Positions 1 to 64,000 of a DNA stretch of 64,000 nucleotides are shown here, piece after piece. The position numbers were made by a program, and so were the translations under genes. The notes below the pieces were generated by a model. It made no database searches, had not been told where the DNA came from, and saw nothing but the letters and a program-made list of their open reading frames with translations. Numbering within the stretch: position 1 is the first letter of the stretch; the number at the start of each line of letters is the position of its first letter. The stretch is from an uncultured virus (IMG/VR IMGVR_UViG_3300020214_000011) (taxonomy: Duplodnaviria > Heunggongvirae > Uroviricota > Caudoviricetes): IMG/VR virus record IMGVR_UViG_3300020214_000011; one strand, given 5' to 3'.

Positions 1-109
1 TTGAAATATCACTGCATTGCGACGGGCGAGAAACGCCAGTTTCCATGCGGCAGTTGCGTCAACCACAAGGGTTGCCTAGCGACGACGATGCAATACAAGG
101 AGCGAAAAC

Positions 110-1969
110 ATGGAACCTGAGACCGGAACACCAACCGTAAAGATCGGGGAAGACGGTCAGGTCCTGCAGTGCGCCAAGGGTGCCGAGACGGCGGCCTGCG
201 GCTACAAGGCCGGGGACTCCGTTTGCGCGGCATGCGGCGCCACGGCGATCGAGGTCAAGATGTACGGCGACGACGGGGCCGACGGAATGATGTGCAAGGC
301 GACTGGCGAGACGGTGATGGAACCCTGCGCCGAGTGCAAGGGCGACTGCTCCATGATGGCCTTCAAGGGCGAAATGCCGGAAGAGCTGCTTGCGAGATTC
401 AAGAAGAAGAAAAAGAAGAAGAAGGGTGGCAAGAACCCGTTTGCGGAGGCGGACGAGGAAGACGAAGAGATGTCGGAGAAGGTCGCCATGTACGGCGCCC
501 CCCCAGCGAGGGCCTACGGCGACTTCGTGGACGACGAGGAGCTCGGGATCATGCCCGAGGACGGCGAGGAACTGGATATCGAGGAGCCGGAAATGGACGA
601 CCCGGACGAGGAGATTTCGGAGTCCATCGCCATGGGCACGCCCCCGCAAAGGAAGAGGAAGAGTGCCTACGTGGACGAACCTCGTCGCAGTAGCGAATAC
701 GAAGAAGAAGAAGAAGAAGACGAGCTCGAGGAAATGATGGACGAGCCGAACGAGGAGGAGATGGAGGAGGACGCCGAGACAATGGGCTACGGCATGTACA
801 GGAAGTCCGACTACGCGGACGCCCGACTCGCATCCATGGGTTTCAAGCAGGGCGAGATGGGCGAGAGCCCGTTCATTTGCGCGATAGAGAGGAAGCTGTA
901 CCCAGCGAACTCCCCGGTGTGCGAGAACTGCCCCGGTGGTTGCGTGAAGGAGGGCGACATGCCCGCGCTCCTGGAGATGGAGGGCGTCGCCGAGGACATG
1001 TTCAGGGGCAAGGTGCTGGACTCCGGCTACTCCGACAAGGCCGACATCTTCGTGATCGACGTGGAGCGCAAGGACGGAAAGCCGGTCGAGGCGTTCTTTG
1101 ACGGAACCACGGGCGAGTGCATGGGTTGGCACCTGTTGAACGACGAGGTGCTCAACGTGAAATCGGGATTCCAGCCGACGCAAATGATCGGATTCTCGGA
1201 GGCGGCGCAGATCGCGACGAAGAGCATCAACGGCGACGTGGTGTCCGTCGAGGCAGACGTGTTTGAGGGGTTCGACAGTTACGCGGTGGAGGTGGAGGGA
1301 GTGGACGGCAAGTCCTACGACGTGTTCGTGTCGCTTGACGGCGAGGTGCTCGGCTACGACACCTACACGCAACAGGAGGCCTTCGCCATCGAGTCCGAGG
1401 CGGCGGAAATAGCACTCAAGCGCGCCTACGGCGACGACGTCAGGAAGCAGATGGCCGAGCGCGGCGACGCCATGGAGGACGGGGAGATGCCCATCGCAAA
1501 CGACTCGGACCTGAGGAACGCCGTGATGTCGTGGCCGAGGTCCAAGAAGCGCACCGAGGCGAAGGAGCACATCATGGCGAGGGCCAGGGTCCTCGGTCTC
1601 GAAAAATCGCTCCCCGACGAGTGGTTGCAGGAGAAGAAGCAGAACGAGGAGGCGAAGGGGGACGCCAACTTCCTCTCGAGTCTTGCCGAGTTCGAGCTGA
1701 TCACCGAGGAGATCAAGTCGTCCAACTCCGAGGAGGATGAGGCTGAGCTGTACTTCAAGCGGATGTTCAGTGACGAGCAACGCGAGAGCGAGGCCAAGAA
1801 GGGCAACGCCCTGCCCGACGGCTCGTACCCGATAGCCAACGAAACGGATCTCAAGAACGCGATCCAGGCGTACGGCAGGGCCAAGGACAAGGACAAAGCC
1901 AGGGCCCATATCGTCAAGCGCGCCAAGGCCCTCGGTAAAGAGGATTTGATTCCGGAAAACTGGAACTAG
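110..1969 (+). CDS. Acidic head-associated protein (619 aa) with Cys clusters, PepSY-like repeats and two C-terminal copies of a phage head-morphogenesis repeat (DUF6582-like)
   Basis: AAGGAG precedes the ATG. PepSY-like segment EAAQIATKSINGDVVSVE...YAVEVEGVDGKSYDVFVSLDGEVLG. Two repeats of G.A..DG..PIAN..DL.NA.....R.K....A..HI..RA..LG.....P..W. Confidence 0.6.
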   Translation: MEPETGTPTVKIGEDGQVLQCAKGAETAACGYKAGDSVCAACGATAIEVKMYGDDGADGMMCKATGETVMEPCAECKGDCSMMAFKGEMPEELLARFKKKKKKKKGGKNPFAEADEEDEEMSEKVAMYGAPPARAYGDFVDDEELGIMPEDGEELDIEEPEMDDPDEEISESIAMGTPPQRKRKSAYVDEPRRSSEYEEEEEEDELEEMMDEPNEEEMEEDAETMGYGMYRKSDYADARLASMGFKQGEMGESPFICAIERKLYPANSPVCENCPGGCVKEGDMPALLEMEGVAEDMFRGKVLDSGYSDKADIFVIDVERKDGKPVEAFFDGTTGECMGWHLLNDEVLNVKSGFQPTQMIGFSEAAQIATKSINGDVVSVEADVFEGFDSYAVEVEGVDGKSYDVFVSLDGEVLGYDTYTQQEAFAIESEAAEIALKRAYGDDVRKQMAERGDAMEDGEMPIANDSDLRNAVMSWPRSKKRTEAKEHIMARARVLGLEKSLPDEWLQEKKQNEEAKGDANFLSSLAEFELITEEIKSSNSEEDEAELYFKRMFSDEQRESEAKKGNALPDGSYPIANETDLKNAIQAYGRAKDKDKARAHIVKRAKALGKEDLIPENWN

Positions 1970-1980
1970 GGGGGATCGAG

Positions 1981-4900
1981 GTGGCTCGCCTCGAACGACA
2001 CCTGAGAAAAAGCCCGGGTGAGAAGTCGCTCGGGCCGACCGTCGGCGGTGCGCCGAGGAACCTGAACCCGTTCACCGCGAGGGACGCCGACCTGGACATG
2101 GTGGTCCTGGAGGGCATTGCGACGGTCAACTTCGGTCGAGGCGTCCCAGACCCGACACCCGGCGGAGCCGCGGAGACGCCGTCGGCGCCAAGATTGAGAT
2201 CGCCCCTCTACGCGACCAACGAGGATTTCGCCGTCGCGGCGATGTCCGGCCCGAATCGTCGCCCGAGCATCAGCGAGGAAAAAGACCCAGGTGACGTGAG
2301 GAATCCAGACGGTCATTTTCCGCGGCAAGCCGGACCGATGTGGAGGGACACGAGTTTCACGGCCCTGCACCTCGCGCCGAGGGAGCGGAGGGGCACGAGC
2401 CCGGCTTCGGTCAACACGTATCTCCACGCCGAATGGACCGAGCCGTACTGGGACGCCGTCAGGGACGACACGGGGATATGGAACTCCCCGCCACCGCCGG
2501 AGATGGAGGTCGAGCGCGCCATCTACGACGCAATGAAGAGAGAGACGATAGAGGTCGGCGGGTACAACGTTCCGTTCCCCCAGCACCCGAAGGAGTCCGA
2601 CTACGACCAGTACACGGACTCAACGGGCGCCACCGTCAGGCACCTCACTGCCACCCGAAGTTTCCCCTTCCGCAATAGGGAGAACCCGAGGTGGACGGAC
2701 GGGCACCCGCTGTACCACGCAACCCCGACCGGCGCGTTGCCGCGGATAGTCGCGGAGGGACTGGTCGCAGGCACCGACCGCCAGCTGTGGTTCGGGGCGT
2801 CACCGACGGTGTGGAACGAGCAATTCCCGCACAACGCCGCCCGCCAACTGAAGTCACCGATCAAGGGAATGTCGTTCCTGCGGATCAGCCCGACCCAAAC
2901 GATGAACGAGAGGCTCTCCCGCCTCGCGAAGGTCAGCGATGTCGATCGGGCAACGGTTCCCGGGCCCCTAGCGATAGATTCGGCTGGGAATCTGATCGGG
3001 CCGAGGGATTCCTGGGCGCAAATTGCGGTTGGTCTCCTGAGCGACGCCCTGTGGTTCAACGACATCAAGATACCGACGGAAAACATCGAGGTTCTGAGTC
3101 AGACCGGAGAATGGATCCCGTTGTACAGGACGGACCTCTCGGACGTGGTTGCTGATCCCACGAGCGGGCCCGAGGCCGGGATGGCGAAAGAAAAGAATCG
3201 CGGCATCAGAAGAATCCTTGCGTCAATAACGAACGGCAAACACGGCGACGACGAGGGGGCGGACGAACAAAAACCCGCCTCCAAGCCCCCCGCCGAGGTC
3301 CCGGTGGTGGCGCAAATACCCAACCCGGAACCGAGGATCAAATACTCAGACTCCTACGGCGGCGACGACCTCATCAAGAACGAGCAGAGAATCGTGCGCA
3401 TAGACCACGAGGGATTGGTGGCTGCGGGCCGCTGGAAAGACATCCACGGTGACCATTACGACTGGTGGGCGTACCCGATAGACAGGGGGAGCGGCCAGTA
3501 CGGCGAGGCGTTCAACGTGGCCGGCGAGCCACTCCGGAGGTTGAGGGAAGACCCGGAATTCCTGGCCAGCCTCGCGCGGGAAATAGAGATACAGGCCCTC
3601 GCCCTGGGTTGGTCGTTGTACGACCAGGACTGGGTGGAAAAGCTCGACTGGGAGAACGGCCAGGACTGGAGACGGGCCTACCCGACGAGGCTGTGGAAGG
3701 CAACCAGATCGGCGCAGATATTCGGGCTCCAGAGGGAGTTCGAGTCGATGCTCGCATTGCACGACTCGCTCGCAGCCGGGGGGGTGCGATTCAACCACGA
3801 GGATTACTGGGAATCACCCGGGACGGTCGACGATGTCCCGTCGCTGGGAAAATCGTGGAAGGAGAGGCAAGAGGAGTGGAGACAGCGGTACCCCGCGAGC
3901 GACGCCACCAGCTGGACGAGCCCGCACCGCCCGCTGCCCCAGGGTCCCAAGCGGGGTTCCGACGATTCACAAATGACGCTCCTAGAGGAGGATCGGGTGT
4001 GGGACGCCTACGACAGCTACACAACTCCGATCTTCCCGGTCGTGTCCGACGCCGAGGAGCTAGCCGACATCCTGTCGGAACCTGACGAGATGATCGAGTT
4101 CGGTTACCCGTACGAGCGAATCGACAAAGAAACGAGACAGCTGATCGCCGACGACATCTTCTTCGCCGTCTCCCTGTTGATGGACGGCGAGTTCCCCGAC
4201 GAGGAGTTCACGGACAGGCTGGAGTCCGCCGAACAAATGAGGCGATATGCGGACGGGCAGGAGGGCCTGTACCCGGAAGACAGGGACATCCTGTACGCCC
4301 TTGCCGACGCGCTGGAGAACCCGGTCTCGTTGTACGAGGACATCGGCTACGAATCAACCGACTCACCGGACGGCGAGGCGGGGATGGCAAGACGCTTCCG
4401 GCGCCTGGACGAAGAACCCGATTATTCGGATATGAGTTTGAGCGACACGGAGATACAGAACTTCATAGAGTCCGAAGCCGACGAGGTCACCGACGACCTG
4501 ATCTTCGGCAGGGAGGTGTCAAGGGCGTTCGCCCAGGAAGAAGACGAACCCATCCCGCGATCTGTCATACCAGTGAGACAAATATCAATCCCAACGCTGG
4601 AGGAAATTCCGGAGGACCTAAAACAGTCGTACATCAAGTTGTGGGCCGGAGGCGGGAGCTTCGTCGCCATAAATCGGCAGCTCGGAATATCCAACCATGA
4701 CGGCGCCGCCATACAAACGGCGCTCCTCAGAAGCGGGGAAATCCTCCCGAGGACCAAGCGCACCTCGGGGGACTCACTGCGTCTCACCCCCGAAGACGAA
4801 AGGGTCTTCGTCGAGTGGTCCAACGAAGGGGCCGATATGGACTTGCTGACATCGGTGTTCGGACTCACCGCCGGGCAGACCGCCGAGATCGCCGCAGACC

Positions 4901-7900
4901 TGAGAAGCCGGGGATTGATCCGCCGACGATTTCAAAAAAACTTTTTCACCGACAGTGAGCGAGACGCATTCGCGACCATCGTGAAGGAGGAACTAGCGAA
5001 AGGAAGAGGCATCTGGCCGCGTTCCGTGCTCAGGGCCCAGCGGGAGCTCGGATGGTCCAAGCAAAGAGCCCAGGCAATGCTCTTGTGGTACAAAACCCAA
5101 GTTAAGTTCGGTCTTATGCCCGGCATCAAGACCCAACTTTCCGATTCCGACATGATGAGGTTTGCCGCGCGATGGAACGACGGAGTGCCCGAGGAGCAGC
5201 TCGCGCGGGAGTTCAACGTCGCAGAGGGTTCCGTCAAATGGTTGGCTAGCAAGGCGAGAAAGCGGGGAATGCGCCTCAAGCGTCGCAACAGCACGGACTT
5301 GTCCGCCACGGACGGGTTGCGACGGAGTCCCTCACTTTCTCGGGAGTGGTTGTTGGGAGTAGAAAACGGCACGACATCGGGCGGGTACCAGGAGTTCATG
5401 GAGGGGATGCAAAAACGAGCGGTGGCACTATACCGAGACGGGAGGACGTACGGCCAGATCGCCAAGGAACTCGGAATCACCGGTGCTGACGCCAAGTACC
5501 TGGTGGACAGGGCCGCGACATCCGGTGAGAAGTCCCCACGCCGTAGGGGACCAAAATCAAAGGTCGCCGCCGCGCTCGGCATCACCGTGGACGAGCTGGT
5601 TGAACGGATGGCGGCAAGATACAACGAGGGCAAGACAGGCGCCGAGATGGCCACGGAATTCGGCACCACAATCGGCAACCTTAATCATTTCCTGAGGGTG
5701 GCGGGCAAAAGGGGTTTGTTGAAATTGAGGACGAGGCGACCGAAGACGTCAGTCAAACGCAACGTCACGGGAGCTTCCTCCCGAAAAACGAGACCGATCG
5801 ACGGATCCGACGGCGAGGCCGGGATGTCGGGCCCGGATTCGGCGGATCTGCCGGACGGAATAGACGGGGAACTAGAGGATCACGTCTACGAGGATCCGGT
5901 GTTCGGTTTGTCCATAAAGCATCCTCTCTTCTTCTGGTTCGCCCCGATCACCCCGGAAGTTGTCGACTTGATAAACGCGTCCTTCGCGAAAAAACGGGCG
6001 TCGGCGGACGAAGCCCTGAGACAAAAGAATTGGGGAAGGTACATATACCTACACGAACGCCCCTACCGCATCGACGCCTTCGAGGACGTCATGGACGAGC
6101 TGACGGACCAGGAGTACTGGAGCCGACTCTCGGACATATGGGTGGACAGCGAGAACATCGGGGCGCAACCCGATCGTTGGAGGAACCTGCTACTGAGCGA
6201 CCGCGGCTCGCGCGAGTCCTTCATGACGGAGGACGAGCGCGCGGAATTCGCGGCGTTGCAGCCACGGTTCACCGTGTACCGCGGTTATTCGGAGAACGAC
6301 CAGGAGGAGTTCGGAATGTCGTGGAGCACCGACGCGGGAGTGGCCGAGTGGTTCGCCAGGAGATTCGCAAGGGAAGACGAGAAGATCTTCATGGAGGAAA
6401 TGGAGGTCTCCAAGGACGACGTCTTCGCATATCTCACGCGGCGGGGCGAGGAGGAAATAATCCTCGACATGCGCACCGCGGCTGGTGGGACGGCGAGTAG
6501 ACGGGAGTTGCCGCGGAAACCCAAGACGAGAATACCCACGAGGAGCAGAAAATTGACTCCCCCGGATGGCGAGGCGGGGATGTCAAGGACAACGGAGAGG
6601 GGCGATCTGGTCAGGCTCGGCAGAAACTCGAATTATCCCAGCGGGTTGCAACCCGGATCGCTCGGCAGGGTCGCGAGAGTGGGCCGCGACGGAACCATCT
6701 CCGTGGAAATTGAAGGCGAGCTGATAAAACTGACCCCCGGCGAGGACCATTTCCTGGTGATCCCGAGGCAGTTTGACGTCCTGTACGAGCTGACGGACAA
6801 CGACGGCAACGTGATTTACCTACCAGTCGAGGACGTGACGTACCCCCGGCTCACCAGCGCCAGGGAGGAAGCGGCAAAAGCTGGGTATAGAGAAACAGGA
6901 ATCATCCGAGGAAACATGCGAACATTTTTTGACGACGCCACGGGTACCTACAAGACGGAACGGACGGAGTTTGAGGTGATCGGCGCACAGAACATCCGGC
7001 CGGAAACGACGGCACCGGTTACGAGGCAATCCACAGACACTCCCGACGGCGAGGCCGCGATGTCCTCCCAAAAAATCCCCAAATTCAACGGCGGCCACAG
7101 CAGCAAGGGGAGGGGGACTCCGTCGGGTGACGGCAAGGACTTGGCGATGAGGGACGTGGCGGACAGCGCCATAGTCGAGTTGGCGAACGACGAGAGGAGC
7201 AGTTCGCGGACGACGCTCGAGACGCTCGGGTCGTACCGGGCCGGGAGCATGGTCGTGATGCTGGCGAGAAACGGTGAGCTCCGGGGCATCCCGCTGAGGG
7301 ACGAAACCATCCAGGCAATAACGAAAGCCCACGACGACGGTGCGATGTTCGTCGTCGGGGACATGCCGGGCGTGGATTCGCAGTTCGTGGAATTTTTGGA
7401 CAAAATCGGGGCCGACTACACGATCTACCATGCGGGGAGTTCGCCGAGGTTCCGTCCGCAACCGCCCGACGCGCGCGGGGACGCGCCGTCCGAACTCCTC
7501 GCGCGCGTGACCGACGAGGACGCGCAGCTCAATCTCCTTTACTCGGTCCCCGGGGTCGCCGCCAGCGTCAGGATGAGGAGCACCGACGGTGCGCCCGTCG
7601 CCCCGGGCAAGAACGCAATCATGAAGCCGTACCTCCTGGCTCCGCACATAGACGTGAACGGTTTGGACGCGTCGGACCCGGCAATCCAGTCCCTTTCGCC
7701 GGCACTGAAGGCCGCCGGGTTGGGAACCTACAAAGTCACCGGGCACTCGACCCCCAAGGTCCAGGGACCGGTGGTGAAGGAGTTCGCGGACAGGCTGATA
7801 GGTCCCAGTGCCGTCGCCGACGCCGTGCTCGGAACGTTCCCGACCGCGGACGAGATGCTGACGATATACGCAGTAAACGCACTCATCAGGGCGAGGGCGG

Positions 7901-9069
7901 AGTACCTTTCCGACTCCGTCCTCAACGCGGACCAAGTAAACGAGGCGATCCTGTTCGGAAATGTCATGCTCGTGGGCCCAAAATTGCCCCAGGACCTGTG
8001 GGACATCCCGCAGGTCGGCACCTCCTTGTACCTCGACCCGTTCAGCTACTTCAAGAACTATTCCAACTTCCTCAAGGCCGTGATCGACGCGTTGCCGGAG
8101 CAGGTCAGATCCAGGCTGGGGGGCGGTCCCGACGACCGTGATGACGCCCAACGGTACTGGGGGGACACCTCGCTCTTCGAGGGCATCATAATCAGGGAAG
8201 ACGACGACATCTCCAGAAGGTTCGCCCCCATGATCAGGAAGCAGGCGGGAATAGTGTTGGACCACGCCAGGCGACACGGCGAGCTGACGAGGAAGTGGGC
8301 GCAAACCGCCTACGACTTGATGAAGGAGGCTGGCCTGACGGACGCAGAGGTGGCTTTCGTTGTCAACGAACACTGGACGAAAGCATCAACGTTCAAACTC
8401 GCCACGGTGCAACCGGGGAACGTGCTGGGTCACGCGGCGAGGCTGGGCGTGAAGGCGTTCTCCTCGAGGTACTCGCCGATAAGCCGGGCCATCACCAAGC
8501 GCATCGAAGCCGTCCAATCCGGGGGCCTCCGCGAGGAAGAGGATTTCGGCCTGCACGAGTTCTTCCACCACTACCTGGGCCAGGGTTTCACCAGGCACGG
8601 GGAGTACGTGGCGTTCAGGGGTCCGGCCGATCTGATCGATTCCTACCACGGGCACATGCAGTGGGCCTGGAACGACACCGGTCAGCTTGGGATGTTCGTC
8701 TCCAGGATCATGACGCAGGAGTTCGGCCGCGGCAAGACCGACGAGCCGGAGTTCGGGTATTCGCGCACACTCCATGACGCCATCGGCAGGGCCATCTACG
8801 ACAGGCTGAAGGAGATGCTCTCCTCGGCCGAGGACAGGCGAAAAATAATGGATCAGGTGTTCCCGGAATTCCACGGGTCGCCCAGCGAGGACGAGGCGAA
8901 GATCAAGGCGCTGATCCGAAGGCAGTTCGCAGGGCGAGACCTTGAAAGGGTCCGCCAATTTGCGGATTTGATGCCCGTCCTCAGACTGCTCACGGTGCAG
9001 GACCTGCTGGTGCCGAAGATGTACTACCCCTACGGGGGAACGAGTAAAATAATCGGGGGGAGCAACTGA
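1981..9069 (+). CDS. Giant multidomain (polyvalent) protein A, 2362 aa: shared N-terminal motif, Tpt1/KptA-like ART, OGFr-like domain, HTH array, R-S-E ART, DUF4314-like domain, SLOG-like domain, HExxH zincin
   Basis: Long open frame with a GTG start after a G-rich RBS. Motifs LYHAT...I..EGL; HYDWWAYP; YRDGRTYGQIAKELGIT; VYRG...SWSTD...GEEEII; FVVGDMPGVD; HEFFH. Five EAGM/EAAM delimiters. Confidence 0.8.
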   Translation: MARLERHLRKSPGEKSLGPTVGGAPRNLNPFTARDADLDMVVLEGIATVNFGRGVPDPTPGGAAETPSAPRLRSPLYATNEDFAVAAMSGPNRRPSISEEKDPGDVRNPDGHFPRQAGPMWRDTSFTALHLAPRERRGTSPASVNTYLHAEWTEPYWDAVRDDTGIWNSPPPPEMEVERAIYDAMKRETIEVGGYNVPFPQHPKESDYDQYTDSTGATVRHLTATRSFPFRNRENPRWTDGHPLYHATPTGALPRIVAEGLVAGTDRQLWFGASPTVWNEQFPHNAARQLKSPIKGMSFLRISPTQTMNERLSRLAKVSDVDRATVPGPLAIDSAGNLIGPRDSWAQIAVGLLSDALWFNDIKIPTENIEVLSQTGEWIPLYRTDLSDVVADPTSGPEAGMAKEKNRGIRRILASITNGKHGDDEGADEQKPASKPPAEVPVVAQIPNPEPRIKYSDSYGGDDLIKNEQRIVRIDHEGLVAAGRWKDIHGDHYDWWAYPIDRGSGQYGEAFNVAGEPLRRLREDPEFLASLAREIEIQALALGWSLYDQDWVEKLDWENGQDWRRAYPTRLWKATRSAQIFGLQREFESMLALHDSLAAGGVRFNHEDYWESPGTVDDVPSLGKSWKERQEEWRQRYPASDATSWTSPHRPLPQGPKRGSDDSQMTLLEEDRVWDAYDSYTTPIFPVVSDAEELADILSEPDEMIEFGYPYERIDKETRQLIADDIFFAVSLLMDGEFPDEEFTDRLESAEQMRRYADGQEGLYPEDRDILYALADALENPVSLYEDIGYESTDSPDGEAGMARRFRRLDEEPDYSDMSLSDTEIQNFIESEADEVTDDLIFGREVSRAFAQEEDEPIPRSVIPVRQISIPTLEEIPEDLKQSYIKLWAGGGSFVAINRQLGISNHDGAAIQTALLRSGEILPRTKRTSGDSLRLTPEDERVFVEWSNEGADMDLLTSVFGLTAGQTAEIAADLRSRGLIRRRFQKNFFTDSERDAFATIVKEELAKGRGIWPRSVLRAQRELGWSKQRAQAMLLWYKTQVKFGLMPGIKTQLSDSDMMRFAARWNDGVPEEQLAREFNVAEGSVKWLASKARKRGMRLKRRNSTDLSATDGLRRSPSLSREWLLGVENGTTSGGYQEFMEGMQKRAVALYRDGRTYGQIAKELGITGADAKYLVDRAATSGEKSPRRRGPKSKVAAALGITVDELVERMAARYNEGKTGAEMATEFGTTIGNLNHFLRVAGKRGLLKLRTRRPKTSVKRNVTGASSRKTRPIDGSDGEAGMSGPDSADLPDGIDGELEDHVYEDPVFGLSIKHPLFFWFAPITPEVVDLINASFAKKRASADEALRQKNWGRYIYLHERPYRIDAFEDVMDELTDQEYWSRLSDIWVDSENIGAQPDRWRNLLLSDRGSRESFMTEDERAEFAALQPRFTVYRGYSENDQEEFGMSWSTDAGVAEWFARRFAREDEKIFMEEMEVSKDDVFAYLTRRGEEEIILDMRTAAGGTASRRELPRKPKTRIPTRSRKLTPPDGEAGMSRTTERGDLVRLGRNSNYPSGLQPGSLGRVARVGRDGTISVEIEGELIKLTPGEDHFLVIPRQFDVLYELTDNDGNVIYLPVEDVTYPRLTSAREEAAKAGYRETGIIRGNMRTFFDDATGTYKTERTEFEVIGAQNIRPETTAPVTRQSTDTPDGEAAMSSQKIPKFNGGHSSKGRGTPSGDGKDLAMRDVADSAIVELANDERSSSRTTLETLGSYRAGSMVVMLARNGELRGIPLRDETIQAITKAHDDGAMFVVGDMPGVDSQFVEFLDKIGADYTIYHAGSSPRFRPQPPDARGDAPSELLARVTDEDAQLNLLYSVPGVAASVRMRSTDGAPVAPGKNAIMKPYLLAPHIDVNGLDASDPAIQSLSPALKAAGLGTYKVTGHSTPKVQGPVVKEFADRLIGPSAVADAVLGTFPTADEMLTIYAVNALIRARAEYLSDSVLNADQVNEAILFGNVMLVGPKLPQDLWDIPQVGTSLYLDPFSYFKNYSNFLKAVIDALPEQVRSRLGGGPDDRDDAQRYWGDTSLFEGIIIREDDDISRRFAPMIRKQAGIVLDHARRHGELTRKWAQTAYDLMKEAGLTDAEVAFVVNEHWTKASTFKLATVQPGNVLGHAARLGVKAFSSRYSPISRAITKRIEAVQSGGLREEEDFGLHEFFHHYLGQGFTRHGEYVAFRGPADLIDSYHGHMQWAWNDTGQLGMFVSRIMTQEFGRGKTDEPEFGYSRTLHDAIGRAIYDRLKEMLSSAEDRRKIMDQVFPEFHGSPSEDEAKIKALIRRQFAGRDLERVRQFADLMPVLRLLTVQDLLVPKMYYPYGGTSKIIGGSN

Positions 9070-9272
9070 TGGAACCGAACAAACCGACCGACGCGACGCC
9101 GATCCTGAGGGTCGAGATTCCCGCCGCCAAACTCGACGCCATCGGCAGGGCGCTGGCCGGTCCTGATCCGCAGGACGACGACGGGTCGCACGCCGAGGCT
9201 CAGGCGGAGTGGGACATGATAGTTCGCGAGAGGAGCCCGAGGACGACAAGCTACGGCGGTGCCAGTAGCTAA
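9069..9272 (+). CDS. Small acidic hypothetical protein (67 aa) coupled to giant protein A
   Basis: TGATG overlap with the upstream stop codon. Confidence 0.6.
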   Translation: MEPNKPTDATPILRVEIPAAKLDAIGRALAGPDPQDDDGSHAEAQAEWDMIVRERSPRTTSYGGASS

Positions 9273-9340
9273 GAAATATACGTCTATAATTGTTTGATGA
9301 TTGTCAAATCCCGTCGCCGGGAATAGAGGATAAAGGGCAG

Positions 9341-12300
9341 ATGTCGCCAACCCCGTTCAGAATTCCGTTCAACGCGAAAATCGTCGCCAGGCACGGAACG
9401 ACGTCCGTGTACGCGCTCAGGGATGGGCGCCTCGCCTTCGTCGACCACACCAAGAACCGCACCTTCTTCGACGGGAGCAGGGACGTCGGGACGGGGACCT
9501 ACGGGTCCGGTCACAACTCGGCGTGGGCCGACTCGCGCATCGTCGCCGTCGCGTCCAAGGGCGGCTCCGCCTCGTTCGCACAGACCAAGGCACTCAAACC
9601 GAAACAATCCAGGGTGCCACAGGAGGCGCCGGACCAGCCGGGGGAGGAGATTCCCGACGAAGCTTTCTCGCGATTGATGCCGATGATCCCGAAGGAGTTC
9701 CTCGATTGGGCGGCGTCGTACGAGATCGGCGACCCGCTGCCCCCGATGATGCCGGGTTACGGCGGGAGGACGCTGTGCAGTAAATCCATAAACGACACCT
9801 CCTACTCGCAGGACGACTTCGGGGTGGACCAGGTCGTCGAGCGCGTCCTCGCGGACATGGGTTTGCCAGACATAAACCCGGCCCTCGCCTTCGCCCCCGA
9901 GATCGAGACCAAGGGCCTCCCGCGGATGGAGCAGAAGGGCATCCTCGGCAGGGAGATCAGGGACATGGCGCGCAACATCGTCGACTCGATCCTCACGGCG
10001 AGGGGCCTGTGGAAGGACGAGCTGAACAAGATTCGCTGCGGGTCGGGGCCGAACGCCAACAGGTTCACCGACATCTTCGGGACCGGTTGCGACGTGCCGG
10101 GCGCCGACATGGCCGGCAACATCGTCGGCGCGATAAGGGCTGGGGTGGACGTTCCCGGTCCGGTGGACGAGGTGGCGGGGAAGATCGAGGGGGCGAGGGA
10201 GAGCGTCGCCGACGCGGCCGACGGAATTGACGTCCCGGGCGGAAAATCGTCCCTCGGCGAAAGGCTCAGGATGGCGCTGACGAGGGTCCGGGGCGGGCAC
10301 ACGCCGCACTACGTGGCCGACATGCCAGGCGACATTGACCCGGCAGCCGGCATGTCAGACGTGTTGAACAGGAGGTCCGACAAGAGGGGAGGGTTCCTGT
10401 TCGTCCGATCTCTCGTTTCGCGCAACAAACGGCGCGAGCGCGCCAAGAAGGCAGTGGGTCGTTTCGAATCCGCGGAGAAGATGGCCAGGGAGGCCTTCGC
10501 CACGCGCGAGTACCGCGACTGGGAGCAGGACTTCACGCTGAGAAAAGGCAGGCTGCCGAACCAGGGCGAGAAACTCAACTGGTTGGCCGAGCACATCGGA
10601 TGGAAAGGACAGTTCAGGGATGCGGCCGGCAAACTAGTGACGGACGAGCACGGCAACCCGGTGGGAAGCTTCGGGGGGTTGGCCGACACCGCGGTCGTGG
10701 ACGGGGTCGTGACCGACATGACCCATTTCGAAGCGATGGTCGAGCAGATAGTGCGCGACCCGAGATTCGTGGAGGGCGGTAATTTCGACAGGCTGAGCGA
10801 GGCCCAGAAGAGACGGCGCAGGGAGGAGGTCGCAAGGAACATATACGAGTACGGGCTCCAGACCCTGTTTGCGATGAAGAACGCCGGCGGACCGGAGAAG
10901 ATAGAGCAGATCCAACCCGACGGGAGCAGGATCCTGGTAGACAACCCGGAGCACAAGAAACGCTTCGCCGAGGTAATACCGACCCATTTCCGCGTAATTC
11001 ACCCGACAGACCCCAGCAACTTCCGTGGACTCGCGGATGCGGCAGTGGTCACCGGGGTCAACAGTTTCGAACCGGGATTTGATGACGAGATCGACTTTGT
11101 CCCGTTGCTGGGGACAGATCGGCGGATGACTGCGGGACGACCGCTCACGGCGGGCGTGCAGCGCCATGGAAGGGTCGCCGGTTCTCTGCCGTTGTACGCG
11201 CATGAGAACCAGACCCGTGGAGGCGAAATTCCGTTCGTGGCCTCCATAAGCCTGAATCCGGTGTGGTTCACCGACCGGCAAACACAGAAGGACAAGCTCA
11301 AGGCCTTCGGCGGTGACCACCTGGGGATGGACATAAGCAGGGAGGCGTTCTGGGCGCACACCGCCGACCACGAGCTGAACCACGTAGACGACTTCGCCCA
11401 GAGACTCGGGAACAAGCTCGGATACTGGGGGGAACTCGGCGGCGGCCGGGAGGAGTGGATGCGGAGGCTGTCGCAGCAAACGTACACGCGCACGCCCACG
11501 GGTGGTTATTGGTCGAACGTGATAGACCTCCGCAAGGACGCGGCCAGCTACACGTTCCTCGGGCAGCAGATCGCGGAACTCGACGCCAAACTCGCCGCGG
11601 CCACGACGACCTACGAGAGACAGAAGGCGATTTGGTTCTTCTACATGCAGAACATGAGGTTCAACGAGCGGACGATGTCCGACTTCGCAAGGTGGATGAA
11701 CAGATCGGGCGCCGGTTTCACGCCCGGCAAGCGCCTTTCGAAGGCCGAGCAGGCCGCGATGCTCACAGAGATCTTTGAAAACCTGCGGGCGCGCGGCTAC
11801 TCCGAGGAGCACGGGGTGCCAACCTTCAGTTTCTGGGAAGACATGATGGACACGCCTCTGGGTTACTGGGACCCAGCGACGGGGAAGTTCGAGTTCCCGA
11901 TGGACCCGCGCACCGGGCGCCTGAACCCGTACCCGCTGAACGTGATGAACCTGCAGCCGAAGTGGACGGGAAGAAGAACCCCGGCGAATGTTCCCTTCTC
12001 GGAAAACGTGGCCACATTTGGGATTGAACTCGATCCGGCACGCTTCGGGCCTGGACGGGACCCGTACGGGCAGGCGAGGCTTGACAACTCCGTCTCCAAC
12101 CTCCTGCACGGATACATAGGGGGGACCTACGCCGGCGAGGACGACTATGAATTCGCGGCGGAGCTGAGGACGCAACTGAACAAACAGGGCGCGCTCGCCG
12201 ACGTCAGGGAGTTCCTCGCCGACCCCGCCCGCAACATACACCAGCTCACCGAAGCCGACTTCATGACGCTCGTGGCCAGATACGTGGGGACGGACGAGGT

Positions 12301-15300
12301 GCACAGACTCTACGGGGAACCGGTGCCGGGACCAAGAGCACTTCCCGATGGTGTTATCGGCCCGGGAGGCGGGGCACCCCCGCCACCTGGCGCGGGTGGG
12401 CCACCGGGCGGAGCACCGAGAGGACCGATGATCCCCCTCGGGCCAGGCTCGCCACCAAGGACGCCCCCTGATGGGGGAGGCGGCGCCACTCCGCCCCCAG
12501 CCTCCCCCGGATCGCGTGGGACCGCCACCGGGCCGACGATTCCGACGGTGCCACGAGCCGACGACCCAGACATTCCCACTCCCGACGATACGACTCCGCC
12601 CCCAGCCTCCCCGCGGTTGCGCGGAACCGCCACCAGGCCGACGATTCCGATGGTGCCACGAGCCGACGACCCAGACAATCCCACTCCCGACGATACGACT
12701 CCGCCCCCAGCCTCCCCGCGGTTGCGCGGAACCGCCACCAGGCCGACGATTCCGATGCGTCCGTCGGACGAAGGTCCAGAAGCTCCCGGCGACGCCCCGG
12801 AGCCCGAGGCTCCATCGAGGGTCCGTGGCACGGGAGTCAGGAGACCGACCAGGCCGACGACCGACGACGATCTCGTAGAGCCGACGGTCAGACCCGAAAC
12901 CGACGCGGATCGCGTTTCGCCGGAAAGACGCAGAGCCGACGCGGACAGGGAAAGAAGGGTGCGCGAGCTGTTCGGCGACGAAGAAGATCCAGCCGAAAGA
13001 GAGCGTTCCGGGACGAGAACAACCGACTCCGCGGAGGAGACTTCGCCCGATCGCCCGAGAACGACGGCATCTGCCGCGAGGGACGAACTCAACGCCGCTC
13101 GAAAGAGGGCGCGCGACAGGCGTTTCGCGGAGCGGGAGGAAGCGGACAAAAGGGCGGAAGAAGCATCCCGCAGGATGGCGGAAGCCAGGTATTACGAGGG
13201 CGTCTACGGGGACGTCGAGCAAGCAGTGGAAGATGCAAAACGCAACATCCCGTCCGATAGTCGAATCAACCCTAGAGATCGCGAAAGGCGCGTTCGCACA
13301 ATGGACGAACAAGTTGCGGCGAGGCGCAAGGCGCTTGATAAGGCATCGGCCGCGACCGATCCAAAAGAACGCAGGGGGCAGCAAATAGTCGCCGCCGCGC
13401 TAGAAGCGGAATTGATGTATAAAGCTGGGCAAATAGATTACAGAACCAACGAGCGCCGACAAGCGGACCTGTCGGTCCTGGCCGACCTAAACGGAACGCC
13501 ACTCTACCGGGACGACCAAGGCATGTTCAAATTGGAAAGCAGCGTTCCGGAATGGCAGAGAACCGAGGGACCCGACTCGATCGACGATTCGGCCGAATCC
13601 GTCGCTTCTAGAACGGCTTTGGCCGAAAGAATGTTCGGAGAGAGCGAAGCCTCGGAACTCTTGGGCACTCGTTCTTCCGAGACCGACGGACCCACCGCCG
13701 ATTCGCAAGCGGACAGGTTGAGGCTGAACCAAATTCGCGAGGAACGAGTCAACGCCACGGCGCGCGTAGCGGACGCGGAAACTCGCCACGACGAAGCCCT
13801 CAGGAGGGCGAGGCGCACGGGATCCGATCCCGACAGGGGAGGGGACGGCGACCCGGCGGCGTGGGCGGATTACAGGGCGGCCTACGAAGAATTGAACGAG
13901 GCGGACGCCGAGAACGCCAGGCTGCTGCGCGAGTCCAGGGAGCTCGAGGATCGGATACCGAAGAGCGAGACACCGACGCCCGCCACGACCAGGGATCCCT
14001 CCAGGAGATCGTACGAGCGACCGGAAACTCCCGAAGGCATCATCGTGGAAGGCGAAACCCCGCAACGGCAGATACGAATGATCAACCAGACCACGGGGGA
14101 AATAATTTACGTGGATCCGAGCAACGCTCGCATCATGGATGAAGTCAGGGCAGAGGGCTTCGCTCCGGACGTGAGGCAACCCACCGCTCCCGCCAGGAGA
14201 CAGGCCAGTGGGCGAGAAAAACCGCGAACGAAACCCGCACGTGAGCCCGATTGGGTGAGACGCGAGCGGGCCCGACGTGATCGGGCGGGATTGGCCGACG
14301 ATATTCCCGGATACGACGACGAGCCGGATGTGGGAATGGCGCCTCCGGTCAGGAGGGGATCGGATTCCGACGGGGTGAGGGAGTTCCTGGAGGAGGGCGA
14401 CGGGGCCTTCATGACGCCCGAGCAGGCCCGCCTGCAAAGGGACGGAGCCGTCGAGCGCCGGGAGTCGGCCATCTCGCAGCGCGAGAGGTTGATAAACGAG
14501 AGGGACGGGGTTGAGAACGGCGTCGTCGGACGCAACCTGACGGACGATCAGGCGCAGAGACGGGTTGAGGAGCTGAACCGCCAGATAGCCGACCTGGAGA
14601 GAAGAATAGACGACCACGAGAGAACCGCGGAGTTGTTCTCGGAGCACGCACGGAAACTCGAGGAGGGAATCCCCATCAGGGGGAGACGAGGCGGCGACGC
14701 TGAAGCAGGGATGGCGCTTTACAGGCCGAAGAACGTCGTCACAACGACGAACGACCCACCGACTTCAATGAACCCGGGAACGATAACCTCGGACGGAGGA
14801 TTCCAGGCTTACACGTTTGATTTTGCGACTTACGAATTCGACGGGCCCGACGGCATGGAACGAATAATCTTCGAGGACCCGAATCTCGTCAACATGGACG
14901 ATCCCTCGATTCGGGTCATCCCGAGAAATCCGTACGCGATCACCGGGACCGACGAGTTGAGCGAAGAGGGTCGGAGCTTGGCGCGCAGGTACCATCTCGC
15001 AAAGGCCGGTTTGATGGAGAGGAACCGTCTCGCTGGCGAGAAGGACCAGTACGATGTTGACGGCTACGTCGATTCCCTGCTCTACAGGGCCTCGATGGGT
15101 GACCCGGAAGCCGAAGCGCTAATTGCTGAGTTGTCGGATCTTGGCGAACAAATTCGGGAAGAGGCGAGGGCACGGAGAATAGCGAAAGACCTAGATGACA
15201 GCTTCGGCGAAATAGCCCAGTCGGAGATAGACGGGTCCAAGGGTGCCGCGACGCTGAAGGCTCTGACGCCCGATAAATTGGCCCTGGTCCACGAGACGAA

Positions 15301-18300
15301 ATACGAACCAAGAGTTCTCCCCGACGGCACCCTGGAGATCCAGCCGTTGGCCGATTTTCCGACGAACCCGCCTTCCGAAGGTCTCGACACGATCGACGGG
15401 AAACCGACCTACCCGAACGTAAACTACCCGCGTCACACCGTGCACTTTGGGGTCGGCGGGTTGGCCGGTGGCCACGTTCAAAGACAGAGCCCCAAGGACA
15501 TTGACCCGAACCAACGGGTGTGGGTGGTGGTGACCAATTTCGGTGAGGCCATGGATGCGAATCCCGGTTCCGTCGAAACGATGCGTCTGGAAGACACGAG
15601 TCTCACCCCGAGAGCCGGGGAGGGACTGAGATTTCCCCCGGGGACCTTCCGGATCTTGGAACTCACGGGGGACAAGAAGGCGGATTTCGCCACGATGAAC
15701 GGGGCGATTCTGGAGGTCGGCGGAACCCCACTCCCGGCAGACATGGACTATTCAAGGTACGGCGGCTCGGCCAGGTCCCGGAGGATATCTCAAATGGCCG
15801 CCGAGTTGGGTTTCCCCTCCGTTCTGGATGTCGACCATCCGAGCTCCCTGGGCCATCGGGGCTCAATGCGAAGGGGTAATTTCATCGATCGGCGCGAGGC
15901 TTTCGCAACGGCGTTGCCGATCGAAGAATCATCGCTCTCGATGCTCAGCGACAACAGTCTCGAGCGAATCAGCACCTCCACGCACACGTACGGCGGCGGG
16001 GTCGTTCGCTACGTGAATGATTCGGACACGTACATCGAGCTTTTCCCGCCGGACCTACAGGAGCGAATCGACCAGGGGCTCATCAGCAAGCGCGACGCAC
16101 GCAGAGAACTAACTGGCAGAGTTGAAGCCCGCAGGGCGGCACGGGCTCAATCCGCCGACGGGCCGAGCGCCGGCATGGCGAGGGGGACGAGCGAGGAAAT
16201 CTTCATGCGACCCGACGGAACCTTCGACATCGGCCCGGACACGGGTGGGCGCTCCGCCCTGCGACCGAGTCGCATTGACGAAGAAGTTGTGAACCAGGCA
16301 GTGATCCAGGCTAGGCAGGAGGTGGTCAGCGAGGTTCTCGACAACCCGTTCGCAACCGACCAAGACTTCGGGCGCGCCTCGCAGGCGATCGACCTGATGG
16401 AGGATGCGATCGGCGCGGACGCTGCCGAGCGGCTCAGGAACAGACTCGCGAGGGCGCGGGCAAGGCGAGACAGAAACAGTCCCCAAACGATGCCGGAAAT
16501 TAGACCGTACTTGATCAGGCCCCCGCAATACGGCGACGACTCGTTCGGGAACCGCAACCGCGTCGGCGACATGGCGCGCGCCATGTCGCGCCCCGACGAC
16601 CCGAGGAATCCGCCTCGCACCGCCACGGCGAGATTGGCGCACATGGACACCGCCAACTCGTCCGTCGCAAGGGACATAACTTACGACCCGCAAAACGGAG
16701 ACCTCACGGTCACCTACAACGACGACAGGGTCGTCACGTTCACCGACGTGCCGTACGAGCGCGTGCGCAAGGCGGGTTTCGACGACCTGCCGGACGACCT
16801 GATCAGCGAACTGGAGAACGAACAGAACCAGATGCGCAGCAGGCCAATCGGCAGGATGTCCGACGGCAACCGGGCCCGCAGGAACGTCTCGGGCCCGAGA
16901 CGATTGCTCTCCGAGGGGAACTTCCGGTCCAACGAACGACGGCAACCACCCGGCGCTGAGCAGTTCGACGATGGGCCGTCGGCCGGCATGGGCCGAACGT
17001 ACGAAACCCTGGTCGGCACGCACGCCAACGTCGTCTCCAGAAAACGAGACGAGTTGGCGAAGGCGCAACAAACGCTTGACGGGATAGGCACCCGCAGGGA
17101 CAAGGGGTTGGTGACCGAGGACGAGGCCAAGGCGGTCGCCTCTGCGTTCGCGGACCTGTTCTCCGGGGACATGAGGGTGCAGAGCAATTTTGAGGGGAGA
17201 CTGAGGACGGAGTTGCTCAGCGACGGTCGCACCATGGTCAGGTTGGATGCGCAAGTGAACTGGGAGGAGATGGTGCAGGTCCAGGACCTGACGAGCATCC
17301 CCATAACCATGCAAATAAAGTCCGCCGACGGAAAAACGATTTACGGGTACGCCTCAAGGAGGCTGGAGATAGGCGAGGACGGAATCACCGTCCATCACGG
17401 TTCCCTCACCATCTCGCCGGAGTACCGCGGCAAGGGGATAGCCAGCGAGTTCAACGCAAGGAACGAGAACCTCTACAAAGCCCTCGGGGTCAGGAGCATA
17501 ACGACCAGCGGATCCTCCTCCTCGGTTACGAGCACAAACAACCCGTTCGAGGACCAGGTGATCGGAACCGGCGCGACCCACTGGGCCCGCAACGGGTTCA
17601 CCTGGAGGGACGATGACGCGAAACAAAAATTCATCGGAATCATAGACTCGGCATTGTCTAGGAAGCCGGGAATCTTCTCGGACGAGGAGAGGCAGAGGAT
17701 ATCCTCCCTGTACAAGAGGGGCCGATCCGGGGACTTTCAGACGTCGGCGACCGCGGAAGAGCTGGTTGATTTCGAGGCCGCCGACAGATTGTTCGCCGAG
17801 GAAGGCGCGATCATCGGGTACAGGAGGGACCTGGCGCCCGCCGAGATTGCTGCTCCGAAACCGTCGAGACTCACCAGGATCGCCGACAGGCTCGGCCGGC
17901 GCTCCCGAAACCGGCGCGACGAAACGGACGGTCCGTCGTTCGAGCCGCCTCCCTGGGACCCGGATGCCGAGCTGGAGGAGGCGCTGGATGACAGGCGGGC
18001 CCGCCGAATCGCGGAGTCGCTGGCGGCGGCCGAGCTCCCGGATTTCGTCAGGGATTGGGACCCGGAAGCAGGGATGGCGGAGACGAGGAGGGCGAGATCG
18101 GCAGCGAAGAGACGAAACGCGGCCATGGCGAGGAACGTTGGCCCGGCACTCAAAGGGGACACGGATGTCAAAGAGAAAAGCGTGGACCCGGCGCCGCCGC
18201 CGTTCTCGCGAAGGGACTCGCAGAAATTGACCCAGGTGACTGCGGATTCCGACGCGCTCAATGCGTCGATCGTCCAGCAGAGAAAGGCCCTCGTCGACAA

Positions 18301-19990
18301 GTACGCACCGGGCAGGCACGGAGAGCCAGTTGAGTCCTATGCGGACGAGCTCATGGACAGCATGGGCGTCGCGCGCGAGACGGGCCTGAAGGGCAAGCCC
18401 ATGACGTTCGGCGAGCAACTGGACCAAGCCATGGACTTCTTCCTCAGGACAGCCGAACAGGACGGCAAAGAAGATCAGGTCGCCGACCCGAGGGACAGTC
18501 TTGAGGACAGGGATGTCTCCTTCATGAAGGGGGCGGCCAAACTGGCGGCCCTCGAGCTGGCCCAGACCGAGGAGGGAAGGAAGAAGGTCAGGGAGGCGAT
18601 GGCGACGGCGATTCTCGATACTTTGGCTGGGGCCGAGCCAGCACTGGAGAAGGACCCGTCACTGAGGCGGGCCACGACCATCAGAATCCACATGAACGAC
18701 AGGTCGGATCTGAGAAAGTTCGCCGGGTACGCAAGTTCGGAGATCGATGGGGATGGCAGGGTGGGGCTCGTCGTATCGCTGGTTCCCAACGTGCTGGTCT
18801 TTGACTCGAGCTTGTTCGTAGGATCCGACGAAGGCCCGTTGTCCAAGGGGCAGGGTCTGTCCGAAGTTTTCCGCTTCGCCGGCTCCGACGATTATCACTT
18901 CGGGCTCGGCGTGCACGAGTACGCGCATTTGGAGCACTACAGGTCGTGGTACGCGAGCCTCGGGTTGCGGGTCGGACGGGACGCGCCACCGTTGTCGGCG
19001 CAGCCGAAAGGTCGCCTCGGCGACAGCCTGATCGGGGCGGAAATATCCCGGAAACACAACTTTCCGATGGATGCAACCTGGGACGAGGTTCGCGAGACGT
19101 TCGCCAAGACACTCGGCAACCAATGGGATGCGCGGCAATTGGCCGACCAACACAACATCATGCATATCTCTCATGCCCCCAGCCTCGACGATTCCATCTA
19201 CGAGATAGTTGAACAAATTTCCCATGGAAGCAAAAAGGAACAATTACGACAAATAAGGGGAGCCTGGTCCAAAGACATTGGCGGACAAATAACGGATGTT
19301 TTGACCCCGGCTGGAGCAACCAACTACAGGGCGCAGGATTTCGGCGCCATGCTCAGCGCGCTGACGAGCTACGAAAGAAGCCTGGAGAATCCGTTTTTGG
19401 GCATGAATCCGGAGAACCTGACAGAGGAGCAAAAGCGGTGGGTAATCGAAAGGATAAAAATGCCGGAAAAAATTGGTAGCAAATTCCTCGCGTTGGAAGG
19501 CAGGGATGGGTGGGACGACGAAGTGAAGTTCCTTGACGCCCCGGCGGTGAGAAAGATCGTGAACGATGTGCTTGAGGGGCAAACGCCGGAAGAGTTCCTG
19601 GCCGAGCACAAGAGGATCATGGACCAGGTGCTTGGTTACGACTCCGGGTTCGCCTCGACGCTTGGCGTGCCGACCGACGAGGTCATGCGGGTTCTGGGCA
19701 GGTCGTCGCTGTACGGGCAGACGAACATCATGGAGGCCGTCGCCGAGGCCCGAGTGGTGACCCTCTATGCGGAGCGTTTCCGCGAGTCGCTCAGCATCAA
19801 GCAGCTTGAGCAAGTCGAGGAGATGAGGGAAATGCTGGAACGGGTGCTCCCGGACCCGTCCGGCGGCGTGGCGGTTCGGAACCTGACGCCGGAGGCGAAG
19901 GAACATTTTGCTAGACTGGCGAGGATGTTGGGCAAACTTCCGATACTGAAACTCGACCCTGAAGCACTCAAAGCGGCACTCAGGGCGTAG
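9341..19990 (+). CDS. Giant multidomain protein B (~3549 aa): Cys motif, HExxH zincin, Pro-rich repeats, KTSC, GNAT acetyltransferase, second HExxH zincin
   Basis: Frame is open from 9290; ATG 9341 follows AGAGGA. Motifs HELNH; SSVARDITYDPQNGDLTVTY...FTDVP (KTSC); ISPEYRGKGIA (GNAT motif A); HEYAH...YGQTNIMEAVAE. Six delimiters. Confidence 0.8.
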   Translation: MSPTPFRIPFNAKIVARHGTTSVYALRDGRLAFVDHTKNRTFFDGSRDVGTGTYGSGHNSAWADSRIVAVASKGGSASFAQTKALKPKQSRVPQEAPDQPGEEIPDEAFSRLMPMIPKEFLDWAASYEIGDPLPPMMPGYGGRTLCSKSINDTSYSQDDFGVDQVVERVLADMGLPDINPALAFAPEIETKGLPRMEQKGILGREIRDMARNIVDSILTARGLWKDELNKIRCGSGPNANRFTDIFGTGCDVPGADMAGNIVGAIRAGVDVPGPVDEVAGKIEGARESVADAADGIDVPGGKSSLGERLRMALTRVRGGHTPHYVADMPGDIDPAAGMSDVLNRRSDKRGGFLFVRSLVSRNKRRERAKKAVGRFESAEKMAREAFATREYRDWEQDFTLRKGRLPNQGEKLNWLAEHIGWKGQFRDAAGKLVTDEHGNPVGSFGGLADTAVVDGVVTDMTHFEAMVEQIVRDPRFVEGGNFDRLSEAQKRRRREEVARNIYEYGLQTLFAMKNAGGPEKIEQIQPDGSRILVDNPEHKKRFAEVIPTHFRVIHPTDPSNFRGLADAAVVTGVNSFEPGFDDEIDFVPLLGTDRRMTAGRPLTAGVQRHGRVAGSLPLYAHENQTRGGEIPFVASISLNPVWFTDRQTQKDKLKAFGGDHLGMDISREAFWAHTADHELNHVDDFAQRLGNKLGYWGELGGGREEWMRRLSQQTYTRTPTGGYWSNVIDLRKDAASYTFLGQQIAELDAKLAAATTTYERQKAIWFFYMQNMRFNERTMSDFARWMNRSGAGFTPGKRLSKAEQAAMLTEIFENLRARGYSEEHGVPTFSFWEDMMDTPLGYWDPATGKFEFPMDPRTGRLNPYPLNVMNLQPKWTGRRTPANVPFSENVATFGIELDPARFGPGRDPYGQARLDNSVSNLLHGYIGGTYAGEDDYEFAAELRTQLNKQGALADVREFLADPARNIHQLTEADFMTLVARYVGTDEVHRLYGEPVPGPRALPDGVIGPGGGAPPPPGAGGPPGGAPRGPMIPLGPGSPPRTPPDGGGGATPPPASPGSRGTATGPTIPTVPRADDPDIPTPDDTTPPPASPRLRGTATRPTIPMVPRADDPDNPTPDDTTPPPASPRLRGTATRPTIPMRPSDEGPEAPGDAPEPEAPSRVRGTGVRRPTRPTTDDDLVEPTVRPETDADRVSPERRRADADRERRVRELFGDEEDPAERERSGTRTTDSAEETSPDRPRTTASAARDELNAARKRARDRRFAEREEADKRAEEASRRMAEARYYEGVYGDVEQAVEDAKRNIPSDSRINPRDRERRVRTMDEQVAARRKALDKASAATDPKERRGQQIVAAALEAELMYKAGQIDYRTNERRQADLSVLADLNGTPLYRDDQGMFKLESSVPEWQRTEGPDSIDDSAESVASRTALAERMFGESEASELLGTRSSETDGPTADSQADRLRLNQIREERVNATARVADAETRHDEALRRARRTGSDPDRGGDGDPAAWADYRAAYEELNEADAENARLLRESRELEDRIPKSETPTPATTRDPSRRSYERPETPEGIIVEGETPQRQIRMINQTTGEIIYVDPSNARIMDEVRAEGFAPDVRQPTAPARRQASGREKPRTKPAREPDWVRRERARRDRAGLADDIPGYDDEPDVGMAPPVRRGSDSDGVREFLEEGDGAFMTPEQARLQRDGAVERRESAISQRERLINERDGVENGVVGRNLTDDQAQRRVEELNRQIADLERRIDDHERTAELFSEHARKLEEGIPIRGRRGGDAEAGMALYRPKNVVTTTNDPPTSMNPGTITSDGGFQAYTFDFATYEFDGPDGMERIIFEDPNLVNMDDPSIRVIPRNPYAITGTDELSEEGRSLARRYHLAKAGLMERNRLAGEKDQYDVDGYVDSLLYRASMGDPEAEALIAELSDLGEQIREEARARRIAKDLDDSFGEIAQSEIDGSKGAATLKALTPDKLALVHETKYEPRVLPDGTLEIQPLADFPTNPPSEGLDTIDGKPTYPNVNYPRHTVHFGVGGLAGGHVQRQSPKDIDPNQRVWVVVTNFGEAMDANPGSVETMRLEDTSLTPRAGEGLRFPPGTFRILELTGDKKADFATMNGAILEVGGTPLPADMDYSRYGGSARSRRISQMAAELGFPSVLDVDHPSSLGHRGSMRRGNFIDRREAFATALPIEESSLSMLSDNSLERISTSTHTYGGGVVRYVNDSDTYIELFPPDLQERIDQGLISKRDARRELTGRVEARRAARAQSADGPSAGMARGTSEEIFMRPDGTFDIGPDTGGRSALRPSRIDEEVVNQAVIQARQEVVSEVLDNPFATDQDFGRASQAIDLMEDAIGADAAERLRNRLARARARRDRNSPQTMPEIRPYLIRPPQYGDDSFGNRNRVGDMARAMSRPDDPRNPPRTATARLAHMDTANSSVARDITYDPQNGDLTVTYNDDRVVTFTDVPYERVRKAGFDDLPDDLISELENEQNQMRSRPIGRMSDGNRARRNVSGPRRLLSEGNFRSNERRQPPGAEQFDDGPSAGMGRTYETLVGTHANVVSRKRDELAKAQQTLDGIGTRRDKGLVTEDEAKAVASAFADLFSGDMRVQSNFEGRLRTELLSDGRTMVRLDAQVNWEEMVQVQDLTSIPITMQIKSADGKTIYGYASRRLEIGEDGITVHHGSLTISPEYRGKGIASEFNARNENLYKALGVRSITTSGSSSSVTSTNNPFEDQVIGTGATHWARNGFTWRDDDAKQKFIGIIDSALSRKPGIFSDEERQRISSLYKRGRSGDFQTSATAEELVDFEAADRLFAEEGAIIGYRRDLAPAEIAAPKPSRLTRIADRLGRRSRNRRDETDGPSFEPPPWDPDAELEEALDDRRARRIAESLAAAELPDFVRDWDPEAGMAETRRARSAAKRRNAAMARNVGPALKGDTDVKEKSVDPAPPPFSRRDSQKLTQVTADSDALNASIVQQRKALVDKYAPGRHGEPVESYADELMDSMGVARETGLKGKPMTFGEQLDQAMDFFLRTAEQDGKEDQVADPRDSLEDRDVSFMKGAAKLAALELAQTEEGRKKVREAMATAILDTLAGAEPALEKDPSLRRATTIRIHMNDRSDLRKFAGYASSEIDGDGRVGLVVSLVPNVLVFDSSLFVGSDEGPLSKGQGLSEVFRFAGSDDYHFGLGVHEYAHLEHYRSWYASLGLRVGRDAPPLSAQPKGRLGDSLIGAEISRKHNFPMDATWDEVRETFAKTLGNQWDARQLADQHNIMHISHAPSLDDSIYEIVEQISHGSKKEQLRQIRGAWSKDIGGQITDVLTPAGATNYRAQDFGAMLSALTSYERSLENPFLGMNPENLTEEQKRWVIERIKMPEKIGSKFLALEGRDGWDDEVKFLDAPAVRKIVNDVLEGQTPEEFLAEHKRIMDQVLGYDSGFASTLGVPTDEVMRVLGRSSLYGQTNIMEAVAEARVVTLYAERFRESLSIKQLEQVEEMREMLERVLPDPSGGVAVRNLTPEAKEHFARLARMLGKLPILKLDPEALKAALRA
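12488..12757 (+). repeat. 105-bp in-frame tandem repeat, about 2.6 copies (35-aa Pro/Thr-rich unit)
   Basis: Units start at 12488, 12593 and 12698 (actccgcccccagcctcccc...). They encode TPPPASPRLRGTATRPTIPMVPRADDPDNPTPDDT and close variants. Confidence 0.9.
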
Positions 19991-20002
19991 GGGGGTGGCA
20001 CC

Positions 20003-20209
20003 ATGCGCGAGCGCGTTTTCGTCACGGACCGGCGTCATTTTTACATCATGTCCGAGGACCAAAAAGAGACGTGGTACAAGGTGGTGGTGCGAAACTCCAC
20101 CCTCGAGCCGCACGAGTGGGCCTGGCTGCAGCTCAACGAGCCCGAGGAGAAGCCGACGACCATAGACGACGACAATCTGGAAGAATGGCGCAAAGTCTGG
20201 AATAGCTAG
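20003..20209 (+). CDS. Small acidic, Trp-rich hypothetical protein (68 aa) after giant protein B
   Basis: ATG 12 nt after the upstream stop, with a GGGGGTGG RBS-like run. Confidence 0.6.
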   Translation: MRERVFVTDRRHFYIMSEDQKETWYKVVVRNSTLEPHEWAWLQLNEPEEKPTTIDDDNLEEWRKVWNS

Positions 20210-20299
20210 ACAATTGACTGGCTCGTCGCAACCCGTCAATGGGGTACAATCAAATAGCCAGCCTCAGGTGGCCATCCACGGCAAGGGCGTAAGTTACCG

Positions 20300-23050
20300 A
20301 TGACTCGTAGAAAGATAGGTTTTGGGCGCAGGGGTCGCGACTCGTTCGTCGACGACAAGACCGACGTCGCCCTGTCGTCCGTGACGCAGCTGGCGGAGAC
20401 CTTGAGGACGAAGGTCATGCGACCCATCGGCGCCGGGCTCCTCCCCCCGCCCCACCTGGTGAGGAACGCCGACTCGGACCCCTACATCTACGAGGGGATC
20501 CCGTGGATCAACAGGGGCCGCGGGATAATCGACCCGACGCCAGGCAACGTGCAACCACTCAACAGAAGGCTGAGAAGGGAGGCGCAGGCAAACCTCGGAA
20601 CCCCGGCGCGAATCGTCGCGATGCGACCAAGTCCCATGGTCACCATGAGCCACGCGGACGGGCCCGTGGCGGCCATGGTCGATCCGAGAATTCTGTCTCG
20701 CCCAGAGAACATCATCCCGATCGACGAATTCTCGGGGCCGATGCAGGAGATTGAAACCCGCGTCGACGCGATTCTCGGGCCCAAACCGGCGACGCTCAAG
20801 GAGGCGACGGACAACCTCAAGAAATTGGAGAACATCGTCAATTCGGGGGTCGCCAACGGCAACAACTTCCTGCTTGACCTCCCGTATTTTGCGGCGCAAA
20901 TGCAACCAGGGTTGGCTCGGGTCAGCCCCAGGTTTGCCGGGCCGGCCACGCCGATGTCCAGTTACGACTACGGGTTGTACTACGGGATTGCGGTCAACCT
21001 GATCGATTATCCCGAGGCCTTCAGGGATGTTCATTTGACGATCACGACGATCAACAATCCCGACGAGCAAACCCCAGAAACAATTGGGGCGAACACGGCG
21101 TCCCCGCCGTCCTACTTCAAGATTTCCCCGAAATCCGAGTCCAGGAGGGAAGTTCCGGGAGGAACGCCCATGATGCTCCTGAGTCAGGTCAGGGCGGACA
21201 CCGGTGTCAACGACATGTCGGGAGCCAAAATTCACCCAACCGGAGGGAAAGCCACCACCGGCGCGCGCCTGCCGCAAATCGTTTCCTTTCCCACATACAA
21301 GAGCGACGGCCAGAAGGCAACCAAATTGATGTACGGCCAACAAGCCATCCACGAACTTGAAATTCCGGAAGATTACATTGAGAAATTGGAGCAAAATCTG
21401 GCTTTTTGGGAAAAGGTCCTTGCGGCGACGGGGGTGGCGCGACAATCGCTCATCGACTCCACGGTCTCGTCCGTGGCGCTGGGTTATTTGCAGGAAATGC
21501 AAAACCTGCAAGGGAAAATATCGCAACTCAAAGACATGACGTCCCAAACGCCCCATCCGAACGCCCTGCAGTCGGTCCGGGCGCTGGAACAGAGAATGTC
21601 GGAACTCTACTCCGAGTCCCAAAAAGCGGTCGCGATGGTGACGGCGATGCACGAAATGGGCCACGTGCTCGACTATGTGGGCGAGTACAGAAGCTCCCCG
21701 GACTATTTGAACGCAATCGCCCAGACGTCCAGTGGCTTGAACAGCCAGTACGAGATGGATCGCGACTTGGGCGTCGCCCAAGCAATTGCACAGGGTTTGG
21801 ACCACCCCATAAAGGCGGACCTAGCGGAAAATCTGTCAAGGAAGTTCGTCAAGGAAAAACTCCTGCAAATGATTGGGATCATATCCAGGAGGAAATCATT
21901 GCCGCAGGTGCGGGCGATGGCGCAGGTCGTCGGAGACGGGCTCATGGCGATGGATGCCTCCCTGAAGGGCATGCTCCGCAAGCGGGCTTCCCCGGCCGAC
22001 ACCGAATCCGACGTCAAAATTGTCACTCGCGTTTGGTACGACATCCTCGCCCGCGAAGTGGGCGACATCAACAGTAGAATTATGCCGGGAACGCTGATCG
22101 CGCCGCTTGTCAACTCGCAAGTTATTGAGCCCAGGCTGGTGTCCGATCCAGCGAAATTGACGAAGATGGCCGAACAGGCCATAAGCCAGATCAGGAAAAT
22201 AGGGGAGGACAGCATCGCCGCGTTCGCCGACCCCGGGGCCAGAGAGCAGTACGACTTCTACGTTGAATCCATAGATGCCCTCATCAAGGCGGCGGAGGAA
22301 AGAATCAGTCTCTTTCCTCGTCCCCAACAACGTGCGATCGCACTGGCGGTGACGGCGATAGCGGCCCACAACAGCTACCTGGAAGGGTTCAAAGCCTTCA
22401 TGCTCAACACGAGCCAGGAGATGAATGATCTAGCGCAGGAAGAACAAGCTCTCGCGTATCTAGCCCCCTGGTTCGGGAACAACGTTACCCAGGAGGACAT
22501 GGACCAGGCAGTCCTCAACAACGGCAGGAAGATCATGACCGATTTGTTGACCGTCAACCCCGCGATGGTCCGGGAGTTCATGGAGATCTACGGACGCAAC
22601 GAAGGCAAACCGTGGTTTGACGGCGCCGGAGCGTTTGATGCGACCGAGTACCTGAAGGACATCCTGGGGGGTGGGCCAAACAACCTGAAGGGCATAACTT
22701 TTGCCGAGCTGGTGATGGTGATAAACCAATGGCACGGAACCCAAGGAACCAACGGTTGGAAGAATCTCACCGACAAGGAGATAGGGCTCATTCGGTCCGC
22801 CGTTGACAAACTCACCGAATACGGCGGTCCGGCGGATTACGATTTCGTGATTCCTTTGCCAAAGTTCCAAATGTCAACCAACAAGGAAACCTACGCCGAG
22901 CTGCATCCGATGATCCTGATGAGAATGGAGCGAATGTTGCAAAGGCTCACCGCCGAGGAGAGGCGAGCGGTGGAGCGTCTGTACGAAGAGATGATCGCAA
23001 GGGCCAGAGCCGTCATAAACCGCACCAACCAGGGAGGCACAACGCCATGA
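20300..23050 (+). CDS. Large protein C (916 aa) with the shared N-terminal motif and an HExxH zincin-like motif
   Basis: PPPHLVRNADSDPYIYEGIPWINRGRGIIDPTPG; MHEMGHVLD near 21650; distal ETYAE. Confidence 0.7.
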   Translation: MTRRKIGFGRRGRDSFVDDKTDVALSSVTQLAETLRTKVMRPIGAGLLPPPHLVRNADSDPYIYEGIPWINRGRGIIDPTPGNVQPLNRRLRREAQANLGTPARIVAMRPSPMVTMSHADGPVAAMVDPRILSRPENIIPIDEFSGPMQEIETRVDAILGPKPATLKEATDNLKKLENIVNSGVANGNNFLLDLPYFAAQMQPGLARVSPRFAGPATPMSSYDYGLYYGIAVNLIDYPEAFRDVHLTITTINNPDEQTPETIGANTASPPSYFKISPKSESRREVPGGTPMMLLSQVRADTGVNDMSGAKIHPTGGKATTGARLPQIVSFPTYKSDGQKATKLMYGQQAIHELEIPEDYIEKLEQNLAFWEKVLAATGVARQSLIDSTVSSVALGYLQEMQNLQGKISQLKDMTSQTPHPNALQSVRALEQRMSELYSESQKAVAMVTAMHEMGHVLDYVGEYRSSPDYLNAIAQTSSGLNSQYEMDRDLGVAQAIAQGLDHPIKADLAENLSRKFVKEKLLQMIGIISRRKSLPQVRAMAQVVGDGLMAMDASLKGMLRKRASPADTESDVKIVTRVWYDILAREVGDINSRIMPGTLIAPLVNSQVIEPRLVSDPAKLTKMAEQAISQIRKIGEDSIAAFADPGAREQYDFYVESIDALIKAAEERISLFPRPQQRAIALAVTAIAAHNSYLEGFKAFMLNTSQEMNDLAQEEQALAYLAPWFGNNVTQEDMDQAVLNNGRKIMTDLLTVNPAMVREFMEIYGRNEGKPWFDGAGAFDATEYLKDILGGGPNNLKGITFAELVMVINQWHGTQGTNGWKNLTDKEIGLIRSAVDKLTEYGGPADYDFVIPLPKFQMSTNKETYAELHPMILMRMERMLQRLTAEERRAVERLYEEMIARARAVINRTNQGGTTP

Positions 23051-23415
23051 ACGACGAGGAATTTATCAAAATAAGACGGGAAATAGAGTCGATGACCAAA
23101 GACGATATCCACACCAAATTCAATTTGCCCAGAGAGATGGACTTGAGCGAGTTGCCGATGATAGACGCGACCGCGGACAGGTTCTTCCCACCACGCGTCC
23201 ATCCGTTGGCGAAACAGATGGTTGCACGCCTACTGGACCATTCGATTCAAAATGGAGATAGTCCGTTGCAAACAAGGATAACTATGTCAATTGCTGTACC
23301 GATTATCGCAAAAGCGTTCGCGGGCGGAAACGAGGCGACCTCGGTCGACCTCGAGATTGACGAGCTTGAGCGAATCGGCGACAAAATACGGAGGTTGATC
23401 GACGATGAAAACTGA
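23047..23415 (+). CDS. Acidic hypothetical protein (122 aa)
   Basis: ATGA overlap with protein C; GGGAGG RBS. Confidence 0.65.
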   Translation: MNDEEFIKIRREIESMTKDDIHTKFNLPREMDLSELPMIDATADRFFPPRVHPLAKQMVARLLDHSIQNGDSPLQTRITMSIAVPIIAKAFAGGNEATSVDLEIDELERIGDKIRRLIDDEN

Positions 23416-23980
23416 TGACACGGGAGTGAAGGCGGATCCGCTTGGCGGCCTGCTGCCGCAGGAGGTCGTCACCGGCGACATAATGCGCGGCTACGGCCCG
23501 CGGCGCGGGAACCTCGAGCGGTTGCTGCGCTACTGGAGACCGATAATGAAAAAGCCTGGCGGCTTCCGGAGATGCAGGGTGATCCTGGCGAACCACCCCG
23601 AGCTCTACCCGCTGAACAACATCTGCGCCTGGTTGCACCACGAGACGACGGGCCTCTGGCCCAACGAGGGTTGCCACCACCCGGGGATGAAGAACTGCAG
23701 GAGGAAGTTGCGCGGAGTGGTGAACGGGTCGCTGTGGAGCGACTCGGATTTTGACGACCGCATCAGGAAGCTGACGAGGAGGGTGACCAAGAAGAAGGAC
23801 CTTCGGTCCAGCGGTGGAATCGACGCGGCGCCACCGTACGAGCCGTTCGTCCCCGTCATCACCGACGACGACTGGGACCACGCCTGGAAGGTCATGGACG
23901 ACTTCGTGAAGATGGAGACGAAGTTCGTCGCATTCGTGTGCGACGACAACAACTGGGAGATGTTCGACTCGGATGTATGA
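23405..23980 (+). CDS. Head-morphogenesis-associated Cys/His domain protein (191 aa)
   Basis: L.RYW...PGGFRRC...L...CAWLHH..TG.WP resembles a small domain I recall from actinophage capsid-maturation proteins. Overlaps both neighbours. Confidence 0.5.
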   Translation: MKTDDTGVKADPLGGLLPQEVVTGDIMRGYGPRRGNLERLLRYWRPIMKKPGGFRRCRVILANHPELYPLNNICAWLHHETTGLWPNEGCHHPGMKNCRRKLRGVVNGSLWSDSDFDDRIRKLTRRVTKKKDLRSSGGIDAAPPYEPFVPVITDDDWDHAWKVMDDFVKMETKFVAFVCDDNNWEMFDSDV

Positions 23981-26066
23981 CCTTACGAAGGCGACCGAGT
24001 GCTGTCCCGGCAAGGAGACGGTGACCAGGACGATCCTGCCGTCCATCGCCGTCTCGAGGGACAGCGTCTACACCCTCCCGTTGTCCGTGGCGATGAGCAA
24101 GCAACATGCGGTCGACTTCAAGTGCTACCAGCTGGTCAAGGTCGGGCCCCACGCGGAGGTGTACGACCACAGAATCAAGTTCAAGGCCGGTCTCGTCAGG
24201 TCGGACAATCCCGCCGTGCGCGCGGCGCAGGCCGTCGCCGGATCGGTGATCCCGGGCAACCTCTCCAGCTTCAGGAGCCCCGGGCGCTCGGCGATGTGGT
24301 CGGCGCTCACGCCCGGGGGGAGTTCGCCGATCCCGAGGGCTGGTCCCAACCCCCTCGCCAGGGCCGCCGCCGTCGCGTTCCCGAAGCCCGACAGGGGGTT
24401 CCGTTGCCCGGAGGGATTCCAGTTCGGTGGGCAGTTCACCGACAAGTATTTCTCGACGTGTGGCAAGAAGCTATTCGTCCTCGCCGTGTCCATGCTGACG
24501 GGTGGCCCGCAGCAAATTCCTCTGAGGTCGCCGCGTCTCACGAGGGAGCTGAACATATCCGGCATCCCGCTCGTCCCGATAGGCAACGCGGGTCAGGTGT
24601 CGTTCACGAGGAGCCCCGACATAGAGATACCAAAGGTCGGCTCGACCAACTTTGGCTCGTACAAGCAGGCGATCAAGAACGTCGCCTCCGAGATGACCGA
24701 GAGCACGAAGCCCGTCGCCAGGCTGGTGAGGAGGGACGGCGTCGTGCTCACCCCGCTGGTATCCCCATCCGTCCTGAGGACCGTACCCGACAACAGGAAC
24801 ATGGAGGATGCCGCTTACATCTCCTACGTCGTGAAGCCGACGCAGATCGGTGGGCGGGAGCTGGGGATGTTCTCTAACAGCGGAATCAACTCGCTGGTGT
24901 ATGTGCTCCCCAACGGTGGGACGCTCACCCTGAGGAAGACGCGCAACCTGAGCAACGGTGAGAGACGCAAGCTCGGCAAGCTCGTGGCCGAGGCGGAGAG
25001 GATGCAGAATGGCTCAGACGCCGCCGCCAGGATCGAGCACATCGTTGCGGAGATGGACGGTCCGATCTCGTACGAGCAATCCTTCGGCGACCTGCGCGGG
25101 CCGAACGACATGATCACGATAATCGATCCCAAGACGAAAAGGCAGCGACAGATACGGCGCTGGTACAGGGACGCATTCATGCTCGACAAGGCCCCCAGCC
25201 AGACCTCCTCCCGTACAACGCAGATAGAGGACGAGGCCGGGATGGTCGAAGACCTCAGCTCCGCCATAGGCATGCTGAACCAGGGCGGCCAGATCGGCAA
25301 CATATCCCCAGAGTTGCGAATCCCCGCGATGGACATGAGCAGGGTCGCCGAGAGCAGGCGCCTGAACAACCGCACGACCAACTACAGGATCGGGGACGAG
25401 ACATTCATCGCCGTCACTCCCACCGTCGCCAACGAGCACATCGGGGTGATGGTCGCCGCCGAGGTCCAGTCGCAGCTCGGGGCCCTGTCGCCGGAGGTGT
25501 GGTTCGCCGGGTCCGGATCGCGCAGGCCGTACATCATCTCCTACCCAGACGACTCCGAGTCGCTGGGACGGTTCGCCAGGAGCACCGGCATGGACCTTGC
25601 CGACCCCGAGGACATGGTGAGGTTGATGATCGCCGACGTGCTCACGGACGTTCGCGATCGCAACCCGTCAAACCTCTTCACGGTCGGCGACACTTTGCGG
25701 AAGAGGACCTTCGCCGGACCTGTCGCATCCTCCGGTGGGGCTGGCCTGACGCGCGACGAGCTTGGCAGGAGGGTGAACGCCCCGAAACTGGTGGTGCTGA
25801 ACGAGATCGAGAACTCGATGTACCGGGATTTCTTCATGCGGCTGCGAAAGGAGCAGAGGAGGCGCGCGGAGGCGCTGCTCGAGGAGTTGCTTGAGCGGGC
25901 GAGGAGATTCGATATGGGAGAATTCTTCAGGCGCATGGCGATAGACGGAAGGCTCTCGGAGGCTGAGCGCAGGCACATGGACATAGTCAAGGCAATATAC
26001 GAGAACAGGGTGAGGATCCTCTCCGGCTCCCTCAAGTTCGTGAGGAACGTAATAAATGGAATCTGA
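23973..26066 (+). CDS. Protein D (697 aa) with an RCPxG..GGQFTD Cys motif and a C-terminal HipA/PI3K-like kinase-fold domain
   Basis: FRCPEGFQFGGQFTDKYFSTC; DEAGM with ATG at 25242; IADVLTDVRDRNPSNL resembles the D.l....DRhxxN catalytic loop. Confidence 0.55.
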   Translation: MYDLTKATECCPGKETVTRTILPSIAVSRDSVYTLPLSVAMSKQHAVDFKCYQLVKVGPHAEVYDHRIKFKAGLVRSDNPAVRAAQAVAGSVIPGNLSSFRSPGRSAMWSALTPGGSSPIPRAGPNPLARAAAVAFPKPDRGFRCPEGFQFGGQFTDKYFSTCGKKLFVLAVSMLTGGPQQIPLRSPRLTRELNISGIPLVPIGNAGQVSFTRSPDIEIPKVGSTNFGSYKQAIKNVASEMTESTKPVARLVRRDGVVLTPLVSPSVLRTVPDNRNMEDAAYISYVVKPTQIGGRELGMFSNSGINSLVYVLPNGGTLTLRKTRNLSNGERRKLGKLVAEAERMQNGSDAAARIEHIVAEMDGPISYEQSFGDLRGPNDMITIIDPKTKRQRQIRRWYRDAFMLDKAPSQTSSRTTQIEDEAGMVEDLSSAIGMLNQGGQIGNISPELRIPAMDMSRVAESRRLNNRTTNYRIGDETFIAVTPTVANEHIGVMVAAEVQSQLGALSPEVWFAGSGSRRPYIISYPDDSESLGRFARSTGMDLADPEDMVRLMIADVLTDVRDRNPSNLFTVGDTLRKRTFAGPVASSGGAGLTRDELGRRVNAPKLVVLNEIENSMYRDFFMRLRKEQRRRAEALLEELLERARRFDMGEFFRRMAIDGRLSEAERRHMDIVKAIYENRVRILSGSLKFVRNVINGI

Positions 26067-29000
26067 GACCTTCTTCTCCACGATCACCGACTCGGCGACC
26101 AACACGACGTTCGCCGTCGTCGTCGTCGACGGGGGGAGGGTCACCGCGCACGGGTCCATGAAGCAGGGCAAGGACTGGGCGGACTGGGTGAACCGGGGCA
26201 AGAAGTCGTTGGACCAGGTCTCATTGTCTCTGGATCCCTCGTTGCGCATGTCGAAGTTCGTCCCGTTGACGAGGGATAACCTGATGTCGAGGTACTCGTC
26301 CTTCGGCCCGACCACCGTCAAGGGGCTGGCCAGCATCATAGAGAGCAAGTCCGTCCCCGAGCCCCTCGCGACGAAGTCCGGAAAGCAGGACGCCAAGGCG
26401 GCGGAGGTCAACGAGGAGAAGGCTCCGTCGACGGAGCCGGAAAACGAGCCGGAATCCGAGCCGATAGCGACGTGGCTGCTCGCCGACGTCGGGATAAGCA
26501 TGTTCGACGTCCAGATCAAGGCGGAGGCAATCAACTTCAAGGCGAGGCAATTCGCGAGGAACATGGACTTCGCCTCTTTCGTGACCTGCGTCAAGGGGTC
26601 GAGGGCGACCGTCTCCGAAGGTCGTTGGAGGACCATGCCCGTGGTCGGCCGGCAGGTGTCGGACGTTCTCAACAAGTTCGACAGGAAGATCAAGACGGGC
26701 GCTTTCGCGCATCTCGACAAGCAGGGGTACTTCGAGAAGTTGCTACCGATAGGTATGGCAAACCTGCCCCCGCCGCACCTCGTGCGGAACGCTGACTCCG
26801 ACCCGTTCATATACGAGGGAATTCCGTACATAAACGCCGGGAGGGGGATACTTGACCCCACTCCGCCGGGGACCAATCAGGTCGTTCGCGGCATCAGGTC
26901 CGTCGGCGGGGTTCTCGCAGAGATAGTGGACAAGCCGTCGAGGGTCAGAAGAATGACGAGGCGCGAAGACGAGGCGGACCGCCTGAGGTCCATCACCGCG
27001 ACGACGAACGACCTCAACCGGATAATCCCCGACGCGCGGAGCGAGGCGACAGGGCAGAGCAGGCTCAGGAGGAGGTTGTCGGCGCTCACGGACGCAATAG
27101 AGCCGGCGAACGTCTCGCCGTTACGGCTTGATCGCCCGGCGACGAGCAGGGAGAGAAGGAGGGTGCTCGAAGGTCAGGCCCGCATCGCCACGCAGGAAAA
27201 CCGAACCAGGCGCAATTTCGCGGCCGACGCAGAGGCCGCGATGAGGAATGAGAGGGGTGACTCCCCGGAGACGCCCTCGGTGGTCAGGGCTGCTGAGCAA
27301 AGGACGCCGGGCGAGGTTGTGCCCAGCTCGGGTGACCCGACGCGCGGCGAGAGGGGGAGCGACCCGGGCGGGAGCGGGGGCGGCCTTCTCAACAGACTCT
27401 CCAGGCGATTCTCCAGAATCTCCAATCGGATCGCCACCGGCGAAGACAAGACGCCAGAGCCAGACTTCGACGACAGGACCGAGATACCGTCCGCGCCAGT
27501 CGAGACGCCGCGCGTGGTGTCGGAGGACCCGTGGGTCATGGACAGGGACACGAGGGAACGCTTGCTCGCGGCGTTGGTCAAGGCCGTTCAGCCGGGCACG
27601 TACGCGACGTTCAGCTCCAGATTCGGGGAGGACGAGGTGGACTGGCCGGATTTCACGCCGTCCGAGCAGTCGGCGCTCCTGCGCGAGCTTGGGTATCGCC
27701 GCGACGAATTGCTCAGCAACGTAGCGGAACTAATGACTCCCGAGTTTTCGGCGGACAAGGACTACAGAAGCGACGGGGTTGTCACCCCGGAATCGGTGAT
27801 GGAAGCCATCGCGAACGATTTCGTGTCGTTGAGGCCGGGTGGGGTGAACCTGTACGCCGACGTGATGTCTCTCGTGGCGATCAACGACATGCTCTCCTCG
27901 AAGGACTTCGAAACAGAAGCAAGGGCGTCCGCGTGGAGGATGATCGACAACAGGAACAGGAGCGTCGTGTCCAAGAGAGCGGACATTCAGCGCAGGGACG
28001 TCAGGGATGCGGGCTCGACGAGAATTCAGGGATCAATCGGGGAGAGGACCGTCATAGCGGGGGAACCGCCGAAACAACCGTCTCCAATCAGGCCAATGCT
28101 CTCCCTCAGCAAACTCCAGCCGATGAGGCTCAGGTACCAGCCGGAGAAGCCGGCCGGGATGAAAGAACTGTCCGAGTACTCCGATGTGGAGCGAGAGGCG
28201 ATACTGAGAAGCGCCATAGAGATGAGGGGCAACATCGTTGACTTCCTGCGCCAGAACTTGGGCATCCCGGCTGACACGGAGTTGACCGAGGACATGCTGG
28301 CGGATTGGATGTCAAGGCTGGACGAGCAGACCGCTAAGCGGGTCGGCATGTACGCACACAACCTGATCGTCCTTGACGGCATGATACCCCTGGTCATCGG
28401 CTCCGACAAAAATAACGCAGATGTTCAGTGGTCAAGTCTCACCGAACCGGCGAGGAACAGGATCCTCTCGAATGCGAACGTGGGGCTGGTGCCGCAGGTT
28501 CCCAAGACGAACGTCCGCAAGACCAGAACGCGGCCGCCGAAGCCGCCATCCGCACCGCAGACCAGTGCGACGCCGTCACCAGATGCTCCGACAACAGTGC
28601 CCGGCGTGTCCGTGCCGATCGGTATGTCAACCGCACCAGGGAAGCTTGACGCCTACAAGGGCGACGTCGTCGGCGACTCACTCGACGTTCTGGATGTCAC
28701 GGACCAGGTCGTTACCTGGACCCTCGAGGACGGAACGCAGGAGACCAAACCGATCGCGTCCCTGGGCGCAAACAATCAGTACGACCTAACCAACGCGATC
28801 ATTCAGGACGGCATCACCTACGTGATGGAAAGAAACCTCGGCATCTACAGGGACCCGGCGTCCGGGCTGTACCTGACCGACTACTCGAGGGTTCCGATAT
28901 CGGTGGACACGACGATAACGCCCGCGTCGAGGCTGCTACCGGTGCAGAAATCAAGGAACATGCCGGTGCGAAGCTATCCGCAGATCACCCTGAGGGAGGC

Positions 29001-31605
29001 GGACGCCAACAAACCCTACGGCCTCAACACAAACATGAAAAAGACGCAGATTGAGATGTTGAGCGAGGTGCTCGGCATAGACGCCCGGCAGGCGCAGGAG
29101 CTGGTCGGCAAGGTCATCTACTTCGCCCCCAACGTCTCCCCGTCTAGGTCAATGGACAACTTCCGGCAGGCGGCGATGCTGCTGCTGAACGTGTCGTCAA
29201 TCGGCACGGGGATACCCGACAGCGAAAAACTCAACTTGCAGTTGCTCGACGTCGTGGACATCCCAGAAGGCTCGGATCAGATCGAGGCCTACCTAAATCA
29301 CATCGGGAGACCCGACATCGCCAACGCCTACGTCGCCGCCGGGAGACCAGCGGATTTCCTCTCGTGGAACAGCTCCGCCAGGAGCGCGGCCAACATACCC
29401 GAGTCGCAGATACTCCCGCAGCACCTAGAGGGGGCTAGGTCAAATACGTACCACCGACGTCGTATGACCTCGATATTCGACCAGGACAAGGACGTCCCGG
29501 GAGAAGACACCACCGTCCTCGTCCCGGGAATGACAGCTGCCGCAAAGCCGAGAGTTCGCAAGATGATCGTCCTGTGGAGGCACCCAGACAACTACATCAG
29601 CAAGTCGGGTCGTTACTATTATTCTCCCACAAAGACGCAAGCGATCGAGGTGGCGGCGGTCGTCAACAGGGCACTGGCGACCGACGATTCTCGGGACTGG
29701 TACCACGCATTCGAGGTGGTTCGCAGCACCTACGAGACGGCCAAGGCATCCCGCGACGCCTCCCTGAGATCGTGGGAGAGCGCCCAAGGGAATACGAGCA
29801 GGACGCCGAGACCGCGCCGGGAATTCGTCTTGGCCGGCGACCTCGTCGAGCAACTCGAGACAATCATCGCCGACATCTTCGGGCCGAACATGCACAAGGT
29901 CGCAGACTCGGTCAGGCAAGAGAAGGGCCTGCGGGCGAAGATCGCGAACGACATGGGGCGCATGCGCAAGCGGGCGAAGGCTCTCGGTGTCCGGAACGTC
30001 GTCGGCCTCGAGGATGGGGCCCTCATCCCGCCGGTCGACGCCACCGGCAGCCCGCTCCCGCCTCGCTCGCCGCAGGAAATCCTCGCGATGCTGGAAAAGC
30101 ACCAGTCGCTCGGTTTCCTGCCGCACATCCCAAGGGACCTGGGGCCCAACGATGCGCTGGAGATATCCGAAATTTCCGATGAGGCGATAAAGACGCTCGC
30201 GGCGATCGCCTTCTCCGTCGAAATGAAGCTGGACCCGGAGACGGGCAGACCGCTGCAGGAAGTGACGCCAGAAACAGTCGACAACAAGTACCTGTTGCAC
30301 AACGCCATCCAGTTTTTGACAGGGAACAAGGGGCGCCCGATCACGGTGACCGCAGAAGAATTCCAGCTCCTCGGAACCTCTTTCCTCCCAGACCAAACCG
30401 AGAGCGTCGCGCCGGCAAATTTCCCGTACAACTTCTACATAGTGCGCAGGGGAATCGCACGCTCAAAACGCGGCAAGACCGCCAATGCCATGGCGGAGGA
30501 CCTCATCAATGGGCCGCTTTACACCAAGATCGACAGCGGCACCGCCGGCGGCTACGGCCTCAACTTCGCAAGGCCCAACGCTGGAATGGTCGACGGTTAC
30601 GGGGGCAACGACCCGTTGGGGGACTTGGTCTTGGCCGCCGTGCCCAAGACGGCGCGCGTCGACAACAGAGTCAGGATGACCGTGCTGTACGCGGAATTGC
30701 AGGAGATGTTCGGAGCCTTCTTCACCAACATCACGCACTTCAACGGAACCGAAAAAACGATGGCGATCGACCTTGACGCCACCAACGACCCGGACTGGAG
30801 CGCCGACGACCAGAAAAATCCGTTCTTCAGGAGGAGCAGACCGAACAGGGCGCACGCCTACTACGTGCCGCACGGTGGGGAATCTGTTACGGATCACAGG
30901 GGCCACCGCGCCTTGGGCGAGGAACTGACCCTACTTGCGAAAGAAATGGGCGTCACCATCCCGAAAGTAGACACCGCCGATCCCGAGGCGATTAGGGGGC
31001 TCGGTAATGTGATCATGCTCCTTGCCGCCGAGAAATCACGGAGGGAAATCGCAAGAGGGGCTGGCCCGTTCGTAGAAAACGCCACCGCCACCGACCGGGC
31101 AATGGACAACCTTGCCGGGCCGCAATGGTGGAACGCCACGAGGGCGCAGGTCTTCGGATGGATGATCCAAATGGAAATTCTCAAGTCGATGGAGATAGCG
31201 AGGATGAAGGCCCTCGGCAAGGTTCCGTGGAACGACAGAATAGCCGAACTCGTCGCCGCCCAGGAAATCATGACTTACTGGAACGACGAAATCATCCAGG
31301 CGATGCTGTTCGGCGTGGACGTCGGCGCCGCCGACGACAGTTTGCCCCTCACCATGAACCCGGCGAGAATCTTCAGGGGTTACGGAATCGGCAGCCACGT
31401 CATGGTCTACAACCGGTCGGCATTGGTTTTCGTCTCCCGGCCACTCACGCGATCCGGCGAGCTGGCTATCGTGGAGTTGGTGAGGGACCCGAGGATAAGG
31501 AAGCCCGGAGAGCCGAGCATGGTCTGGAACTCCTTCCACGGAAAATGGATAAAGGACCCGGACTACAAATCCAGCGCACCCGCAGACGACGAGGACGGAA
31601 CATGA
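26056..31605 (+). CDS. Giant protein E (1849 aa) with the shared motif and one delimiter; the rest is mostly unassigned
   Basis: PPPHLVRNADSDPFIYEGIPYINAGRGILDPTPPG; DAEAAM with ATG at 27241; start overlaps the upstream gene. Confidence 0.75.
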   Translation: MESETFFSTITDSATNTTFAVVVVDGGRVTAHGSMKQGKDWADWVNRGKKSLDQVSLSLDPSLRMSKFVPLTRDNLMSRYSSFGPTTVKGLASIIESKSVPEPLATKSGKQDAKAAEVNEEKAPSTEPENEPESEPIATWLLADVGISMFDVQIKAEAINFKARQFARNMDFASFVTCVKGSRATVSEGRWRTMPVVGRQVSDVLNKFDRKIKTGAFAHLDKQGYFEKLLPIGMANLPPPHLVRNADSDPFIYEGIPYINAGRGILDPTPPGTNQVVRGIRSVGGVLAEIVDKPSRVRRMTRREDEADRLRSITATTNDLNRIIPDARSEATGQSRLRRRLSALTDAIEPANVSPLRLDRPATSRERRRVLEGQARIATQENRTRRNFAADAEAAMRNERGDSPETPSVVRAAEQRTPGEVVPSSGDPTRGERGSDPGGSGGGLLNRLSRRFSRISNRIATGEDKTPEPDFDDRTEIPSAPVETPRVVSEDPWVMDRDTRERLLAALVKAVQPGTYATFSSRFGEDEVDWPDFTPSEQSALLRELGYRRDELLSNVAELMTPEFSADKDYRSDGVVTPESVMEAIANDFVSLRPGGVNLYADVMSLVAINDMLSSKDFETEARASAWRMIDNRNRSVVSKRADIQRRDVRDAGSTRIQGSIGERTVIAGEPPKQPSPIRPMLSLSKLQPMRLRYQPEKPAGMKELSEYSDVEREAILRSAIEMRGNIVDFLRQNLGIPADTELTEDMLADWMSRLDEQTAKRVGMYAHNLIVLDGMIPLVIGSDKNNADVQWSSLTEPARNRILSNANVGLVPQVPKTNVRKTRTRPPKPPSAPQTSATPSPDAPTTVPGVSVPIGMSTAPGKLDAYKGDVVGDSLDVLDVTDQVVTWTLEDGTQETKPIASLGANNQYDLTNAIIQDGITYVMERNLGIYRDPASGLYLTDYSRVPISVDTTITPASRLLPVQKSRNMPVRSYPQITLREADANKPYGLNTNMKKTQIEMLSEVLGIDARQAQELVGKVIYFAPNVSPSRSMDNFRQAAMLLLNVSSIGTGIPDSEKLNLQLLDVVDIPEGSDQIEAYLNHIGRPDIANAYVAAGRPADFLSWNSSARSAANIPESQILPQHLEGARSNTYHRRRMTSIFDQDKDVPGEDTTVLVPGMTAAAKPRVRKMIVLWRHPDNYISKSGRYYYSPTKTQAIEVAAVVNRALATDDSRDWYHAFEVVRSTYETAKASRDASLRSWESAQGNTSRTPRPRREFVLAGDLVEQLETIIADIFGPNMHKVADSVRQEKGLRAKIANDMGRMRKRAKALGVRNVVGLEDGALIPPVDATGSPLPPRSPQEILAMLEKHQSLGFLPHIPRDLGPNDALEISEISDEAIKTLAAIAFSVEMKLDPETGRPLQEVTPETVDNKYLLHNAIQFLTGNKGRPITVTAEEFQLLGTSFLPDQTESVAPANFPYNFYIVRRGIARSKRGKTANAMAEDLINGPLYTKIDSGTAGGYGLNFARPNAGMVDGYGGNDPLGDLVLAAVPKTARVDNRVRMTVLYAELQEMFGAFFTNITHFNGTEKTMAIDLDATNDPDWSADDQKNPFFRRSRPNRAHAYYVPHGGESVTDHRGHRALGEELTLLAKEMGVTIPKVDTADPEAIRGLGNVIMLLAAEKSRREIARGAGPFVENATATDRAMDNLAGPQWWNATRAQVFGWMIQMEILKSMEIARMKALGKVPWNDRIAELVAAQEIMTYWNDEIIQAMLFGVDVGAADDSLPLTMNPARIFRGYGIGSHVMVYNRSALVFVSRPLTRSGELAIVELVRDPRIRKPGEPSMVWNSFHGKWIKDPDYKSSAPADDEDGT

Positions 31606-32042
31606 GAGATCCCGACGGAAACCCGAGAGACCCCAACGCAATACGCATGACGGAGCCCGAGCAGTTGGAGATGATGTCCGACTATGCGTCGGTGGCCGAG
31701 GACGCGAAGTATCCACCGTTCACGCTGCCGGGCAACACGAAGGACGAAGATTTCCTTTTGATCCTCTCCAGGGAGTACGACCATTTCCTTTACGGCGAAA
31801 AGCCCTACGACTCATTTCGGGCCGTGCAGGAGGCATACTCGGATGAGCTGGTCGAATCACGCGCGTGGAGGTCGCTTGCGTACTCCCCGCAGGAAGCGGC
31901 CATGGAGGTCATCACGCGATCCCTGAGGGACGCCAGTGTCCCCGCCGAAGAAATCGAGTATCGTGCCGAGAGGCTGTACATCTCGCATGCCAAGACGCAG
32001 TACATGGGCGATCTTGAATTTTTGCCGTGGGAACAGCTGTGA
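31602..32042 (+). CDS. Acidic hypothetical protein (146 aa) coupled to giant protein E
   Basis: ATGA overlap at 31602-31605; GAGG upstream. Confidence 0.65.
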   Translation: MRDPDGNPRDPNAIRMTEPEQLEMMSDYASVAEDAKYPPFTLPGNTKDEDFLLILSREYDHFLYGEKPYDSFRAVQEAYSDELVESRAWRSLAYSPQEAAMEVITRSLRDASVPAEEIEYRAERLYISHAKTQYMGDLEFLPWEQL

Positions 32043-32974
32043 GAGAGAAGGCCACCAGGGAGGACGCCCTCAAGATCGCCCGCTACATGGGTTGCCGAGG
32101 GGCTCATCAGGGCGAGAACGGGGATTGGTTGCCGTGCGCCGACGCCGAGACGCTCAGTCGTCTGTCCTCGGCAGCGGAGGACGACGCGTGGTTGCTGCGC
32201 TTTCAAAAGGACGTGCATTCGGGGAACGGACCCGTCGGGGGCGTGGCGGCGAACGTGGACATGAACGGCAGGAGGAAGAGGGGCGTGAGACCGTTCGACG
32301 TGCCACCCCCGGAGTTCGGGGATGGCAAGTCGGCCAACAACTACACGAAGCCGAAACTGAGGGGGAGCATCAAGAATCGCATCATGGCGGGCTCGCAGGG
32401 GGGCAAGCCAGGGCAGTGGTCGGCGCGCAAGGCACAGCTCGTCGCGCAGGAGTACAAGAAGCGCGGCGGAGGGTACAGGGGAAAGAGAACCAAGAAGCAA
32501 CGCTCACTCTCCAAGTGGACCAAGGAGAAGTGGACGACATCGGACGGCAAGCCGGCGATACGCCAGGGCGGGACGAGGCGCTACCTGCCAGCCAAGGCCT
32601 GGTCAAAGCTGAGCCCGTCCCAGAGGGCCGCCACCAACAAGAAGAAGCGCGAGGGCAACAAGAGGGGACGACAGTTCGTTGCCAACACGGAAGCCGCGGC
32701 GAGGGCAAGAAAGACCTCCACCAAGTCCGGTTACCCAATCATCGTGAAAAAGACGCTCGTGATGCAGAGATTCACGGAGACGGAGGGTCGCGGACCAGGG
32801 CCGCGTCGCAAGAAGAGGGGCAAGAGATGGGAGAAGCTCACCGAAAGGGGTCCCTCCCAGATCGTTTCGACCCCGAACTTCGGCCTCACATCCAAGTCGC
32901 AGTCCATTGATCTGCAAAAGATCGGCACGGAAGTGAGACAAGTGTTGACGACCTCAAGATTTTTGGCGGACTAA
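32027..32974 (+). CDS. Basic protein (~315 aa) with a GC.G.H...W.PC motif and a DUF5872-like domain
   Basis: GSQGGKPGQWSARKAQLVAQEYKKRGGGY...SLSKWTKEKWTTSDGK. Start is uncertain. Confidence 0.55.
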   Translation: MGTAVREKATREDALKIARYMGCRGAHQGENGDWLPCADAETLSRLSSAAEDDAWLLRFQKDVHSGNGPVGGVAANVDMNGRRKRGVRPFDVPPPEFGDGKSANNYTKPKLRGSIKNRIMAGSQGGKPGQWSARKAQLVAQEYKKRGGGYRGKRTKKQRSLSKWTKEKWTTSDGKPAIRQGGTRRYLPAKAWSKLSPSQRAATNKKKREGNKRGRQFVANTEAAARARKTSTKSGYPIIVKKTLVMQRFTETEGRGPGPRRKKRGKRWEKLTERGPSQIVSTPNFGLTSKSQSIDLQKIGTEVRQVLTTSRFLAD

Positions 32975-33048
32975 CGTCCCGGACGCTTACCTTGAAGTAT
33001 CCTTATCGGTACTAAAAGCGCGCCCAAAACGCGAGCGGATGGGAAAAG

Positions 33049-36000
33049 ATGGACGACTCAACAGAACAGGGCGATTGTTGTCCTATCTCGGGGGGGGAAA
33101 TAGAGCAGAAGGACATCGCCTTCGGTCCCAGGCGGGTCCGTCCGGATAGTTTTGACGCATACGTTGACAAGGAATCGGCCCGCGCAAGGGCGCGGATGCT
33201 TGGGTGCATCGGAATACGACAATACAGCTCGACGGCGGGCGGGACCGTCTGGATGCCGTGCAGCAACGAGTCCGACTACAGGAAGGTGACCGGCCAGGAC
33301 AATTTGTCGCGGAGACAGCGCAGGAGGATGCTAAAAGCCGCCTTCGCCGACGACCTGGAGACCAAGGCCCTCGGCTCAACCATCGGGACAGTCAGCGGTC
33401 AGGTGAACATGAACCCGTTCACCGCCATAGACGCAGACCTGGACGGTCTCGTACTCGAGGGCCTGCCGCAAATCAACATGGGTCGCGGGGTGCCCGACCC
33501 GACGCCGGGAAGGGCGGAAATTCCATCGGCGCCGACGTCACCCCTTAGGCGGATGGACTGGTCTCCGTTCGATATGGCGCGGCCGACGCAGGAAGTTCCA
33601 ACGCCGCCCGTTCGCAAGCGCGATCAGAGGATGAATCGTCCGAGTGCGAAGCTGCGAATGGAGCAGTTCAGGGACAACGTGGAGGCGGCGCTGAAGGACG
33701 ACCTGTTCGCCAATTCCTGGCAGAATGCCGTCACGGATTTTATCAACTCGGACATATTGGGGGACGACGACTCCGACCAATATCTCAACCAAAACCTGTA
33801 CTCCATCGTGGAGGACGTCGCCTCGAGGGTTGAGTCGGTGGTCGACGAGCAACCAGAGTTTTCTGTGCCGAGGGGTCGCACCCGAAGGGACGCCGCGGAC
33901 GCAACTTCGGCGCGCCTGACGGCAAAGGTTCTCGGAACGGTGTCCGAATTGATGAACAATCCGCCGGACGCCATGACCGGGAGGGACGACGTGGTCAGAA
34001 GACTGACATCGTCGTTGTTGGAATCTGGAGCGAGGAGGGTTGCGGACACGGGCGGAAAGCCAGGCGTGTGGGCCTTCCTGATACAGGCGATACTCGGGGG
34101 CGCAATCGGAGTCCAGGGAGGCTGGGAGTTGCTGGCGAGAGTATTCGGAATAGAGAATTCAACTGGCTGGATCCCTCACCCAACCGGGCGCAGTCTCGAA
34201 ATCCTGTCACCCAGCCTTGCCAGACAAAGGTCCAACGAGGCAAGGTCGAGGGCCCTCGAGAGGGTCACGAGGACCATGGACGCCCTGCGCAACGCCGGTT
34301 TCGCAATAGCCGACGCCGGGGACATCCCGTCCGTCGCCGACGACATCGCAGAGGTCTTGGACGGAGACAGGTCAACCGACCTTCCGGGTGACCTGTTGCC
34401 CAAGGACACCGCCAAGTCCAGCTCGCTTGACGAAGTGATCAGGAGGATGAGGGAAGCCACGGGCATCAAGGACAGCGTGGCGACCAGGAGGCGCCGAGAT
34501 ACGCGGACATATGTGGAGGAGGATTTGATCACCAGGAATCGCATGGATCTCGTCGGCATTCCCACTGGGATCCTCGACGTCTTTGATTCCTCGTCGGTCC
34601 CCGCACCGACGCCGTCCGACGGTTCGGCTGCGAGATTGATCACGTCCGGTGGGGTCGACGGTCTGAATCCGATGAACGCCAAACTGCTGTACGACGCCAT
34701 GAGCGACCAAAACTTCCTGCGAACCTTCGTCGCCCCGGCCGACTCGCCGTACGCTGCGCAACTGGCGACCCTTATCGAGCAAGGAAGGCTGCCGAAGGTG
34801 GTGGCGGCGATACTCGAGATGTCACCGGAATCAGTGGAGGATTTCCTCGCAGTCAACCCGAGACCACTGATCATGTCGGCAAGATCAGCCAGGAAGAAGT
34901 TGAGACCCGCCGGCTCGTGGATGGCCCGCATAGACCACGATCCGTTTGAGGTCGCGGCCCACCTCATGCGGGCGAAGGACTACCACATTTCGGCGATAGC
35001 GAACGGCTCGGACTCGCCCGTCCTCCTCGACGCCGTGGACGAGCTGGTCGGCAACAACGCCTCCGAGACCTCCGCCATCTTCTCGTCGATAGTGGCCAAC
35101 AACAAGCAGAGATTGGCGGACGCATACGACGGGTCGTTGCAACTGGCGCGGTCGGGGAACGGGCTCCTGATGGCGGCGAGAAACCTGATATCAAATGCGA
35201 CAGAGAACGATTCCACATGGAGTGCCTCACGCAACGCAATATCCGACGCGTCCCGGGCGATGGTCTCCGCAGAGGACGTCTCTGCGGGCATGGCGAACAC
35301 TGCCTCAAGGTACGGAAGGAACTACCCGAGGCACAGACGCAAGAGCGGCGACTGGTCGCCAATAGCCAACAAGATACGAGACTCGATCAGGCGCTACAAG
35401 TCCCGGTATGGCGCCCCAGCGGCGAACTCGGCGGACTTGGCGAGGTTCGTGGACTTCTCCTACCCCGAACTTCTTGACGAGGCGGCCGAGCTGATTGACC
35501 TGATGAAGCAAAAAATAGAATTCGGATCCCTCGCCATGGCCGATTACGCAAGCGACGGGTGGAGGAACAGGGATGTCGCCGAGCTGGCCCTTGACGAGTT
35601 TGACCCGACGAACCTTGAGTCCATTTTTGACCCGGGTAGCAGGATGGGCCTGCTGAAGGCGATCGGCGTCAACCTGGCGGCGGCGGCCAAGATGGCGCCG
35701 TCGCGATCCGAGCGAGACGGAGTGATGGACATCCTCGACGAGGTGAACTCCTGGAGCTTCACCGTCCTCCCGCTGTACACGGAGCCGAGGTCCGTGACAT
35801 CGCGTCGCAGAGGAATTTTCCCAAGCGTCTCCAGCGACGCCGAGGCTGGCATGACGGTCAACAGGGGGGTCCCGGAGGACATCAGGCAAACGCTCATGTC
35901 AAGATCCGCACCGCTCGGATCCGAAACTGAGGGTACGCCGAAGATCCGCATGAGAAGAAAGTTGATCGAGAGGGCCAACGAGTTGCTCGCGGCAAAGCAG

Positions 36001-39000
36001 TCAGACGACCTCGTGGACAGGATCGGCATGGACCCGAAGGGGCCAGTGATTGACATAGCAGAGACGTTCCTGGTGACGGCGGAGCAATTCCGGTGGGACC
36101 AGCAGACCACGGCCTCCTTCTACGAGGACGTCGCAGAGATGATGAACGAGATGGTCCAGGAAGTTCCGAATGCCAAAAAGCGCCAGCTCCTGGCCGACAT
36201 GTTCACCGACGCCCTTGAGGACATCGCAGAGAACATGGATGACGGCAACACGGAATTCTTCGCGAGTACGGGGGACATCCCGTCGAGGACGGTGGGCAGG
36301 CTGGCGCGCAGGCTAGGACAGACCGATCAGCCACGCGCGCGATCCGACTCCGAGGCCGGCATGGTCGGCCCGGACGACGAGCCGCGCGCCATCGTCGAGC
36401 CGATGCCGGAATTCCCGGACGACGAGCCGCGCGCCATCGTCGAGCCGATGCCGGAATTCCCGGACGACGAGCCGCGCGCCATCGTCGAGCCGATGCCGGA
36501 ATTCCCGCCTACGCCGCCGAGGAGGACGATGACGGACGGGGAAATGGTCACCATCTACGGCGAGGTGCAGCGCATCTTCCGCTCGCTCGACAACCCGAAC
36601 ATTTCCAAGAACCCAAACGACGCGGCTTCGTGGAGAGAAAAGATGAGGGCGGCCGGAATCAACATTCCGTTCTCCTCCGACGAGGGCCTGGACGAGGTCG
36701 CCGACCAGACGCTCCCCGATGCGCCCGACGACCCGCGAGCAGTGTTCTCGGATCCCTTCGCAGGCGTGTCCCAAGACGCGGTCCGGTACCTCGACGACCT
36801 GATGTCCATAGTCCTAGAGGAAATAGGGGCGAGCATCAGCGGCACGACAGAGGATTTTGTAAGGGACCTCAGGAGGAGGACTGGTGTGAGGAACTCCTCG
36901 GAGTTCCACGACTTGGTCCGCGCGCTGAGCACCAGCGACGGCAGGGCCACCCTCGCGGACTTCTCCGAGCAGGTGATGGAGAACAACTACTTGACCACCT
37001 CGGCCATCAAAAAGAGGATGACCGACAGGTTCCCGGATTTCTACGACGTCATGGACTACTCGGGCTCTGGTGGCGGCGACGCAGAGGCGGGCATGTCGGG
37101 CCCGATCGTCGACAGGATAAGGGAGAGGTACGTCGCCCAGAGGAAGATAAGGGAGCTCGGGGGCGTCGCCAAGATAAATGACGAGAAGGACTACAAGATG
37201 CGGCAGACGGAGGCGAGGCGACGCAGGCTCTTGTCGATGGCGGAGCCCGACGGCTTCTTTGACTTCGTGACGAGGGGCGTCACGGATCAGAGGTCCCCGC
37301 TCTACCTGAGACCCATAGCGGAACGCATGGGTGGCCTGTACCAGTACGTCAAGGAAATGTCGGATGCGCAAGTTGACGCAACCTGGCAGGGCTTGGAGAA
37401 TTTCGTCAATCAAGCGCGACGCGACATGTTCGGCGGCGGCTTGTCGTCTCCGTACATGACGCTCTACAACGCGGCGAAAGCCAAGACAACGATGGACGAC
37501 CCAGATTTCAGGCCCGAGGGGGGGAGATTCAGCGACGAGGAGTTGCTGTCGAGGATGGAGACGAATTCTTGGGATGAGATTCTGCCGCCCCCGCTGGACA
37601 TGAGGATATCCGAGTCCGATGTTGATGCGGTGCCGTCATTCAGAGCGAAGGCGCAGGCAGCCTTGGAGGTGATAGCCATCGACAGGGCCCAGCTCATGGA
37701 GCTACTCACTGGTGAGAAGACCTCGGAGGAAGCAAAAGGAAAAATTTCGGAGGAGTTGGAGACCCAGGCGAGAAACGTAAGACAGACGATCGCAAGGAGG
37801 GCGGGGAAGGTCGAGTACGTTCCGACCCAGCTCCACATGGAGCAGATAACGGCCGCGGACGGAATCACTCCGCTTGACTCGGAGTCCCTCGTTGCGTTCG
37901 TGTCAACGCTTGACAACGCACAGCTCTCATACGTGTCGTCGGCATCAATCTCCACGGAAGAGGCGAAGGAACTCGTCAAGGCGGAATCACGGGCGATATC
38001 GTTCGCCAGCGCCTCAAGGAAATTGTTCGCCATCAAGAGCATGGCCGACCTGGAGCCAGAAGAGGCATCCTATTTCTGGATCAAGGCGGAACGGCTGATC
38101 GGGGACGCGACCATCAGCAAGCCAGTCAAAAAACTGATAACCGCGATCGTCGACGACAACGTCGTTGCGGCATCGCAAGCCCTCTCGGAGATCGAGCCGA
38201 CGGACGACAACGAAAACAGCCTCGTGAAGACCATGTGGGAGATGGGTCGCAACTCCAAGGGAACGTTCGTGACCGCACTCCTGCCGCCGAGCATCGACGA
38301 AGCCGAGAGGGATGCCATGCTCAGGACGAAGGCGCTCGGCGTTCTCAAGTCGCAACCGGACGGCGGGAGGGCAATGGCCCGCAGAACGATTGACCACCTC
38401 CCGAAGGACGGCAGGGGGTACGAGCCGGTGCGCATCGTGCCCGAACTGGGGGAGGGAGAGGCGAAGATCATCAGCTTGGCGGAGGCGATCCGGGCCTACG
38501 ACGGATCCTCCGAATCGGCAGCGAAGATAATCGAAGCGATGACTGACCCGCAGATAGAGAGACTGAGGAACAACTACATAATCCCGTCGATCATCCAGCG
38601 GATGGACAGAAGGGCCCACGAGGCGAGGCTGGAGCAGAGCTCCATAGCGCAGACCAGGGCGAGAATAGACAACCTCGGCAGACGCTTGGAGTTGCTCACC
38701 TTCGGAACAGTGGATTCGGGGAACACAGTTGAGGAAATCATCTCAAGGACGGACGAGGCACTGTCAAAGGCGTTCGGCGACAGGGTTTCCGACTTGTCCA
38801 TGTTGAGCCGCGAAGAGCGCCGTTATTACGGCGACATAATTGATTACTTCATCTCCGGTGGCACTGAAATCTTCGACGACCCGTCGCAGTACGGGATGGC
38901 GTCGCGGGCCTTGAAGGAAGCGGCTGCGGAAGTCCCAGAAAATCCGACACTCCCGCCGCTCGACCCGAACCCCGACGCGCCCCCACCGCCAGACGACGAG

Positions 39001-42000
39001 AGCGTAACCAACGTCGCACCGGACGCGCCCAAGTCGAATGATGACGGATTCTGGGACTCCATGGACATCGAGGCGGGCATGGCGCCACCCACCCCGGGGC
39101 CTCCGGTGCCACCGGATGAGCCGCCAAAACGCAGGCTTGAAGCCATGCCCGAGGAGACGGCGCGCAAGTTGTTCGGCGACGACATAGCCGGTTTCGTGAG
39201 GGAGGGAACGTGGACCTTCGGGGACACAACCTTCCCGCGGACTGCGATCCCCGAAGAGGCAACGTTGGCCCGGAAGGTTATTTCAGCCCTGTTCGCCGTC
39301 CAGCAGGGGGAGATGCCGGACGAAGTCTCCGAGCGCATGAGGTCGGAGGGAATTTACTCGGCGGCCCAGCTGATCTTCAGGGCCCTGTCGGCGCGGACGC
39401 TCGAGAAAATCAGGAACATGCCGGACCCACCCTACGACTTCCCGGCTGGCCCATACGACCCGAGGAGCGACAAGGACAAGGACAGGCAGTCCTTCTTCCT
39501 CGCGGCGATGCAGGAATACATGTCACTGCACCTCGCCCTCGGCGGCGGTGCGTTGCCCATTTACGACGACGCACCGGGCAGGGAGCCGTCTCGCTACTCA
39601 TTCGAGCTCACCAGGGAAGACTTCCAGATGGTCATACAGGATGACGATCTGATGAACTACAAGCTGATCTACAACCCGGGTCAGCCCAACGAGGCGGTCC
39701 GCGCGGACGAGGCGGTCGCAGCTAGGGAAGAATTCGTCGGCGACCCGTCGGAGCACCCCCTCATCCAGTCGATCGACCGGACAATGCACAACCTCAGACG
39801 GCAGTTCCCCGCCTTCACTGACTGGCTGAATCAGGACAACAGGTATTCGAGAATCCTCGGGGGAACGCACTACGAGAAGGATGAAAAGGGATTCGGTACG
39901 GGAATAATCGATTTGGTCAGGGCCGACCCTTCCTCAATGGATTTGGAAAAGGTGATCCGCGAGGTCGTCGAGCAGTTTGTCGATAGGGGTCACTTACATG
40001 GGGCGGACAGCTCGAGGTTGGTCGCCGACGCGCGCAGCCTCGGGCCGGACCCCGACGACGCCAGTCCTTTCCCGAGCATGACCAGTTACCCAAGCCCGGA
40101 ATTCTTGGAAACCTTCTCCAAACCGGACGCGGACATTGCGAGGCACAAGAAGATAGCCACGTCGACGGCGAAGGCGAGTGCGGTTGCTAGGCAATCCTGG
40201 TGGACCATGTTCACCACCGGAACGTTGATGGACCAGTTCGAGATAGCCGCCGTCACCGTGACGGACAAGGGCGACAACTTCCACCCCGATGCGATACTTG
40301 CCGGCCTGAGGAAATACGCTAGGGACAACAACCTCGCTGACCAGTTCGACGCGTACCTCGCCGCGGCGCAGGCCGCCTCCGCCGCGAGATTCAACTCAGT
40401 GGCCCTGCAAACGATACAGAACACTCTCAACGAAATAGCCAGGAACACGCCCAAAGGAATAAAGGGCGAGCTGTTAAGACTGGCCCAGCTCAAGAAGGTG
40501 CTCGAGAGGCAGTACAAGGAGCTCAGTCGCCACTATCAGGACAGGATCAGGGCGAAGATACAGACCATCTACTCTGCGTGGGCGTTGTTGTATAGCTCGT
40601 ATGTCGCGGAGAGGGATCTGGTGAATCGGCAAATCGCCAGGGGGCAGATTACCCCGCAACAGGCCGTCGATCGTCTGCAAAAAGCGTATTTCGATATGCA
40701 GCCGACGATGTACGCTGCCATCAACCAGATCTCGGATCTGAGCAGGAGGGCCGACGCCTCCACGCGCGCACGCGCGGTCATCGAGATCCAACAGCGGGAA
40801 ATAGACAATAGAATCGAGGAGATCAAGCAGGCGGCGCGCCTGACCGGCAGGGACGCCGAGGCCGGCATGGCCCTGATGACGGGCATCAACAACGCCTTCG
40901 ACAACCTCGCCGAGGACCCTTCTGGTCTGTCGGACGACTACAAAGGTGGCTCATCCATCGGGCGCTCCAGGTTCGGAGTGGTCGGTGGCGACAGGGTCGG
41001 GGCACCCAGGGCGAGACGGTTGCTCACGACGAACGAGAAGAAGCTCGCATCCGCGATCTCGAGGATGAACGACATGTTCTCGCAGAACAATGTTGACGAG
41101 CTCGGGCAGGTGCCGAGCATCAGGGCCGCCATGGAGACTTTGAGAGGGGGACGCCCCGACAGGGTCGTGCCGCAGATTCGCACGGGGGATCTGGGCGAGA
41201 TCGAGCAGGCGAAGGCCACCGCCGCGATGATGATGAGGGCCGACGCAGAGGCGGAGGCGACGACCCGGAGGATATTGGGCGCGCGCTTCAAGCGGTTCTC
41301 CGATCTCGCCATGAGCTCGTTGCCGGGCCTTACGAGGAGGGTGGTCGAGGACATAGTGGTCGACGGCGTCGCCGAGGCCATGCGGGCGAACGCCGTCAGG
41401 GAGGCAGACCTGGACGCGGCGCTGACGATGTACTCGGAGGCGATCCGCAACGTGAAGTACATGTCGGTGTTCAACCCAGTCCAGAGAACGGCCGACATCC
41501 TCAACGTGGAACCCGACGACGTGTCCGACGCAATAGCCACGGAGAGCATGATCATGAAGACGAGCAATCTGCTCAGGATGGCCCAGTCGTATGCGTCAAG
41601 CCTCTCCGGTGCCTACGGCAGGAACTCCGTGCTTCGGATGACCAACAACAGGTTCCCCGAGCTGAGAAACTTCGGCCCGCTCTTCCTTGAATCAATTTTT
41701 GCCTCGCCATCGGATGCGTCGTTGCGCAAGCTGAATTCGGCGATCTCGTTGAACAAACTCATGAGGTTCAACTCCCGCGCGGCGGCGGCGGCTTTCGGCG
41801 TCTCTGACGACGTTGCCCAGGTCATTTCGGCATCGGCGGCGCCACGGACGCGACCCACCGAACTGAGCAACCCGCTCCCGCACGACTGGAACTTCATGAC
41901 GTTCCGTGACAGGCAGTCTTGGCTCGGTTCCGAGGAGGCCTTCAACTCGCTCGGGAGGGCGGGAGTCAACGACGAACTCAGCAAGCTGCAGTCGCAAATC

Positions 42001-45000
42001 GAGGATTTCGGGTCAATGGACGGTCCGTACCCTGCGCTCGCCCGCATCATCACGGGTAACGCCACAAGCACCGGGGCGTTCGGCAGGCAGCTGATCACGG
42101 CCGACGGGAGAAGCCCGATTTTCTCATCAGTCGGTTTCGCCCGGGGCGACATGGTGCGCAACGGCAGGAACCAGATCTCGGCCCTCGTGGATGCGGTGCC
42201 CGGGATATCCCAGATGTCGGACAGGGCTCTCAGTCGGTTCCTCGGTGCACCGTACGACGTCATCGCCGAGTTCAGGAGGGATGGGGCTGCCGCATCGCCA
42301 GAAGTCGCGGAGCGCCTGGCGCTCGCCTTCGGCAAGATCTCGTCCGAGGTGTGGCCGTCCGACGCACCGCAATCGGATGCCGACCCAGGAAACTTCTACT
42401 GGCTCGGGTCGACCTGGGACAGGTCGGGCGAGATAATTGCGGCGATAGGCGAGGGGGCGGACCAGTACGCGGTCGCCGCCGACATGCCGAACGGGCAGTT
42501 CGTCGCAGAGAGGGTGACGCAACTGGTCGAGGACGGAACGGTGGGACGGTTCTACGACCAGATCGGGCTGGAGGAGATAACGACCGAGGATGCTCAGTCA
42601 TTCGTCGCTTCGGTCGCACCGAGGAGCAGGAAGGGAGTCGTGGAGATACTGGCATCCTCCGGATACAGGGAGCAGGACATAATCGACGCGACGGGATTCA
42701 ACCCCAACACGGTCAGGAACTCGTTGCACGAGCTGAGGAAACAGGGCCTGCTGCCCGAGGTGGTCGGCTCACCGAGGTGGATAGCGCGCAACGGCGACGC
42801 GGTGATCGCCGACTTCTCGTCGGGTGTGTCCAAGCGCGCCCTCATGAGGAAGTACGGAATAGGCGCGAAGACCCTCGACTCGATAATCGGGTCGTCGCGC
42901 GACGGATCAAGGATGGACGACGCCTACGGCGACGCCGAGGCGGGGATGTCAAACCGCAGGTTGCCCGACAATACCCCGATGTCGGACGGACCGCACCCCG
43001 ACTGGAGGGACGAGAGACAGACGAGGGCCGACGGAACGCCAGTGGACCGCGAGACGCAGAGCCCGCCCGCGAACGTCGCCAACCCCTTCGTCACGCCAGG
43101 TTCCCCAGCCTCGCTCGGTCTCAACGGCGAGATCAAGGACCCAGAGAAGATGCAGGACTGGGCGAGGGCGTTGTCAGCCTGGATCTCGTTCGCGCTCGAG
43201 GGCGGCTACTTCAAGAACCGCACGGAGGAAATGTCCAAGAGCGAGCTGCTTTTGGCCGGACTTTTCGGCGACAGCGGGGGCCCGGGCTTCGAGGAAGCCG
43301 AGTTTGAGATCGGCATGACCGACCCCGTTCGGGGCAAGAGGTTCAAGGCCTTCGAGATCGCAACGCGGCAGGACAACCCCGCCAACGAGCTGTTGTCCAT
43401 CAACGCAGTGCCCTCGATCATCCGCCCCCAATTCGACGCAACCGGGGTTTACACGGGAATACTGCCGATGCTGAGGGGGATGATCCTCGCCACCTACGAC
43501 AAGTACTTCAAAAAGTTGTCCGACCGGGAACTGGGATCGTGGGAGGGGGTCAGCACCCAGGACCTCGTGGATGCCGGTCTGCTTGACGAGCCGGAAATGC
43601 CGAGGGACGCGAGCGACGAGCTCCGCCTCAAGCTGTGGCAGCTCAGGCAGATGATGCGAAACCCGAACATGGTCGACGCACCCCCGCTATTCGAGCCGGG
43701 CGACGAGGTGGTCATGCGCACGATCATCCCGTTGATGGCCAACGCCGACGAGATGAACACGGTGCGCGCCAAGCACGGCGCGTCCCCCACGGGAATTCTG
43801 GGAGATCCAGCGGACAGGATTCAGTCGTCCACCCTCGGGGGCGTGGAACTCTGGCGGGGGACCAGGGACGCCGAATTTGAGGAGATGGCCCTCACGGGCG
43901 TCCCAATGTTCTCCAACCTGCTGCTCGGCTCCGTCGTCGCGGGCGATCCCGAGGCGAGGAAGATCGTAGACAACCTCACGCCGCGGCAGATCATGCTCTC
44001 CAACTGGGTGTACGGGATGTACACGGCCCTCGAGCCACTGGTCAACGCGTTCGCCGAAATGATGCCGATGAAACGGTTCCGCTCCGCTTCCCCCAACATC
44101 CCAGAGGAGCCCGGCGCAAGCGTCATGCTCGGCGACCGGTTGTACCTCCCGACCAGGGAGGTCGACGACCAGGTGTTCGCCTTTGCGTTCGACTCGTTGT
44201 TCAAGGCGTTGCAGGGAGTCTCCGAGTTGCCCGAAATGACGATCCTCGAGTCTCTCCCGAGCGGGGAGTTCGAGAAGTTCTACGGGGGCGACTCCGGCAC
44301 AAACCCGTCCAAGGCGGAGGCGCTCAGGATGTCTACGAAGATTCTGGCCCGCATCTTGGCCGATGTCCTCGCGACGGGCATATACAGGAAGGCCGTTCAA
44401 TCAATGGCGAAGGACGACGACGGAAGGACGTCGCCCTTCTACACGGACGGAATGCAAACCGACTGGTTCAGGTTGGCGAGACCGAGAGTCGACTCGTTCG
44501 GCTACTGGTCGATGTACGGGCCGAACATCGTCTACGCCGGCACGGGTGGAGACATATACGAGCCGGGGTGGAACGACCAAACCAACCCGATTTCGGAACT
44601 TGGAAAGAGCGGAGCGCAGCTAGCCGTCGACGCCGTCAAGGCGGACAAGGAGGCGATGCTCCAGCTCCAGAGGGTGATCGACGAGACCCCGGGCAAATAC
44701 TGGTGGGAGACCGAGGCTGCGTACGGGGAGCTCGCCGACGACCAGATACTGAACATGCACCCGGAGGAGTTTGCCGATTACGTCGCATCCATGTCAATGT
44801 ACGGCGAGGGCGAGCTGGAGGACGAGAAGACGAGTCAGATGCTCACGAGACTCGTCGGACGACTCTCCGCCATGGGTTACCCGAAGGCCGAGCTCGACCG
44901 ATTCGACGAGTGGATCGGGCCGATCATCGCTGCGATGCCGGAGGGGACGGTGACCAAGGAGTCCGTTCTCCGCCAACTGAAGAACATTTTCCCGTGGCTC

Positions 45001-48000
45001 GATCTCGACAGGATGGACGACATCTACCCAGTGGTTGGCACGAACTTCAGCGAGGCCGTCAAGGAGATGCGCAGGACGCTGGGAGGCTTGGCCCCCGAGG
45101 CTGTGTCGGCTGTTTACCGCGGCAGGGACCAGCTCATTCTCGCCGCGGAATCGGCCAACCGCGCGCTGACGCCTGACGCGGACAGAAAGAAGGCATTGGA
45201 GACGATGAACCTGTACGTCATCCCGGTGATAAAAGGCTTGATGGCGGTGCACAGGACAAACATCGAGATCGGGTTCCGGCAGGTCGCATCGTTTGCCGAG
45301 GGTCTGAAGCGCCTGACCCAGGCGACGCCCATGAGCGGGGTACAACGAGAGCTCATGACCATCGCATCACTGCTTGCCGAGTTGCGCCTAAGGGGATCGA
45401 TAAACGACGTCACTTACTCCAAGCTGATGATGGAGATCACCCGCGCCGGAGCCACGACCATGTTCGGCGACCTGGAGTTCGGCAACACCGTGATGGAAGC
45501 CATCGCAAACGGGAGCACCGATGACGTAATGACGTTCATGATGCTGATAGACGACGCCGTCTCGGACAACGTGGACGAGGACAGGCGACGCGAGTTCATC
45601 GACAAGTACAAGGGGTACATGACCGCCGCACAAAGCGCGTTCGGCGACGCCTTCGAGCAGCACATCAGGAGCGGCTTCTACGGAAGCGTGAAGACGATCG
45701 GCGAGGCGGTGAGGGAGATGGAGCCATTCATCCTCGCCACCGAGCGCGCGCGCAGGAGGAGGATCCTGCTCCAGAGATACAAGCGAGAGGTGATTGACCC
45801 CGTAAAGGACTCCCTGCTCACCGATGAGGAGAAGTTCAAGGACCTGAGGACCTTCAACGAGTGGCTCGACGCCAGCGGGTTCCCCGACCTCACGTACGAC
45901 AAGGGCAACTCGGGTGGCGACGGCGAGGCGGCGATGTCGGCCACCACGAGGACCGCGATGGCCAGATTCACCGATGACGCCGCGTCCGCGGTTGTCGAGG
46001 GCTACGAGGATTCGGCCAAGTCGGGTTCGTCAAGACTCAACCTCGGGCACATGCTGTCAGGGGCCTGGAGGGCGCTGATGACCGACACGAAGTCCGGTTC
46101 GTACGCGTCGAAACTCAGGAGACTCAACATAAGACCGGAGAGGATGGCCGCGGCGCTTGCGAGCATCACCACCCCGAAGGACGGCCCGTCGCCGAAACCC
46201 ACGGATTATTCCAAGGCTGCCAAGAACGCCATGATCGGGGCCATACGGGCCGCCTCCAGGAGGGGCGACGAGTACGTCGATCTCGGCGACCTGCTGCAGG
46301 CGATACTCGACCCGTCACTCAGGGGACGGGACGACGACGGCGTCGAAGAAGCCCTGATGCTCGCCGACATTTCTCCGAACGTGATAAGGATGGCTATAGC
46401 GCAGGCGAGAATCTCGGGCGGCAGGGAGCCGATGTCGGACGCCGAGGCCGGCATGTCCGCCAGTCGCATGGCGATGAACTCCGCCGACAAACGCGACGAC
46501 CTGAAGAGAAACAAGATGCTCGCCGACGGCATGTGGTTCAACTCCGACCGACAGGTCCCTGTCGCCACGGGGACTGCGACCGACGGGCAGCTCGTCGACG
46601 AGGTGGAAAGACTCATGAACGTCTACGCCATCGGCGCCGCGAGGTCCGAACTGGAACCCGTGGACTTCCGCAGCGGGGAATCACCCTTCTCCAACGCGGC
46701 GATCAGGCCGACCAACTCGCGCCTCATCCACGGCGACAACGGCCAGGAGCCGACCGACCTTGTCGGAGCGATCAGGCACGCCATGGACAGGGCCGACGCC
46801 CTGTTGACGGACGAGATGGAGCAACGGAGGTTCCACGAACTCAAGTCAAAGATGCGCCTCTACTTTGACAACGACGAGCACATGCCCGACGAAAAGGGGG
46901 ACGCCGAGGCCGGCATGGCGAGAAATTTCAACGAGATGATTGAGCCGATAACGGAGAACTTCGGGCGCTCGGAGAAGATCGGGCAGAGGCAGTATTTCGA
47001 GGGCATCTACGGCGACGCGGACCTGAGCGAGGCAGAGTTGCGAAAGGCGGCCGACGTCGCATCGCTCGGGTCGCCCTTCGACATATCGCGCAACCTCGAC
47101 GGCAACGAGGACGACGTCAACTGGAGCACGGGCCAGTGGTCGTTCAACAGGGACCAGACCTACGTTGAGGCGGCGGACTCCGTGATGATAAGGATGCGAG
47201 ACGGCGACTTGACCACGGCAGAGATTGCGATGATCTCGCGCAAGAGCGGCCCTTTCAGGGACGCCATGGCCCTCGTCGGCGGACTGAAGGACGAAGGCGA
47301 GGATTTCATGACCACGGCGGCCCGGGAGACGGCGGAGGAGGTCGGAGTTTCCCTCGAGAGGGCGCTACAGGCGCAGTACATCGGAACGATAGAGTCGCCC
47401 GACTGGGATCCCCGGTTCGTCAACGGAGCGAAAGTTGGCGCCGGGATGTTCGTCCTGCCGTGGGACACGCCCCTCGTGGCTGCGTCCGACGCCGCAGGTG
47501 CGCGCTGGGTTCCCCTGTCGGAGATAGCCGCGGGCCAGCACAGGCTCGCCTTCGGGCACGCCGAATGGATACGAAGGGCCGTCGCCGCGATGCAGATAGA
47601 CCCGTCGTCGGACCCCTACGGGGACCTTCGTCTCTCGATAGCGATCAGGCTCGGGTTGCTCTCCAAGGCCGCGAGGGTGAGGAACCAGAAGATGATCGCC
47701 ATGGTCAACCTCGTCCGCAGGGCGACGGGCAAGAAGTTGTTCCCCGAGCAGGGCGACATGCCGCACCCGATGATGCCGTGGGGCAACAGGGTTGCGAGCT
47801 CCTCGTGGAGATTCGGGCCCGATGCCGAGGCGGGAATGTCCGCCTCACCCATCGACGACTCACTGCCAAGGGAGCTCGGCCTTCTGTCCGTCCAGAGCTC
47901 GATGCCCCCGCGTCTCCTCGAGAGCGGTGCGGACACCGCGGGCTTCTACAAGGTCGGGCACTCCAGGGGGGGCGACGACTTGTTCTCGGCGTGGGGCGAC

Positions 48001-48780
48001 AAGACGAGGGTGGAGAGTCTCTGGAGGCCGTACATCGAACTCAGCCTCGAGCGGGCGAGGAAGGGCGACGTCCCGAACGACCAGCAGAGACCGACGGTTT
48101 ACATCCTCGGAGGTGCGTCAGGCGTGGGCAAGACACTCGCCCGGACGACAGGACTATCGGGGATACCCAACTACGACAGCGCTGTCGTTGCCGACCCCGA
48201 CGACGCAAAGATCATGATGCCAGAGGCGAGGCTGTGGTATGCGAGGAGGCTGCCCAACGGGTCCAGCCTTGTTCACGCCGAGTCGCGCCAGGTGACGGCC
48301 GTGATGGCGAGAGCCGCGACCAAGGAGGGGCTGGACCTCGTGTACGACACCAGCGGGCAATTCAACGACGGTTTCAGGGACATCACGGACTGGAGGAAGA
48401 TGGGGTACGACGTGGTGGCGCACTATTTCTTCGCCCCCGAGAGCACCCTGCAGCAGAGGGTCATTGACCGACAGAGTCAGTTCGGGCGCGGCGTCCCACC
48501 GTACATCGTTTCCCAGATCCAGTGGAACCTCATGCAAATGATCCCAGACTTCATGGCGCGACAGTTGTTCGACGAGCTGTACATATGGGACTCGGAGAAG
48601 GACCCGGCCAAACCGCAACTGGTTGGCCAGCTCCTGCTCGGGCAGCAGGGCCAGCCCTCGACGTTGGAAGTGAAGCACCCGTATCTCTTCAGGTATCTGT
48701 TCCAGGACAGGACCGCACCGGACGGGGGCAAGATCGAACCTCGCAAAACGAAGATCATAACCATCCCATTCAGTAAATGA
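33049..48780 (+). CDS. Giant multidomain protein F (5243 aa): Cys motif, shared motif, 11 delimiters, HTH elements, Clp-N repeat module, Nudix hydrolase, C-terminal zeta-toxin-like kinase
   Basis: 15.7-kb open frame. Nudix box GGLKDEGEDFMTTAARETAEEVG; Walker A GGASGVGKT with DPDDAK, HAES and VYDTSG; Clp-N repeats RFTDDA...GHML and YSKAAK...GDEYVDLGDLL. Confidence 0.85.
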   Translation: MDDSTEQGDCCPISGGEIEQKDIAFGPRRVRPDSFDAYVDKESARARARMLGCIGIRQYSSTAGGTVWMPCSNESDYRKVTGQDNLSRRQRRRMLKAAFADDLETKALGSTIGTVSGQVNMNPFTAIDADLDGLVLEGLPQINMGRGVPDPTPGRAEIPSAPTSPLRRMDWSPFDMARPTQEVPTPPVRKRDQRMNRPSAKLRMEQFRDNVEAALKDDLFANSWQNAVTDFINSDILGDDDSDQYLNQNLYSIVEDVASRVESVVDEQPEFSVPRGRTRRDAADATSARLTAKVLGTVSELMNNPPDAMTGRDDVVRRLTSSLLESGARRVADTGGKPGVWAFLIQAILGGAIGVQGGWELLARVFGIENSTGWIPHPTGRSLEILSPSLARQRSNEARSRALERVTRTMDALRNAGFAIADAGDIPSVADDIAEVLDGDRSTDLPGDLLPKDTAKSSSLDEVIRRMREATGIKDSVATRRRRDTRTYVEEDLITRNRMDLVGIPTGILDVFDSSSVPAPTPSDGSAARLITSGGVDGLNPMNAKLLYDAMSDQNFLRTFVAPADSPYAAQLATLIEQGRLPKVVAAILEMSPESVEDFLAVNPRPLIMSARSARKKLRPAGSWMARIDHDPFEVAAHLMRAKDYHISAIANGSDSPVLLDAVDELVGNNASETSAIFSSIVANNKQRLADAYDGSLQLARSGNGLLMAARNLISNATENDSTWSASRNAISDASRAMVSAEDVSAGMANTASRYGRNYPRHRRKSGDWSPIANKIRDSIRRYKSRYGAPAANSADLARFVDFSYPELLDEAAELIDLMKQKIEFGSLAMADYASDGWRNRDVAELALDEFDPTNLESIFDPGSRMGLLKAIGVNLAAAAKMAPSRSERDGVMDILDEVNSWSFTVLPLYTEPRSVTSRRRGIFPSVSSDAEAGMTVNRGVPEDIRQTLMSRSAPLGSETEGTPKIRMRRKLIERANELLAAKQSDDLVDRIGMDPKGPVIDIAETFLVTAEQFRWDQQTTASFYEDVAEMMNEMVQEVPNAKKRQLLADMFTDALEDIAENMDDGNTEFFASTGDIPSRTVGRLARRLGQTDQPRARSDSEAGMVGPDDEPRAIVEPMPEFPDDEPRAIVEPMPEFPDDEPRAIVEPMPEFPPTPPRRTMTDGEMVTIYGEVQRIFRSLDNPNISKNPNDAASWREKMRAAGINIPFSSDEGLDEVADQTLPDAPDDPRAVFSDPFAGVSQDAVRYLDDLMSIVLEEIGASISGTTEDFVRDLRRRTGVRNSSEFHDLVRALSTSDGRATLADFSEQVMENNYLTTSAIKKRMTDRFPDFYDVMDYSGSGGGDAEAGMSGPIVDRIRERYVAQRKIRELGGVAKINDEKDYKMRQTEARRRRLLSMAEPDGFFDFVTRGVTDQRSPLYLRPIAERMGGLYQYVKEMSDAQVDATWQGLENFVNQARRDMFGGGLSSPYMTLYNAAKAKTTMDDPDFRPEGGRFSDEELLSRMETNSWDEILPPPLDMRISESDVDAVPSFRAKAQAALEVIAIDRAQLMELLTGEKTSEEAKGKISEELETQARNVRQTIARRAGKVEYVPTQLHMEQITAADGITPLDSESLVAFVSTLDNAQLSYVSSASISTEEAKELVKAESRAISFASASRKLFAIKSMADLEPEEASYFWIKAERLIGDATISKPVKKLITAIVDDNVVAASQALSEIEPTDDNENSLVKTMWEMGRNSKGTFVTALLPPSIDEAERDAMLRTKALGVLKSQPDGGRAMARRTIDHLPKDGRGYEPVRIVPELGEGEAKIISLAEAIRAYDGSSESAAKIIEAMTDPQIERLRNNYIIPSIIQRMDRRAHEARLEQSSIAQTRARIDNLGRRLELLTFGTVDSGNTVEEIISRTDEALSKAFGDRVSDLSMLSREERRYYGDIIDYFISGGTEIFDDPSQYGMASRALKEAAAEVPENPTLPPLDPNPDAPPPPDDESVTNVAPDAPKSNDDGFWDSMDIEAGMAPPTPGPPVPPDEPPKRRLEAMPEETARKLFGDDIAGFVREGTWTFGDTTFPRTAIPEEATLARKVISALFAVQQGEMPDEVSERMRSEGIYSAAQLIFRALSARTLEKIRNMPDPPYDFPAGPYDPRSDKDKDRQSFFLAAMQEYMSLHLALGGGALPIYDDAPGREPSRYSFELTREDFQMVIQDDDLMNYKLIYNPGQPNEAVRADEAVAAREEFVGDPSEHPLIQSIDRTMHNLRRQFPAFTDWLNQDNRYSRILGGTHYEKDEKGFGTGIIDLVRADPSSMDLEKVIREVVEQFVDRGHLHGADSSRLVADARSLGPDPDDASPFPSMTSYPSPEFLETFSKPDADIARHKKIATSTAKASAVARQSWWTMFTTGTLMDQFEIAAVTVTDKGDNFHPDAILAGLRKYARDNNLADQFDAYLAAAQAASAARFNSVALQTIQNTLNEIARNTPKGIKGELLRLAQLKKVLERQYKELSRHYQDRIRAKIQTIYSAWALLYSSYVAERDLVNRQIARGQITPQQAVDRLQKAYFDMQPTMYAAINQISDLSRRADASTRARAVIEIQQREIDNRIEEIKQAARLTGRDAEAGMALMTGINNAFDNLAEDPSGLSDDYKGGSSIGRSRFGVVGGDRVGAPRARRLLTTNEKKLASAISRMNDMFSQNNVDELGQVPSIRAAMETLRGGRPDRVVPQIRTGDLGEIEQAKATAAMMMRADAEAEATTRRILGARFKRFSDLAMSSLPGLTRRVVEDIVVDGVAEAMRANAVREADLDAALTMYSEAIRNVKYMSVFNPVQRTADILNVEPDDVSDAIATESMIMKTSNLLRMAQSYASSLSGAYGRNSVLRMTNNRFPELRNFGPLFLESIFASPSDASLRKLNSAISLNKLMRFNSRAAAAAFGVSDDVAQVISASAAPRTRPTELSNPLPHDWNFMTFRDRQSWLGSEEAFNSLGRAGVNDELSKLQSQIEDFGSMDGPYPALARIITGNATSTGAFGRQLITADGRSPIFSSVGFARGDMVRNGRNQISALVDAVPGISQMSDRALSRFLGAPYDVIAEFRRDGAAASPEVAERLALAFGKISSEVWPSDAPQSDADPGNFYWLGSTWDRSGEIIAAIGEGADQYAVAADMPNGQFVAERVTQLVEDGTVGRFYDQIGLEEITTEDAQSFVASVAPRSRKGVVEILASSGYREQDIIDATGFNPNTVRNSLHELRKQGLLPEVVGSPRWIARNGDAVIADFSSGVSKRALMRKYGIGAKTLDSIIGSSRDGSRMDDAYGDAEAGMSNRRLPDNTPMSDGPHPDWRDERQTRADGTPVDRETQSPPANVANPFVTPGSPASLGLNGEIKDPEKMQDWARALSAWISFALEGGYFKNRTEEMSKSELLLAGLFGDSGGPGFEEAEFEIGMTDPVRGKRFKAFEIATRQDNPANELLSINAVPSIIRPQFDATGVYTGILPMLRGMILATYDKYFKKLSDRELGSWEGVSTQDLVDAGLLDEPEMPRDASDELRLKLWQLRQMMRNPNMVDAPPLFEPGDEVVMRTIIPLMANADEMNTVRAKHGASPTGILGDPADRIQSSTLGGVELWRGTRDAEFEEMALTGVPMFSNLLLGSVVAGDPEARKIVDNLTPRQIMLSNWVYGMYTALEPLVNAFAEMMPMKRFRSASPNIPEEPGASVMLGDRLYLPTREVDDQVFAFAFDSLFKALQGVSELPEMTILESLPSGEFEKFYGGDSGTNPSKAEALRMSTKILARILADVLATGIYRKAVQSMAKDDDGRTSPFYTDGMQTDWFRLARPRVDSFGYWSMYGPNIVYAGTGGDIYEPGWNDQTNPISELGKSGAQLAVDAVKADKEAMLQLQRVIDETPGKYWWETEAAYGELADDQILNMHPEEFADYVASMSMYGEGELEDEKTSQMLTRLVGRLSAMGYPKAELDRFDEWIGPIIAAMPEGTVTKESVLRQLKNIFPWLDLDRMDDIYPVVGTNFSEAVKEMRRTLGGLAPEAVSAVYRGRDQLILAAESANRALTPDADRKKALETMNLYVIPVIKGLMAVHRTNIEIGFRQVASFAEGLKRLTQATPMSGVQRELMTIASLLAELRLRGSINDVTYSKLMMEITRAGATTMFGDLEFGNTVMEAIANGSTDDVMTFMMLIDDAVSDNVDEDRRREFIDKYKGYMTAAQSAFGDAFEQHIRSGFYGSVKTIGEAVREMEPFILATERARRRRILLQRYKREVIDPVKDSLLTDEEKFKDLRTFNEWLDASGFPDLTYDKGNSGGDGEAAMSATTRTAMARFTDDAASAVVEGYEDSAKSGSSRLNLGHMLSGAWRALMTDTKSGSYASKLRRLNIRPERMAAALASITTPKDGPSPKPTDYSKAAKNAMIGAIRAASRRGDEYVDLGDLLQAILDPSLRGRDDDGVEEALMLADISPNVIRMAIAQARISGGREPMSDAEAGMSASRMAMNSADKRDDLKRNKMLADGMWFNSDRQVPVATGTATDGQLVDEVERLMNVYAIGAARSELEPVDFRSGESPFSNAAIRPTNSRLIHGDNGQEPTDLVGAIRHAMDRADALLTDEMEQRRFHELKSKMRLYFDNDEHMPDEKGDAEAGMARNFNEMIEPITENFGRSEKIGQRQYFEGIYGDADLSEAELRKAADVASLGSPFDISRNLDGNEDDVNWSTGQWSFNRDQTYVEAADSVMIRMRDGDLTTAEIAMISRKSGPFRDAMALVGGLKDEGEDFMTTAARETAEEVGVSLERALQAQYIGTIESPDWDPRFVNGAKVGAGMFVLPWDTPLVAASDAAGARWVPLSEIAAGQHRLAFGHAEWIRRAVAAMQIDPSSDPYGDLRLSIAIRLGLLSKAARVRNQKMIAMVNLVRRATGKKLFPEQGDMPHPMMPWGNRVASSSWRFGPDAEAGMSASPIDDSLPRELGLLSVQSSMPPRLLESGADTAGFYKVGHSRGGDDLFSAWGDKTRVESLWRPYIELSLERARKGDVPNDQQRPTVYILGGASGVGKTLARTTGLSGIPNYDSAVVADPDDAKIMMPEARLWYARRLPNGSSLVHAESRQVTAVMARAATKEGLDLVYDTSGQFNDGFRDITDWRKMGYDVVAHYFFAPESTLQQRVIDRQSQFGRGVPPYIVSQIQWNLMQMIPDFMARQLFDELYIWDSEKDPAKPQLVGQLLLGQQGQPSTLEVKHPYLFRYLFQDRTAPDGGKIEPRKTKIITIPFSK
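36370..36507 (+). repeat. Three exact 45-bp in-frame tandem repeats (PDDEPRAIVEPMPEF)
   Basis: ccggacgacgagccgcgcgccatcgtcgagccgatgccggaattc at 36370, 36415 and 36460. Confidence 0.95.
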
Positions 48781-48825
48781 CCTTGCCACCGAACCCGGAC
48801 CGGAAAGATACACTGGAGGACCGAG

Positions 48826-49029
48826 ATGAGCGACAAGATTGCGGACAGGCCTAGGGCCGGGGCTGGTTTGTCGGCCTGGGAGGCAATACAGTTGTGCGCC
48901 ATCAACCAACTGCCGCTGTCGCACTACGGGCTGTCCGACACGCCAGAAAATAGGAAAACGGTTGACAAACTGCGCGACGAGTACGACGACATGGAGCGGC
49001 GCGGACTGATAATCGAAATAGCGCAGTAA
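48826..49029 (+). CDS. Small hypothetical protein (67 aa) after the zeta-like domain; candidate antitoxin
   Basis: GGAGG RBS. Antitoxin role is suggested by position only. Confidence 0.6.
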   Translation: MSDKIADRPRAGAGLSAWEAIQLCAINQLPLSHYGLSDTPENRKTVDKLRDEYDDMERRGLIIEIAQ

Positions 49030-49156
49030 AAAAACGCTACTTACACTACAAACTCAAGTATTCTGCTAACTTTGAATGCAAGACGCAAGCAGCGGGTGCT
49101 TACCTGGCGCTGTCTGGAAACAACAGCAAACAATACAACGCCCAGGAGGCAAAAAC

Positions 49157-50479
49157 ATGTCGCAAGACACGAGCAGACTCCGCGAGTTGCAGTCAGCGCT
49201 CCGTGAGAAGATGCAGCAGAACAAGGAAATTGCGGACTCGTTCCGCGTGGACAACGGAACGGTCGTCGTGACCACCGAGCAGAAGTCGGCGTTCGACAAG
49301 AACATGTCCGACATCCGCGAGATCAAGGGACTCATCGAGGGTCTCGAATCACTCGGCAAGGTGCAGGACTGGGGTTCAACCTCGGCAGACGCATCGATCG
49401 CCGCCCAGGCAGCAGCCATCACGCCAGTGGTGCAGTCGCCTAGGTCGATCGGCCAACAGTTCGTCGAATCGCCAGAGTTCAAGTCGCTCCAGGGCGGTCG
49501 CAACGGCGCGAACATGGCAGCTCCGTGGCAGTTCAACGGCTCGCTGACCCAGTACGGCGCAAAGGACGTCTACACCTCGATGGCGACGGGCAACCTCGCC
49601 AACGGTGCTGATCCGAACTTCGGAACAGTCCAGCGCGACCCGATGGTCACCCAGCCGACGAGGACGAAGCGAGTCAGGGACTTGTTCCCGTCGCGCTCGA
49701 CCACGGCCTCGACGATCGAGTACTTCCGTCACTTCGGATACACGACGCCTGGCACGACTGCCGACAACAATGCTGCACCGGTCGCCCAGCGCGATGGTGC
49801 CGCATTCGCTGCGAAGCCACAGTCGAGCCTCCAGTTCGTCGCAGAGTCCGCTTCGGTGCGCACGCTTGCCCACTACGAGGCAGCGCACCGCAATGTGCTC
49901 GCAGACGAGCCGCAGCTCCGAAGCATCATCGACAACGAGCTCATGTACGGCCTGCGCCTCCTCGAGGACACGCAGATCCTCAACGGCAGTGGCACGGGTG
50001 AGAACCTGAGGGGCGTCCTCCAGACGACGGGAATCCAGGAATACGACTGGTCGTCGGGTCAGACCGGGGACAACAGGGGAGACGCGATTCGTCGCGCCCT
50101 GACCCTGTCCTTCTTGGCCTACTACGAGCCGACCGGCGTGGTCATGCACCCGAGCGACTGGGAGAAGATCGAACTCTCGAAGGACGACAACGGCCAGTAC
50201 CTGGTCGCGGTTTCCGTGGCTCTCGGCGGTCAGCCGAGGCTGTGGAGGACCTCGGTCGTCGAGTCACCGGCAATCGCCGAGGGCACCGCTCTCGTCGGTG
50301 CGTTCGGTACCGGCGCCCAGCTGTACGACCGCGAGCAAGCGAACATCAGGGTCAGCGAGCAACACGCCGACTTCTTCGTCCGCAACGCGATCGTCATCTT
50401 GGCCGAGCAGCGCCTGGCGCTCGCGGTCAAGCGTCCGGAGGCCTTCGTCAAGGTCACGTTCGACAGCGCGCCAGTCTGA
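49157..50479 (+). CDS. Major capsid protein, HK97 fold, with an N-terminal coiled-coil delta (scaffold) domain
   Basis: AGGAGG RBS. Typical segments VRDLFP, LADEPQLRSIIDNELMYGL...EDTQILNGSG, VVMHPSDW..I.LSKD.NGQYL, FVRNAIVILAEQRLALAVKRPEAFV. Confidence 0.93.
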   Translation: MSQDTSRLRELQSALREKMQQNKEIADSFRVDNGTVVVTTEQKSAFDKNMSDIREIKGLIEGLESLGKVQDWGSTSADASIAAQAAAITPVVQSPRSIGQQFVESPEFKSLQGGRNGANMAAPWQFNGSLTQYGAKDVYTSMATGNLANGADPNFGTVQRDPMVTQPTRTKRVRDLFPSRSTTASTIEYFRHFGYTTPGTTADNNAAPVAQRDGAAFAAKPQSSLQFVAESASVRTLAHYEAAHRNVLADEPQLRSIIDNELMYGLRLLEDTQILNGSGTGENLRGVLQTTGIQEYDWSSGQTGDNRGDAIRRALTLSFLAYYEPTGVVMHPSDWEKIELSKDDNGQYLVAVSVALGGQPRLWRTSVVESPAIAEGTALVGAFGTGAQLYDREQANIRVSEQHADFFVRNAIVILAEQRLALAVKRPEAFVKVTFDSAPV

Positions 50480-50492
50480 TCTGATCTGAGCT

Positions 50493-50548
50493 GACGCGAA
50501 GGCGTCGCCCCCGTCCTAGCCGAGGAACATTCGGCCGGGGCGGGGGCG
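50493..50548 (+). terminator. GC-rich stem-loops after the capsid gene (possible terminator without a U-tract, or a 3' stabiliser)
   Basis: GACGC-GAAG-GCGTC, followed by CGCCCCCG...GCCGA-loop-TCGGC...CGGGGGCG. Confidence 0.5.
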
Positions 50549-50624
50549 TCGTCCTGTCGGGGACTTACCACGACGAAAGAATTTTCGTGGGACAATTGTC
50601 CCAAGAATCAACCGGAGAAAATCC

Positions 50625-52994
50625 TTGGACCCAAACGAACTACTCGCTAAGCTGGTCTCAGGCGAGCTCTTGGTCGTCGTCCAGCAGGAACCGACGAAGC
50701 CAGTCCAGACCAAACCCAAGCTCGCGCCCGAGGAGCAGGAGCTAGCCGACTCGCTTGTGGCGATAGCGAGGAAGTACGGGAAGTTCAACGAGGACGAGAC
50801 CGGGATCTGGGCGGGCTACGAGGCCGCCAAGGACAACGTCGTCGCGCACATCGGGGTGAGGTGCGCCAACTGCGCCCTGTACGAGGGCAACGGCGTGTGC
50901 AAGATCATCGCCCAGAAGGTCGAGGACGGCGGCAAGTGCAGGTTCGCCGTGATACCTGACGGGGTGGTCGGCGGCGTCTACGACCCGGCCAAGGCCCCGG
51001 TGATTCCCGTCAGCTCGGGGAAGAGGAAGATCAAGGTCAAGGAGGAATCGGCCACCTCGTGCCCCAAGGCGACCAGGGACATCGCCACGAACCTGAAGAA
51101 CAGGGCGAAGGCGATCAAGACTGCGATGTACGGGCCGCTGAACCCGAAGGAACCGAACGAGGCCTTCTACAAGAAGCTCGGCGCCGAGTGGGACGTCTCG
51201 GCGGACCAGGCGCGCAAGCAGAAGTGCGGCAACTGCTCGATGTTCATCGTCACGCCCGAGATGAAGTCGTGCATCGAGAAGGGCGTGACTGGCCCCAAGG
51301 GCAAGGACGAGTGGGAGGCGATCGACGGAGCCGGCCACCTCGGGTACTGCGAGGCCTTCGACTTCAAGTGCGCCTCGGAGAGGACCTGCAGGGCGTGGGT
51401 GACCGGCGGTCCGATCACCAAGACGAAGTCGGTGAACGTCCGCCAGTCCGTGAAGGCGCTCGGGGCAACCATAGGCGGCAACGTGTCGGTAACCGACGCG
51501 GCCGACATGATCGACCGGGACAGTGACGGAATGATATTCGACGGAACGCCGGACGAGCAACCAGTCAAGAAGAAGCCCGGTCGCGGCCAGCCATATCAAA
51601 GAATGGACAACTCCTTCCTCGAGAAGCGCAGGAGGAGGCACGTCAACCGGTCGCTCAGGGAGCAGGGCATAACCCCGACTCAGGGCAACCAAATACACGA
51701 ACACGACGACGGATCGCTTCATACTTACGGACGCAGCGACGAGGAGAGGGAGGCGAGGGGACAAGCGAGGGCCGACTTCACCGTCGAAGAGGACAGAAAG
51801 AGGTTCGTCAACAATCAATTGCGCAAGAGGGGAATAAAACCAGCTGAAGGCAACTTTACTGTTGATCCGGAAACTGGAGGAAAATACTGGAACGCTCCAA
51901 ACAGAAGCGACGAGGAGCGTCAGGCCAGGCGAGAGGCGAGGGATGAGTACAACCGCCGCATGAACGCGGGCAAGCCGAGACAGAAGCCGTCCACCGGGGA
52001 ACCCGCCAAACCGCCGGTGAAGTATCCACCTGGATACGTTCCCGGCCTGCCTGCCGACAGGTACCCTGACCCTGGTGCGTACGTTCCAGGTAAACCGGCC
52101 GATCGTTACCCCCAGGCGCAGAAGCCGGGAGTTCGCTTCCCCACGGCCGACGACGCCAGGAAGGTAAACGAGCGAAAGTTCCCGCCCCCGAGGGGCTCGG
52201 CGAAACCGAGCACCGGCGGCGTCGTGGACGACGGAAGGTACATCAACGAAAACCCGCAGTTCTACGACTTCCAGACCTGGGAGGACAGGCAAATCCTCGA
52301 CCAGCGCAATGACAAAAAGCGCCAGGCCGCACACGACGCGGCCAAGGCGCGTTACGCCGCAGCGGAAAGGGAGAGGGCCACCAGAAAAGCGGAATCAAAA
52401 CGGCCGACTCCTCCGTCCGCACCGCAAAGGACTTCAAGTCGCCCCACCACTCCGAGCCGGGAACCGCGCAATCTGAAGGAACGATTGGTGACGAACGTTT
52501 TCAAAGACGATGAGAGGCGCTCAAGCAACGGCACGGCCCGGGACCGCGACACGCGACCGGCACCGAATCGGCCCACGGGGGGAAACCGCGACACGCGACC
52601 GGCACCGGATCGGCCAACGGGGGGAGACCGCGACACGCGACCGGGGGACCCACCGCTTCGCGCTCGCATTCCCGAACCTGGATCACCGCCGCAACGAACC
52701 ACGGAACCGGGCAGGTACGGACGTCCCGGCGATCCACCGCTTCGCGCGCGACGACCTGGACCTGGAGACCCACCTCCTCGGACGGAAATAGTTCCGAGGG
52801 GCGACGACGACCGACGACCAAGGCCGGCGACCATCAATCCTCGCGAAATTCCTGGCCGCGACGTGCAAAAGAATCCTCCGTCTCGTACGAAACCGATAAC
52901 CAGAACGCCGAATCCGAACCGCAGAAATCCCGACTCCGACCGAGATCGCCGACCGCGCACTGGAAGGAACTTCGGTCAGGAGCGTGGTAAGTGA
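50625..52994 (+). CDS. Putative virion protein (789 aa): two Cys-rich small domains, a variant of the shared motif and a Pro/Arg-rich repetitive tail
   Basis: TTG after GGAG. RCANCALY..CKII..CRF; CP.AT...NLKNR...YGPLNP...CGNC; KALGATIGG...DRDSDGMIFDGTP. Confidence 0.65.
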   Translation: MDPNELLAKLVSGELLVVVQQEPTKPVQTKPKLAPEEQELADSLVAIARKYGKFNEDETGIWAGYEAAKDNVVAHIGVRCANCALYEGNGVCKIIAQKVEDGGKCRFAVIPDGVVGGVYDPAKAPVIPVSSGKRKIKVKEESATSCPKATRDIATNLKNRAKAIKTAMYGPLNPKEPNEAFYKKLGAEWDVSADQARKQKCGNCSMFIVTPEMKSCIEKGVTGPKGKDEWEAIDGAGHLGYCEAFDFKCASERTCRAWVTGGPITKTKSVNVRQSVKALGATIGGNVSVTDAADMIDRDSDGMIFDGTPDEQPVKKKPGRGQPYQRMDNSFLEKRRRRHVNRSLREQGITPTQGNQIHEHDDGSLHTYGRSDEEREARGQARADFTVEEDRKRFVNNQLRKRGIKPAEGNFTVDPETGGKYWNAPNRSDEERQARREARDEYNRRMNAGKPRQKPSTGEPAKPPVKYPPGYVPGLPADRYPDPGAYVPGKPADRYPQAQKPGVRFPTADDARKVNERKFPPPRGSAKPSTGGVVDDGRYINENPQFYDFQTWEDRQILDQRNDKKRQAAHDAAKARYAAAERERATRKAESKRPTPPSAPQRTSSRPTTPSREPRNLKERLVTNVFKDDERRSSNGTARDRDTRPAPNRPTGGNRDTRPAPDRPTGGDRDTRPGDPPLRARIPEPGSPPQRTTEPGRYGRPGDPPLRARRPGPGDPPPRTEIVPRGDDDRRPRPATINPREIPGRDVQKNPPSRTKPITRTPNPNRRNPDSDRDRRPRTGRNFGQERGK
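52543..52644 (+). repeat. 42-bp in-frame tandem repeat, about 2.4 copies (RDTRPAPxRPTGGx)
   Basis: accgcgacacgcgaccgg at 52543, 52585 and 52627. Confidence 0.85.
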
Positions 52995-53395
52995 TGCAAA
53001 GGTTCTGGTACGGAGCGAAGGTGCTCAACGTGGTCGACGGGGACACCGTGGACCTGATGATCGACCTCGGCTTCAACATTCACCACAAGATCAGGGTCCG
53101 CCTCTTCGGGGTGAACACCCCCGAGTCGAGGACCAAGGACGCGGCCGAGAAGGAGATGGGCCTGAAGGCCAAGTCGTTCACCAAGGACTGGCTCGACAGG
53201 CACCAGTGGGTCTTCGTGAACACCATCCCGGACAAGAACGACAAGTACGGGAGGATCCTGGCGAAGGTCTACTCATCGGACAAGGTGGACGACCCGACGA
53301 CGGCGTGCCTCAACGTCGACATCGTGCAGGCGGGTTTCGCCAGGGAGTACTATGGCGTCGGCGACAAGACCTGGGCGGAGTACAAGCACAAGTGA
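52994..53395 (+). CDS. Thermonuclease (SNase-like) family nuclease
   Basis: VVDGDTVD...RVRLFGVNTPE...DKYGRILA; TGATG coupling to the upstream gene. Confidence 0.88.
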   Translation: MQRFWYGAKVLNVVDGDTVDLMIDLGFNIHHKIRVRLFGVNTPESRTKDAAEKEMGLKAKSFTKDWLDRHQWVFVNTIPDKNDKYGRILAKVYSSDKVDDPTTACLNVDIVQAGFAREYYGVGDKTWAEYKHK

Positions 53396-53598
53396 GAGAC
53401 GCGGACAAGACAGACCTCGACGAGAGGTTCGAGGCCATGGAGAAGCGCATTTCGGAGCTGGAGGCGCTCGTGGCGTCGCTCTCCCGACCGAAGGAGAAGA
53501 GCGACAAACCGCTGCCGGAGATGCCGAAGTTCGACTGGCGGAACAACCTGGGCATCGCCACCGTCTACGACATCTACAGCGGCAAGGCCAACCTCTAG
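53392..53598 (+). CDS. Small coiled-coil hypothetical protein (68 aa)
   Basis: GTGA overlap with the nuclease stop; LDERFEAMEKRISELEALV. Confidence 0.55.
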   Translation: MRDADKTDLDERFEAMEKRISELEALVASLSRPKEKSDKPLPEMPKFDWRNNLGIATVYDIYSGKANL

Positions 53599-54203
53599 GC
53601 GATCTCCCTCAGGGGGAGGAGGAAGCTTCCCGCCTCCCACATCAACCCGATCGAGGCGTACCCCATCACGTCCACGACATTGTCCGTGATCGACTCGTTC
53701 TTGGGGTCGTCGGTCGCACCCCTCGCCACGAGGTTCTCGAGGCGCGCAACCTTGTCCTGGATCCTCACGATCAGCCCGACCCTGCCGAACCTCCTGATGT
53801 TTTCGTGGCCGTAGTCCATCTGCTTCCTGACCAGAACCCCGTGAACGTGGTCGGCGATGTTGGTGCTCGACATCATGGACGCCGGGCACACCTGCGAACC
53901 GAACATCCTCGCGTAGAAACCCACCTGTCTCCACGCCTCGGTCACCGCGACGACGGGCGCTGAGTTGCGCGACACGATGCCGTTCTCGTTGAACTGCAGG
54001 TCTATGAGGGAGTTCACGGAGCTCCTGAGCATCTTGAGCGTTCCGTCCACCCCGTAATCCTTCGTGTTGATCATCGGTCGGTAGTGATTGAGATTGAACG
54101 GCCTGCACACGTACTGCCCGCTCGCGTTGGGAAGGAACAGCAGGAGCGCGTTCATCGCGGCATCGTCCCATGTTGAAGCCGTCACCGGATCAAACCTATT
54201 CAA
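53595..54203 (-). CDS. Nucleotide-modification-associated domain 1 (Nmad1/DUF1599-like) protein
   Basis: RKQMDYG.......G..GLIVRIQDKVARLENL......NESITDNVVDVMGYA. Confidence 0.7.
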   Translation of the reverse strand: MNRFDPVTASTWDDAAMNALLLFLPNASGQYVCRPFNLNHYRPMINTKDYGVDGTLKMLRSSVNSLIDLQFNENGIVSRNSAPVVAVTEAWRQVGFYARMFGSQVCPASMMSSTNIADHVHGVLVRKQMDYGHENIRRFGRVGLIVRIQDKVARLENLVARGATDDPKNESITDNVVDVMGYASIGLMWEAGSFLLPLREIA

Positions 54204-55731
54204 GGACGGCCCCGTACTTCCTCGCGATCCACTCCGCGACGGGGGCGGCGACGCCGTTGCCGCACTGCTTGTACCTGTGCGTGTCGCTGACTTCCTCGCC
54301 TTCGTCAGTCCACCTCGTGTGGTCCCTCGGCCATCCCATCAGCGCCTCGCACTCCGATGGCATGAGCCTCCTCACGACCATGTTCTGCACTACGCCGCTG
54401 GATTGCTTCGTCCCGGCGCGCAACGAGTGGTGGATCCCGCCGTCCACGAGCCTGTTGTTGTACTCGTCGTACGCGACGGCGCCGTCGGGCTCGATGACGA
54501 GATTCTCGCCGCGCGACGACGGCACGCCGCCGTCACCGCCGGACCTGAGGGTCATGGCGAGACCGTCGTTGACGTCCGTGTGGGCCACGGCGTGGCCGGC
54601 GCCCCCGGTCCTGAGCGTCGGGAAGGCGATCTCGGACGGCTGGGCGTCGAGGCACTGGGTGTGGGAGAAACCGATTGCCTGTGCGACCATCGGGGTGTTC
54701 AGGCCACCCGTGCCCATGAACGCCGTGAGCGTGTTCACCGTGTCCCCCTGCATCCTCACGCCGTCCTGCCGGTGCGCGTGGAAGACCATCGTCTCCGGGT
54801 ACTCGTAGGCGACCAGGGTCTCGCTGCCACCGCCGATGTCCCCGCCGGCTGCGCGGAGGGTGCCGATCCCGTCTACATACTTGGAGAAGCTCGACTGCGT
54901 GAACACTTGGGCGCCCGACACGACGAGATCGGTGGCGTCCTTGTGGTCGCGCGCCTTGATGGCGGAGGCTGTCTCGTCGGAGGCGTAGTCGCCGAAACCG
55001 CGCATCCTGAACCCCTCCTGGTCATGCTCGGTTTCTAGTCCGAAGTCGAGTTGCCCTTGTCCCGGTCCTGGTTCTTGTCCACGACCGCCTGCAGCGCCGC
55101 CTTCAGCCGGGGAGGAAGCGTCTTGTTTCTCCTTATCGCCCTTCTTAGAATGCCTGCGCAAGCCCTCGCCGACAGGTAATATCGGGAAGGTACTTCGCTC
55201 TGCGGCGCCAGAATCGAAGAGAGAACACACGAAGATGCGCCTTCGTCGCTGGGGGATTCCGAAGTGCTGCGCATCCAGCACTGCCCACTCGACAGCCACA
55301 GCCCCTGCGTCAGCCATTTCGTCGAGGACGACCCCGAAGTCAGCGCCTTTGTTGGAGTTGAGGGCTCCTGGGACGTTCTCCCATATTGCCAGTCTTGGAA
55401 AAGTTCCGTTTGTTGCATCGCGCATCTCCCTGATAATCCGCATTGCCTCGTGAAACAAACCGGACCGAGAACCAGTGAGACCAGCCCTCTTCCCGGCGAC
55501 GGAAAGATCCTGGCATGGAGAGCCGAAGTTTATTGCGTCGACTGGCTCCAGCAACCTCCCGTTGACGTCCTTTACGTCGTAGTGCTTCGGAACGTCCGGC
55601 CAGTGCCTGCGGAGGATCCGCTGGCACTGCTCGTCCCATTCCGCCTGCCATCGGCAACGCCAGCCGGCGGCCTCGAATCCGAGATCGAAGCCACCGACGC
55701 CGGCGAAAAGACTGCCGAAAGTCAGGGTCAG
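54196..55731 (-). CDS. DNA (cytosine-5) methyltransferase; start inferred at a CTG
   Basis: Motif I SLFAGVGG (upstream of the ORF-track start), IV GSPCQD, VI ENV, VIII QRRRR, X RYKQCGNGV. Confidence 0.88.
   Translation of the reverse strand: MTLTFGSLFAGVGGFDLGFEAAGWRCRWQAEWDEQCQRILRRHWPDVPKHYDVKDVNGRLLEPVDAINFGSPCQDLSVAGKRAGLTGSRSGLFHEAMRIIREMRDATNGTFPRLAIWENVPGALNSNKGADFGVVLDEMADAGAVAVEWAVLDAQHFGIPQRRRRIFVCSLFDSGAAERSTFPILPVGEGLRRHSKKGDKEKQDASSPAEGGAAGGRGQEPGPGQGQLDFGLETEHDQEGFRMRGFGDYASDETASAIKARDHKDATDLVVSGAQVFTQSSFSKYVDGIGTLRAAGGDIGGGSETLVAYEYPETMVFHAHRQDGVRMQGDTVNTLTAFMGTGGLNTPMVAQAIGFSHTQCLDAQPSEIAFPTLRTGGAGHAVAHTDVNDGLAMTLRSGGDGGVPSSRGENLVIEPDGAVAYDEYNNRLVDGGIHHSLRAGTKQSSGVVQNMVVRRLMPSECEALMGWPRDHTRWTDEGEEVSDTHRYKQCGNGVAAPVAEWIARKYGAVLE
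55035..55418 (-). CDS. Alternative-frame ORF nested in the methyltransferase gene (M.EcoHK31I beta-like polypeptide, 127 aa)
   Basis: LSSIL...VPSRYYLSARACAGILRRA.RR.K.LP.RL..AL; GGGAG upstream of the ATG. Confidence 0.65.
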   Translation of the reverse strand: MQQTELFQDWQYGRTSQEPSTPTKALTSGSSSTKWLTQGLWLSSGQCWMRSTSESPSDEGASSCVLSSILAPQSEVPSRYYLSARACAGILRRAIRRNKTLPPRLKAALQAVVDKNQDRDKGNSTSD

Positions 55732-56216
55732 AAGGGTTCTTCTCCGTCGAACGCAGGCTGGTTCGAGCCACCGACCCTCGCAGGTTGCTTGGACTGCGAC
55801 GAGGTGGTGCCACGGACATTGCCGCGACCCTGCTCCTTGCCGTTGCCTTCGCCCTGTTGGCGCTGCTTGCGGTCAAACTTCTCGATGGAGCGGACCGAGA
55901 TCCCGATCTCGTCGGCGAGCACGTGGATGGCCGAGCGCTTCTTGCCCGTCTCCTTGTCGTCCCAGCTCTCCTGCTCGAGGCGGCCGGTCACGGTGACCCG
56001 GACTCCCTTGGCGAGGATTCCGGCGCCGTCCTCGGCGAGGTTCCTCCAGGCGACGACGTTGAAGAAAGAGGTCTTCTCCTGCTTCTCGCCCTTGGCGTCG
56101 GTCCAGTAGTTGTTTACCGCGACCGAGAACTGCAGCTTGGCAGTCCCCGAATCGAAGTACCTCACCTCGGGGTCGGCCGTGAGGTTTCCGGTGATTGTTA
56201 CAGGCGCTAGTGACAT
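55728..56216 (-). CDS. ssb: Single-stranded DNA-binding protein
   Basis: GAGGAGG RBS; VTITGNLTADPE...FFNVVAWRNLAE...KG.RV.VTGRL; acidic tail ending DGEEPF. Confidence 0.95.
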   Translation of the reverse strand: MSLAPVTITGNLTADPEVRYFDSGTAKLQFSVAVNNYWTDAKGEKQEKTSFFNVVAWRNLAEDGAGILAKGVRVTVTGRLEQESWDDKETGKKRSAIHVLADEIGISVRSIEKFDRKQRQQGEGNGKEQGRGNVRGTTSSQSKQPARVGGSNQPAFDGEEPF

Positions 56217-56255
56217 GTCAGTATCCTCCTCGTGTCGGTTGAATTCGCCACTCGC

Positions 56256-56284
56256 AGCATACCACCTCCGGCGGTTTGCGTCAA
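56256..56284 (-). promoter_or_regulatory. Sigma70/SigA-type promoter for ssb
   Basis: TTGACG-17 nt-TATGCT on the minus strand. Confidence 0.65.
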
Positions 56285-56304
56285 GGACAATCCCGTGATA
56301 GTCT
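56276..56304 (+). promoter_or_regulatory. Divergent SigA-type promoter, probably giving a leaderless transcript
   Basis: TTGCGT-17 nt-TAGTCT, with ATG 56312 seven nt downstream. Confidence 0.5.
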
Positions 56305-56311
56305 GATGGGT

Positions 56312-56590
56312 ATGAACGCTGGCCCAATGACGCCCGAAAAGGCGCGACTGTACGTGATCGACCAACTCCAGGACGCCATCTTCGAGATGTCGTTTGACCC
56401 CGAGGCGGCCGAGTCCGAGCAGCAGGAGTTCTTCGATCGTTGCGGAGACGTGGCTCGAGGCATCATTGAGCTCACCCAGGCCGAAGTCACGGCTGTGGAC
56501 GAGGACGGCAACGCCCACCTGAAGTTCTTGCTCGCGCACCTGACCGACGGGAAGATACCGCCCAGGGACGGCAAAAAGGTAGCCTCCTGA
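56312..56590 (+). CDS. Hypothetical acidic protein (92 aa)
   Basis: Open frame with typical codon usage; start chosen from promoter position. Confidence 0.55.
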   Translation: MNAGPMTPEKARLYVIDQLQDAIFEMSFDPEAAESEQQEFFDRCGDVARGIIELTQAEVTAVDEDGNAHLKFLLAHLTDGKIPPRDGKKVAS

Positions 56591-56601
56591 TTTCCCCCGC
56601 A

Positions 56602-56838
56602 GTGAAGGACGAGAACAGCCTTGATCCGGCTTTCGTCAAATCGGAATTGGACGAAGCGGAAAAGAAGATCAACAACATCGTCTGCGAACATCACTGGTTC
56701 GCGTCGGAGTTCGCTTTGTATTCGCCACTACACCCCAACGGCGGAGAAGAGGACGAGTTTCTTCACGCCCTCGGAATGGCTCACGATTGGCTGAGACAGG
56801 CGATGGTTTACTACGACGAAATGCACGAAGACGAATAG
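56602..56838 (+). CDS. Hypothetical acidic protein (78 aa)
   Basis: Fills the gap before the tmRNA; no clear RBS. Confidence 0.45.
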   Translation: MKDENSLDPAFVKSELDEAEKKINNIVCEHHWFASEFALYSPLHPNGGEEDEFLHALGMAHDWLRQAMVYYDEMHEDE

Positions 56839-57218
56839 TGGAGCTGGGGGGAATCGAACCCCCGTCCGAGCGGATACCGAAGAGATTGCTACGACCGTTC
56901 CCGTTTCGGCGCTGACGCTGCGTCGCCGACGGGTCGGCCGCCTAGTCGCCTAGGCCGCGTCCCGTCTTTCCGGGATGTCGTCGGGCTTTCGTTCCCCGAG
57001 GTCAACGGTCTTTCCCGTCGTCGTCCCCGCTTCTGTTGCCGGGCTGCGGTGGATCGGCCCCGTGTGACCTTGCGGCTCACGAGTGCTCTCCTACCGCTTG
57101 ATTAGGCGGCGAGAGCGAACTGCTTGTTGGCAGTTGTTTGGTTGCCCTGTTTTGCGAGTCTGAGCAACTCGGGTCGCACCCTCCACGGACAGACCGATCG
57201 TCGAAACCTGTCAGCCCC
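56839..57218 (-). ncRNA. ssrA: tmRNA (transfer-messenger RNA), encoded tag ANKQFALAA*
   Basis: 5' GGGGCTGACAGGTTTCGAC; 3' GGGGGTTCGATTCCCCCCAGCTCCA. Tag frame 57131-57102 reads GCC AAC AAG CAG TTC GCT CTC GCC GCC TAA. Confidence 0.95.
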
Positions 57219-57234
57219 TTGAGATTGCGTCTTC

Positions 57235-57240
57235 ATTATA
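57235..57240 (-). promoter_or_regulatory. -10 box upstream of the tmRNA
   Basis: TATAAT 16 nt upstream of the mature 5' end. Confidence 0.45.
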
Positions 57241-57275
57241 GCGCATTGTCTATATTGAGTTTCCCCGCGGTGGGA

Positions 57276-59219
57276 TCACTTGTCGCCCAGTCCCCTCTCC
57301 AGCAGCGACATCACCAGCTGCTCGACGCCCTCCCTCTCCAGTTCGTCCGTGGTTCCGTCCACGGCGGCGTTGACGATCTCGCGCTTCGACTCGATCAGCC
57401 TGTAGATCCTCTCGTCCACGGTTCCGTCGGCGATCGAGTAGGTGACCATCACGGACCCCTTCTGGCCGAGCCTGTGGCATCGGGAGTAGAGCTGGTCGAC
57501 GTCGGCGGGCGTCCACGGAAGCTCCACGAAAAGGACCTTCTGCGCGGCGGTGAGCGTGTGGCCCGTCTTCGCAGCCTGGATGGACAGCACGATGGCCGGG
57601 GCCTCCTCGACTGGGAGCGTCTGGAACTTCCTCTTCGCCTCCTCCACCTCCTCCACCTTCATGCCGCCCTGGATCTTGAGACCGCCGAACTCGGCGGCCA
57701 GCTCGTCAACGACGTCCCTGTGGTGGGCGGCGATGACGACCTTCTGGCCGGCCTCGATGTTCGCCTGCACCCACTCCTTGATGGATTCCATCTTCGCCTT
57801 GGCGGCGAGCCTGCGGAGCACGGAGACCTTCACGAGGTGCAGGTGCGACTCCGTCCTCATCTTGGCCGCGACGGCGGCGGACCTCGGGGACTTGCCGAGC
57901 TCCCTGGCGATCTCCTTGGCCCTCTCGACGAGGTACTCGACGATGTCGTCCTCGGCCTTGGCGTACTCCTTGGCGTGCTTCTCGCTCATGCCCACGTGGT
58001 ACATGTCGTGAACCACGTCGGGGAGCTCCGCGAGCACCTGGTCCTTGGTCCTCCTGATGTAGCACGACGACCGGAGCCTGTCGTTGAGCTCCTCGAGGTT
58101 GGACGCGCCGCTGAGGATCCAGTGGCCGAACTTGTCCTTGAACGCGTCGCAGTAGCGGCGGTAGAAACCCCACTCTCCGCCGAGCTCGTCCAGTCGCCCG
58201 ATTATGCCGAGCTGGCTGGCGTACTCCATGGGCCTGTTGGTCACCGGGGTCCCCGTCAGGCACAGGACAATACCCGTGCCTATTCGCTTGGCTATCTTCG
58301 TCGCCGCCCTGGTTCGCTGCGCCTCCTTCGTCTTCAGGTAGTGGGACTCGTCGCAGATGAGGCTCTGGTAATCGATCAGGGCCCTCACCCAGTGGTGGAT
58401 GTTTGAGTACCCGAGGACGAGAACGTCGTGCTTCTCCTCCGGGAAGTTCTTCCTGTCGGTGACCACGGAGACGCTGCGATGCGGAGCCCACCTCGCGTAC
58501 TCGGCCTTCCAGTTCAGGACGAGGTTCGGGGGGCAAACGACCACGACCGGGAACACCGAGCACCCGTTCTGCTCGGCGTATTCCAGCGTCGCTATCGCCT
58601 GGAGCGTCTTGCCGAGCCCCATGTCGTCCGCGATGAAGCACCGGCGGGCGTTGAACGCGTAGCTGACGCCCGCCAACTGGTAGGGGAGCAGCTTGCCCTT
58701 GATGCCGTCTATCTTGATGTCGGCCGACTCGGCCCTTGACGCCTCGTTCATCGTCTTGCTCTCAAGTTTCCGGGACTCTGCGTACGCGCGCAGGTAGACG
58801 GGCACGCCCATCTTGAACGACTCGGCGAACCCTATGACCTCCATGGCCGAGCTCATCGGGACCTTCCATGCCTTCGTATCCGAGTTCCACGTGACGCCAG
58901 GGATCTTCTTGACCTGCCGCACCTTCACCTCGTCCCAACCGAAGTCGATGTACGCCCAGTTGTCGGTGCATGTTATTCCGCCCGGGTCGTGGAGCCGGCT
59001 CGGTGCGTCGAACCTCATGACCGCTGGGTCAATCCTGAACCCCCTCGCGGAGGCGAAGTCCCTCGCCTCCCGGATGCTCGTGGCGGGGAAACGCCAGACC
59101 TTGCCGACCTTGTCCCAGCGCGCCCCCCGGATGCACTTGACCGCCTGCACGTCGGACGCGTCGTAGGGGAAGTCCATCACGAGCTCGCCGTCCCCGAGCC
59201 ACAGGTACTTCTGGCTCAC
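57276..59219 (-). CDS. SNF2-family helicase with two N-terminal HARP-like domains
   Basis: GTGA overlap with whiB. ADDMGLGKT, DESH, LTGTP, QLYSRCHRLGQ; two F.YD/WD...VK.I.G..W....K.W..P repeats. Confidence 0.88.
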   Translation of the reverse strand: MSQKYLWLGDGELVMDFPYDASDVQAVKCIRGARWDKVGKVWRFPATSIREARDFASARGFRIDPAVMRFDAPSRLHDPGGITCTDNWAYIDFGWDEVKVRQVKKIPGVTWNSDTKAWKVPMSSAMEVIGFAESFKMGVPVYLRAYAESRKLESKTMNEASRAESADIKIDGIKGKLLPYQLAGVSYAFNARRCFIADDMGLGKTLQAIATLEYAEQNGCSVFPVVVVCPPNLVLNWKAEYARWAPHRSVSVVTDRKNFPEEKHDVLVLGYSNIHHWVRALIDYQSLICDESHYLKTKEAQRTRAATKIAKRIGTGIVLCLTGTPVTNRPMEYASQLGIIGRLDELGGEWGFYRRYCDAFKDKFGHWILSGASNLEELNDRLRSSCYIRRTKDQVLAELPDVVHDMYHVGMSEKHAKEYAKAEDDIVEYLVERAKEIARELGKSPRSAAVAAKMRTESHLHLVKVSVLRRLAAKAKMESIKEWVQANIEAGQKVVIAAHHRDVVDELAAEFGGLKIQGGMKVEEVEEAKRKFQTLPVEEAPAIVLSIQAAKTGHTLTAAQKVLFVELPWTPADVDQLYSRCHRLGQKGSVMVTYSIADGTVDERIYRLIESKREIVNAAVDGTTDELEREGVEQLVMSLLERGLGDK

Positions 59220-59464
59220 GCCGCCGACCTCTTGGCCTTCTTCTTGATTCGCTTGCGCTCGCTCTCGGTCTTGCCTCCCCATATGCCGTGCTCTATGTCG
59301 TTGTCGAGGGCGTACTGGAGGCACTTCTTGCGGACGAAGCAGATCGAGCACGCCTGCAGGGCCTTCTTCGGTTTCTTCCTGCCGATCGGGAAGAAGTCGT
59401 CCGTCTGCGGGATCGTCGCACACCTTGCTTTGCGTCGCCAGGACTCGCCTGATATGTGGATCAT
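59216..59464 (-). CDS. whiB: WhiB-family Fe-S transcription regulator
   Basis: AAGGAG RBS; W...A.C...FFP...C..C.VR..CL.YAL.....GIWGG.TE.ER. Confidence 0.93.
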   Translation of the reverse strand: MIHISGESWRRKARCATIPQTDDFFPIGRKKPKKALQACSICFVRKKCLQYALDNDIEHGIWGGKTESERKRIKKKAKRSAA

Positions 59465-59493
59465 GTAGGTACTCCTTGTAAGTAGCAAGGTGC

Positions 59494-59522
59494 AGACTAC
59501 GGCGCGTCTGGACGAATTGCAA
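59494..59522 (-). promoter_or_regulatory. SigA-type promoter for whiB-helicase
   Basis: TTGCAA-17 nt-TAGTCT. Confidence 0.6.
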
Positions 59523-59537
59523 CCTCCGGGGTAAAAT
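59509..59537 (+). promoter_or_regulatory. Divergent promoter for a leaderless thioredoxin mRNA
   Basis: TGGACG-17 nt-TAAAAT, ATG six nt downstream, no RBS. Confidence 0.55.
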
Positions 59538-59543
59538 TTCATC

Positions 59544-59861
59544 ATGAGGAAGATAGACGAGGCGGAGTTCAACGAGCTGGTGGCCCAGGGCGGGCCGATG
59601 GTCGTGGACATGTGGGCCGAGTGGTGCGGGCCGTGCAGGGTCATGGGACCGATGCTTGACAACATTTCCCGAGCCTACGAGGGGTCGGTCGCCTTCTACA
59701 AGTGCAACGTCGACGAGAACCCCCAGCTGGCGAGGCGCTTCAATGTGATGAGCATCCCGACGCTGCTCATGTTCCGCGACGGCAGGAAGGTCTCGTCGAT
59801 CGTCGGAGCCACCGGCCCGGACAGGGTCGTGTCGGCGGTTGACGAAGCATTCGGGGACTGA
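59544..59861 (+). CDS. trxA: Thioredoxin
   Basis: VVDMWAEWCGPC...NVDENP.LA..F.VMSIPTL. Confidence 0.95.
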   Translation: MRKIDEAEFNELVAQGGPMVVDMWAEWCGPCRVMGPMLDNISRAYEGSVAFYKCNVDENPQLARRFNVMSIPTLLMFRDGRKVSSIVGATGPDRVVSAVDEAFGD

Positions 59862-59862
59862 C

Positions 59863-59939
59863 TGGCGTCCTCGGCAGGAGTCGAACCTGCGACCTGCGGC
59901 TTAGGAAGCCGTCGCTCTATCCAGCTGAGCTACGAGGAC
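59863..59939 (-). tRNA. tRNA-Arg (anticodon CCT)
   Basis: GTCCTCGTAGCTCAGCTGGATAGAGCGACGGCTTCCTAAGCCGCAGGTCGCAGGTTCGACTCCTGCCGAGGACGCCA; 77 nt with encoded CCA. Confidence 0.95.
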
Positions 59940-59960
59940 AGAACTACGTCGACGTAGTAT

Positions 59961-60013
59961 GAAGTCGGCCCCCGGGGTCGGAAAAGGGAGGGAGATCCCA
60001 GGGGCCGAACTTC
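59961..60013. terminator. Stem-loop between the XRE gene and the tRNA
   Basis: GAAGTCGGCCCC...GGGGCCGAACTTC imperfect inverted repeat. Confidence 0.4.
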
Positions 60014-60020
60014 AACTCGG

Positions 60021-60245
60021 TTAGATTCCCCTGAGGAACGCCGAGAGCTTGGTGCCCAGCGCCGAGCAGAGACGGGTGAGCGTCTCGAGGCTGGGCGAGA
60101 AGTGTCCGCACTCAATTCGGTTGATCGTCTTGCGCTCGACGCCGGCGGCGTCGGCGAGGGCGTTCTGCGACATGGCCGCCTTCTGTCGGGCCGAGCGGAG
60201 TCGCTTGGCGACCTCTTTCTCGACGATGCTGATGGTTTTCTTCAT
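60021..60245 (-). CDS. XRE-family HTH regulator (74 aa)
   Basis: AGGAGG RBS; LRSARQKAAMSQNALADAAGVERKTINRIECG...PSLETL. Confidence 0.9.
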   Translation of the reverse strand: MKKTISIVEKEVAKRLRSARQKAAMSQNALADAAGVERKTINRIECGHFSPSLETLTRLCSALGTKLSAFLRGI

Positions 60246-60265
60246 GTTGGTCCTCCTGACCTTGG

Positions 60266-60565
60266 TTATATTGCTCCTTCGTTCACCACGGAGATGTCTC
60301 CCCCGCGGTGAGCGTACTGGTACATCGCAGCGCCTATGGTGTGGCAGTAGTCGCCTCGCGTGAATGTGATTCCGTCGCCGCGGTAGGTCGCGGACTTCTC
60401 GCCCGACTCGCCCCACTTGGCGGGCGCGGCGTCCCACACGACGTACGGCATGAAGTCGTTCCACCTGATGCACAGGACGAGCCACCCGTCCTCCCTCGCC
60501 GTGAAGGCCACGATCGTTGCCCGTTGCTTCTCGAGCGGCATGCCGACCCTCATGATCTGACTCAT
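60266..60565 (-). CDS. Hypothetical protein (99 aa)
   Basis: ATGA coupling; AGGAGGAG RBS. Confidence 0.6.
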   Translation of the reverse strand: MSQIMRVGMPLEKQRATIVAFTAREDGWLVLCIRWNDFMPYVVWDAAPAKWGESGEKSATYRGDGITFTRGDYCHTIGAAMYQYAHRGGDISVVNEGAI

Positions 60566-60810
60566 CGCTCCTCCTGGACGGTCGCCTCGGCGAGGTAGCC
60601 ACAACCGTTGCCCTCGGGGTCGGCCATCGGCACGAAGGCCGTTCCGTCCTCGAACTCCACGACGACGGCGAACGCCTGGTGGTCGTAGGTCCACCCCATC
60701 TCGTGGCACTCAAGGCGCGTCAGGGGTCGGACCCGGGCGATTTTCTTGCCCGCCATCCACCCGTAGGCCTTGGAGACGAGCTCGTTTCGGGCGTCGATCT
60801 TCGTCGTCAT
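60562..60810 (-). CDS. Hypothetical phage protein (82 aa, DPEGNG motif)
   Basis: ATGA coupling; GGGGAG RBS. Confidence 0.65.
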   Translation of the reverse strand: MTTKIDARNELVSKAYGWMAGKKIARVRPLTRLECHEMGWTYDHQAFAVVVEFEDGTAFVPMADPEGNGCGYLAEATVQEER

Positions 60811-61208
60811 AGGGTCTCCCCATCTGCGACGAGGTAGGTCTTGTAGAACGAACCCGAGCCCTTGGCGGTGACCACCCATCCGAGGATCCGCGTCTTGTCG
60901 CCGTGGGTGTACAACTTCAACGAGTTGCGCAGGTAAATGCGACCCTTCCTGGTGATGTTGGTGTCGGTGAGCTCCTCGTACACGGTCCAGACGGCCCCGC
61001 GCTCGTTGAGCACGAAACGCATCCTGGCGTCCACGCCCTCCATGTGACGGAACCGGTCGAGGGTCGCCTCGGTCGGATTGCCGTCGTCGCCGCGCTCGAA
61101 CTCGTTCAGCTGACCAATCGGGCCCCACTCGGCGCGCAGGTCGGCGAGCGTCCCCACGCCGTCGGCGTGCTGGCTCATGAACTCGGCGGTCTCGGTCCTA
61201 ACGGTCAT
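60807..61208 (-). CDS. Hypothetical protein (133 aa)
   Basis: Tiles within the coupled minus-strand operon. Confidence 0.6.
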   Translation of the reverse strand: MTVRTETAEFMSQHADGVGTLADLRAEWGPIGQLNEFERGDDGNPTEATLDRFRHMEGVDARMRFVLNERGAVWTVYEELTDTNITRKGRIYLRNSLKLYTHGDKTRILGWVVTAKGSGSFYKTYLVADGETL

Positions 61209-61211
61209 CGC

Positions 61212-61268
61212 TCAGGTCCAGAGCCAGGTCATGAAACCGCAGAACGCGAAGAAGGAGAGCTCCCACAT
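61212..61268 (-). CDS. Possible 18-aa hydrophobic mini-protein MWELSFFAFCGFMTWLWT
   Basis: TGATG coupling upstream; stop lies 3 nt before the next ATG. Confidence 0.4.
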   Translation of the reverse strand: MWELSFFAFCGFMTWLWT

Positions 61269-61681
61269 CAGGCGTCAACCTTGGTCTCGAGCTGGGTCAC
61301 CATCACGGACACGACGGTTGTGGCCTCGCTGGCCTGGTCCACCGTCGCCTGGTCGATCACGTTCATCAGGAGGGCGCTTGCGACCAACTTCTGGTCGACC
61401 TCCTCCACGACGAGCTTCTTGAGCACCGCCGGCTTGACGAGCTTGCGGAGCTTGTCCAGGATGATCTTGGTGCGGACCGTGCGGCGCACGAACACCTTGG
61501 ACGAGAGGCCGGCGTCGTCGGTGATGACCGAGAACTCCACGCCCTCCTTGGCGCACGCCTCGATGAAGTTCTGCTCGGCGAGCTTCTTGGCCTTGACCGC
61601 CTCGTCGTAGCACGACTTCGCTTCGGCGAACGCGCGGGCCGCCTGCATCGCGCTGGCTGGCTTCTTCTGCTTGTCTTTCAT
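61268..61681 (-). CDS. Hypothetical helical phage protein (137 aa)
   Basis: AAGGAG RBS; first gene after a promoter. Confidence 0.7.
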   Translation of the reverse strand: MKDKQKKPASAMQAARAFAEAKSCYDEAVKAKKLAEQNFIEACAKEGVEFSVITDDAGLSSKVFVRRTVRTKIILDKLRKLVKPAVLKKLVVEEVDQKLVASALLMNVIDQATVDQASEATTVVSVMVTQLETKVDA

Positions 61682-61719
61682 GTCTTCTCCTTGGTAGGTA
61701 GTTGGATAACTTATGGGAC

Positions 61720-61748
61720 ACACTACGGACCCACGGGTGGTATTGCAA
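61720..61748 (-). promoter_or_regulatory. SigA-type promoter for the small-gene operon
   Basis: TTGCAA-17 nt-TAGTGT, same pattern as the whiB promoter. Confidence 0.6.
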
Positions 61749-61993
61749 CCCCAATCGCAAGTTTTTTCAAATGGCTACGCAGAAATTGCCGTGACATGAG
61801 TCACATCATTTTTACCGAACGTTCGTCCGTTCATGTCGTCAGATATAGGTGAGACGTCGGGGGCGGCGCCTTTCCCGTCCTCGGCGTCTCGTGAAGCCTT
61901 TCACTTGCGTTCGTTGCGTTTGGAACCACGAAACGGTAGTGCCTGGGGAGCCGAAACGGGAGCGTCACCGAGAGACGGGCATCCCCACCGATA

Positions 61994-62437
61994 TCAGAAC
62001 AGGTCGTCCTCTTTCCCGGCTCCCAGCGCCCTCAGGAGCGCCCCGAGCCTCCTGATATCGCTGGTCTCGGCGACCTTGGCCGGGACGATCACGAGGAGGT
62101 TCCTGTTCTTGACTTTTGTCTTTGCCACGAGCCCGGCCGCCACGAGCTGGTCCACCGACTTCCTGATGGCCCCCTCGCTGACCCCGAGGAACACGGCCAG
62201 CGACCTCTGCGTCGCGTCGGGCGTCTCGGCCAGCGCCACCAGCAGGCGACCCGCCGCGCTGAGGAGGGTTATCTCGTCCGGGGACGAGTAGTAGATGAGC
62301 CTGTGCTTCTCCAGCTGCTTCATCACCGTCTCCGCCAGCTTGCGCGCCTCGGCGTCGTCCCCGACGCTACCCCTCAGCGCCTTGGCGAGGGCGTCGTCGA
62401 TCGCGTGCTTTCTGTATTCCCCGGTTGCCATCGACAT
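61994..62437 (-). CDS. Winged-helix (MarR/ArsR-like) DNA-binding protein
   Basis: RLLVALAETPDATQRSLAVFLGVSEGAIRKSVDQLVAAGLV. Confidence 0.75.
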   Translation of the reverse strand: MSMATGEYRKHAIDDALAKALRGSVGDDAEARKLAETVMKQLEKHRLIYYSSPDEITLLSAAGRLLVALAETPDATQRSLAVFLGVSEGAIRKSVDQLVAAGLVAKTKVKNRNLLVIVPAKVAETSDIRRLGALLRALGAGKEDDLF

Positions 62438-62491
62438 ATCCTATTGCGCGAACGCACCCCCGTGATGTAGGGTTGCTCGCAAGGAGGAGAT

Positions 62492-62845
62492 GTGGCCAAG
62501 GACACCAAGAAGACGACAAAGCAAAGCCGCGCGATCGACAGGAAAATCGACGTGCTCTCTGAGAGGCTGAGGAAGATAAGGAAGAACTCGAACGAGGATG
62601 CGCAGCACCTCGTATGCCCAATGGCGAAGCTCATCTACAAGCTCGAGGAGCAGGACCACGAGACGGGCCAGTGCCTCTACGACGCGCTGAACGACGAGCT
62701 CACCTCGACCAGCGACATAATACGCGAGATGAGGGCGTCGGGCCACCGCATATCCCGCCAGACGATTTACGACTACCGCAAGAGGGTGTGCGCCTGCGCC
62801 CACGACGACAAGTGCGGACTAGACGAGAAGTTCGGCGGCGAGTGA
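62492..62845 (+). CDS. Hypothetical protein with HTH-like and Cys motifs (117 aa)
   Basis: AAGGAGGAG RBS; ISRQTIYDYRKRVCAC. Confidence 0.65.
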   Translation: MAKDTKKTTKQSRAIDRKIDVLSERLRKIRKNSNEDAQHLVCPMAKLIYKLEEQDHETGQCLYDALNDELTSTSDIIREMRASGHRISRQTIYDYRKRVCACAHDDKCGLDEKFGGE

Positions 62846-62857
62846 ACGGGAGGAACA

Positions 62858-64000
62858 GTGAAAAGGGACAAACCGAACCAGAAGAGGCTGGCCGAGGGCA
62901 TGAGACGGATCAAGGAGGGCTCCGAGGACAGGGCCCGCTCCAAGAAGGTCCTCAACGCCATCGAGGAGATGATCAGGGCCAAGGGCATAGACCTCGCCGA
63001 CATCGGCTCGGTGAAGAAGGTGTCGATCTACCAGCAGGTCACCAAGGACGCCGAGGGCGAGTTCCAGGTGCACGACCTGCAGGCGATCCAGTTCTCCCCG
63101 GCGTGGGAGGAGGGGCCGAAGTGGGAGCTCCCCAAGCCAGGACCCTCCGTGCAAATACAAAAGTCCGAGGTCAAGGCGAGGTCGTCTAGGGGCAGGAAGA
63201 CGGCCGTCATCGTGCCCGATATACAGATCGGGTACTTCCGCGACGTCGACAGCCAGCTGATCCCCACCCACGACGAGAGAGCTATCGCCATAGCGATGGC
63301 GATGATCAGGGACATCCAGCCCGACCAGGTGGTGATGCTCGGCGACAACCTGGACCTGCCCGAGTTCGGCAAGTACAGGCTCAGCCCGGCGTTCGCCCTG
63401 ACCACGCAGGCGTCGATCGACAGGGCGACCACGCTGTGCGCCGAGATCAGGTCGGCCTCGCCCAAGTCCAAGGTCGTGTGGCTGGCCGGCAACCACGAGG
63501 AGAGGCTCACCAACTACATCCTTGACAACGCCAAGGCCGCCTTCGGCATCACCAAGGGCAACACCCCGCAGACCTGGCCCGACATGTCCATCCCGTCGCT
63601 GTGCAGGATGGACGAGTACGGCGTCGAGTTCGAGAGCGGCTACCCGGCCGGGCGCTACCTGATCAACAAGCAGCTGGCCTGCATCCACGGCAACAGGGTC
63701 CGCTCGAAAGGCTCCACGGCCCACATCTACCTCAACGAGCAGAAGCTCTCGGTGATATACGGGCACATCCACAGGATCGAGCTGGCCTACAGGACCCGCC
63801 ACGACTGGGACGGGGCCCGCACCATCATGGCGGCCAGCCCCGGCACGCTCGCCCGCATAGACGGCGCCGTGCCTTCCACCAAGGGCGGGGTGGACGCGTG
63901 GGGGCGCCCGAAGACCGTCGTCGAGGACTGGCAACAGGGCGTCGGGCTCGTCACCTACGAGGAAACCGGCAAGAACCTGTTCAGCTACGAGGTGGTGACG
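62858..64000 (+). CDS. Calcineurin-like metallophosphoesterase (truncated by the window end; absent from the ORF track)
   Basis: GGGAGG then GTG. Motifs VPDIQ, GDNLD, GNHE, IHG, GHIHR. Confidence 0.85.
   Translation, partial: MKRDKPNQKRLAEGMRRIKEGSEDRARSKKVLNAIEEMIRAKGIDLADIGSVKKVSIYQQVTKDAEGEFQVHDLQAIQFSPAWEEGPKWELPKPGPSVQIQKSEVKARSSRGRKTAVIVPDIQIGYFRDVDSQLIPTHDERAIAIAMAMIRDIQPDQVVMLGDNLDLPEFGKYRLSPAFALTTQASIDRATTLCAEIRSASPKSKVVWLAGNHEERLTNYILDNAKAAFGITKGNTPQTWPDMSIPSLCRMDEYGVEFESGYPAGRYLINKQLACIHGNRVRSKGSTAHIYLNEQKLSVIYGHIHRIELAYRTRHDWDGARTIMAASPGTLARIDGAVPSTKGGVDAWGRPKTVVEDWQQGVGLVTYEETGKNLFSYEVVT

Follow-up and report, generated by a model that had tools for sequence, protein, structure and literature searches.

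The window analysed here, a 64,000-nt stretch from an uncultured tailed phage, covers a head-gene region in which five giant ORFs near the capsid gene comprise about 29 unrelated modules, with the same six-residue peptide at the junctions. All the window features given below lie on the + strand. ORF A (1981..9069; 2362 aa) has a leader and five delimiters that divide it into six modules, and its homolog in G009, a close relative with 94-96% nucleotide identity to the window, was placed by sequence comparison at 41628-49028. ORF B (9290..19990; 3566 aa) carries the six delimiters listed in the earlier note and a NAAM variant. ORF C (20300..23050; 916 aa) has no strict delimiter, with a possible DGPVAAM at 20660-20677. 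ORF D (23973..26066; 697 aa), a core gene conserved across the phage family, has one delimiter and then a protein-kinase-like module; the fold of its N-terminal domain is unassigned, and none of 201 ORF D homologs matched a Pfam family. ORF E (26056..31605; 1849 aa) has a single DAEAAM delimiter, and ORF F (33049..48780; 5243 aa) begins with a DUF3721-type, Cys-bearing leader and contains 11 delimiters and 12 modules. The cargo region ends at the gene for an HK97-type major capsid protein (49157..50479; Pfam Phage_capsid 6.1e-44; phrog_10; by alignment), which has an N-terminal coiled-coil (delta-like) region and whose ATG at 49157 has AGGAGG 7 nt upstream. The closest cultured relatives of this capsid protein, together with a ClpC-N module in ORF F, suggest an actinobacterial host.

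The 24 delimiters reported previously were located correctly, all with the ATG in frame (ORF A 5, B 6, D 1, E 1, F 11). In ORF A they are GPEAGM at 3166..3183, kept in G009; DGEAGM at 4369..4386, exactly where G009 has an extra 253-codon module; DGEAGM at 5809..5826; DGEAGM at 6565..6582, opening a module (6580-7059) missing from G009; and DGEAAM at 7045..7062, where homology with G009 resumes at 7045. ORF B has the variants DPAAGM (10337..10354) and EPDVGM (14321..14338), then DAEAGM (14696..14713), GPSAGM (16160..16177) and GPSAGM (16973..16990), which mark the left end, the interior and the right end of a two-module stretch missing from G009. The last site listed for this ORF, DPEAGM at 18059..18076, is doubtful: its ATG at 18074 is in frame, but EAGM is not kept in G009, which reads DPEAEA. 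Close by, RRNAAM at 18110..18127 is kept in G009, whose homology stops at 18127, and is likely to be a true delimiter that had been overlooked. ORF D has EDEAGM at 25227..25244 (residues 419-424), directly before the kinase-like module, and ORF E has DAEAAM at 27226..27243. The sites of ORF F are DVSAGM (35275..35292), DAEAGM (35836..35853), DSEAGM (36346..36363), DAEAGM (37078..37095), DIEAGM (39064..39081), DAEAGM (40852..40869), DAEAGM (42931..42948; GAEAGM, GADAGM, EAMAGM or EPTASM at the orthologous junction of relatives), DGEAAM (45919..45936) and three further copies of DAEAGM (46438..46455, 46900..46917 and 47821..47838).

The motif is strongly enriched in these ORFs. In the six giant ORFs (14,633 aa), with expectations taken from 2000 shuffles of their residues, EAGM was observed 16 times with 0.25 expected (shuffle maximum 4), [DG]x[ES]AGM 18 times with 0.08 expected, and the loose pattern covering all 24 sites 24 times with 0.89 expected (shuffle maximum 5); among the 24, the following count as loose variants, six in all: DPAAGM, EPDVGM, GPSAGM twice, DVSAGM and DAEAAM. 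Counted over all six frames, [DGE]x[ESAD]A[GA]M has 23 matches on the + strand and none on the - strand. In open frames of at least 60 aa, [ED]AGM occurred 16 times, always within A, B, D or F; EAGM was absent outside the giant ORFs in all six frames of the window, and no other window ORF carried the motif among the open frames searched. At 23 of the 24 sites Met is followed by A, S, G, T or V, as had been noted; across all 463 Met the background is 36%. The synonymous variation described earlier is real (Ala GCC 8, GCG 7, GCA 2, GCT 1; Gly GGC 10, GGG 7, GGA 1): codon positions 1-2 of A-G-M are invariant, with a nucleotide entropy of 0, and position 3 varies with 1.2-1.6 bits. Conservation therefore acts on the peptide, as proposed. 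The description of the flanks as D/G/P/S-rich linkers was overstated, since Ser is raised (9.4 vs 7.0%) but D, G and P each differ by at most 1 point; Arg stands at 13.3 vs 8.9%, and the enrichment is mild overall. Our literature search found no similar delimiters in print for other phages.

Several of the modules bracketed by these sites correspond to complete domains. The ORF D module (25242..26063) has a protein-kinase-like fold (CotH 5jda, Z 14.2 over 233 aligned residues; CtkA 3akj, Z 13.6; Foldseek E 7e-6). In ORF F, the 173-aa module at 45934..46452 is one whole ClpC N-terminal domain, matched over residues 9-174 in a PDB profile search (ClpC2 9p2p, 4.8e-10) and by Foldseek at TM 0.75-0.83 to ClpC1/ClpC N-domains; it is followed by a Nudix hydrolase (46915..47835; Pfam NUDIX 1.2e-10; phrog_1198; PDB 2fml) and a zeta-toxin-type kinase (47836..48777; Pfam Zeta_toxin 2.1e-20; Foldseek 3q8x, 1gvn and AvrRxo1; phrog_16619, 'minor head protein'). 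ORF A contains a sigma-70 region 4/HTH module (4384..5823; Pfam Sigma70_r4_2 6.7e-9) and, at 5824..6579, a module that corresponds to the full extent of a stand-alone phage protein family (phrog_4776, 1.6e-58, profile positions 26-226 of 237). Of the domains named in the earlier note, Nudix, zeta and Clp-N were thus recovered, the GNAT match was weak (E 0.009, under the Pfam cut-off), and the R-S-E ADP-ribosyltransferase (ART) was not confirmed, with no ART family recovered from Pfam at E up to 0.05. Most window modules have no assigned fold in Pfam, PHROG and fold searches. When the motif was compared with domain boundaries, all four modelled sites fell in low-pLDDT linkers of AF2 models, adjoining the kinase-like, ClpC-N, Nudix and zeta domains: residues 419-422 of the ORF D delimiter lie within a pLDDT<50 segment (405-422), and all three delimiters in the modelled tail of ORF F lie in such segments (162-189, 312-348 and 610-639 of model 2), the last two directly before the Nudix and zeta modules, the DGEAAM at 45919..45936 directly preceding ClpC-N. 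These models are modest (mean pLDDT 64 and 63, from alignments of 13 and 8 rows), with about a third of residues below 50, and the probability of such linker placement by chance is about 0.01.

The modules also resemble one another in composition. After the first delimiter there is no Cys in about 11,400 residues, compared with 1.1-1.5% Cys in the helicase and methyltransferase, and the cargo is likewise Cys-free in G009 and in a second relative, G006. ORFs A and C have no Cys at all, ORF E has one (residue 178), and all four Cys of ORF B and all four of ORF F lie within the first 267 and 71 residues, respectively. A leader segment of about 26 residues (DADLD..EG..N.GRG..DPTP) is common to ORFs A (2083..2160), C (20465..20542), E (26788..26865) and F (33430..33507). 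Because it is also found within the S78 protease module of G009 (23017-23094), this segment is a candidate prohead-targeting signal on sequence grounds.

Comparison with close relatives, a check that the earlier note had proposed, showed that the gain and loss of modules takes place precisely at the motif. Three indels between the window and G009, which has 34 delimiter sites, have a motif copy at either end (+759 bp at 4384, the module 6580-7059 and the modules 14711-16987), and a fourth difference is a replacement beginning at the NAAM variant (18125). The repeated motif DNA most likely also acts as a joint for the gain and loss of cassettes. Through the capsid gene we found 286 relatives in IMG/VR and retrieved 80 of these; their giant ORFs carry at homologous junctions a motif particular to each lineage, such as ISGRM, PTASM, DSGAM and PIGKM, or the Met-less RLSSG and LRSS, so Met is not universal in the delimiter. 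In an alignment of the last four modules, each of the 3 junctions shows the phage's own motif in every one of the 8 phages (24 of 24 cells). Confinement to the head region was borne out in the complete G006, where 14 ISGRM-type sites lie in four giant ORFs between the protease and capsid genes, with one elsewhere in open frames of at least 80 aa (both strands) and one in a shorter + strand frame. Since lineages differ in their motif, the delimiter is implied to have co-evolved with a reader encoded by the phage.

A possible reader is provided by the relatives. Behind the portal gene of G009 (18968-21187) lies a 5469-aa ORF with 12 delimiters. Its first module holds an S78 (HK97-type) prohead protease at residues 27-181, an enzyme that we take to be of the HK97 gp4 type. 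The S78 family (PF04586) was present in 7 of 10 related records searched, in five of the seven inside open frames of 3381-5469 aa and in the other two in shorter frames (802 and 896 aa). In G009, the 766-aa first module of this ORF aligns end to end with the stand-alone 802-aa protease protein of G006, which has no motif; at the sequence level, a delimiter in one lineage matches the end of a gene in another. No protease domain was found in the window with Pfam at E up to 5 in 13 pieces or at E up to 0.05 in 29 modules, and the S78 link to the window rests on the relatives. The N-terminal region of the capsid protein is the classical S78 substrate, and the lineage-specific motif was present there in 0 of 15 aligned capsid proteins.

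Taken together, the giant ORFs are probably head-cargo polyproteins cut at the delimiter by a phage protease, a reading drawn from sequence to which we give a probability of about 0.6. A cleavage code is the best reading because the motif has lineage versions at homologous junctions and because S78 is fused to a motif-bearing giant ORF in G009. There is a precedent in SPN3US, where gp245 cleaves head proteins as well as ejection proteins on the C-terminal side of A-X-E and prefers Ser at P1' (PMC10052503); for polyvalent proteins, processing by embedded peptidases has been predicted (PMC5512222). The likeness to core-precursor cleavage in vaccinia virus and polyprotein cleavage in ASFV is functional only. 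While three of the computational tests proposed there supported the polyprotein interpretation of the earlier note, its cut between Gly and Met (AG/M) was not favoured by comparison across lineages. If the lineage versions are aligned so that P1 is a small residue (I-S-G/R-M, L-T-G/A-M, L-S-S/G-A, P-T-A/S-M), the cut would be E-A/G-M; alternatively, taking the invariant Met and the small residue behind it as the guide would place the cut between Met and Ser or Ala.

Other explanations were weighed against cleavage by S78. The delimiter could stay uncut and serve as a docking or spacer tag (for the capsid interior, portal or a chaperone) that orders the proteins as intact giants, either for packaging or for being threaded through the tail. 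Selection on the peptide and a position in linkers would fit any short linear motif, a Cys-free composition fits unfolded transit whether cut or uncut, and some polyvalent proteins are transferred full length according to passages of PMC5512222. Such a tag is nevertheless unlikely, given that delimiters equal gene ends in another lineage, that modules are whole stand-alone families, that a protease stands at the head of the first train and that the core shared by the lineage versions consists mostly of small residues, as in protease sites. We also consider it quite unlikely that another enzyme does the cutting, either a protease that went unrecognised among the modules or one of the host that acts after injection. 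The capsid protein does lack the motif, the many modules of no assigned fold could hide another peptidase, and zincin-like metallopeptidases are those most often carried by polyvalent proteins (PMC5512222); however, neither the window nor the 5469-aa ORF of G009 yielded a second peptidase family, the lineage-specific motifs speak against a conserved host enzyme, and in five of the seven records with S78 the protease is fused to a delimiter-bearing polyprotein.

Very improbable is the idea that the motif is kept as DNA, an 18-nt recombination joint for cassette exchange of which the peptide is a by-product. The indels that start and end at motif copies, the replacement starting at NAAM and the near fixation of 12 of the 18 nt speak for it, but the variation follows the third codon positions with strict periodicity, the six-fold degenerate residues Ser and Arg are encoded from both of their codon families in the ISGRM lineage (Arg CGN 9, AGR 5; Ser TCN 11, AGY 2), and motif copies are restricted to a single frame and a single strand. 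Such a joint explains the shuffling but not the conservation, and therefore most likely acts together with cleavage. The least probable account takes the motif for internal translation starts (a Shine-Dalgarno-like GAGG plus ATG) that would let a single mRNA yield each module as its own protein. At 13 of the 18 strict sites of the EAGM lineage the ATG has GAGG 5 nt ahead of it, so that an internal ribosome site would be possible on the evidence of the window alone, and the small residue after Met would suit natural N-termini; against this, relatives keep A-G-M with AAC, GAC or AGC replacing GAG, a purine run is not consistently present in the ISGRM, PTASM and PIGKM versions, several versions lack Met or have Ile, Val or Leu instead, genuine starts have AGGAGG with A-rich spacers, and there are no stop codons between modules.

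Returning to cleavage by the phage protease, we infer not only the cut but also the identity of the enzyme, packaging and ejection. The polyproteins would be encoded in the interval from the portal and protease genes, which judging from G009 lie immediately before the start of the window, to the capsid gene. Each would consist of a Cys-bearing leader and a train of cargo modules that are unrelated to one another and free of Cys; these include kinase-like, zeta-toxin, Nudix hydrolase, ClpC-N and sigma-like HTH domains and many modules of no assigned family. D-x-E-A-G-M plus a small residue at each junction would be the recognition site of the phage S78 prohead protease, itself predicted to be the first module of the first polyprotein. 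Inside the prohead, the trains would be cut into about 29 proteins for the window, and these would leave with the DNA at infection and enter the host.

Six very long open reading frames on the + strand, ORFs A (2362 aa), B (3566 aa), C (916 aa), D (697 aa), E (1849 aa) and F (5243 aa), fill 1981-48780, and a hexapeptide delimiter of the D-x-E-A-G-M type recurs within five of them (A, B, D, E and F), separating a leader and the modules that follow it from one another. The earlier note had listed 24 copies of this peptide, and all 24 lie in frame and read as it gave them at each ATG. When the residues of the six ORFs were shuffled 2000 times, the expectation for EAGM was 0.25 with a maximum of 4, against 16 copies seen; the strict form [DG]x[ES]AGM was expected 0.08 times and is seen 18 times, and the loose pattern covering all 24 sites was expected 0.89 times. 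By strand, the delimiter pattern occurs 23 times on + and 0 times on -, and among open frames of at least 60 aa [ED]AGM is present in A, B, D and F only. The residue after the methionine is small (A, S, G, T or V) at 23 of the 24 sites, as had been claimed, compared with 36% after Met generally. The description of the surroundings as D/G/P/S-rich linkers was overstated, since the flanks show only a mild enrichment in S, R and P.

The modules are unrelated to each other, leaders excepted. ORF D was modelled with AlphaFold2 from an alignment of 13 rows (mean pLDDT 64); its delimiter occupies residues 419-424, with 419-422 inside an unstructured stretch (405-422), and the module behind it is predicted to fold like a protein kinase (CotH, Z 14.2 over 233 residues; CtkA, Z 13.6; Foldseek E 7e-6). 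When the last 948 residues of ORF F were modelled (8 rows, mean pLDDT 63), all three internal delimiters fell in segments with pLDDT below 50. The proposed location of the sites between domains thus holds at 4/4 modelled sites, and as about one third of each model is below 50 pLDDT the probability of this by chance is near 0.01. The Nudix and zeta domains each occupy one module, as proposed (NUDIX 1.2e-10; Zeta_toxin 2.1e-20), the zeta module also matching phrog_16619 'minor head protein'. A single ClpC N-domain makes up 45934-46452 (ClpC2 9p2p, 4.8e-10 over residues 9-174, TM 0.75-0.83), and 5824-6579 spans positions 26-226 of the 237-position profile phrog_4776. The remaining modules of ORF F are unassigned, and ORF A has sigma-like HTH domains. 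Two of the domains named at the outset fared less well: the GNAT match is weak (E 0.009), and Pfam returned no family for the ART. Single-sequence PDB searches with ORFs A, B, E and the first 4295 aa of F gave nothing at E up to 0.01. The nearest relatives of the ClpC module are the N-domains of mycobacterial ClpC2 and ClpC1, an indication that the host is an actinobacterium; the module may be a decoy or may compete for the site at which host ClpC1 takes adaptors and substrates.

Our comparisons at whole-genome scale were made with two relatives found through the capsid gene, G009 and G006. At the DNA level G009 and the window share 94-96% identity, window base 1 corresponding to base 39562 of G009, and the shuffling of modules at the motif that the earlier note had anticipated is evident from three indels that run from motif to motif. 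At 4384 G009 carries an extra 759-bp module between two motif copies, and both the module 6580-7059 and the modules 14711-16987, the latter with motif copies at both ends, are present in the window and absent from G009. Modules of the two also differ 3' of 18127, the break following a kept NAAM (18125). The listed site at 18074 is EAEA in G009, and [AV][GA]M is kept at 21 of the 22 listed sites that can be aligned.

A capsid-protein search of IMG/VR returned 286 related stretches, from which 80 loci were kept with 10 kb on either side. On the capsid strand, open frames reach 1000 aa or more in 64 of these 80 and 2000 aa or more in 33. The window's own motif is confined to its closest relatives (strict pattern across the 80 loci: 26 on the capsid strand, 0 on the other), and distant lineages have junction peptides of their own, either with Met (x[NDS]AGM, PTASM, SISGRM, DSGAM, GPIGKM and GLTGA[M/I/V/L]) or without it (RLSSG, xLRSS, L[TS]SGR, GLAS, G[VM]RS, STRS and SRFS). 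When the last four ORF F modules were aligned across eight phages, each phage's own motif was found at 24/24 homologous junction cells. Confinement to the head region, which the earlier note had proposed as a test, was borne out in G006, a complete genome of 137.8 kb with terminal repeats, where four giant ORFs located between protease and capsid gene hold 14 sites of the ISGRM type; other frames of at least 80 aa on both strands hold one such site, and one further + strand match lies in a frame below 80 aa. The delimiter consensus therefore recurs in head-region giant ORFs at 24 sites in the window, 34 overall in G009 and 14 in G006. The capsid protein has no lineage-specific motif in 15/15 aligned sequences, N-terminal region included, and the consensus was not found at a maturation site of capsid protein, scaffold or protease among the 15 capsid proteins, the window's other ORFs and the G006 protease protein.

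No protease was detected in the window, either with Pfam on whole ORFs, 29 modules and 13 pieces at E up to 5, or with PHROGs, and tblastn of the protease of Gordonia phage FlyingTortilla gave no match. ORF D, which is conserved and adjoins the capsid gene in many relatives, was considered and rejected, as its C-terminal module folds as a protein kinase. The N-terminal part of ORF D (23973-25241) has a strongly conserved block, RGYRCPEGYQYGGRFTD..TCG, then RDGFVLEPVVP..PDNRDMEGA, then GERRKLG, and a predicted folded domain without an assigned fold at residues 223-404; none of its 201 homologs has a Pfam family. The S78 family (PF04586), that of HK97 gp4-type prohead proteases, was matched in 7 of the 10 related records searched, in open frames of 3381, 4384, 4580, 4740 and 5469 aa in five of them and of 802 and 896 aa in two. 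In G009 the portal gene (18968-21187; Phage_portal 4.3e-46) is followed by the 5469-aa ORF, which has 12 delimiters and, in its first module, S78 at residues 27-181 together with DUF6321 (46 bits against PF04586, cut-off 21; phrog_80 4.4e-27). By this alignment the window begins inside a cargo region of ~65 kb that spans protease to capsid gene. The 766-aa module with which this G009 ORF opens, up to its first delimiter, can be aligned over its whole length to the entire protease of G006, a separate protein of 802 aa (45% identity), so that a delimiter in one lineage lies roughly where a gene ends in another. Upstream of ORF A, a 619-aa ORF (110-1969) kept in G009 (39641-41644) has 13 Cys with CxxC-like pairs, no Pfam family and a weak C-terminal match to phrog_80 'head maturation protease' (E 9e-4).

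An HK97-type major capsid gene directly follows the giant ORFs (Pfam Phage_capsid 6.1e-44; phrog_10). Its true start is most likely the ATG at 49157, with AGGAGG 7 nt upstream, and given this and the relatives, which all begin MS(Q/E)D, the start at 49076 in the ORF list is less likely. The closest named phages by capsid protein are Gordonia myoviruses, at 43% aa identity, and homology is limited to that protein. Two successive proteins with a DUF3721-type start motif (GC.G.H....G.W.PC) are encoded at 32027-32974 and 33049-33400; of the 80 related loci, 47 and 54 have homologous N-termini immediately 5' of the capsid gene, which belong to small proteins wherever a lineage lacks a giant form of ORF F. 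The Arg-rich 305-aa ORF at 31125-32042, in another frame and overlapping the end of ORF E, has 0 homologs in the 80 loci and is probably not a gene. On the 3' side of the capsid gene, ORF H (50625-52994; 789 aa, 11 Cys) has a weak Thioredoxin_4 match, and its residues 28-115 are 56% identical to the stretch after the S78 domain in the protease-bearing ORF of the relative G005. ORF H and the capsid protein are not similar (E 0.74), so a copy of the capsid arm heading ORF H was not found in the window. Non-structural genes lie on the - strand, opposite to the giant ORFs: a DNA methyltransferase (54199-55554; phrog_116, 2e-56), a helicase (57279-59522; phrog_62, 2.5e-105) and an HTH regulator (60024-60713; phrog_8, 1e-11).

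Leaders and cargo differ in composition. A 26-residue segment, [DN]AD.D..EG..N.GRG..DPTP, is common to ORFs A, C, E and F near their N-termini and also occurs in the G009 protease module, making it a candidate prohead-targeting signal; a predicted complex of this segment with the capsid protein scored 0.00, which speaks neither for nor against binding. Any cysteine in ORFs A, B, D, E and F precedes the first delimiter, with 0 in the ~11,400 residues after it, and A and C have zero throughout, compared with 1.5% Cys in the helicase and 1.1% in the methyltransferase of the same window. The same pattern was seen in G009 and G006. The restriction of Cys to leaders, with none in the cargo, suggests a physical limit on what can be packaged or ejected.

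We give a probability of about 0.6 to a mechanism in which each giant ORF is a polyprotein of leader and cargo modules, which the phage's S78 head protease would cut at the lineage-specific delimiter inside the prohead, the released modules then being delivered to the host. The link to S78 comes from relatives, as the protease is located outside the window, and the capsid protein, lacking the motif in the 15 aligned sequences, speaks against this mechanism. Two readings keep the delimiter as a protein signal: that it is a docking motif and is not cut, which we consider unlikely, and that a protease other than S78 cuts it, which seems to us quite unlikely. In the A-G-M codons of the 18 strict sites, positions 1 and 2 are invariant and third positions have 1.2-1.6 bits of entropy, showing that selection acts on the peptide rather than on the DNA. 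The ISGRM lineage spells Arg as CGN 9 times and AGR 5 times, and Ser as TCN 11 times and AGY twice; this use of both codon families is incompatible with a signal in the nucleic acid. A purely DNA-level recombination joint is accordingly very improbable, and such a function is more likely as an added role. Least probable of all is an internal translation start, although the GAG-GCN spelling yields GAGG 5 bases before the ATG in 13/18 strict sites, so that internal ribosome sites would be compatible with the window alone. They are excluded by the relatives, where Met-less forms and the replacement of Met by Ile, Val or Leu rule out a start codon, and the true gene starts of the window, with AGGAG or AGGAGG and A-rich spacers, are unlike the delimiter sites. 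The codon evidence and the Met-less versions lead us to reject internal starts and DNA signals as sole explanations.

If the S78 protease cuts the delimiter, where it does so may be read in different ways. If the lineage versions are aligned so that P1 is a small residue, the cut would be E-A↓G-M, which would resemble the (V/L)-x-A↓S rule of assemblin-type proteases, and the invariant Met with its small neighbour suggests M↓S/A; the AG↓M bond of the earlier note has no special support. A broader reading, which we hold at not quite even odds, would have S78 and 30-35 delimiters co-evolve in each lineage of this abundant phage family as a private, fast-evolving code, the delimiter being both cut site and recombination joint, and dozens of Cys-free effectors being injected.

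Several known systems bear comparison. Eukaryotic viral polyproteins are cut at picornavirus 3C sites, at Gly-Gly↓X by ASFV pS273R or at Ala-Gly↓X by vaccinia I7, and share with the mechanism proposed here the encoding of many proteins in a single ORF, a short code for cleavage and a viral protease within the chain; there is no homology, however, the enzyme would be a Ser protease (S78) rather than a Cys protease, and cargo or effectors take the place of replication or core proteins. In HK97 the protease gp4 is a small separate protein whose main substrate is the capsid protein gp5, cut at K103↓S104. The order of portal, S78 protease (above the Pfam cut-off in relatives) and capsid protein with an N-terminal coiled-coil region is as in HK97, but in G009 S78 is the first module of the 5469-aa ORF, and cargo genes amounting to ~65 kb lie between protease and capsid gene. 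FlyingTortilla (PQ184803; capsid 43% aa identity) resembles the window in its HK97-type capsid protein and its myovirus head module, and genes of a cargo-like kind, for an RNA ligase, a VIP2-like ART toxin and large hypothetical proteins, lie between its portal and its protease/capsid gene. Its cargo, in contrast, is encoded by separate genes, only the capsid protein is detectably homologous, and its head-region proteins (5,922 aa) have no recurrent delimiter. MuF-toxin fusions join an SPP1 gp7-type minor head protein, with an N-terminal Phage_Mu_F domain, to a C-terminal toxin; in Pfam no ORF or module of the window matches Phage_Mu_F, a search that a divergent version could escape.

T4 gp21 and phiKZ gp175 are prohead proteases that process head and ejection proteins at a short consensus. 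The head protease gp245 of SPN3US cuts after A-X-E (PMC10052503). The head protease of such phages recognises a short consensus that many internal head proteins have in common, small residues adjoining the cut, and the delimiter would work in the same manner here. As far as the available accounts go, their enzymes mostly trim N-terminal propeptides of separate gene products and their motif also marks capsid protein and portal, whereas here the sites lie between full polyprotein modules, the capsid protein is without the motif and the candidate protease is of the S78 family, not T4 gp21-like.

A further comparison is with the polyvalent proteins of phages and conjugative elements, for which Iyer, Burroughs, Anand, de Souza and Aravind predicted processing by embedded peptidases (2017; PMC5512222), and the giant ORFs fit that class as the available text defines it. 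Those proteins, too, are giant phage chains of conflict-type domains (zeta, Nudix, kinases, DNA-binding) linked to head genes, predicted to be packaged, delivered and released by embedded peptidases (PMC5512222). ORF F joins several unrelated domains in one polypeptide, conflict or effector catalytic domains are present (Zeta_toxin 2.1e-20, NUDIX 1.2e-10, a CotH/CtkA-like kinase fold at Z 14), and the giant ORFs lie between portal/protease and capsid genes, with the zeta module matching phrog_16619. Searches of the window found 0 embedded peptidases, and S78 heads the 5469-aa ORF of G009, upstream of the window start. Differences are that the available text describes no recurring junction motif and that it places the assemblin-like peptidase 'always at the C termini' (PMC5512222), in contrast to S78 at the head of its ORF in G009. 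The phages studied here also have as many as 13 modules in one ORF, ~65 kb of such genes, delimiters specific to each lineage, and Cys-free cargo. A literature search, mostly at title and abstract level, found no description of a phage polyprotein delimiter or, for the giant multidomain phage proteins predicted to be processed, of a cut site.

The recurring delimiter gives exact and testable junctions for ~29 predicted proteins in the window alone, divides thousands of unassigned residues into modules that may be stand-alone effectors, and provides a rule by which such ORFs could be annotated in metagenomes. Its lineage-specific versions are a natural case of protease/substrate co-evolution, and if the code is confirmed, pairs of protease and delimiter could be used as orthogonal cleavage systems. 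The exchange of cassettes from motif to motif suggests how phages acquire injected functions. Were the broader reading true, any gene could be plugged in as a cassette, delivered with the DNA and cut to size; the injected effectors would include a kinase, a zeta toxin, a Nudix hydrolase, a ClpC-N decoy and sigma-like factors, encoded by ~65 kb of polyprotein genes, and the system would be the equivalent, in a bacterial virus, of the polyproteins of eukaryotic viruses, serving an effector arsenal instead of replication.

Follow-up and report, generated by a model that had tools for sequence, protein, structure and literature searches.

A DxDxD loop motif in the giant head-operon proteins of an uncultured lake phage: one of two alternative headers and a possible retained handle

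We will start with the genes of the locus. The window, a stretch of 64,000 nt from an uncultured virus of the Caudoviricetes (IMG/VR IMGVR_UViG_3300020214_000011), has the following genes and sites:

1981..9069, plus strand: g1981, a multi-module protein of 2362 aa with an HTH region, a phrog_4776 domain, a C-terminal HExxH and five AG/AM joints
2023..2163, plus strand: Lys site, linker and long D-motif, residues 15–61 of g1981
9290..19990, plus strand: g9290, about 3550 aa, without D-motif, with two HExxH and a weak KTSC
10034..10090, plus strand: alternative header (RC..FT[DN]..C) of g9290, following a Lys site by 34 residues
20300–23050, plus strand: g20300, 916 aa, one HExxH
20411..20545, plus strand: Lys site and long D-motif of g20300
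23973–26066, plus strand: g23973, 697 aa
24402..24461, plus strand: alternative header (RCP..FTD..C) of g23973
26056–31605, plus strand: g26056, 1849 aa
26593..26640, plus strand: Lys site of g26056 with what is probably the decayed beginning of an RCP header
26737..26871, plus strand: Lys site and long D-motif, residues 228–272 of g26056
33049..48780, plus strand: g33049, 5243 aa
33364..33510, plus strand: Lys site, linker and long D-motif, residues 106–154 of g33049
49160..50479, plus strand: major capsid protein with the HK97 fold
50625–52994, plus strand: g50625, 789 aa, without AGM
51453..51575, plus strand: Lys site, linker and short D-motif, from residue 277 of g50625

The largest protein, g33049, begins with a DUF3721 domain, has Nudix and zeta-toxin-like kinase domains close to its end and contains about 11 joints of the type DxEA[GA]M. 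Contigs from four lake sequencing runs cover its gene in all 30 bins, with no single piece spanning it; no RNA sequencing runs holding the sequence are listed. The HExxH motifs of g1981, g9290 (two) and g20300 have no Pfam peptidase match in the window proteins. A possible origin of the AGM joints as relic ribosome-binding sites was rejected: a four-base stretch resembling a Shine-Dalgarno (SD) site precedes 29 of 65 joints, versus 388 of 581 arbitrary Glu-Ala pairs.

An earlier note on this DNA had quoted five stretches with a shared motif. All of them translate on the plus strand as quoted, in open reading frames of 2362, 916, 1849, 5243 and 789 aa. A profile of the five copies, run against the six frames of the complete 71,538-base contig, found no sixth one (next best E 4.3). 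In left-out profile tests the four long copies were recovered at E 7e-15 to 5e-17, the short copy at E 0.012 only, with the best non-site at 2.1–4.3. The motif is confirmed at each of the five sites, with no other copy in the 71.5-kb contig. Its carriers are otherwise unrelated, as had been stated: with the motifs masked, the five proteins together with g9290 and g23973 have no mutual BLASTP match at E<0.01.

The motif starts at residues 15, 42, 228, 106 and 277 of its carriers, which puts it 35% into the chain of the 789-aa protein and qualifies the stated N-terminal placement. The position just after a Lys needs a similar qualification: in the copy at 20423 the Lys is 4 residues upstream, at 20411. 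The quoted stretches join a conserved core to the Lys site and a linker, so that they are not all motif. A position upstream of any AGM means nothing for g50625, a protein without AGM, and PVAAM is all that g20300 has; the long form does precede the first DxEA[GA]M-type joint in all 18 proteins having such a joint. One copy per cargo is well borne out: the long form is single in 63 of 63 distinct instances.

Three parts make up the motif: a Lys-[Ala/Ser]-[Leu/Ile]-Gly site, a DxDxD..E loop and a lineage-specific extension. It is ~25–35 residues long, beginning at residue 15–590, and its D1-D3-D5-[DE]10 spacing is conserved. The short form, DxDxDG..DGT..E.P, is the one present in g50625; it has D1, D3 and D5 at 100%, as demanded by the pattern, and D/E10. 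The long form has D/N1, D3, D5 and E10, and most copies have lost Gly6 of DxDxDG (8% keep it). The tails after the loop are GT..ERP or G..IN.GRG..DP. The slot of g33049 is occupied in a related genome (G012) by the short generic form, which ties both forms together. The strict short-form pattern is indeed enriched in phage. The loop seen in the window represents, locally, a module enriched in phages that recurs in portal fusions, in protease fusions and in small proteins of the head and tail regions.

AlphaFold2 models of the long and short forms (pLDDT 74 and 82) have the same beta-bridge, and a compact loop closed by this bridge is predicted. As modelled, it differs from an EF-hand by lacking the two flanking helices: neither model has a helix of 4 or more residues. 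The closest likeness is with Excalibur (PF05901; CbpL, PMC5137146) and other DxDxDG calcium loops, which have D1-D3-D5 and an acidic position 10 in common with the motif. Excalibur DxDxDGxxCE is described as binding Ca2+ through the same four positions and as unfolded without Ca2+ (PMC5137146). The motif has the Excalibur acidic spacing (DxDxDGxx-x-E), and both are small, with little regular secondary structure and flexible linkers. It differs by its tails, by lacking the two conserved, disulfide-paired cysteines (no cysteine is found in alignments A3, the A6 consensus or the position profile), and by its context, which is phage morphogenesis instead of bacterial surface proteins. The window proteins have no Excalibur match in Pfam; the best scores, in 2 of 30 proteins, are 16.5 and 15.6 bits, below the gathering score of 22.

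The giant proteins of this phage group, whose genes fill about 45–65 kb of the head operon, demonstrate that the motif is not alone. RCP..FT[DN]..C is an alternative header: g9290 and g23973 have it in place of the D-motif, which is not the sole tag. With patterns composed after the sequences were seen, a header is found within the first 800 residues in all 34 proteins of 1000 aa or more from ten head operons; these giants correspond to about six orthologue slots and are not independent. Twenty-one have only the D header (three D calls, in G009, G025 and G028, are missed by both profiles), 12 only the RCP header and one RCP plus a loose D match, so that RCP is carried by 13 of the 34. The 76,051 residues after the first 800 contain 3 matches of the loose D pattern and 0 of RCP. 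The two headers replace each other among the orthologues of g26056, which have the D header in G000–G003 and the RCP header in G010 and G012. The intact RCP header of the latter two aligns to the stretch 26593..26640 of g26056, which is probably a decayed header start. This replacement, with one header per giant, supports a shared tag, although the swap may represent one or two events. A 784-aa protein of G012, similar to g1981, has neither header, and NCBIfam has no match for either of them.

All six giant protease fusions have the D header behind the protease domain, with the core at residues 503–592, and portal fusions have 3–4 copies, one ahead of each module. The operon of G003 contains terminase, portal (assigned by position and sequence, not by family match), protease fusion, giants and capsid. 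In five close relatives all motif matches fall in the head operon. Copies within one genome are about as similar as copies from different genomes (0.654 vs 0.644, permutation p 0.06, one copy being mislabelled), which gives no hint that they co-evolve with a partner particular to each phage, and at this p concerted evolution inside one genome is not shown.

The Lys site resembles the cut of HK97 itself, K103/S104 within K-S-L-G (PMC10275583). The window capsid matches the HK97 capsid fold at E 2e-60, and its invariant K135-D136 (codon at 49562) aligns to the K103/S104 position. Capsid fold and cut context are thus shared with the delta-domain cleavage of HK97 gp5; the differences are that the window capsid has K-D at the aligned position and that similar sites recur in many non-capsid proteins of this group. 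The operons contain 34 K[AS][LI]G sites over 82,984 residues, whereas 36,319 residues from elsewhere in four contigs contain 0. Among 49 large-protein copies, gathered by a DNA pattern which does not include the Lys, 10 have such a site in the 45 residues ahead of the motif (background mean 0.7). Of the 62 copies in another set, 38 have [ETVIF]K[ASG] no more than 40 residues away (background mean 8.6). Since the motif lies behind the predicted cut, cleavage there would keep it on the protein.

Small carriers, 51 of the 78 complete instances in the pattern-collected set, speak against a role as header. K[AS][LI]G is found upstream of the motif in 0 of 50. Their motif is in many cases mid-chain or C-terminal (in the second half in 38 of 58), which no tag model explains. 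They include proteins of 60–230 aa with the motif on Pro/Glu/Lys-rich linkers, in some tandemly doubled; some adjoin tail genes or 2OG-Fe(II) oxygenase genes. A PG_binding_1 fusion was detected in 4 of 30 scanned carriers (2 above cut-off), besides one weak LysM match. PHROG 7924 (112 aa, no assigned function) matches the short form at its C-terminal positions 82–111, although the window copies do not match it at E<=0.01.

A profile search of 1.84 billion representatives gave 134 matches. Of the 50 that consist of several weak stretches each, 47 were set aside and scanned: Pfam families (MBG, cadherin, EF-hand, Excalibur, FG-GAP, TSP3 and others) were recognised in 26, the other 21 being without any. 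Two motif queries found no match in 50,697 GenBank phage records, where short low-complexity queries are weak. Fold searches with both models, of only 50 and 34 residues, gave no match in pdb_via_wide, BFVD or PDB Foldseek. PDB sequence searches gave chance matches and calmodulin-type loops, the calmodulin matches spanning the loop alone. The ESM Atlas gave no usable feature match, its structure rows being SLT_2 proteins with TM 0.38–0.44, below the bar. No description of the motif was found in literature listings and abstract starts, in which subscription journals are mostly missing.

The earlier note proposed that one tag loads a whole string of fused modules, as in T4. The one-per-cargo behaviour in the head operon is borne out; a T4-type loading is not supported. 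The targeting sequence of T4 internal proteins IPI–III is their first 10 residues and is removed by cleavage, as given in PMC9026906. Like it, the motif is a short peptide common to otherwise unrelated head proteins and linked to prohead-protease cleavage. It differs in being longer, outside the first ~10 residues and behind the predicted cut, in its predicted fold and in having an interchangeable alternative. A loading address of another kind would bind the prohead, a scaffold domain or the portal, pull the fused string in and stay on. The single copy before the first joint, the headers of all the giants, the confinement to the head operon in the close relatives and the natural N-terminal copies (19 of 62 large-protein instances are within 40 residues of the start) are in its favour, yet we find it doubtful. 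On protease and portal fusions, which keep the motif in up to four copies, it would be redundant, since prohead protease and portal presumably enter the head anyway. Near-identical cores accompany different capsid families (phrog_10, phrog_1623) and adjoin tail genes, and the stretch before the Lys site is a closer analogue of the T4 propeptide that is removed. Heads assemble in the cytoplasm, where folding on calcium is unlikely.

Another reading, prompted by the small carriers, is a portable Ca2+-binding accessory module that would act at the cell envelope or on some shared ligand, for instance DNA, and would not route the cargo; its place behind Lys sites would merely reflect a tolerance of flexible insertions. 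Their linkers, tandem copies and PG_binding_1 or LysM partners, the weak Excalibur scores and the giants of G022, which lack a D header, point in this direction. We consider it unlikely: the single header per giant and the mutual exclusion and replacement of D and RCP are left unexplained, and the Lys site of large carriers is missing in the small ones. A repeat of the DNA itself, or a mobile in-frame insertion, that recombination has spread and that has no protein function would account for a short sequence in unrelated genes, present or absent among related ones. It is contradicted by synonymous divergence and we reject it as highly improbable: invariant residues have mixed codons (D1 is GAT in 78 and GAC in 72, T12 uses four codons about evenly), fourfold-site identity is 40% for different genes within a genome and 39% across genomes, and 126 pattern loci give 122 in-frame protein matches.

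The reading we prefer, with a probability of about 0.45, is that the motif is one of two alternative headers, a handle which the cargo would retain once the prohead protease has cut at the predicted Lys-specific site. The giants would be packaged in the head, the step of which we are most confident; somewhat less surely, an HK97-type protease would cut K|[AS][LI]G. By analogy with Excalibur the loop might bind Ca2+ and fold on it, which is less certain again, and the AGM joints, the most tentative step, could be cut later, once the work of the handle is done. The handle probably docks the matured chain inside the head and then leads it out at infection. A complex prediction with two capsid proteins, Ca and the motif (score 0.02, mark 0.32) is neutral in this respect.

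Comparable are the polyvalent proteins of phages and the MuF or portal-fused effectors (Iyer et al. 2017, PMC5512222), which are giant, combine several enzymes, belong to a portal-terminase context and have been predicted to be packaged. Large multi-domain effector proteins are likewise encoded with portal and terminase genes in G003, and motif carriers have HExxH as well as ART-PolyVal, InPase, GNAT, Nudix and kinase domains. The difference lies in the header: no description of a shared header motif was found in PMC5512222, whose main text contains 'calcium' and 'EF hand' 0 times.

To our knowledge, outside T4 and giant phages the selection, holding and ejection of internal proteins by HK97-type phages are poorly defined. 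In a bolder version, which we regard as quite improbable, calcium-folded and cysteine-closed loops are interchangeable, environment-switched handles on the ejected cargo of lake phages. If it is true, both would lock in the free virion, in Ca2+-rich, oxidising water, and release in the host cytoplasm: a portable hold-and-release code by which enzyme strings of 5000 residues are delivered in one piece and cut later. The header, the propeptide upstream and the Lys site are small parts, separable by deletion or swap, so that loading could be distinguished from ejection. If the retained handle is confirmed, the header could be used to recognise probable virion cargo of uncultured phages, and it may serve as a delivery handle.

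The earlier note had marked five sites in the window that share an acidic motif, the D-motif (a DxDxD..E loop). All five quoted stretches are there, on the + strand and within open reading frames (genes are named by their start coordinate):

g1981, + strand, 2362 aa, long form
g20300, + strand, 916 aa, long form
g26056, + strand, 1849 aa, long form
g33049, + strand, 5243 aa, long form
g50625, + strand, 789 aa, short form

A profile of the other four recovers each long copy with an E of 7e-15 at worst, and the short copy with E 0.012 only. The virus contig (71,538 bases) shows no sixth copy with a profile built from all five. Copies of one genome show no clear convergence (p 0.06). The carriers are otherwise unrelated, as had been claimed: once the motifs are masked, no BLASTP match is found between the proteins. 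Short tandem peptide repeats occur in g33049 (36370–36520; three copies of DDEPRAIVEPMPEFP), g9290 (12000–12260) and g50625 (52520–52760).

The quoted motif has three parts: a Lys site, an acidic core and a lineage extension. The Lys site is a predicted prohead-protease cut; in four contigs K[AS][LI]G is found 34 times in 82,984 head-operon residues and 0 times in the 36,319 residues from elsewhere, some of which belong to spurious ORFs. HK97 gp5 is cleaved at K103/S104 (PMC10275583), in the context K-S-L-G, and the invariant K135 of the window capsid aligns with this position. The core conserves D/N1, D3, D5 and D/E10, and the extension IN.GRG..DPTP is found only in this phage group. AlphaFold2 models have a pLDDT of 74 (long form) and 82 (short form), with a beta-bridge at equivalent residues and no helix of at least 4 residues in either. 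In one relative the g33049 slot holds the short form. Several cargo proteins have, upstream of the Lys site, a peptide which is a candidate removed loading signal:

26530–26560, [FY]KA..F peptide (g26056 residues 160–166); also in orthologues in G010, G012 and G022, and in loci L251 and L263

The most telling new fact is that the D-motif is swapped for another header. Genes g9290 and g23973 have no D-motif and bear instead a cysteine motif, the RCP header (RC[PG]..FT[DN]..C), which has no match in NCBIfam:

10034–10090, RC[PG]..[GN].FT[DN]..C, in g9290
24402–24461, the same header, in g23973

Orthologues of g26056 have the D-motif in G000–G003; in G010 and G012 the homologous N-terminal region is followed by an RCP header, of which g26056 of the window appears to retain the beginning in decayed form. 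In ten operons, six of them from 34 further records of the capsid family, all 34 giants (at least 1000 aa; about six gene slots) have a header within the first 800 residues. By patterns which are post hoc, and with three D calls missed by both profiles, 21 have D, 12 RCP and one RCP plus a loose D match; the background in 76,051 later residues is three loose D and no RCP. Among proteins of 650–999 aa, 14 of 32 are headerless: nine portals, one protein like g1981, and two each of g110 orthologues and short protease fusions. That there is one copy per protein, upstream of any AGM delimiter, holds for the long form: it is single in 63 of 63 distinct instances, 54 of them with a Lys site at most 45 residues away, and precedes the first joint (a DxEA[GA]M-type module boundary) in all 18 proteins having one. 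A degenerate internal D-motif lies right before an AGM joint at G001:C1 ~41950 (g9290 orthologue, residue ~1874). A cysteine-free R.P.G...GGQF form stands behind Lys sites in L249:4914–10049, whose protein also begins with a D-motif.

An HK97-fold capsid gene lies inside the window. In the related record G003, a terminase gene on the opposite strand is followed by portal, by a prohead-protease fusion of 4578 aa and by a gene of 531 aa; after these come window-gene orthologues and capsid, with tail sheath and tube upstream (portal, sheath and tube were assigned by sequence and position). The contig of the window begins behind the protease fusion. Five close relatives have 4–7 motif copies each. 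The source DNA was found in lake metagenomes, and the host is presumably actinobacterial, since contigs binned with Acidimicrobiia carry similar genes. Gene g110 (110–1969) has two LPDG/MEDG..PIAN..DL.NA repeats, a weak phrog_80 match, an acidic linker and neither header. DUF3721 starts both g32027 and g33049 (at 32027–32974 and 33049–33270); the equivalents of these two genes are a single fused ORF in G010 and G012. In G009 (L277) and G025, segments internal to the G003 protease fusion form a gene of their own behind the capsid. The g23405 module is joined, in other phages, to a protease or a giant. Outside the window, the ORF at G000:C1:64151–64840 presumably resembles an Ntn-hydrolase/proteasome-subunit protein.

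A profile of 40 copies gave 134 matches in 1.84 billion representatives: long forms in single copy, short forms, and proteins of repeat type matching by several weak stretches (47 of repeat type were scanned and set aside). Among 34 short-form carriers, Pfam finds portal in 6, S78 prohead protease in 3, ART-PolyVal in 6 and no family in 13; the short form also matches the C-terminal part of phrog_7924. A strict short-form DNA pattern, to which no copy of the window conforms, has an estimated 480 stretches in IMG/VR (17/64 parts scanned). In 185,579 prokaryote genomes it has 16, on 11 contigs, 10 of them titled MAG. Judged by eye, most of these putatively viral stretches come with small genes or giants like those of the phages, and one is a 611-base fragment. 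Wide cellular occurrence, named in the earlier note as refuting the tag, is thus not seen for this pattern. Of the 34 further records with this capsid family, 19 match (short profile 17, mixed profile 15), most records being fragments.

The strongest argument against any pure header model comes from the small carriers. Proteins below 250 aa are 51 of 78 complete instances in the pattern-collected set. Among 23 with flanks, five come after a protease gene and four after a capsid gene; six lie ahead of a gene for a major tail or sheath protein, three are beside fibre-like genes and five show no structural neighbour (one PG_binding_1, one weak LysM match). K[AS][LI]G is upstream of the motif in 0 of 50, and the motif is in the second half of 38 of 58. 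An 84-aa protein (L251:2772–3023) is laid out similarly (short head, Pro/Glu linker) and ends in another acidic motif, RAR..KGH..DDP.T..NE.

The D-motif is genuine and shows the behaviour of a tag. Its link to the Lys site persists in sets gathered without the Lys (10/49 against a background mean of 0.7; 38/62 against 8.6). It is present on 6/6 giant protease fusions, and portal fusions have 3–4 copies, most close behind a Lys. A T4-like capsid-loading signal, as in the earlier note, is the less likely reading: in T4 the targeting sequence occupies residues 1–10, which are then removed (PMC9026906), whereas the D-motif sits behind the predicted cut. Protease and portal fusions also bear it although their fused partner should bring them to the head, from which we infer that the header is of use to the chain once it has been cut. 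We tentatively favour, with a probability of about 0.45, a handle that is retained for docking and ejection. A calcium accessory independent of routing is only slightly less probable than loading.

The D-motif is a putative Ca2+ loop: its four acidic positions correspond to DxDxDGxxCE of Excalibur, which binds Ca2+ and folds with Ca2+ only (PMC5137146). Membership in Excalibur was rejected because the cysteines are missing and Pfam scores are below cut-off; Gly6 is mostly gone from the long form. Searches for a binding partner gave no usable match in fold, PDB or Atlas. In literature listings and the openings of abstracts we found no description of the motif, which the supplements of PMC5512222 may list.

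The joint peptide varies by lineage: EAGM in the window and G003, SGAM in G002 (23 copies), SGRM in G010 (13) and RLSSG/RFSSG in G009, G025 and G028. The residue following the joint Met is mostly Ser, Ala or Gly. Joints in the giants of this group carry no header, and their origin as ribosome-binding relics was rejected; this agrees with a chain that is delivered entire before it is cut. Acting with a retained handle, a giant would be delivered whole and then cut at its DxEA[GA]M joints, perhaps by HExxH domains, for which the MPTases offer a precedent proposal (PMC5512222).
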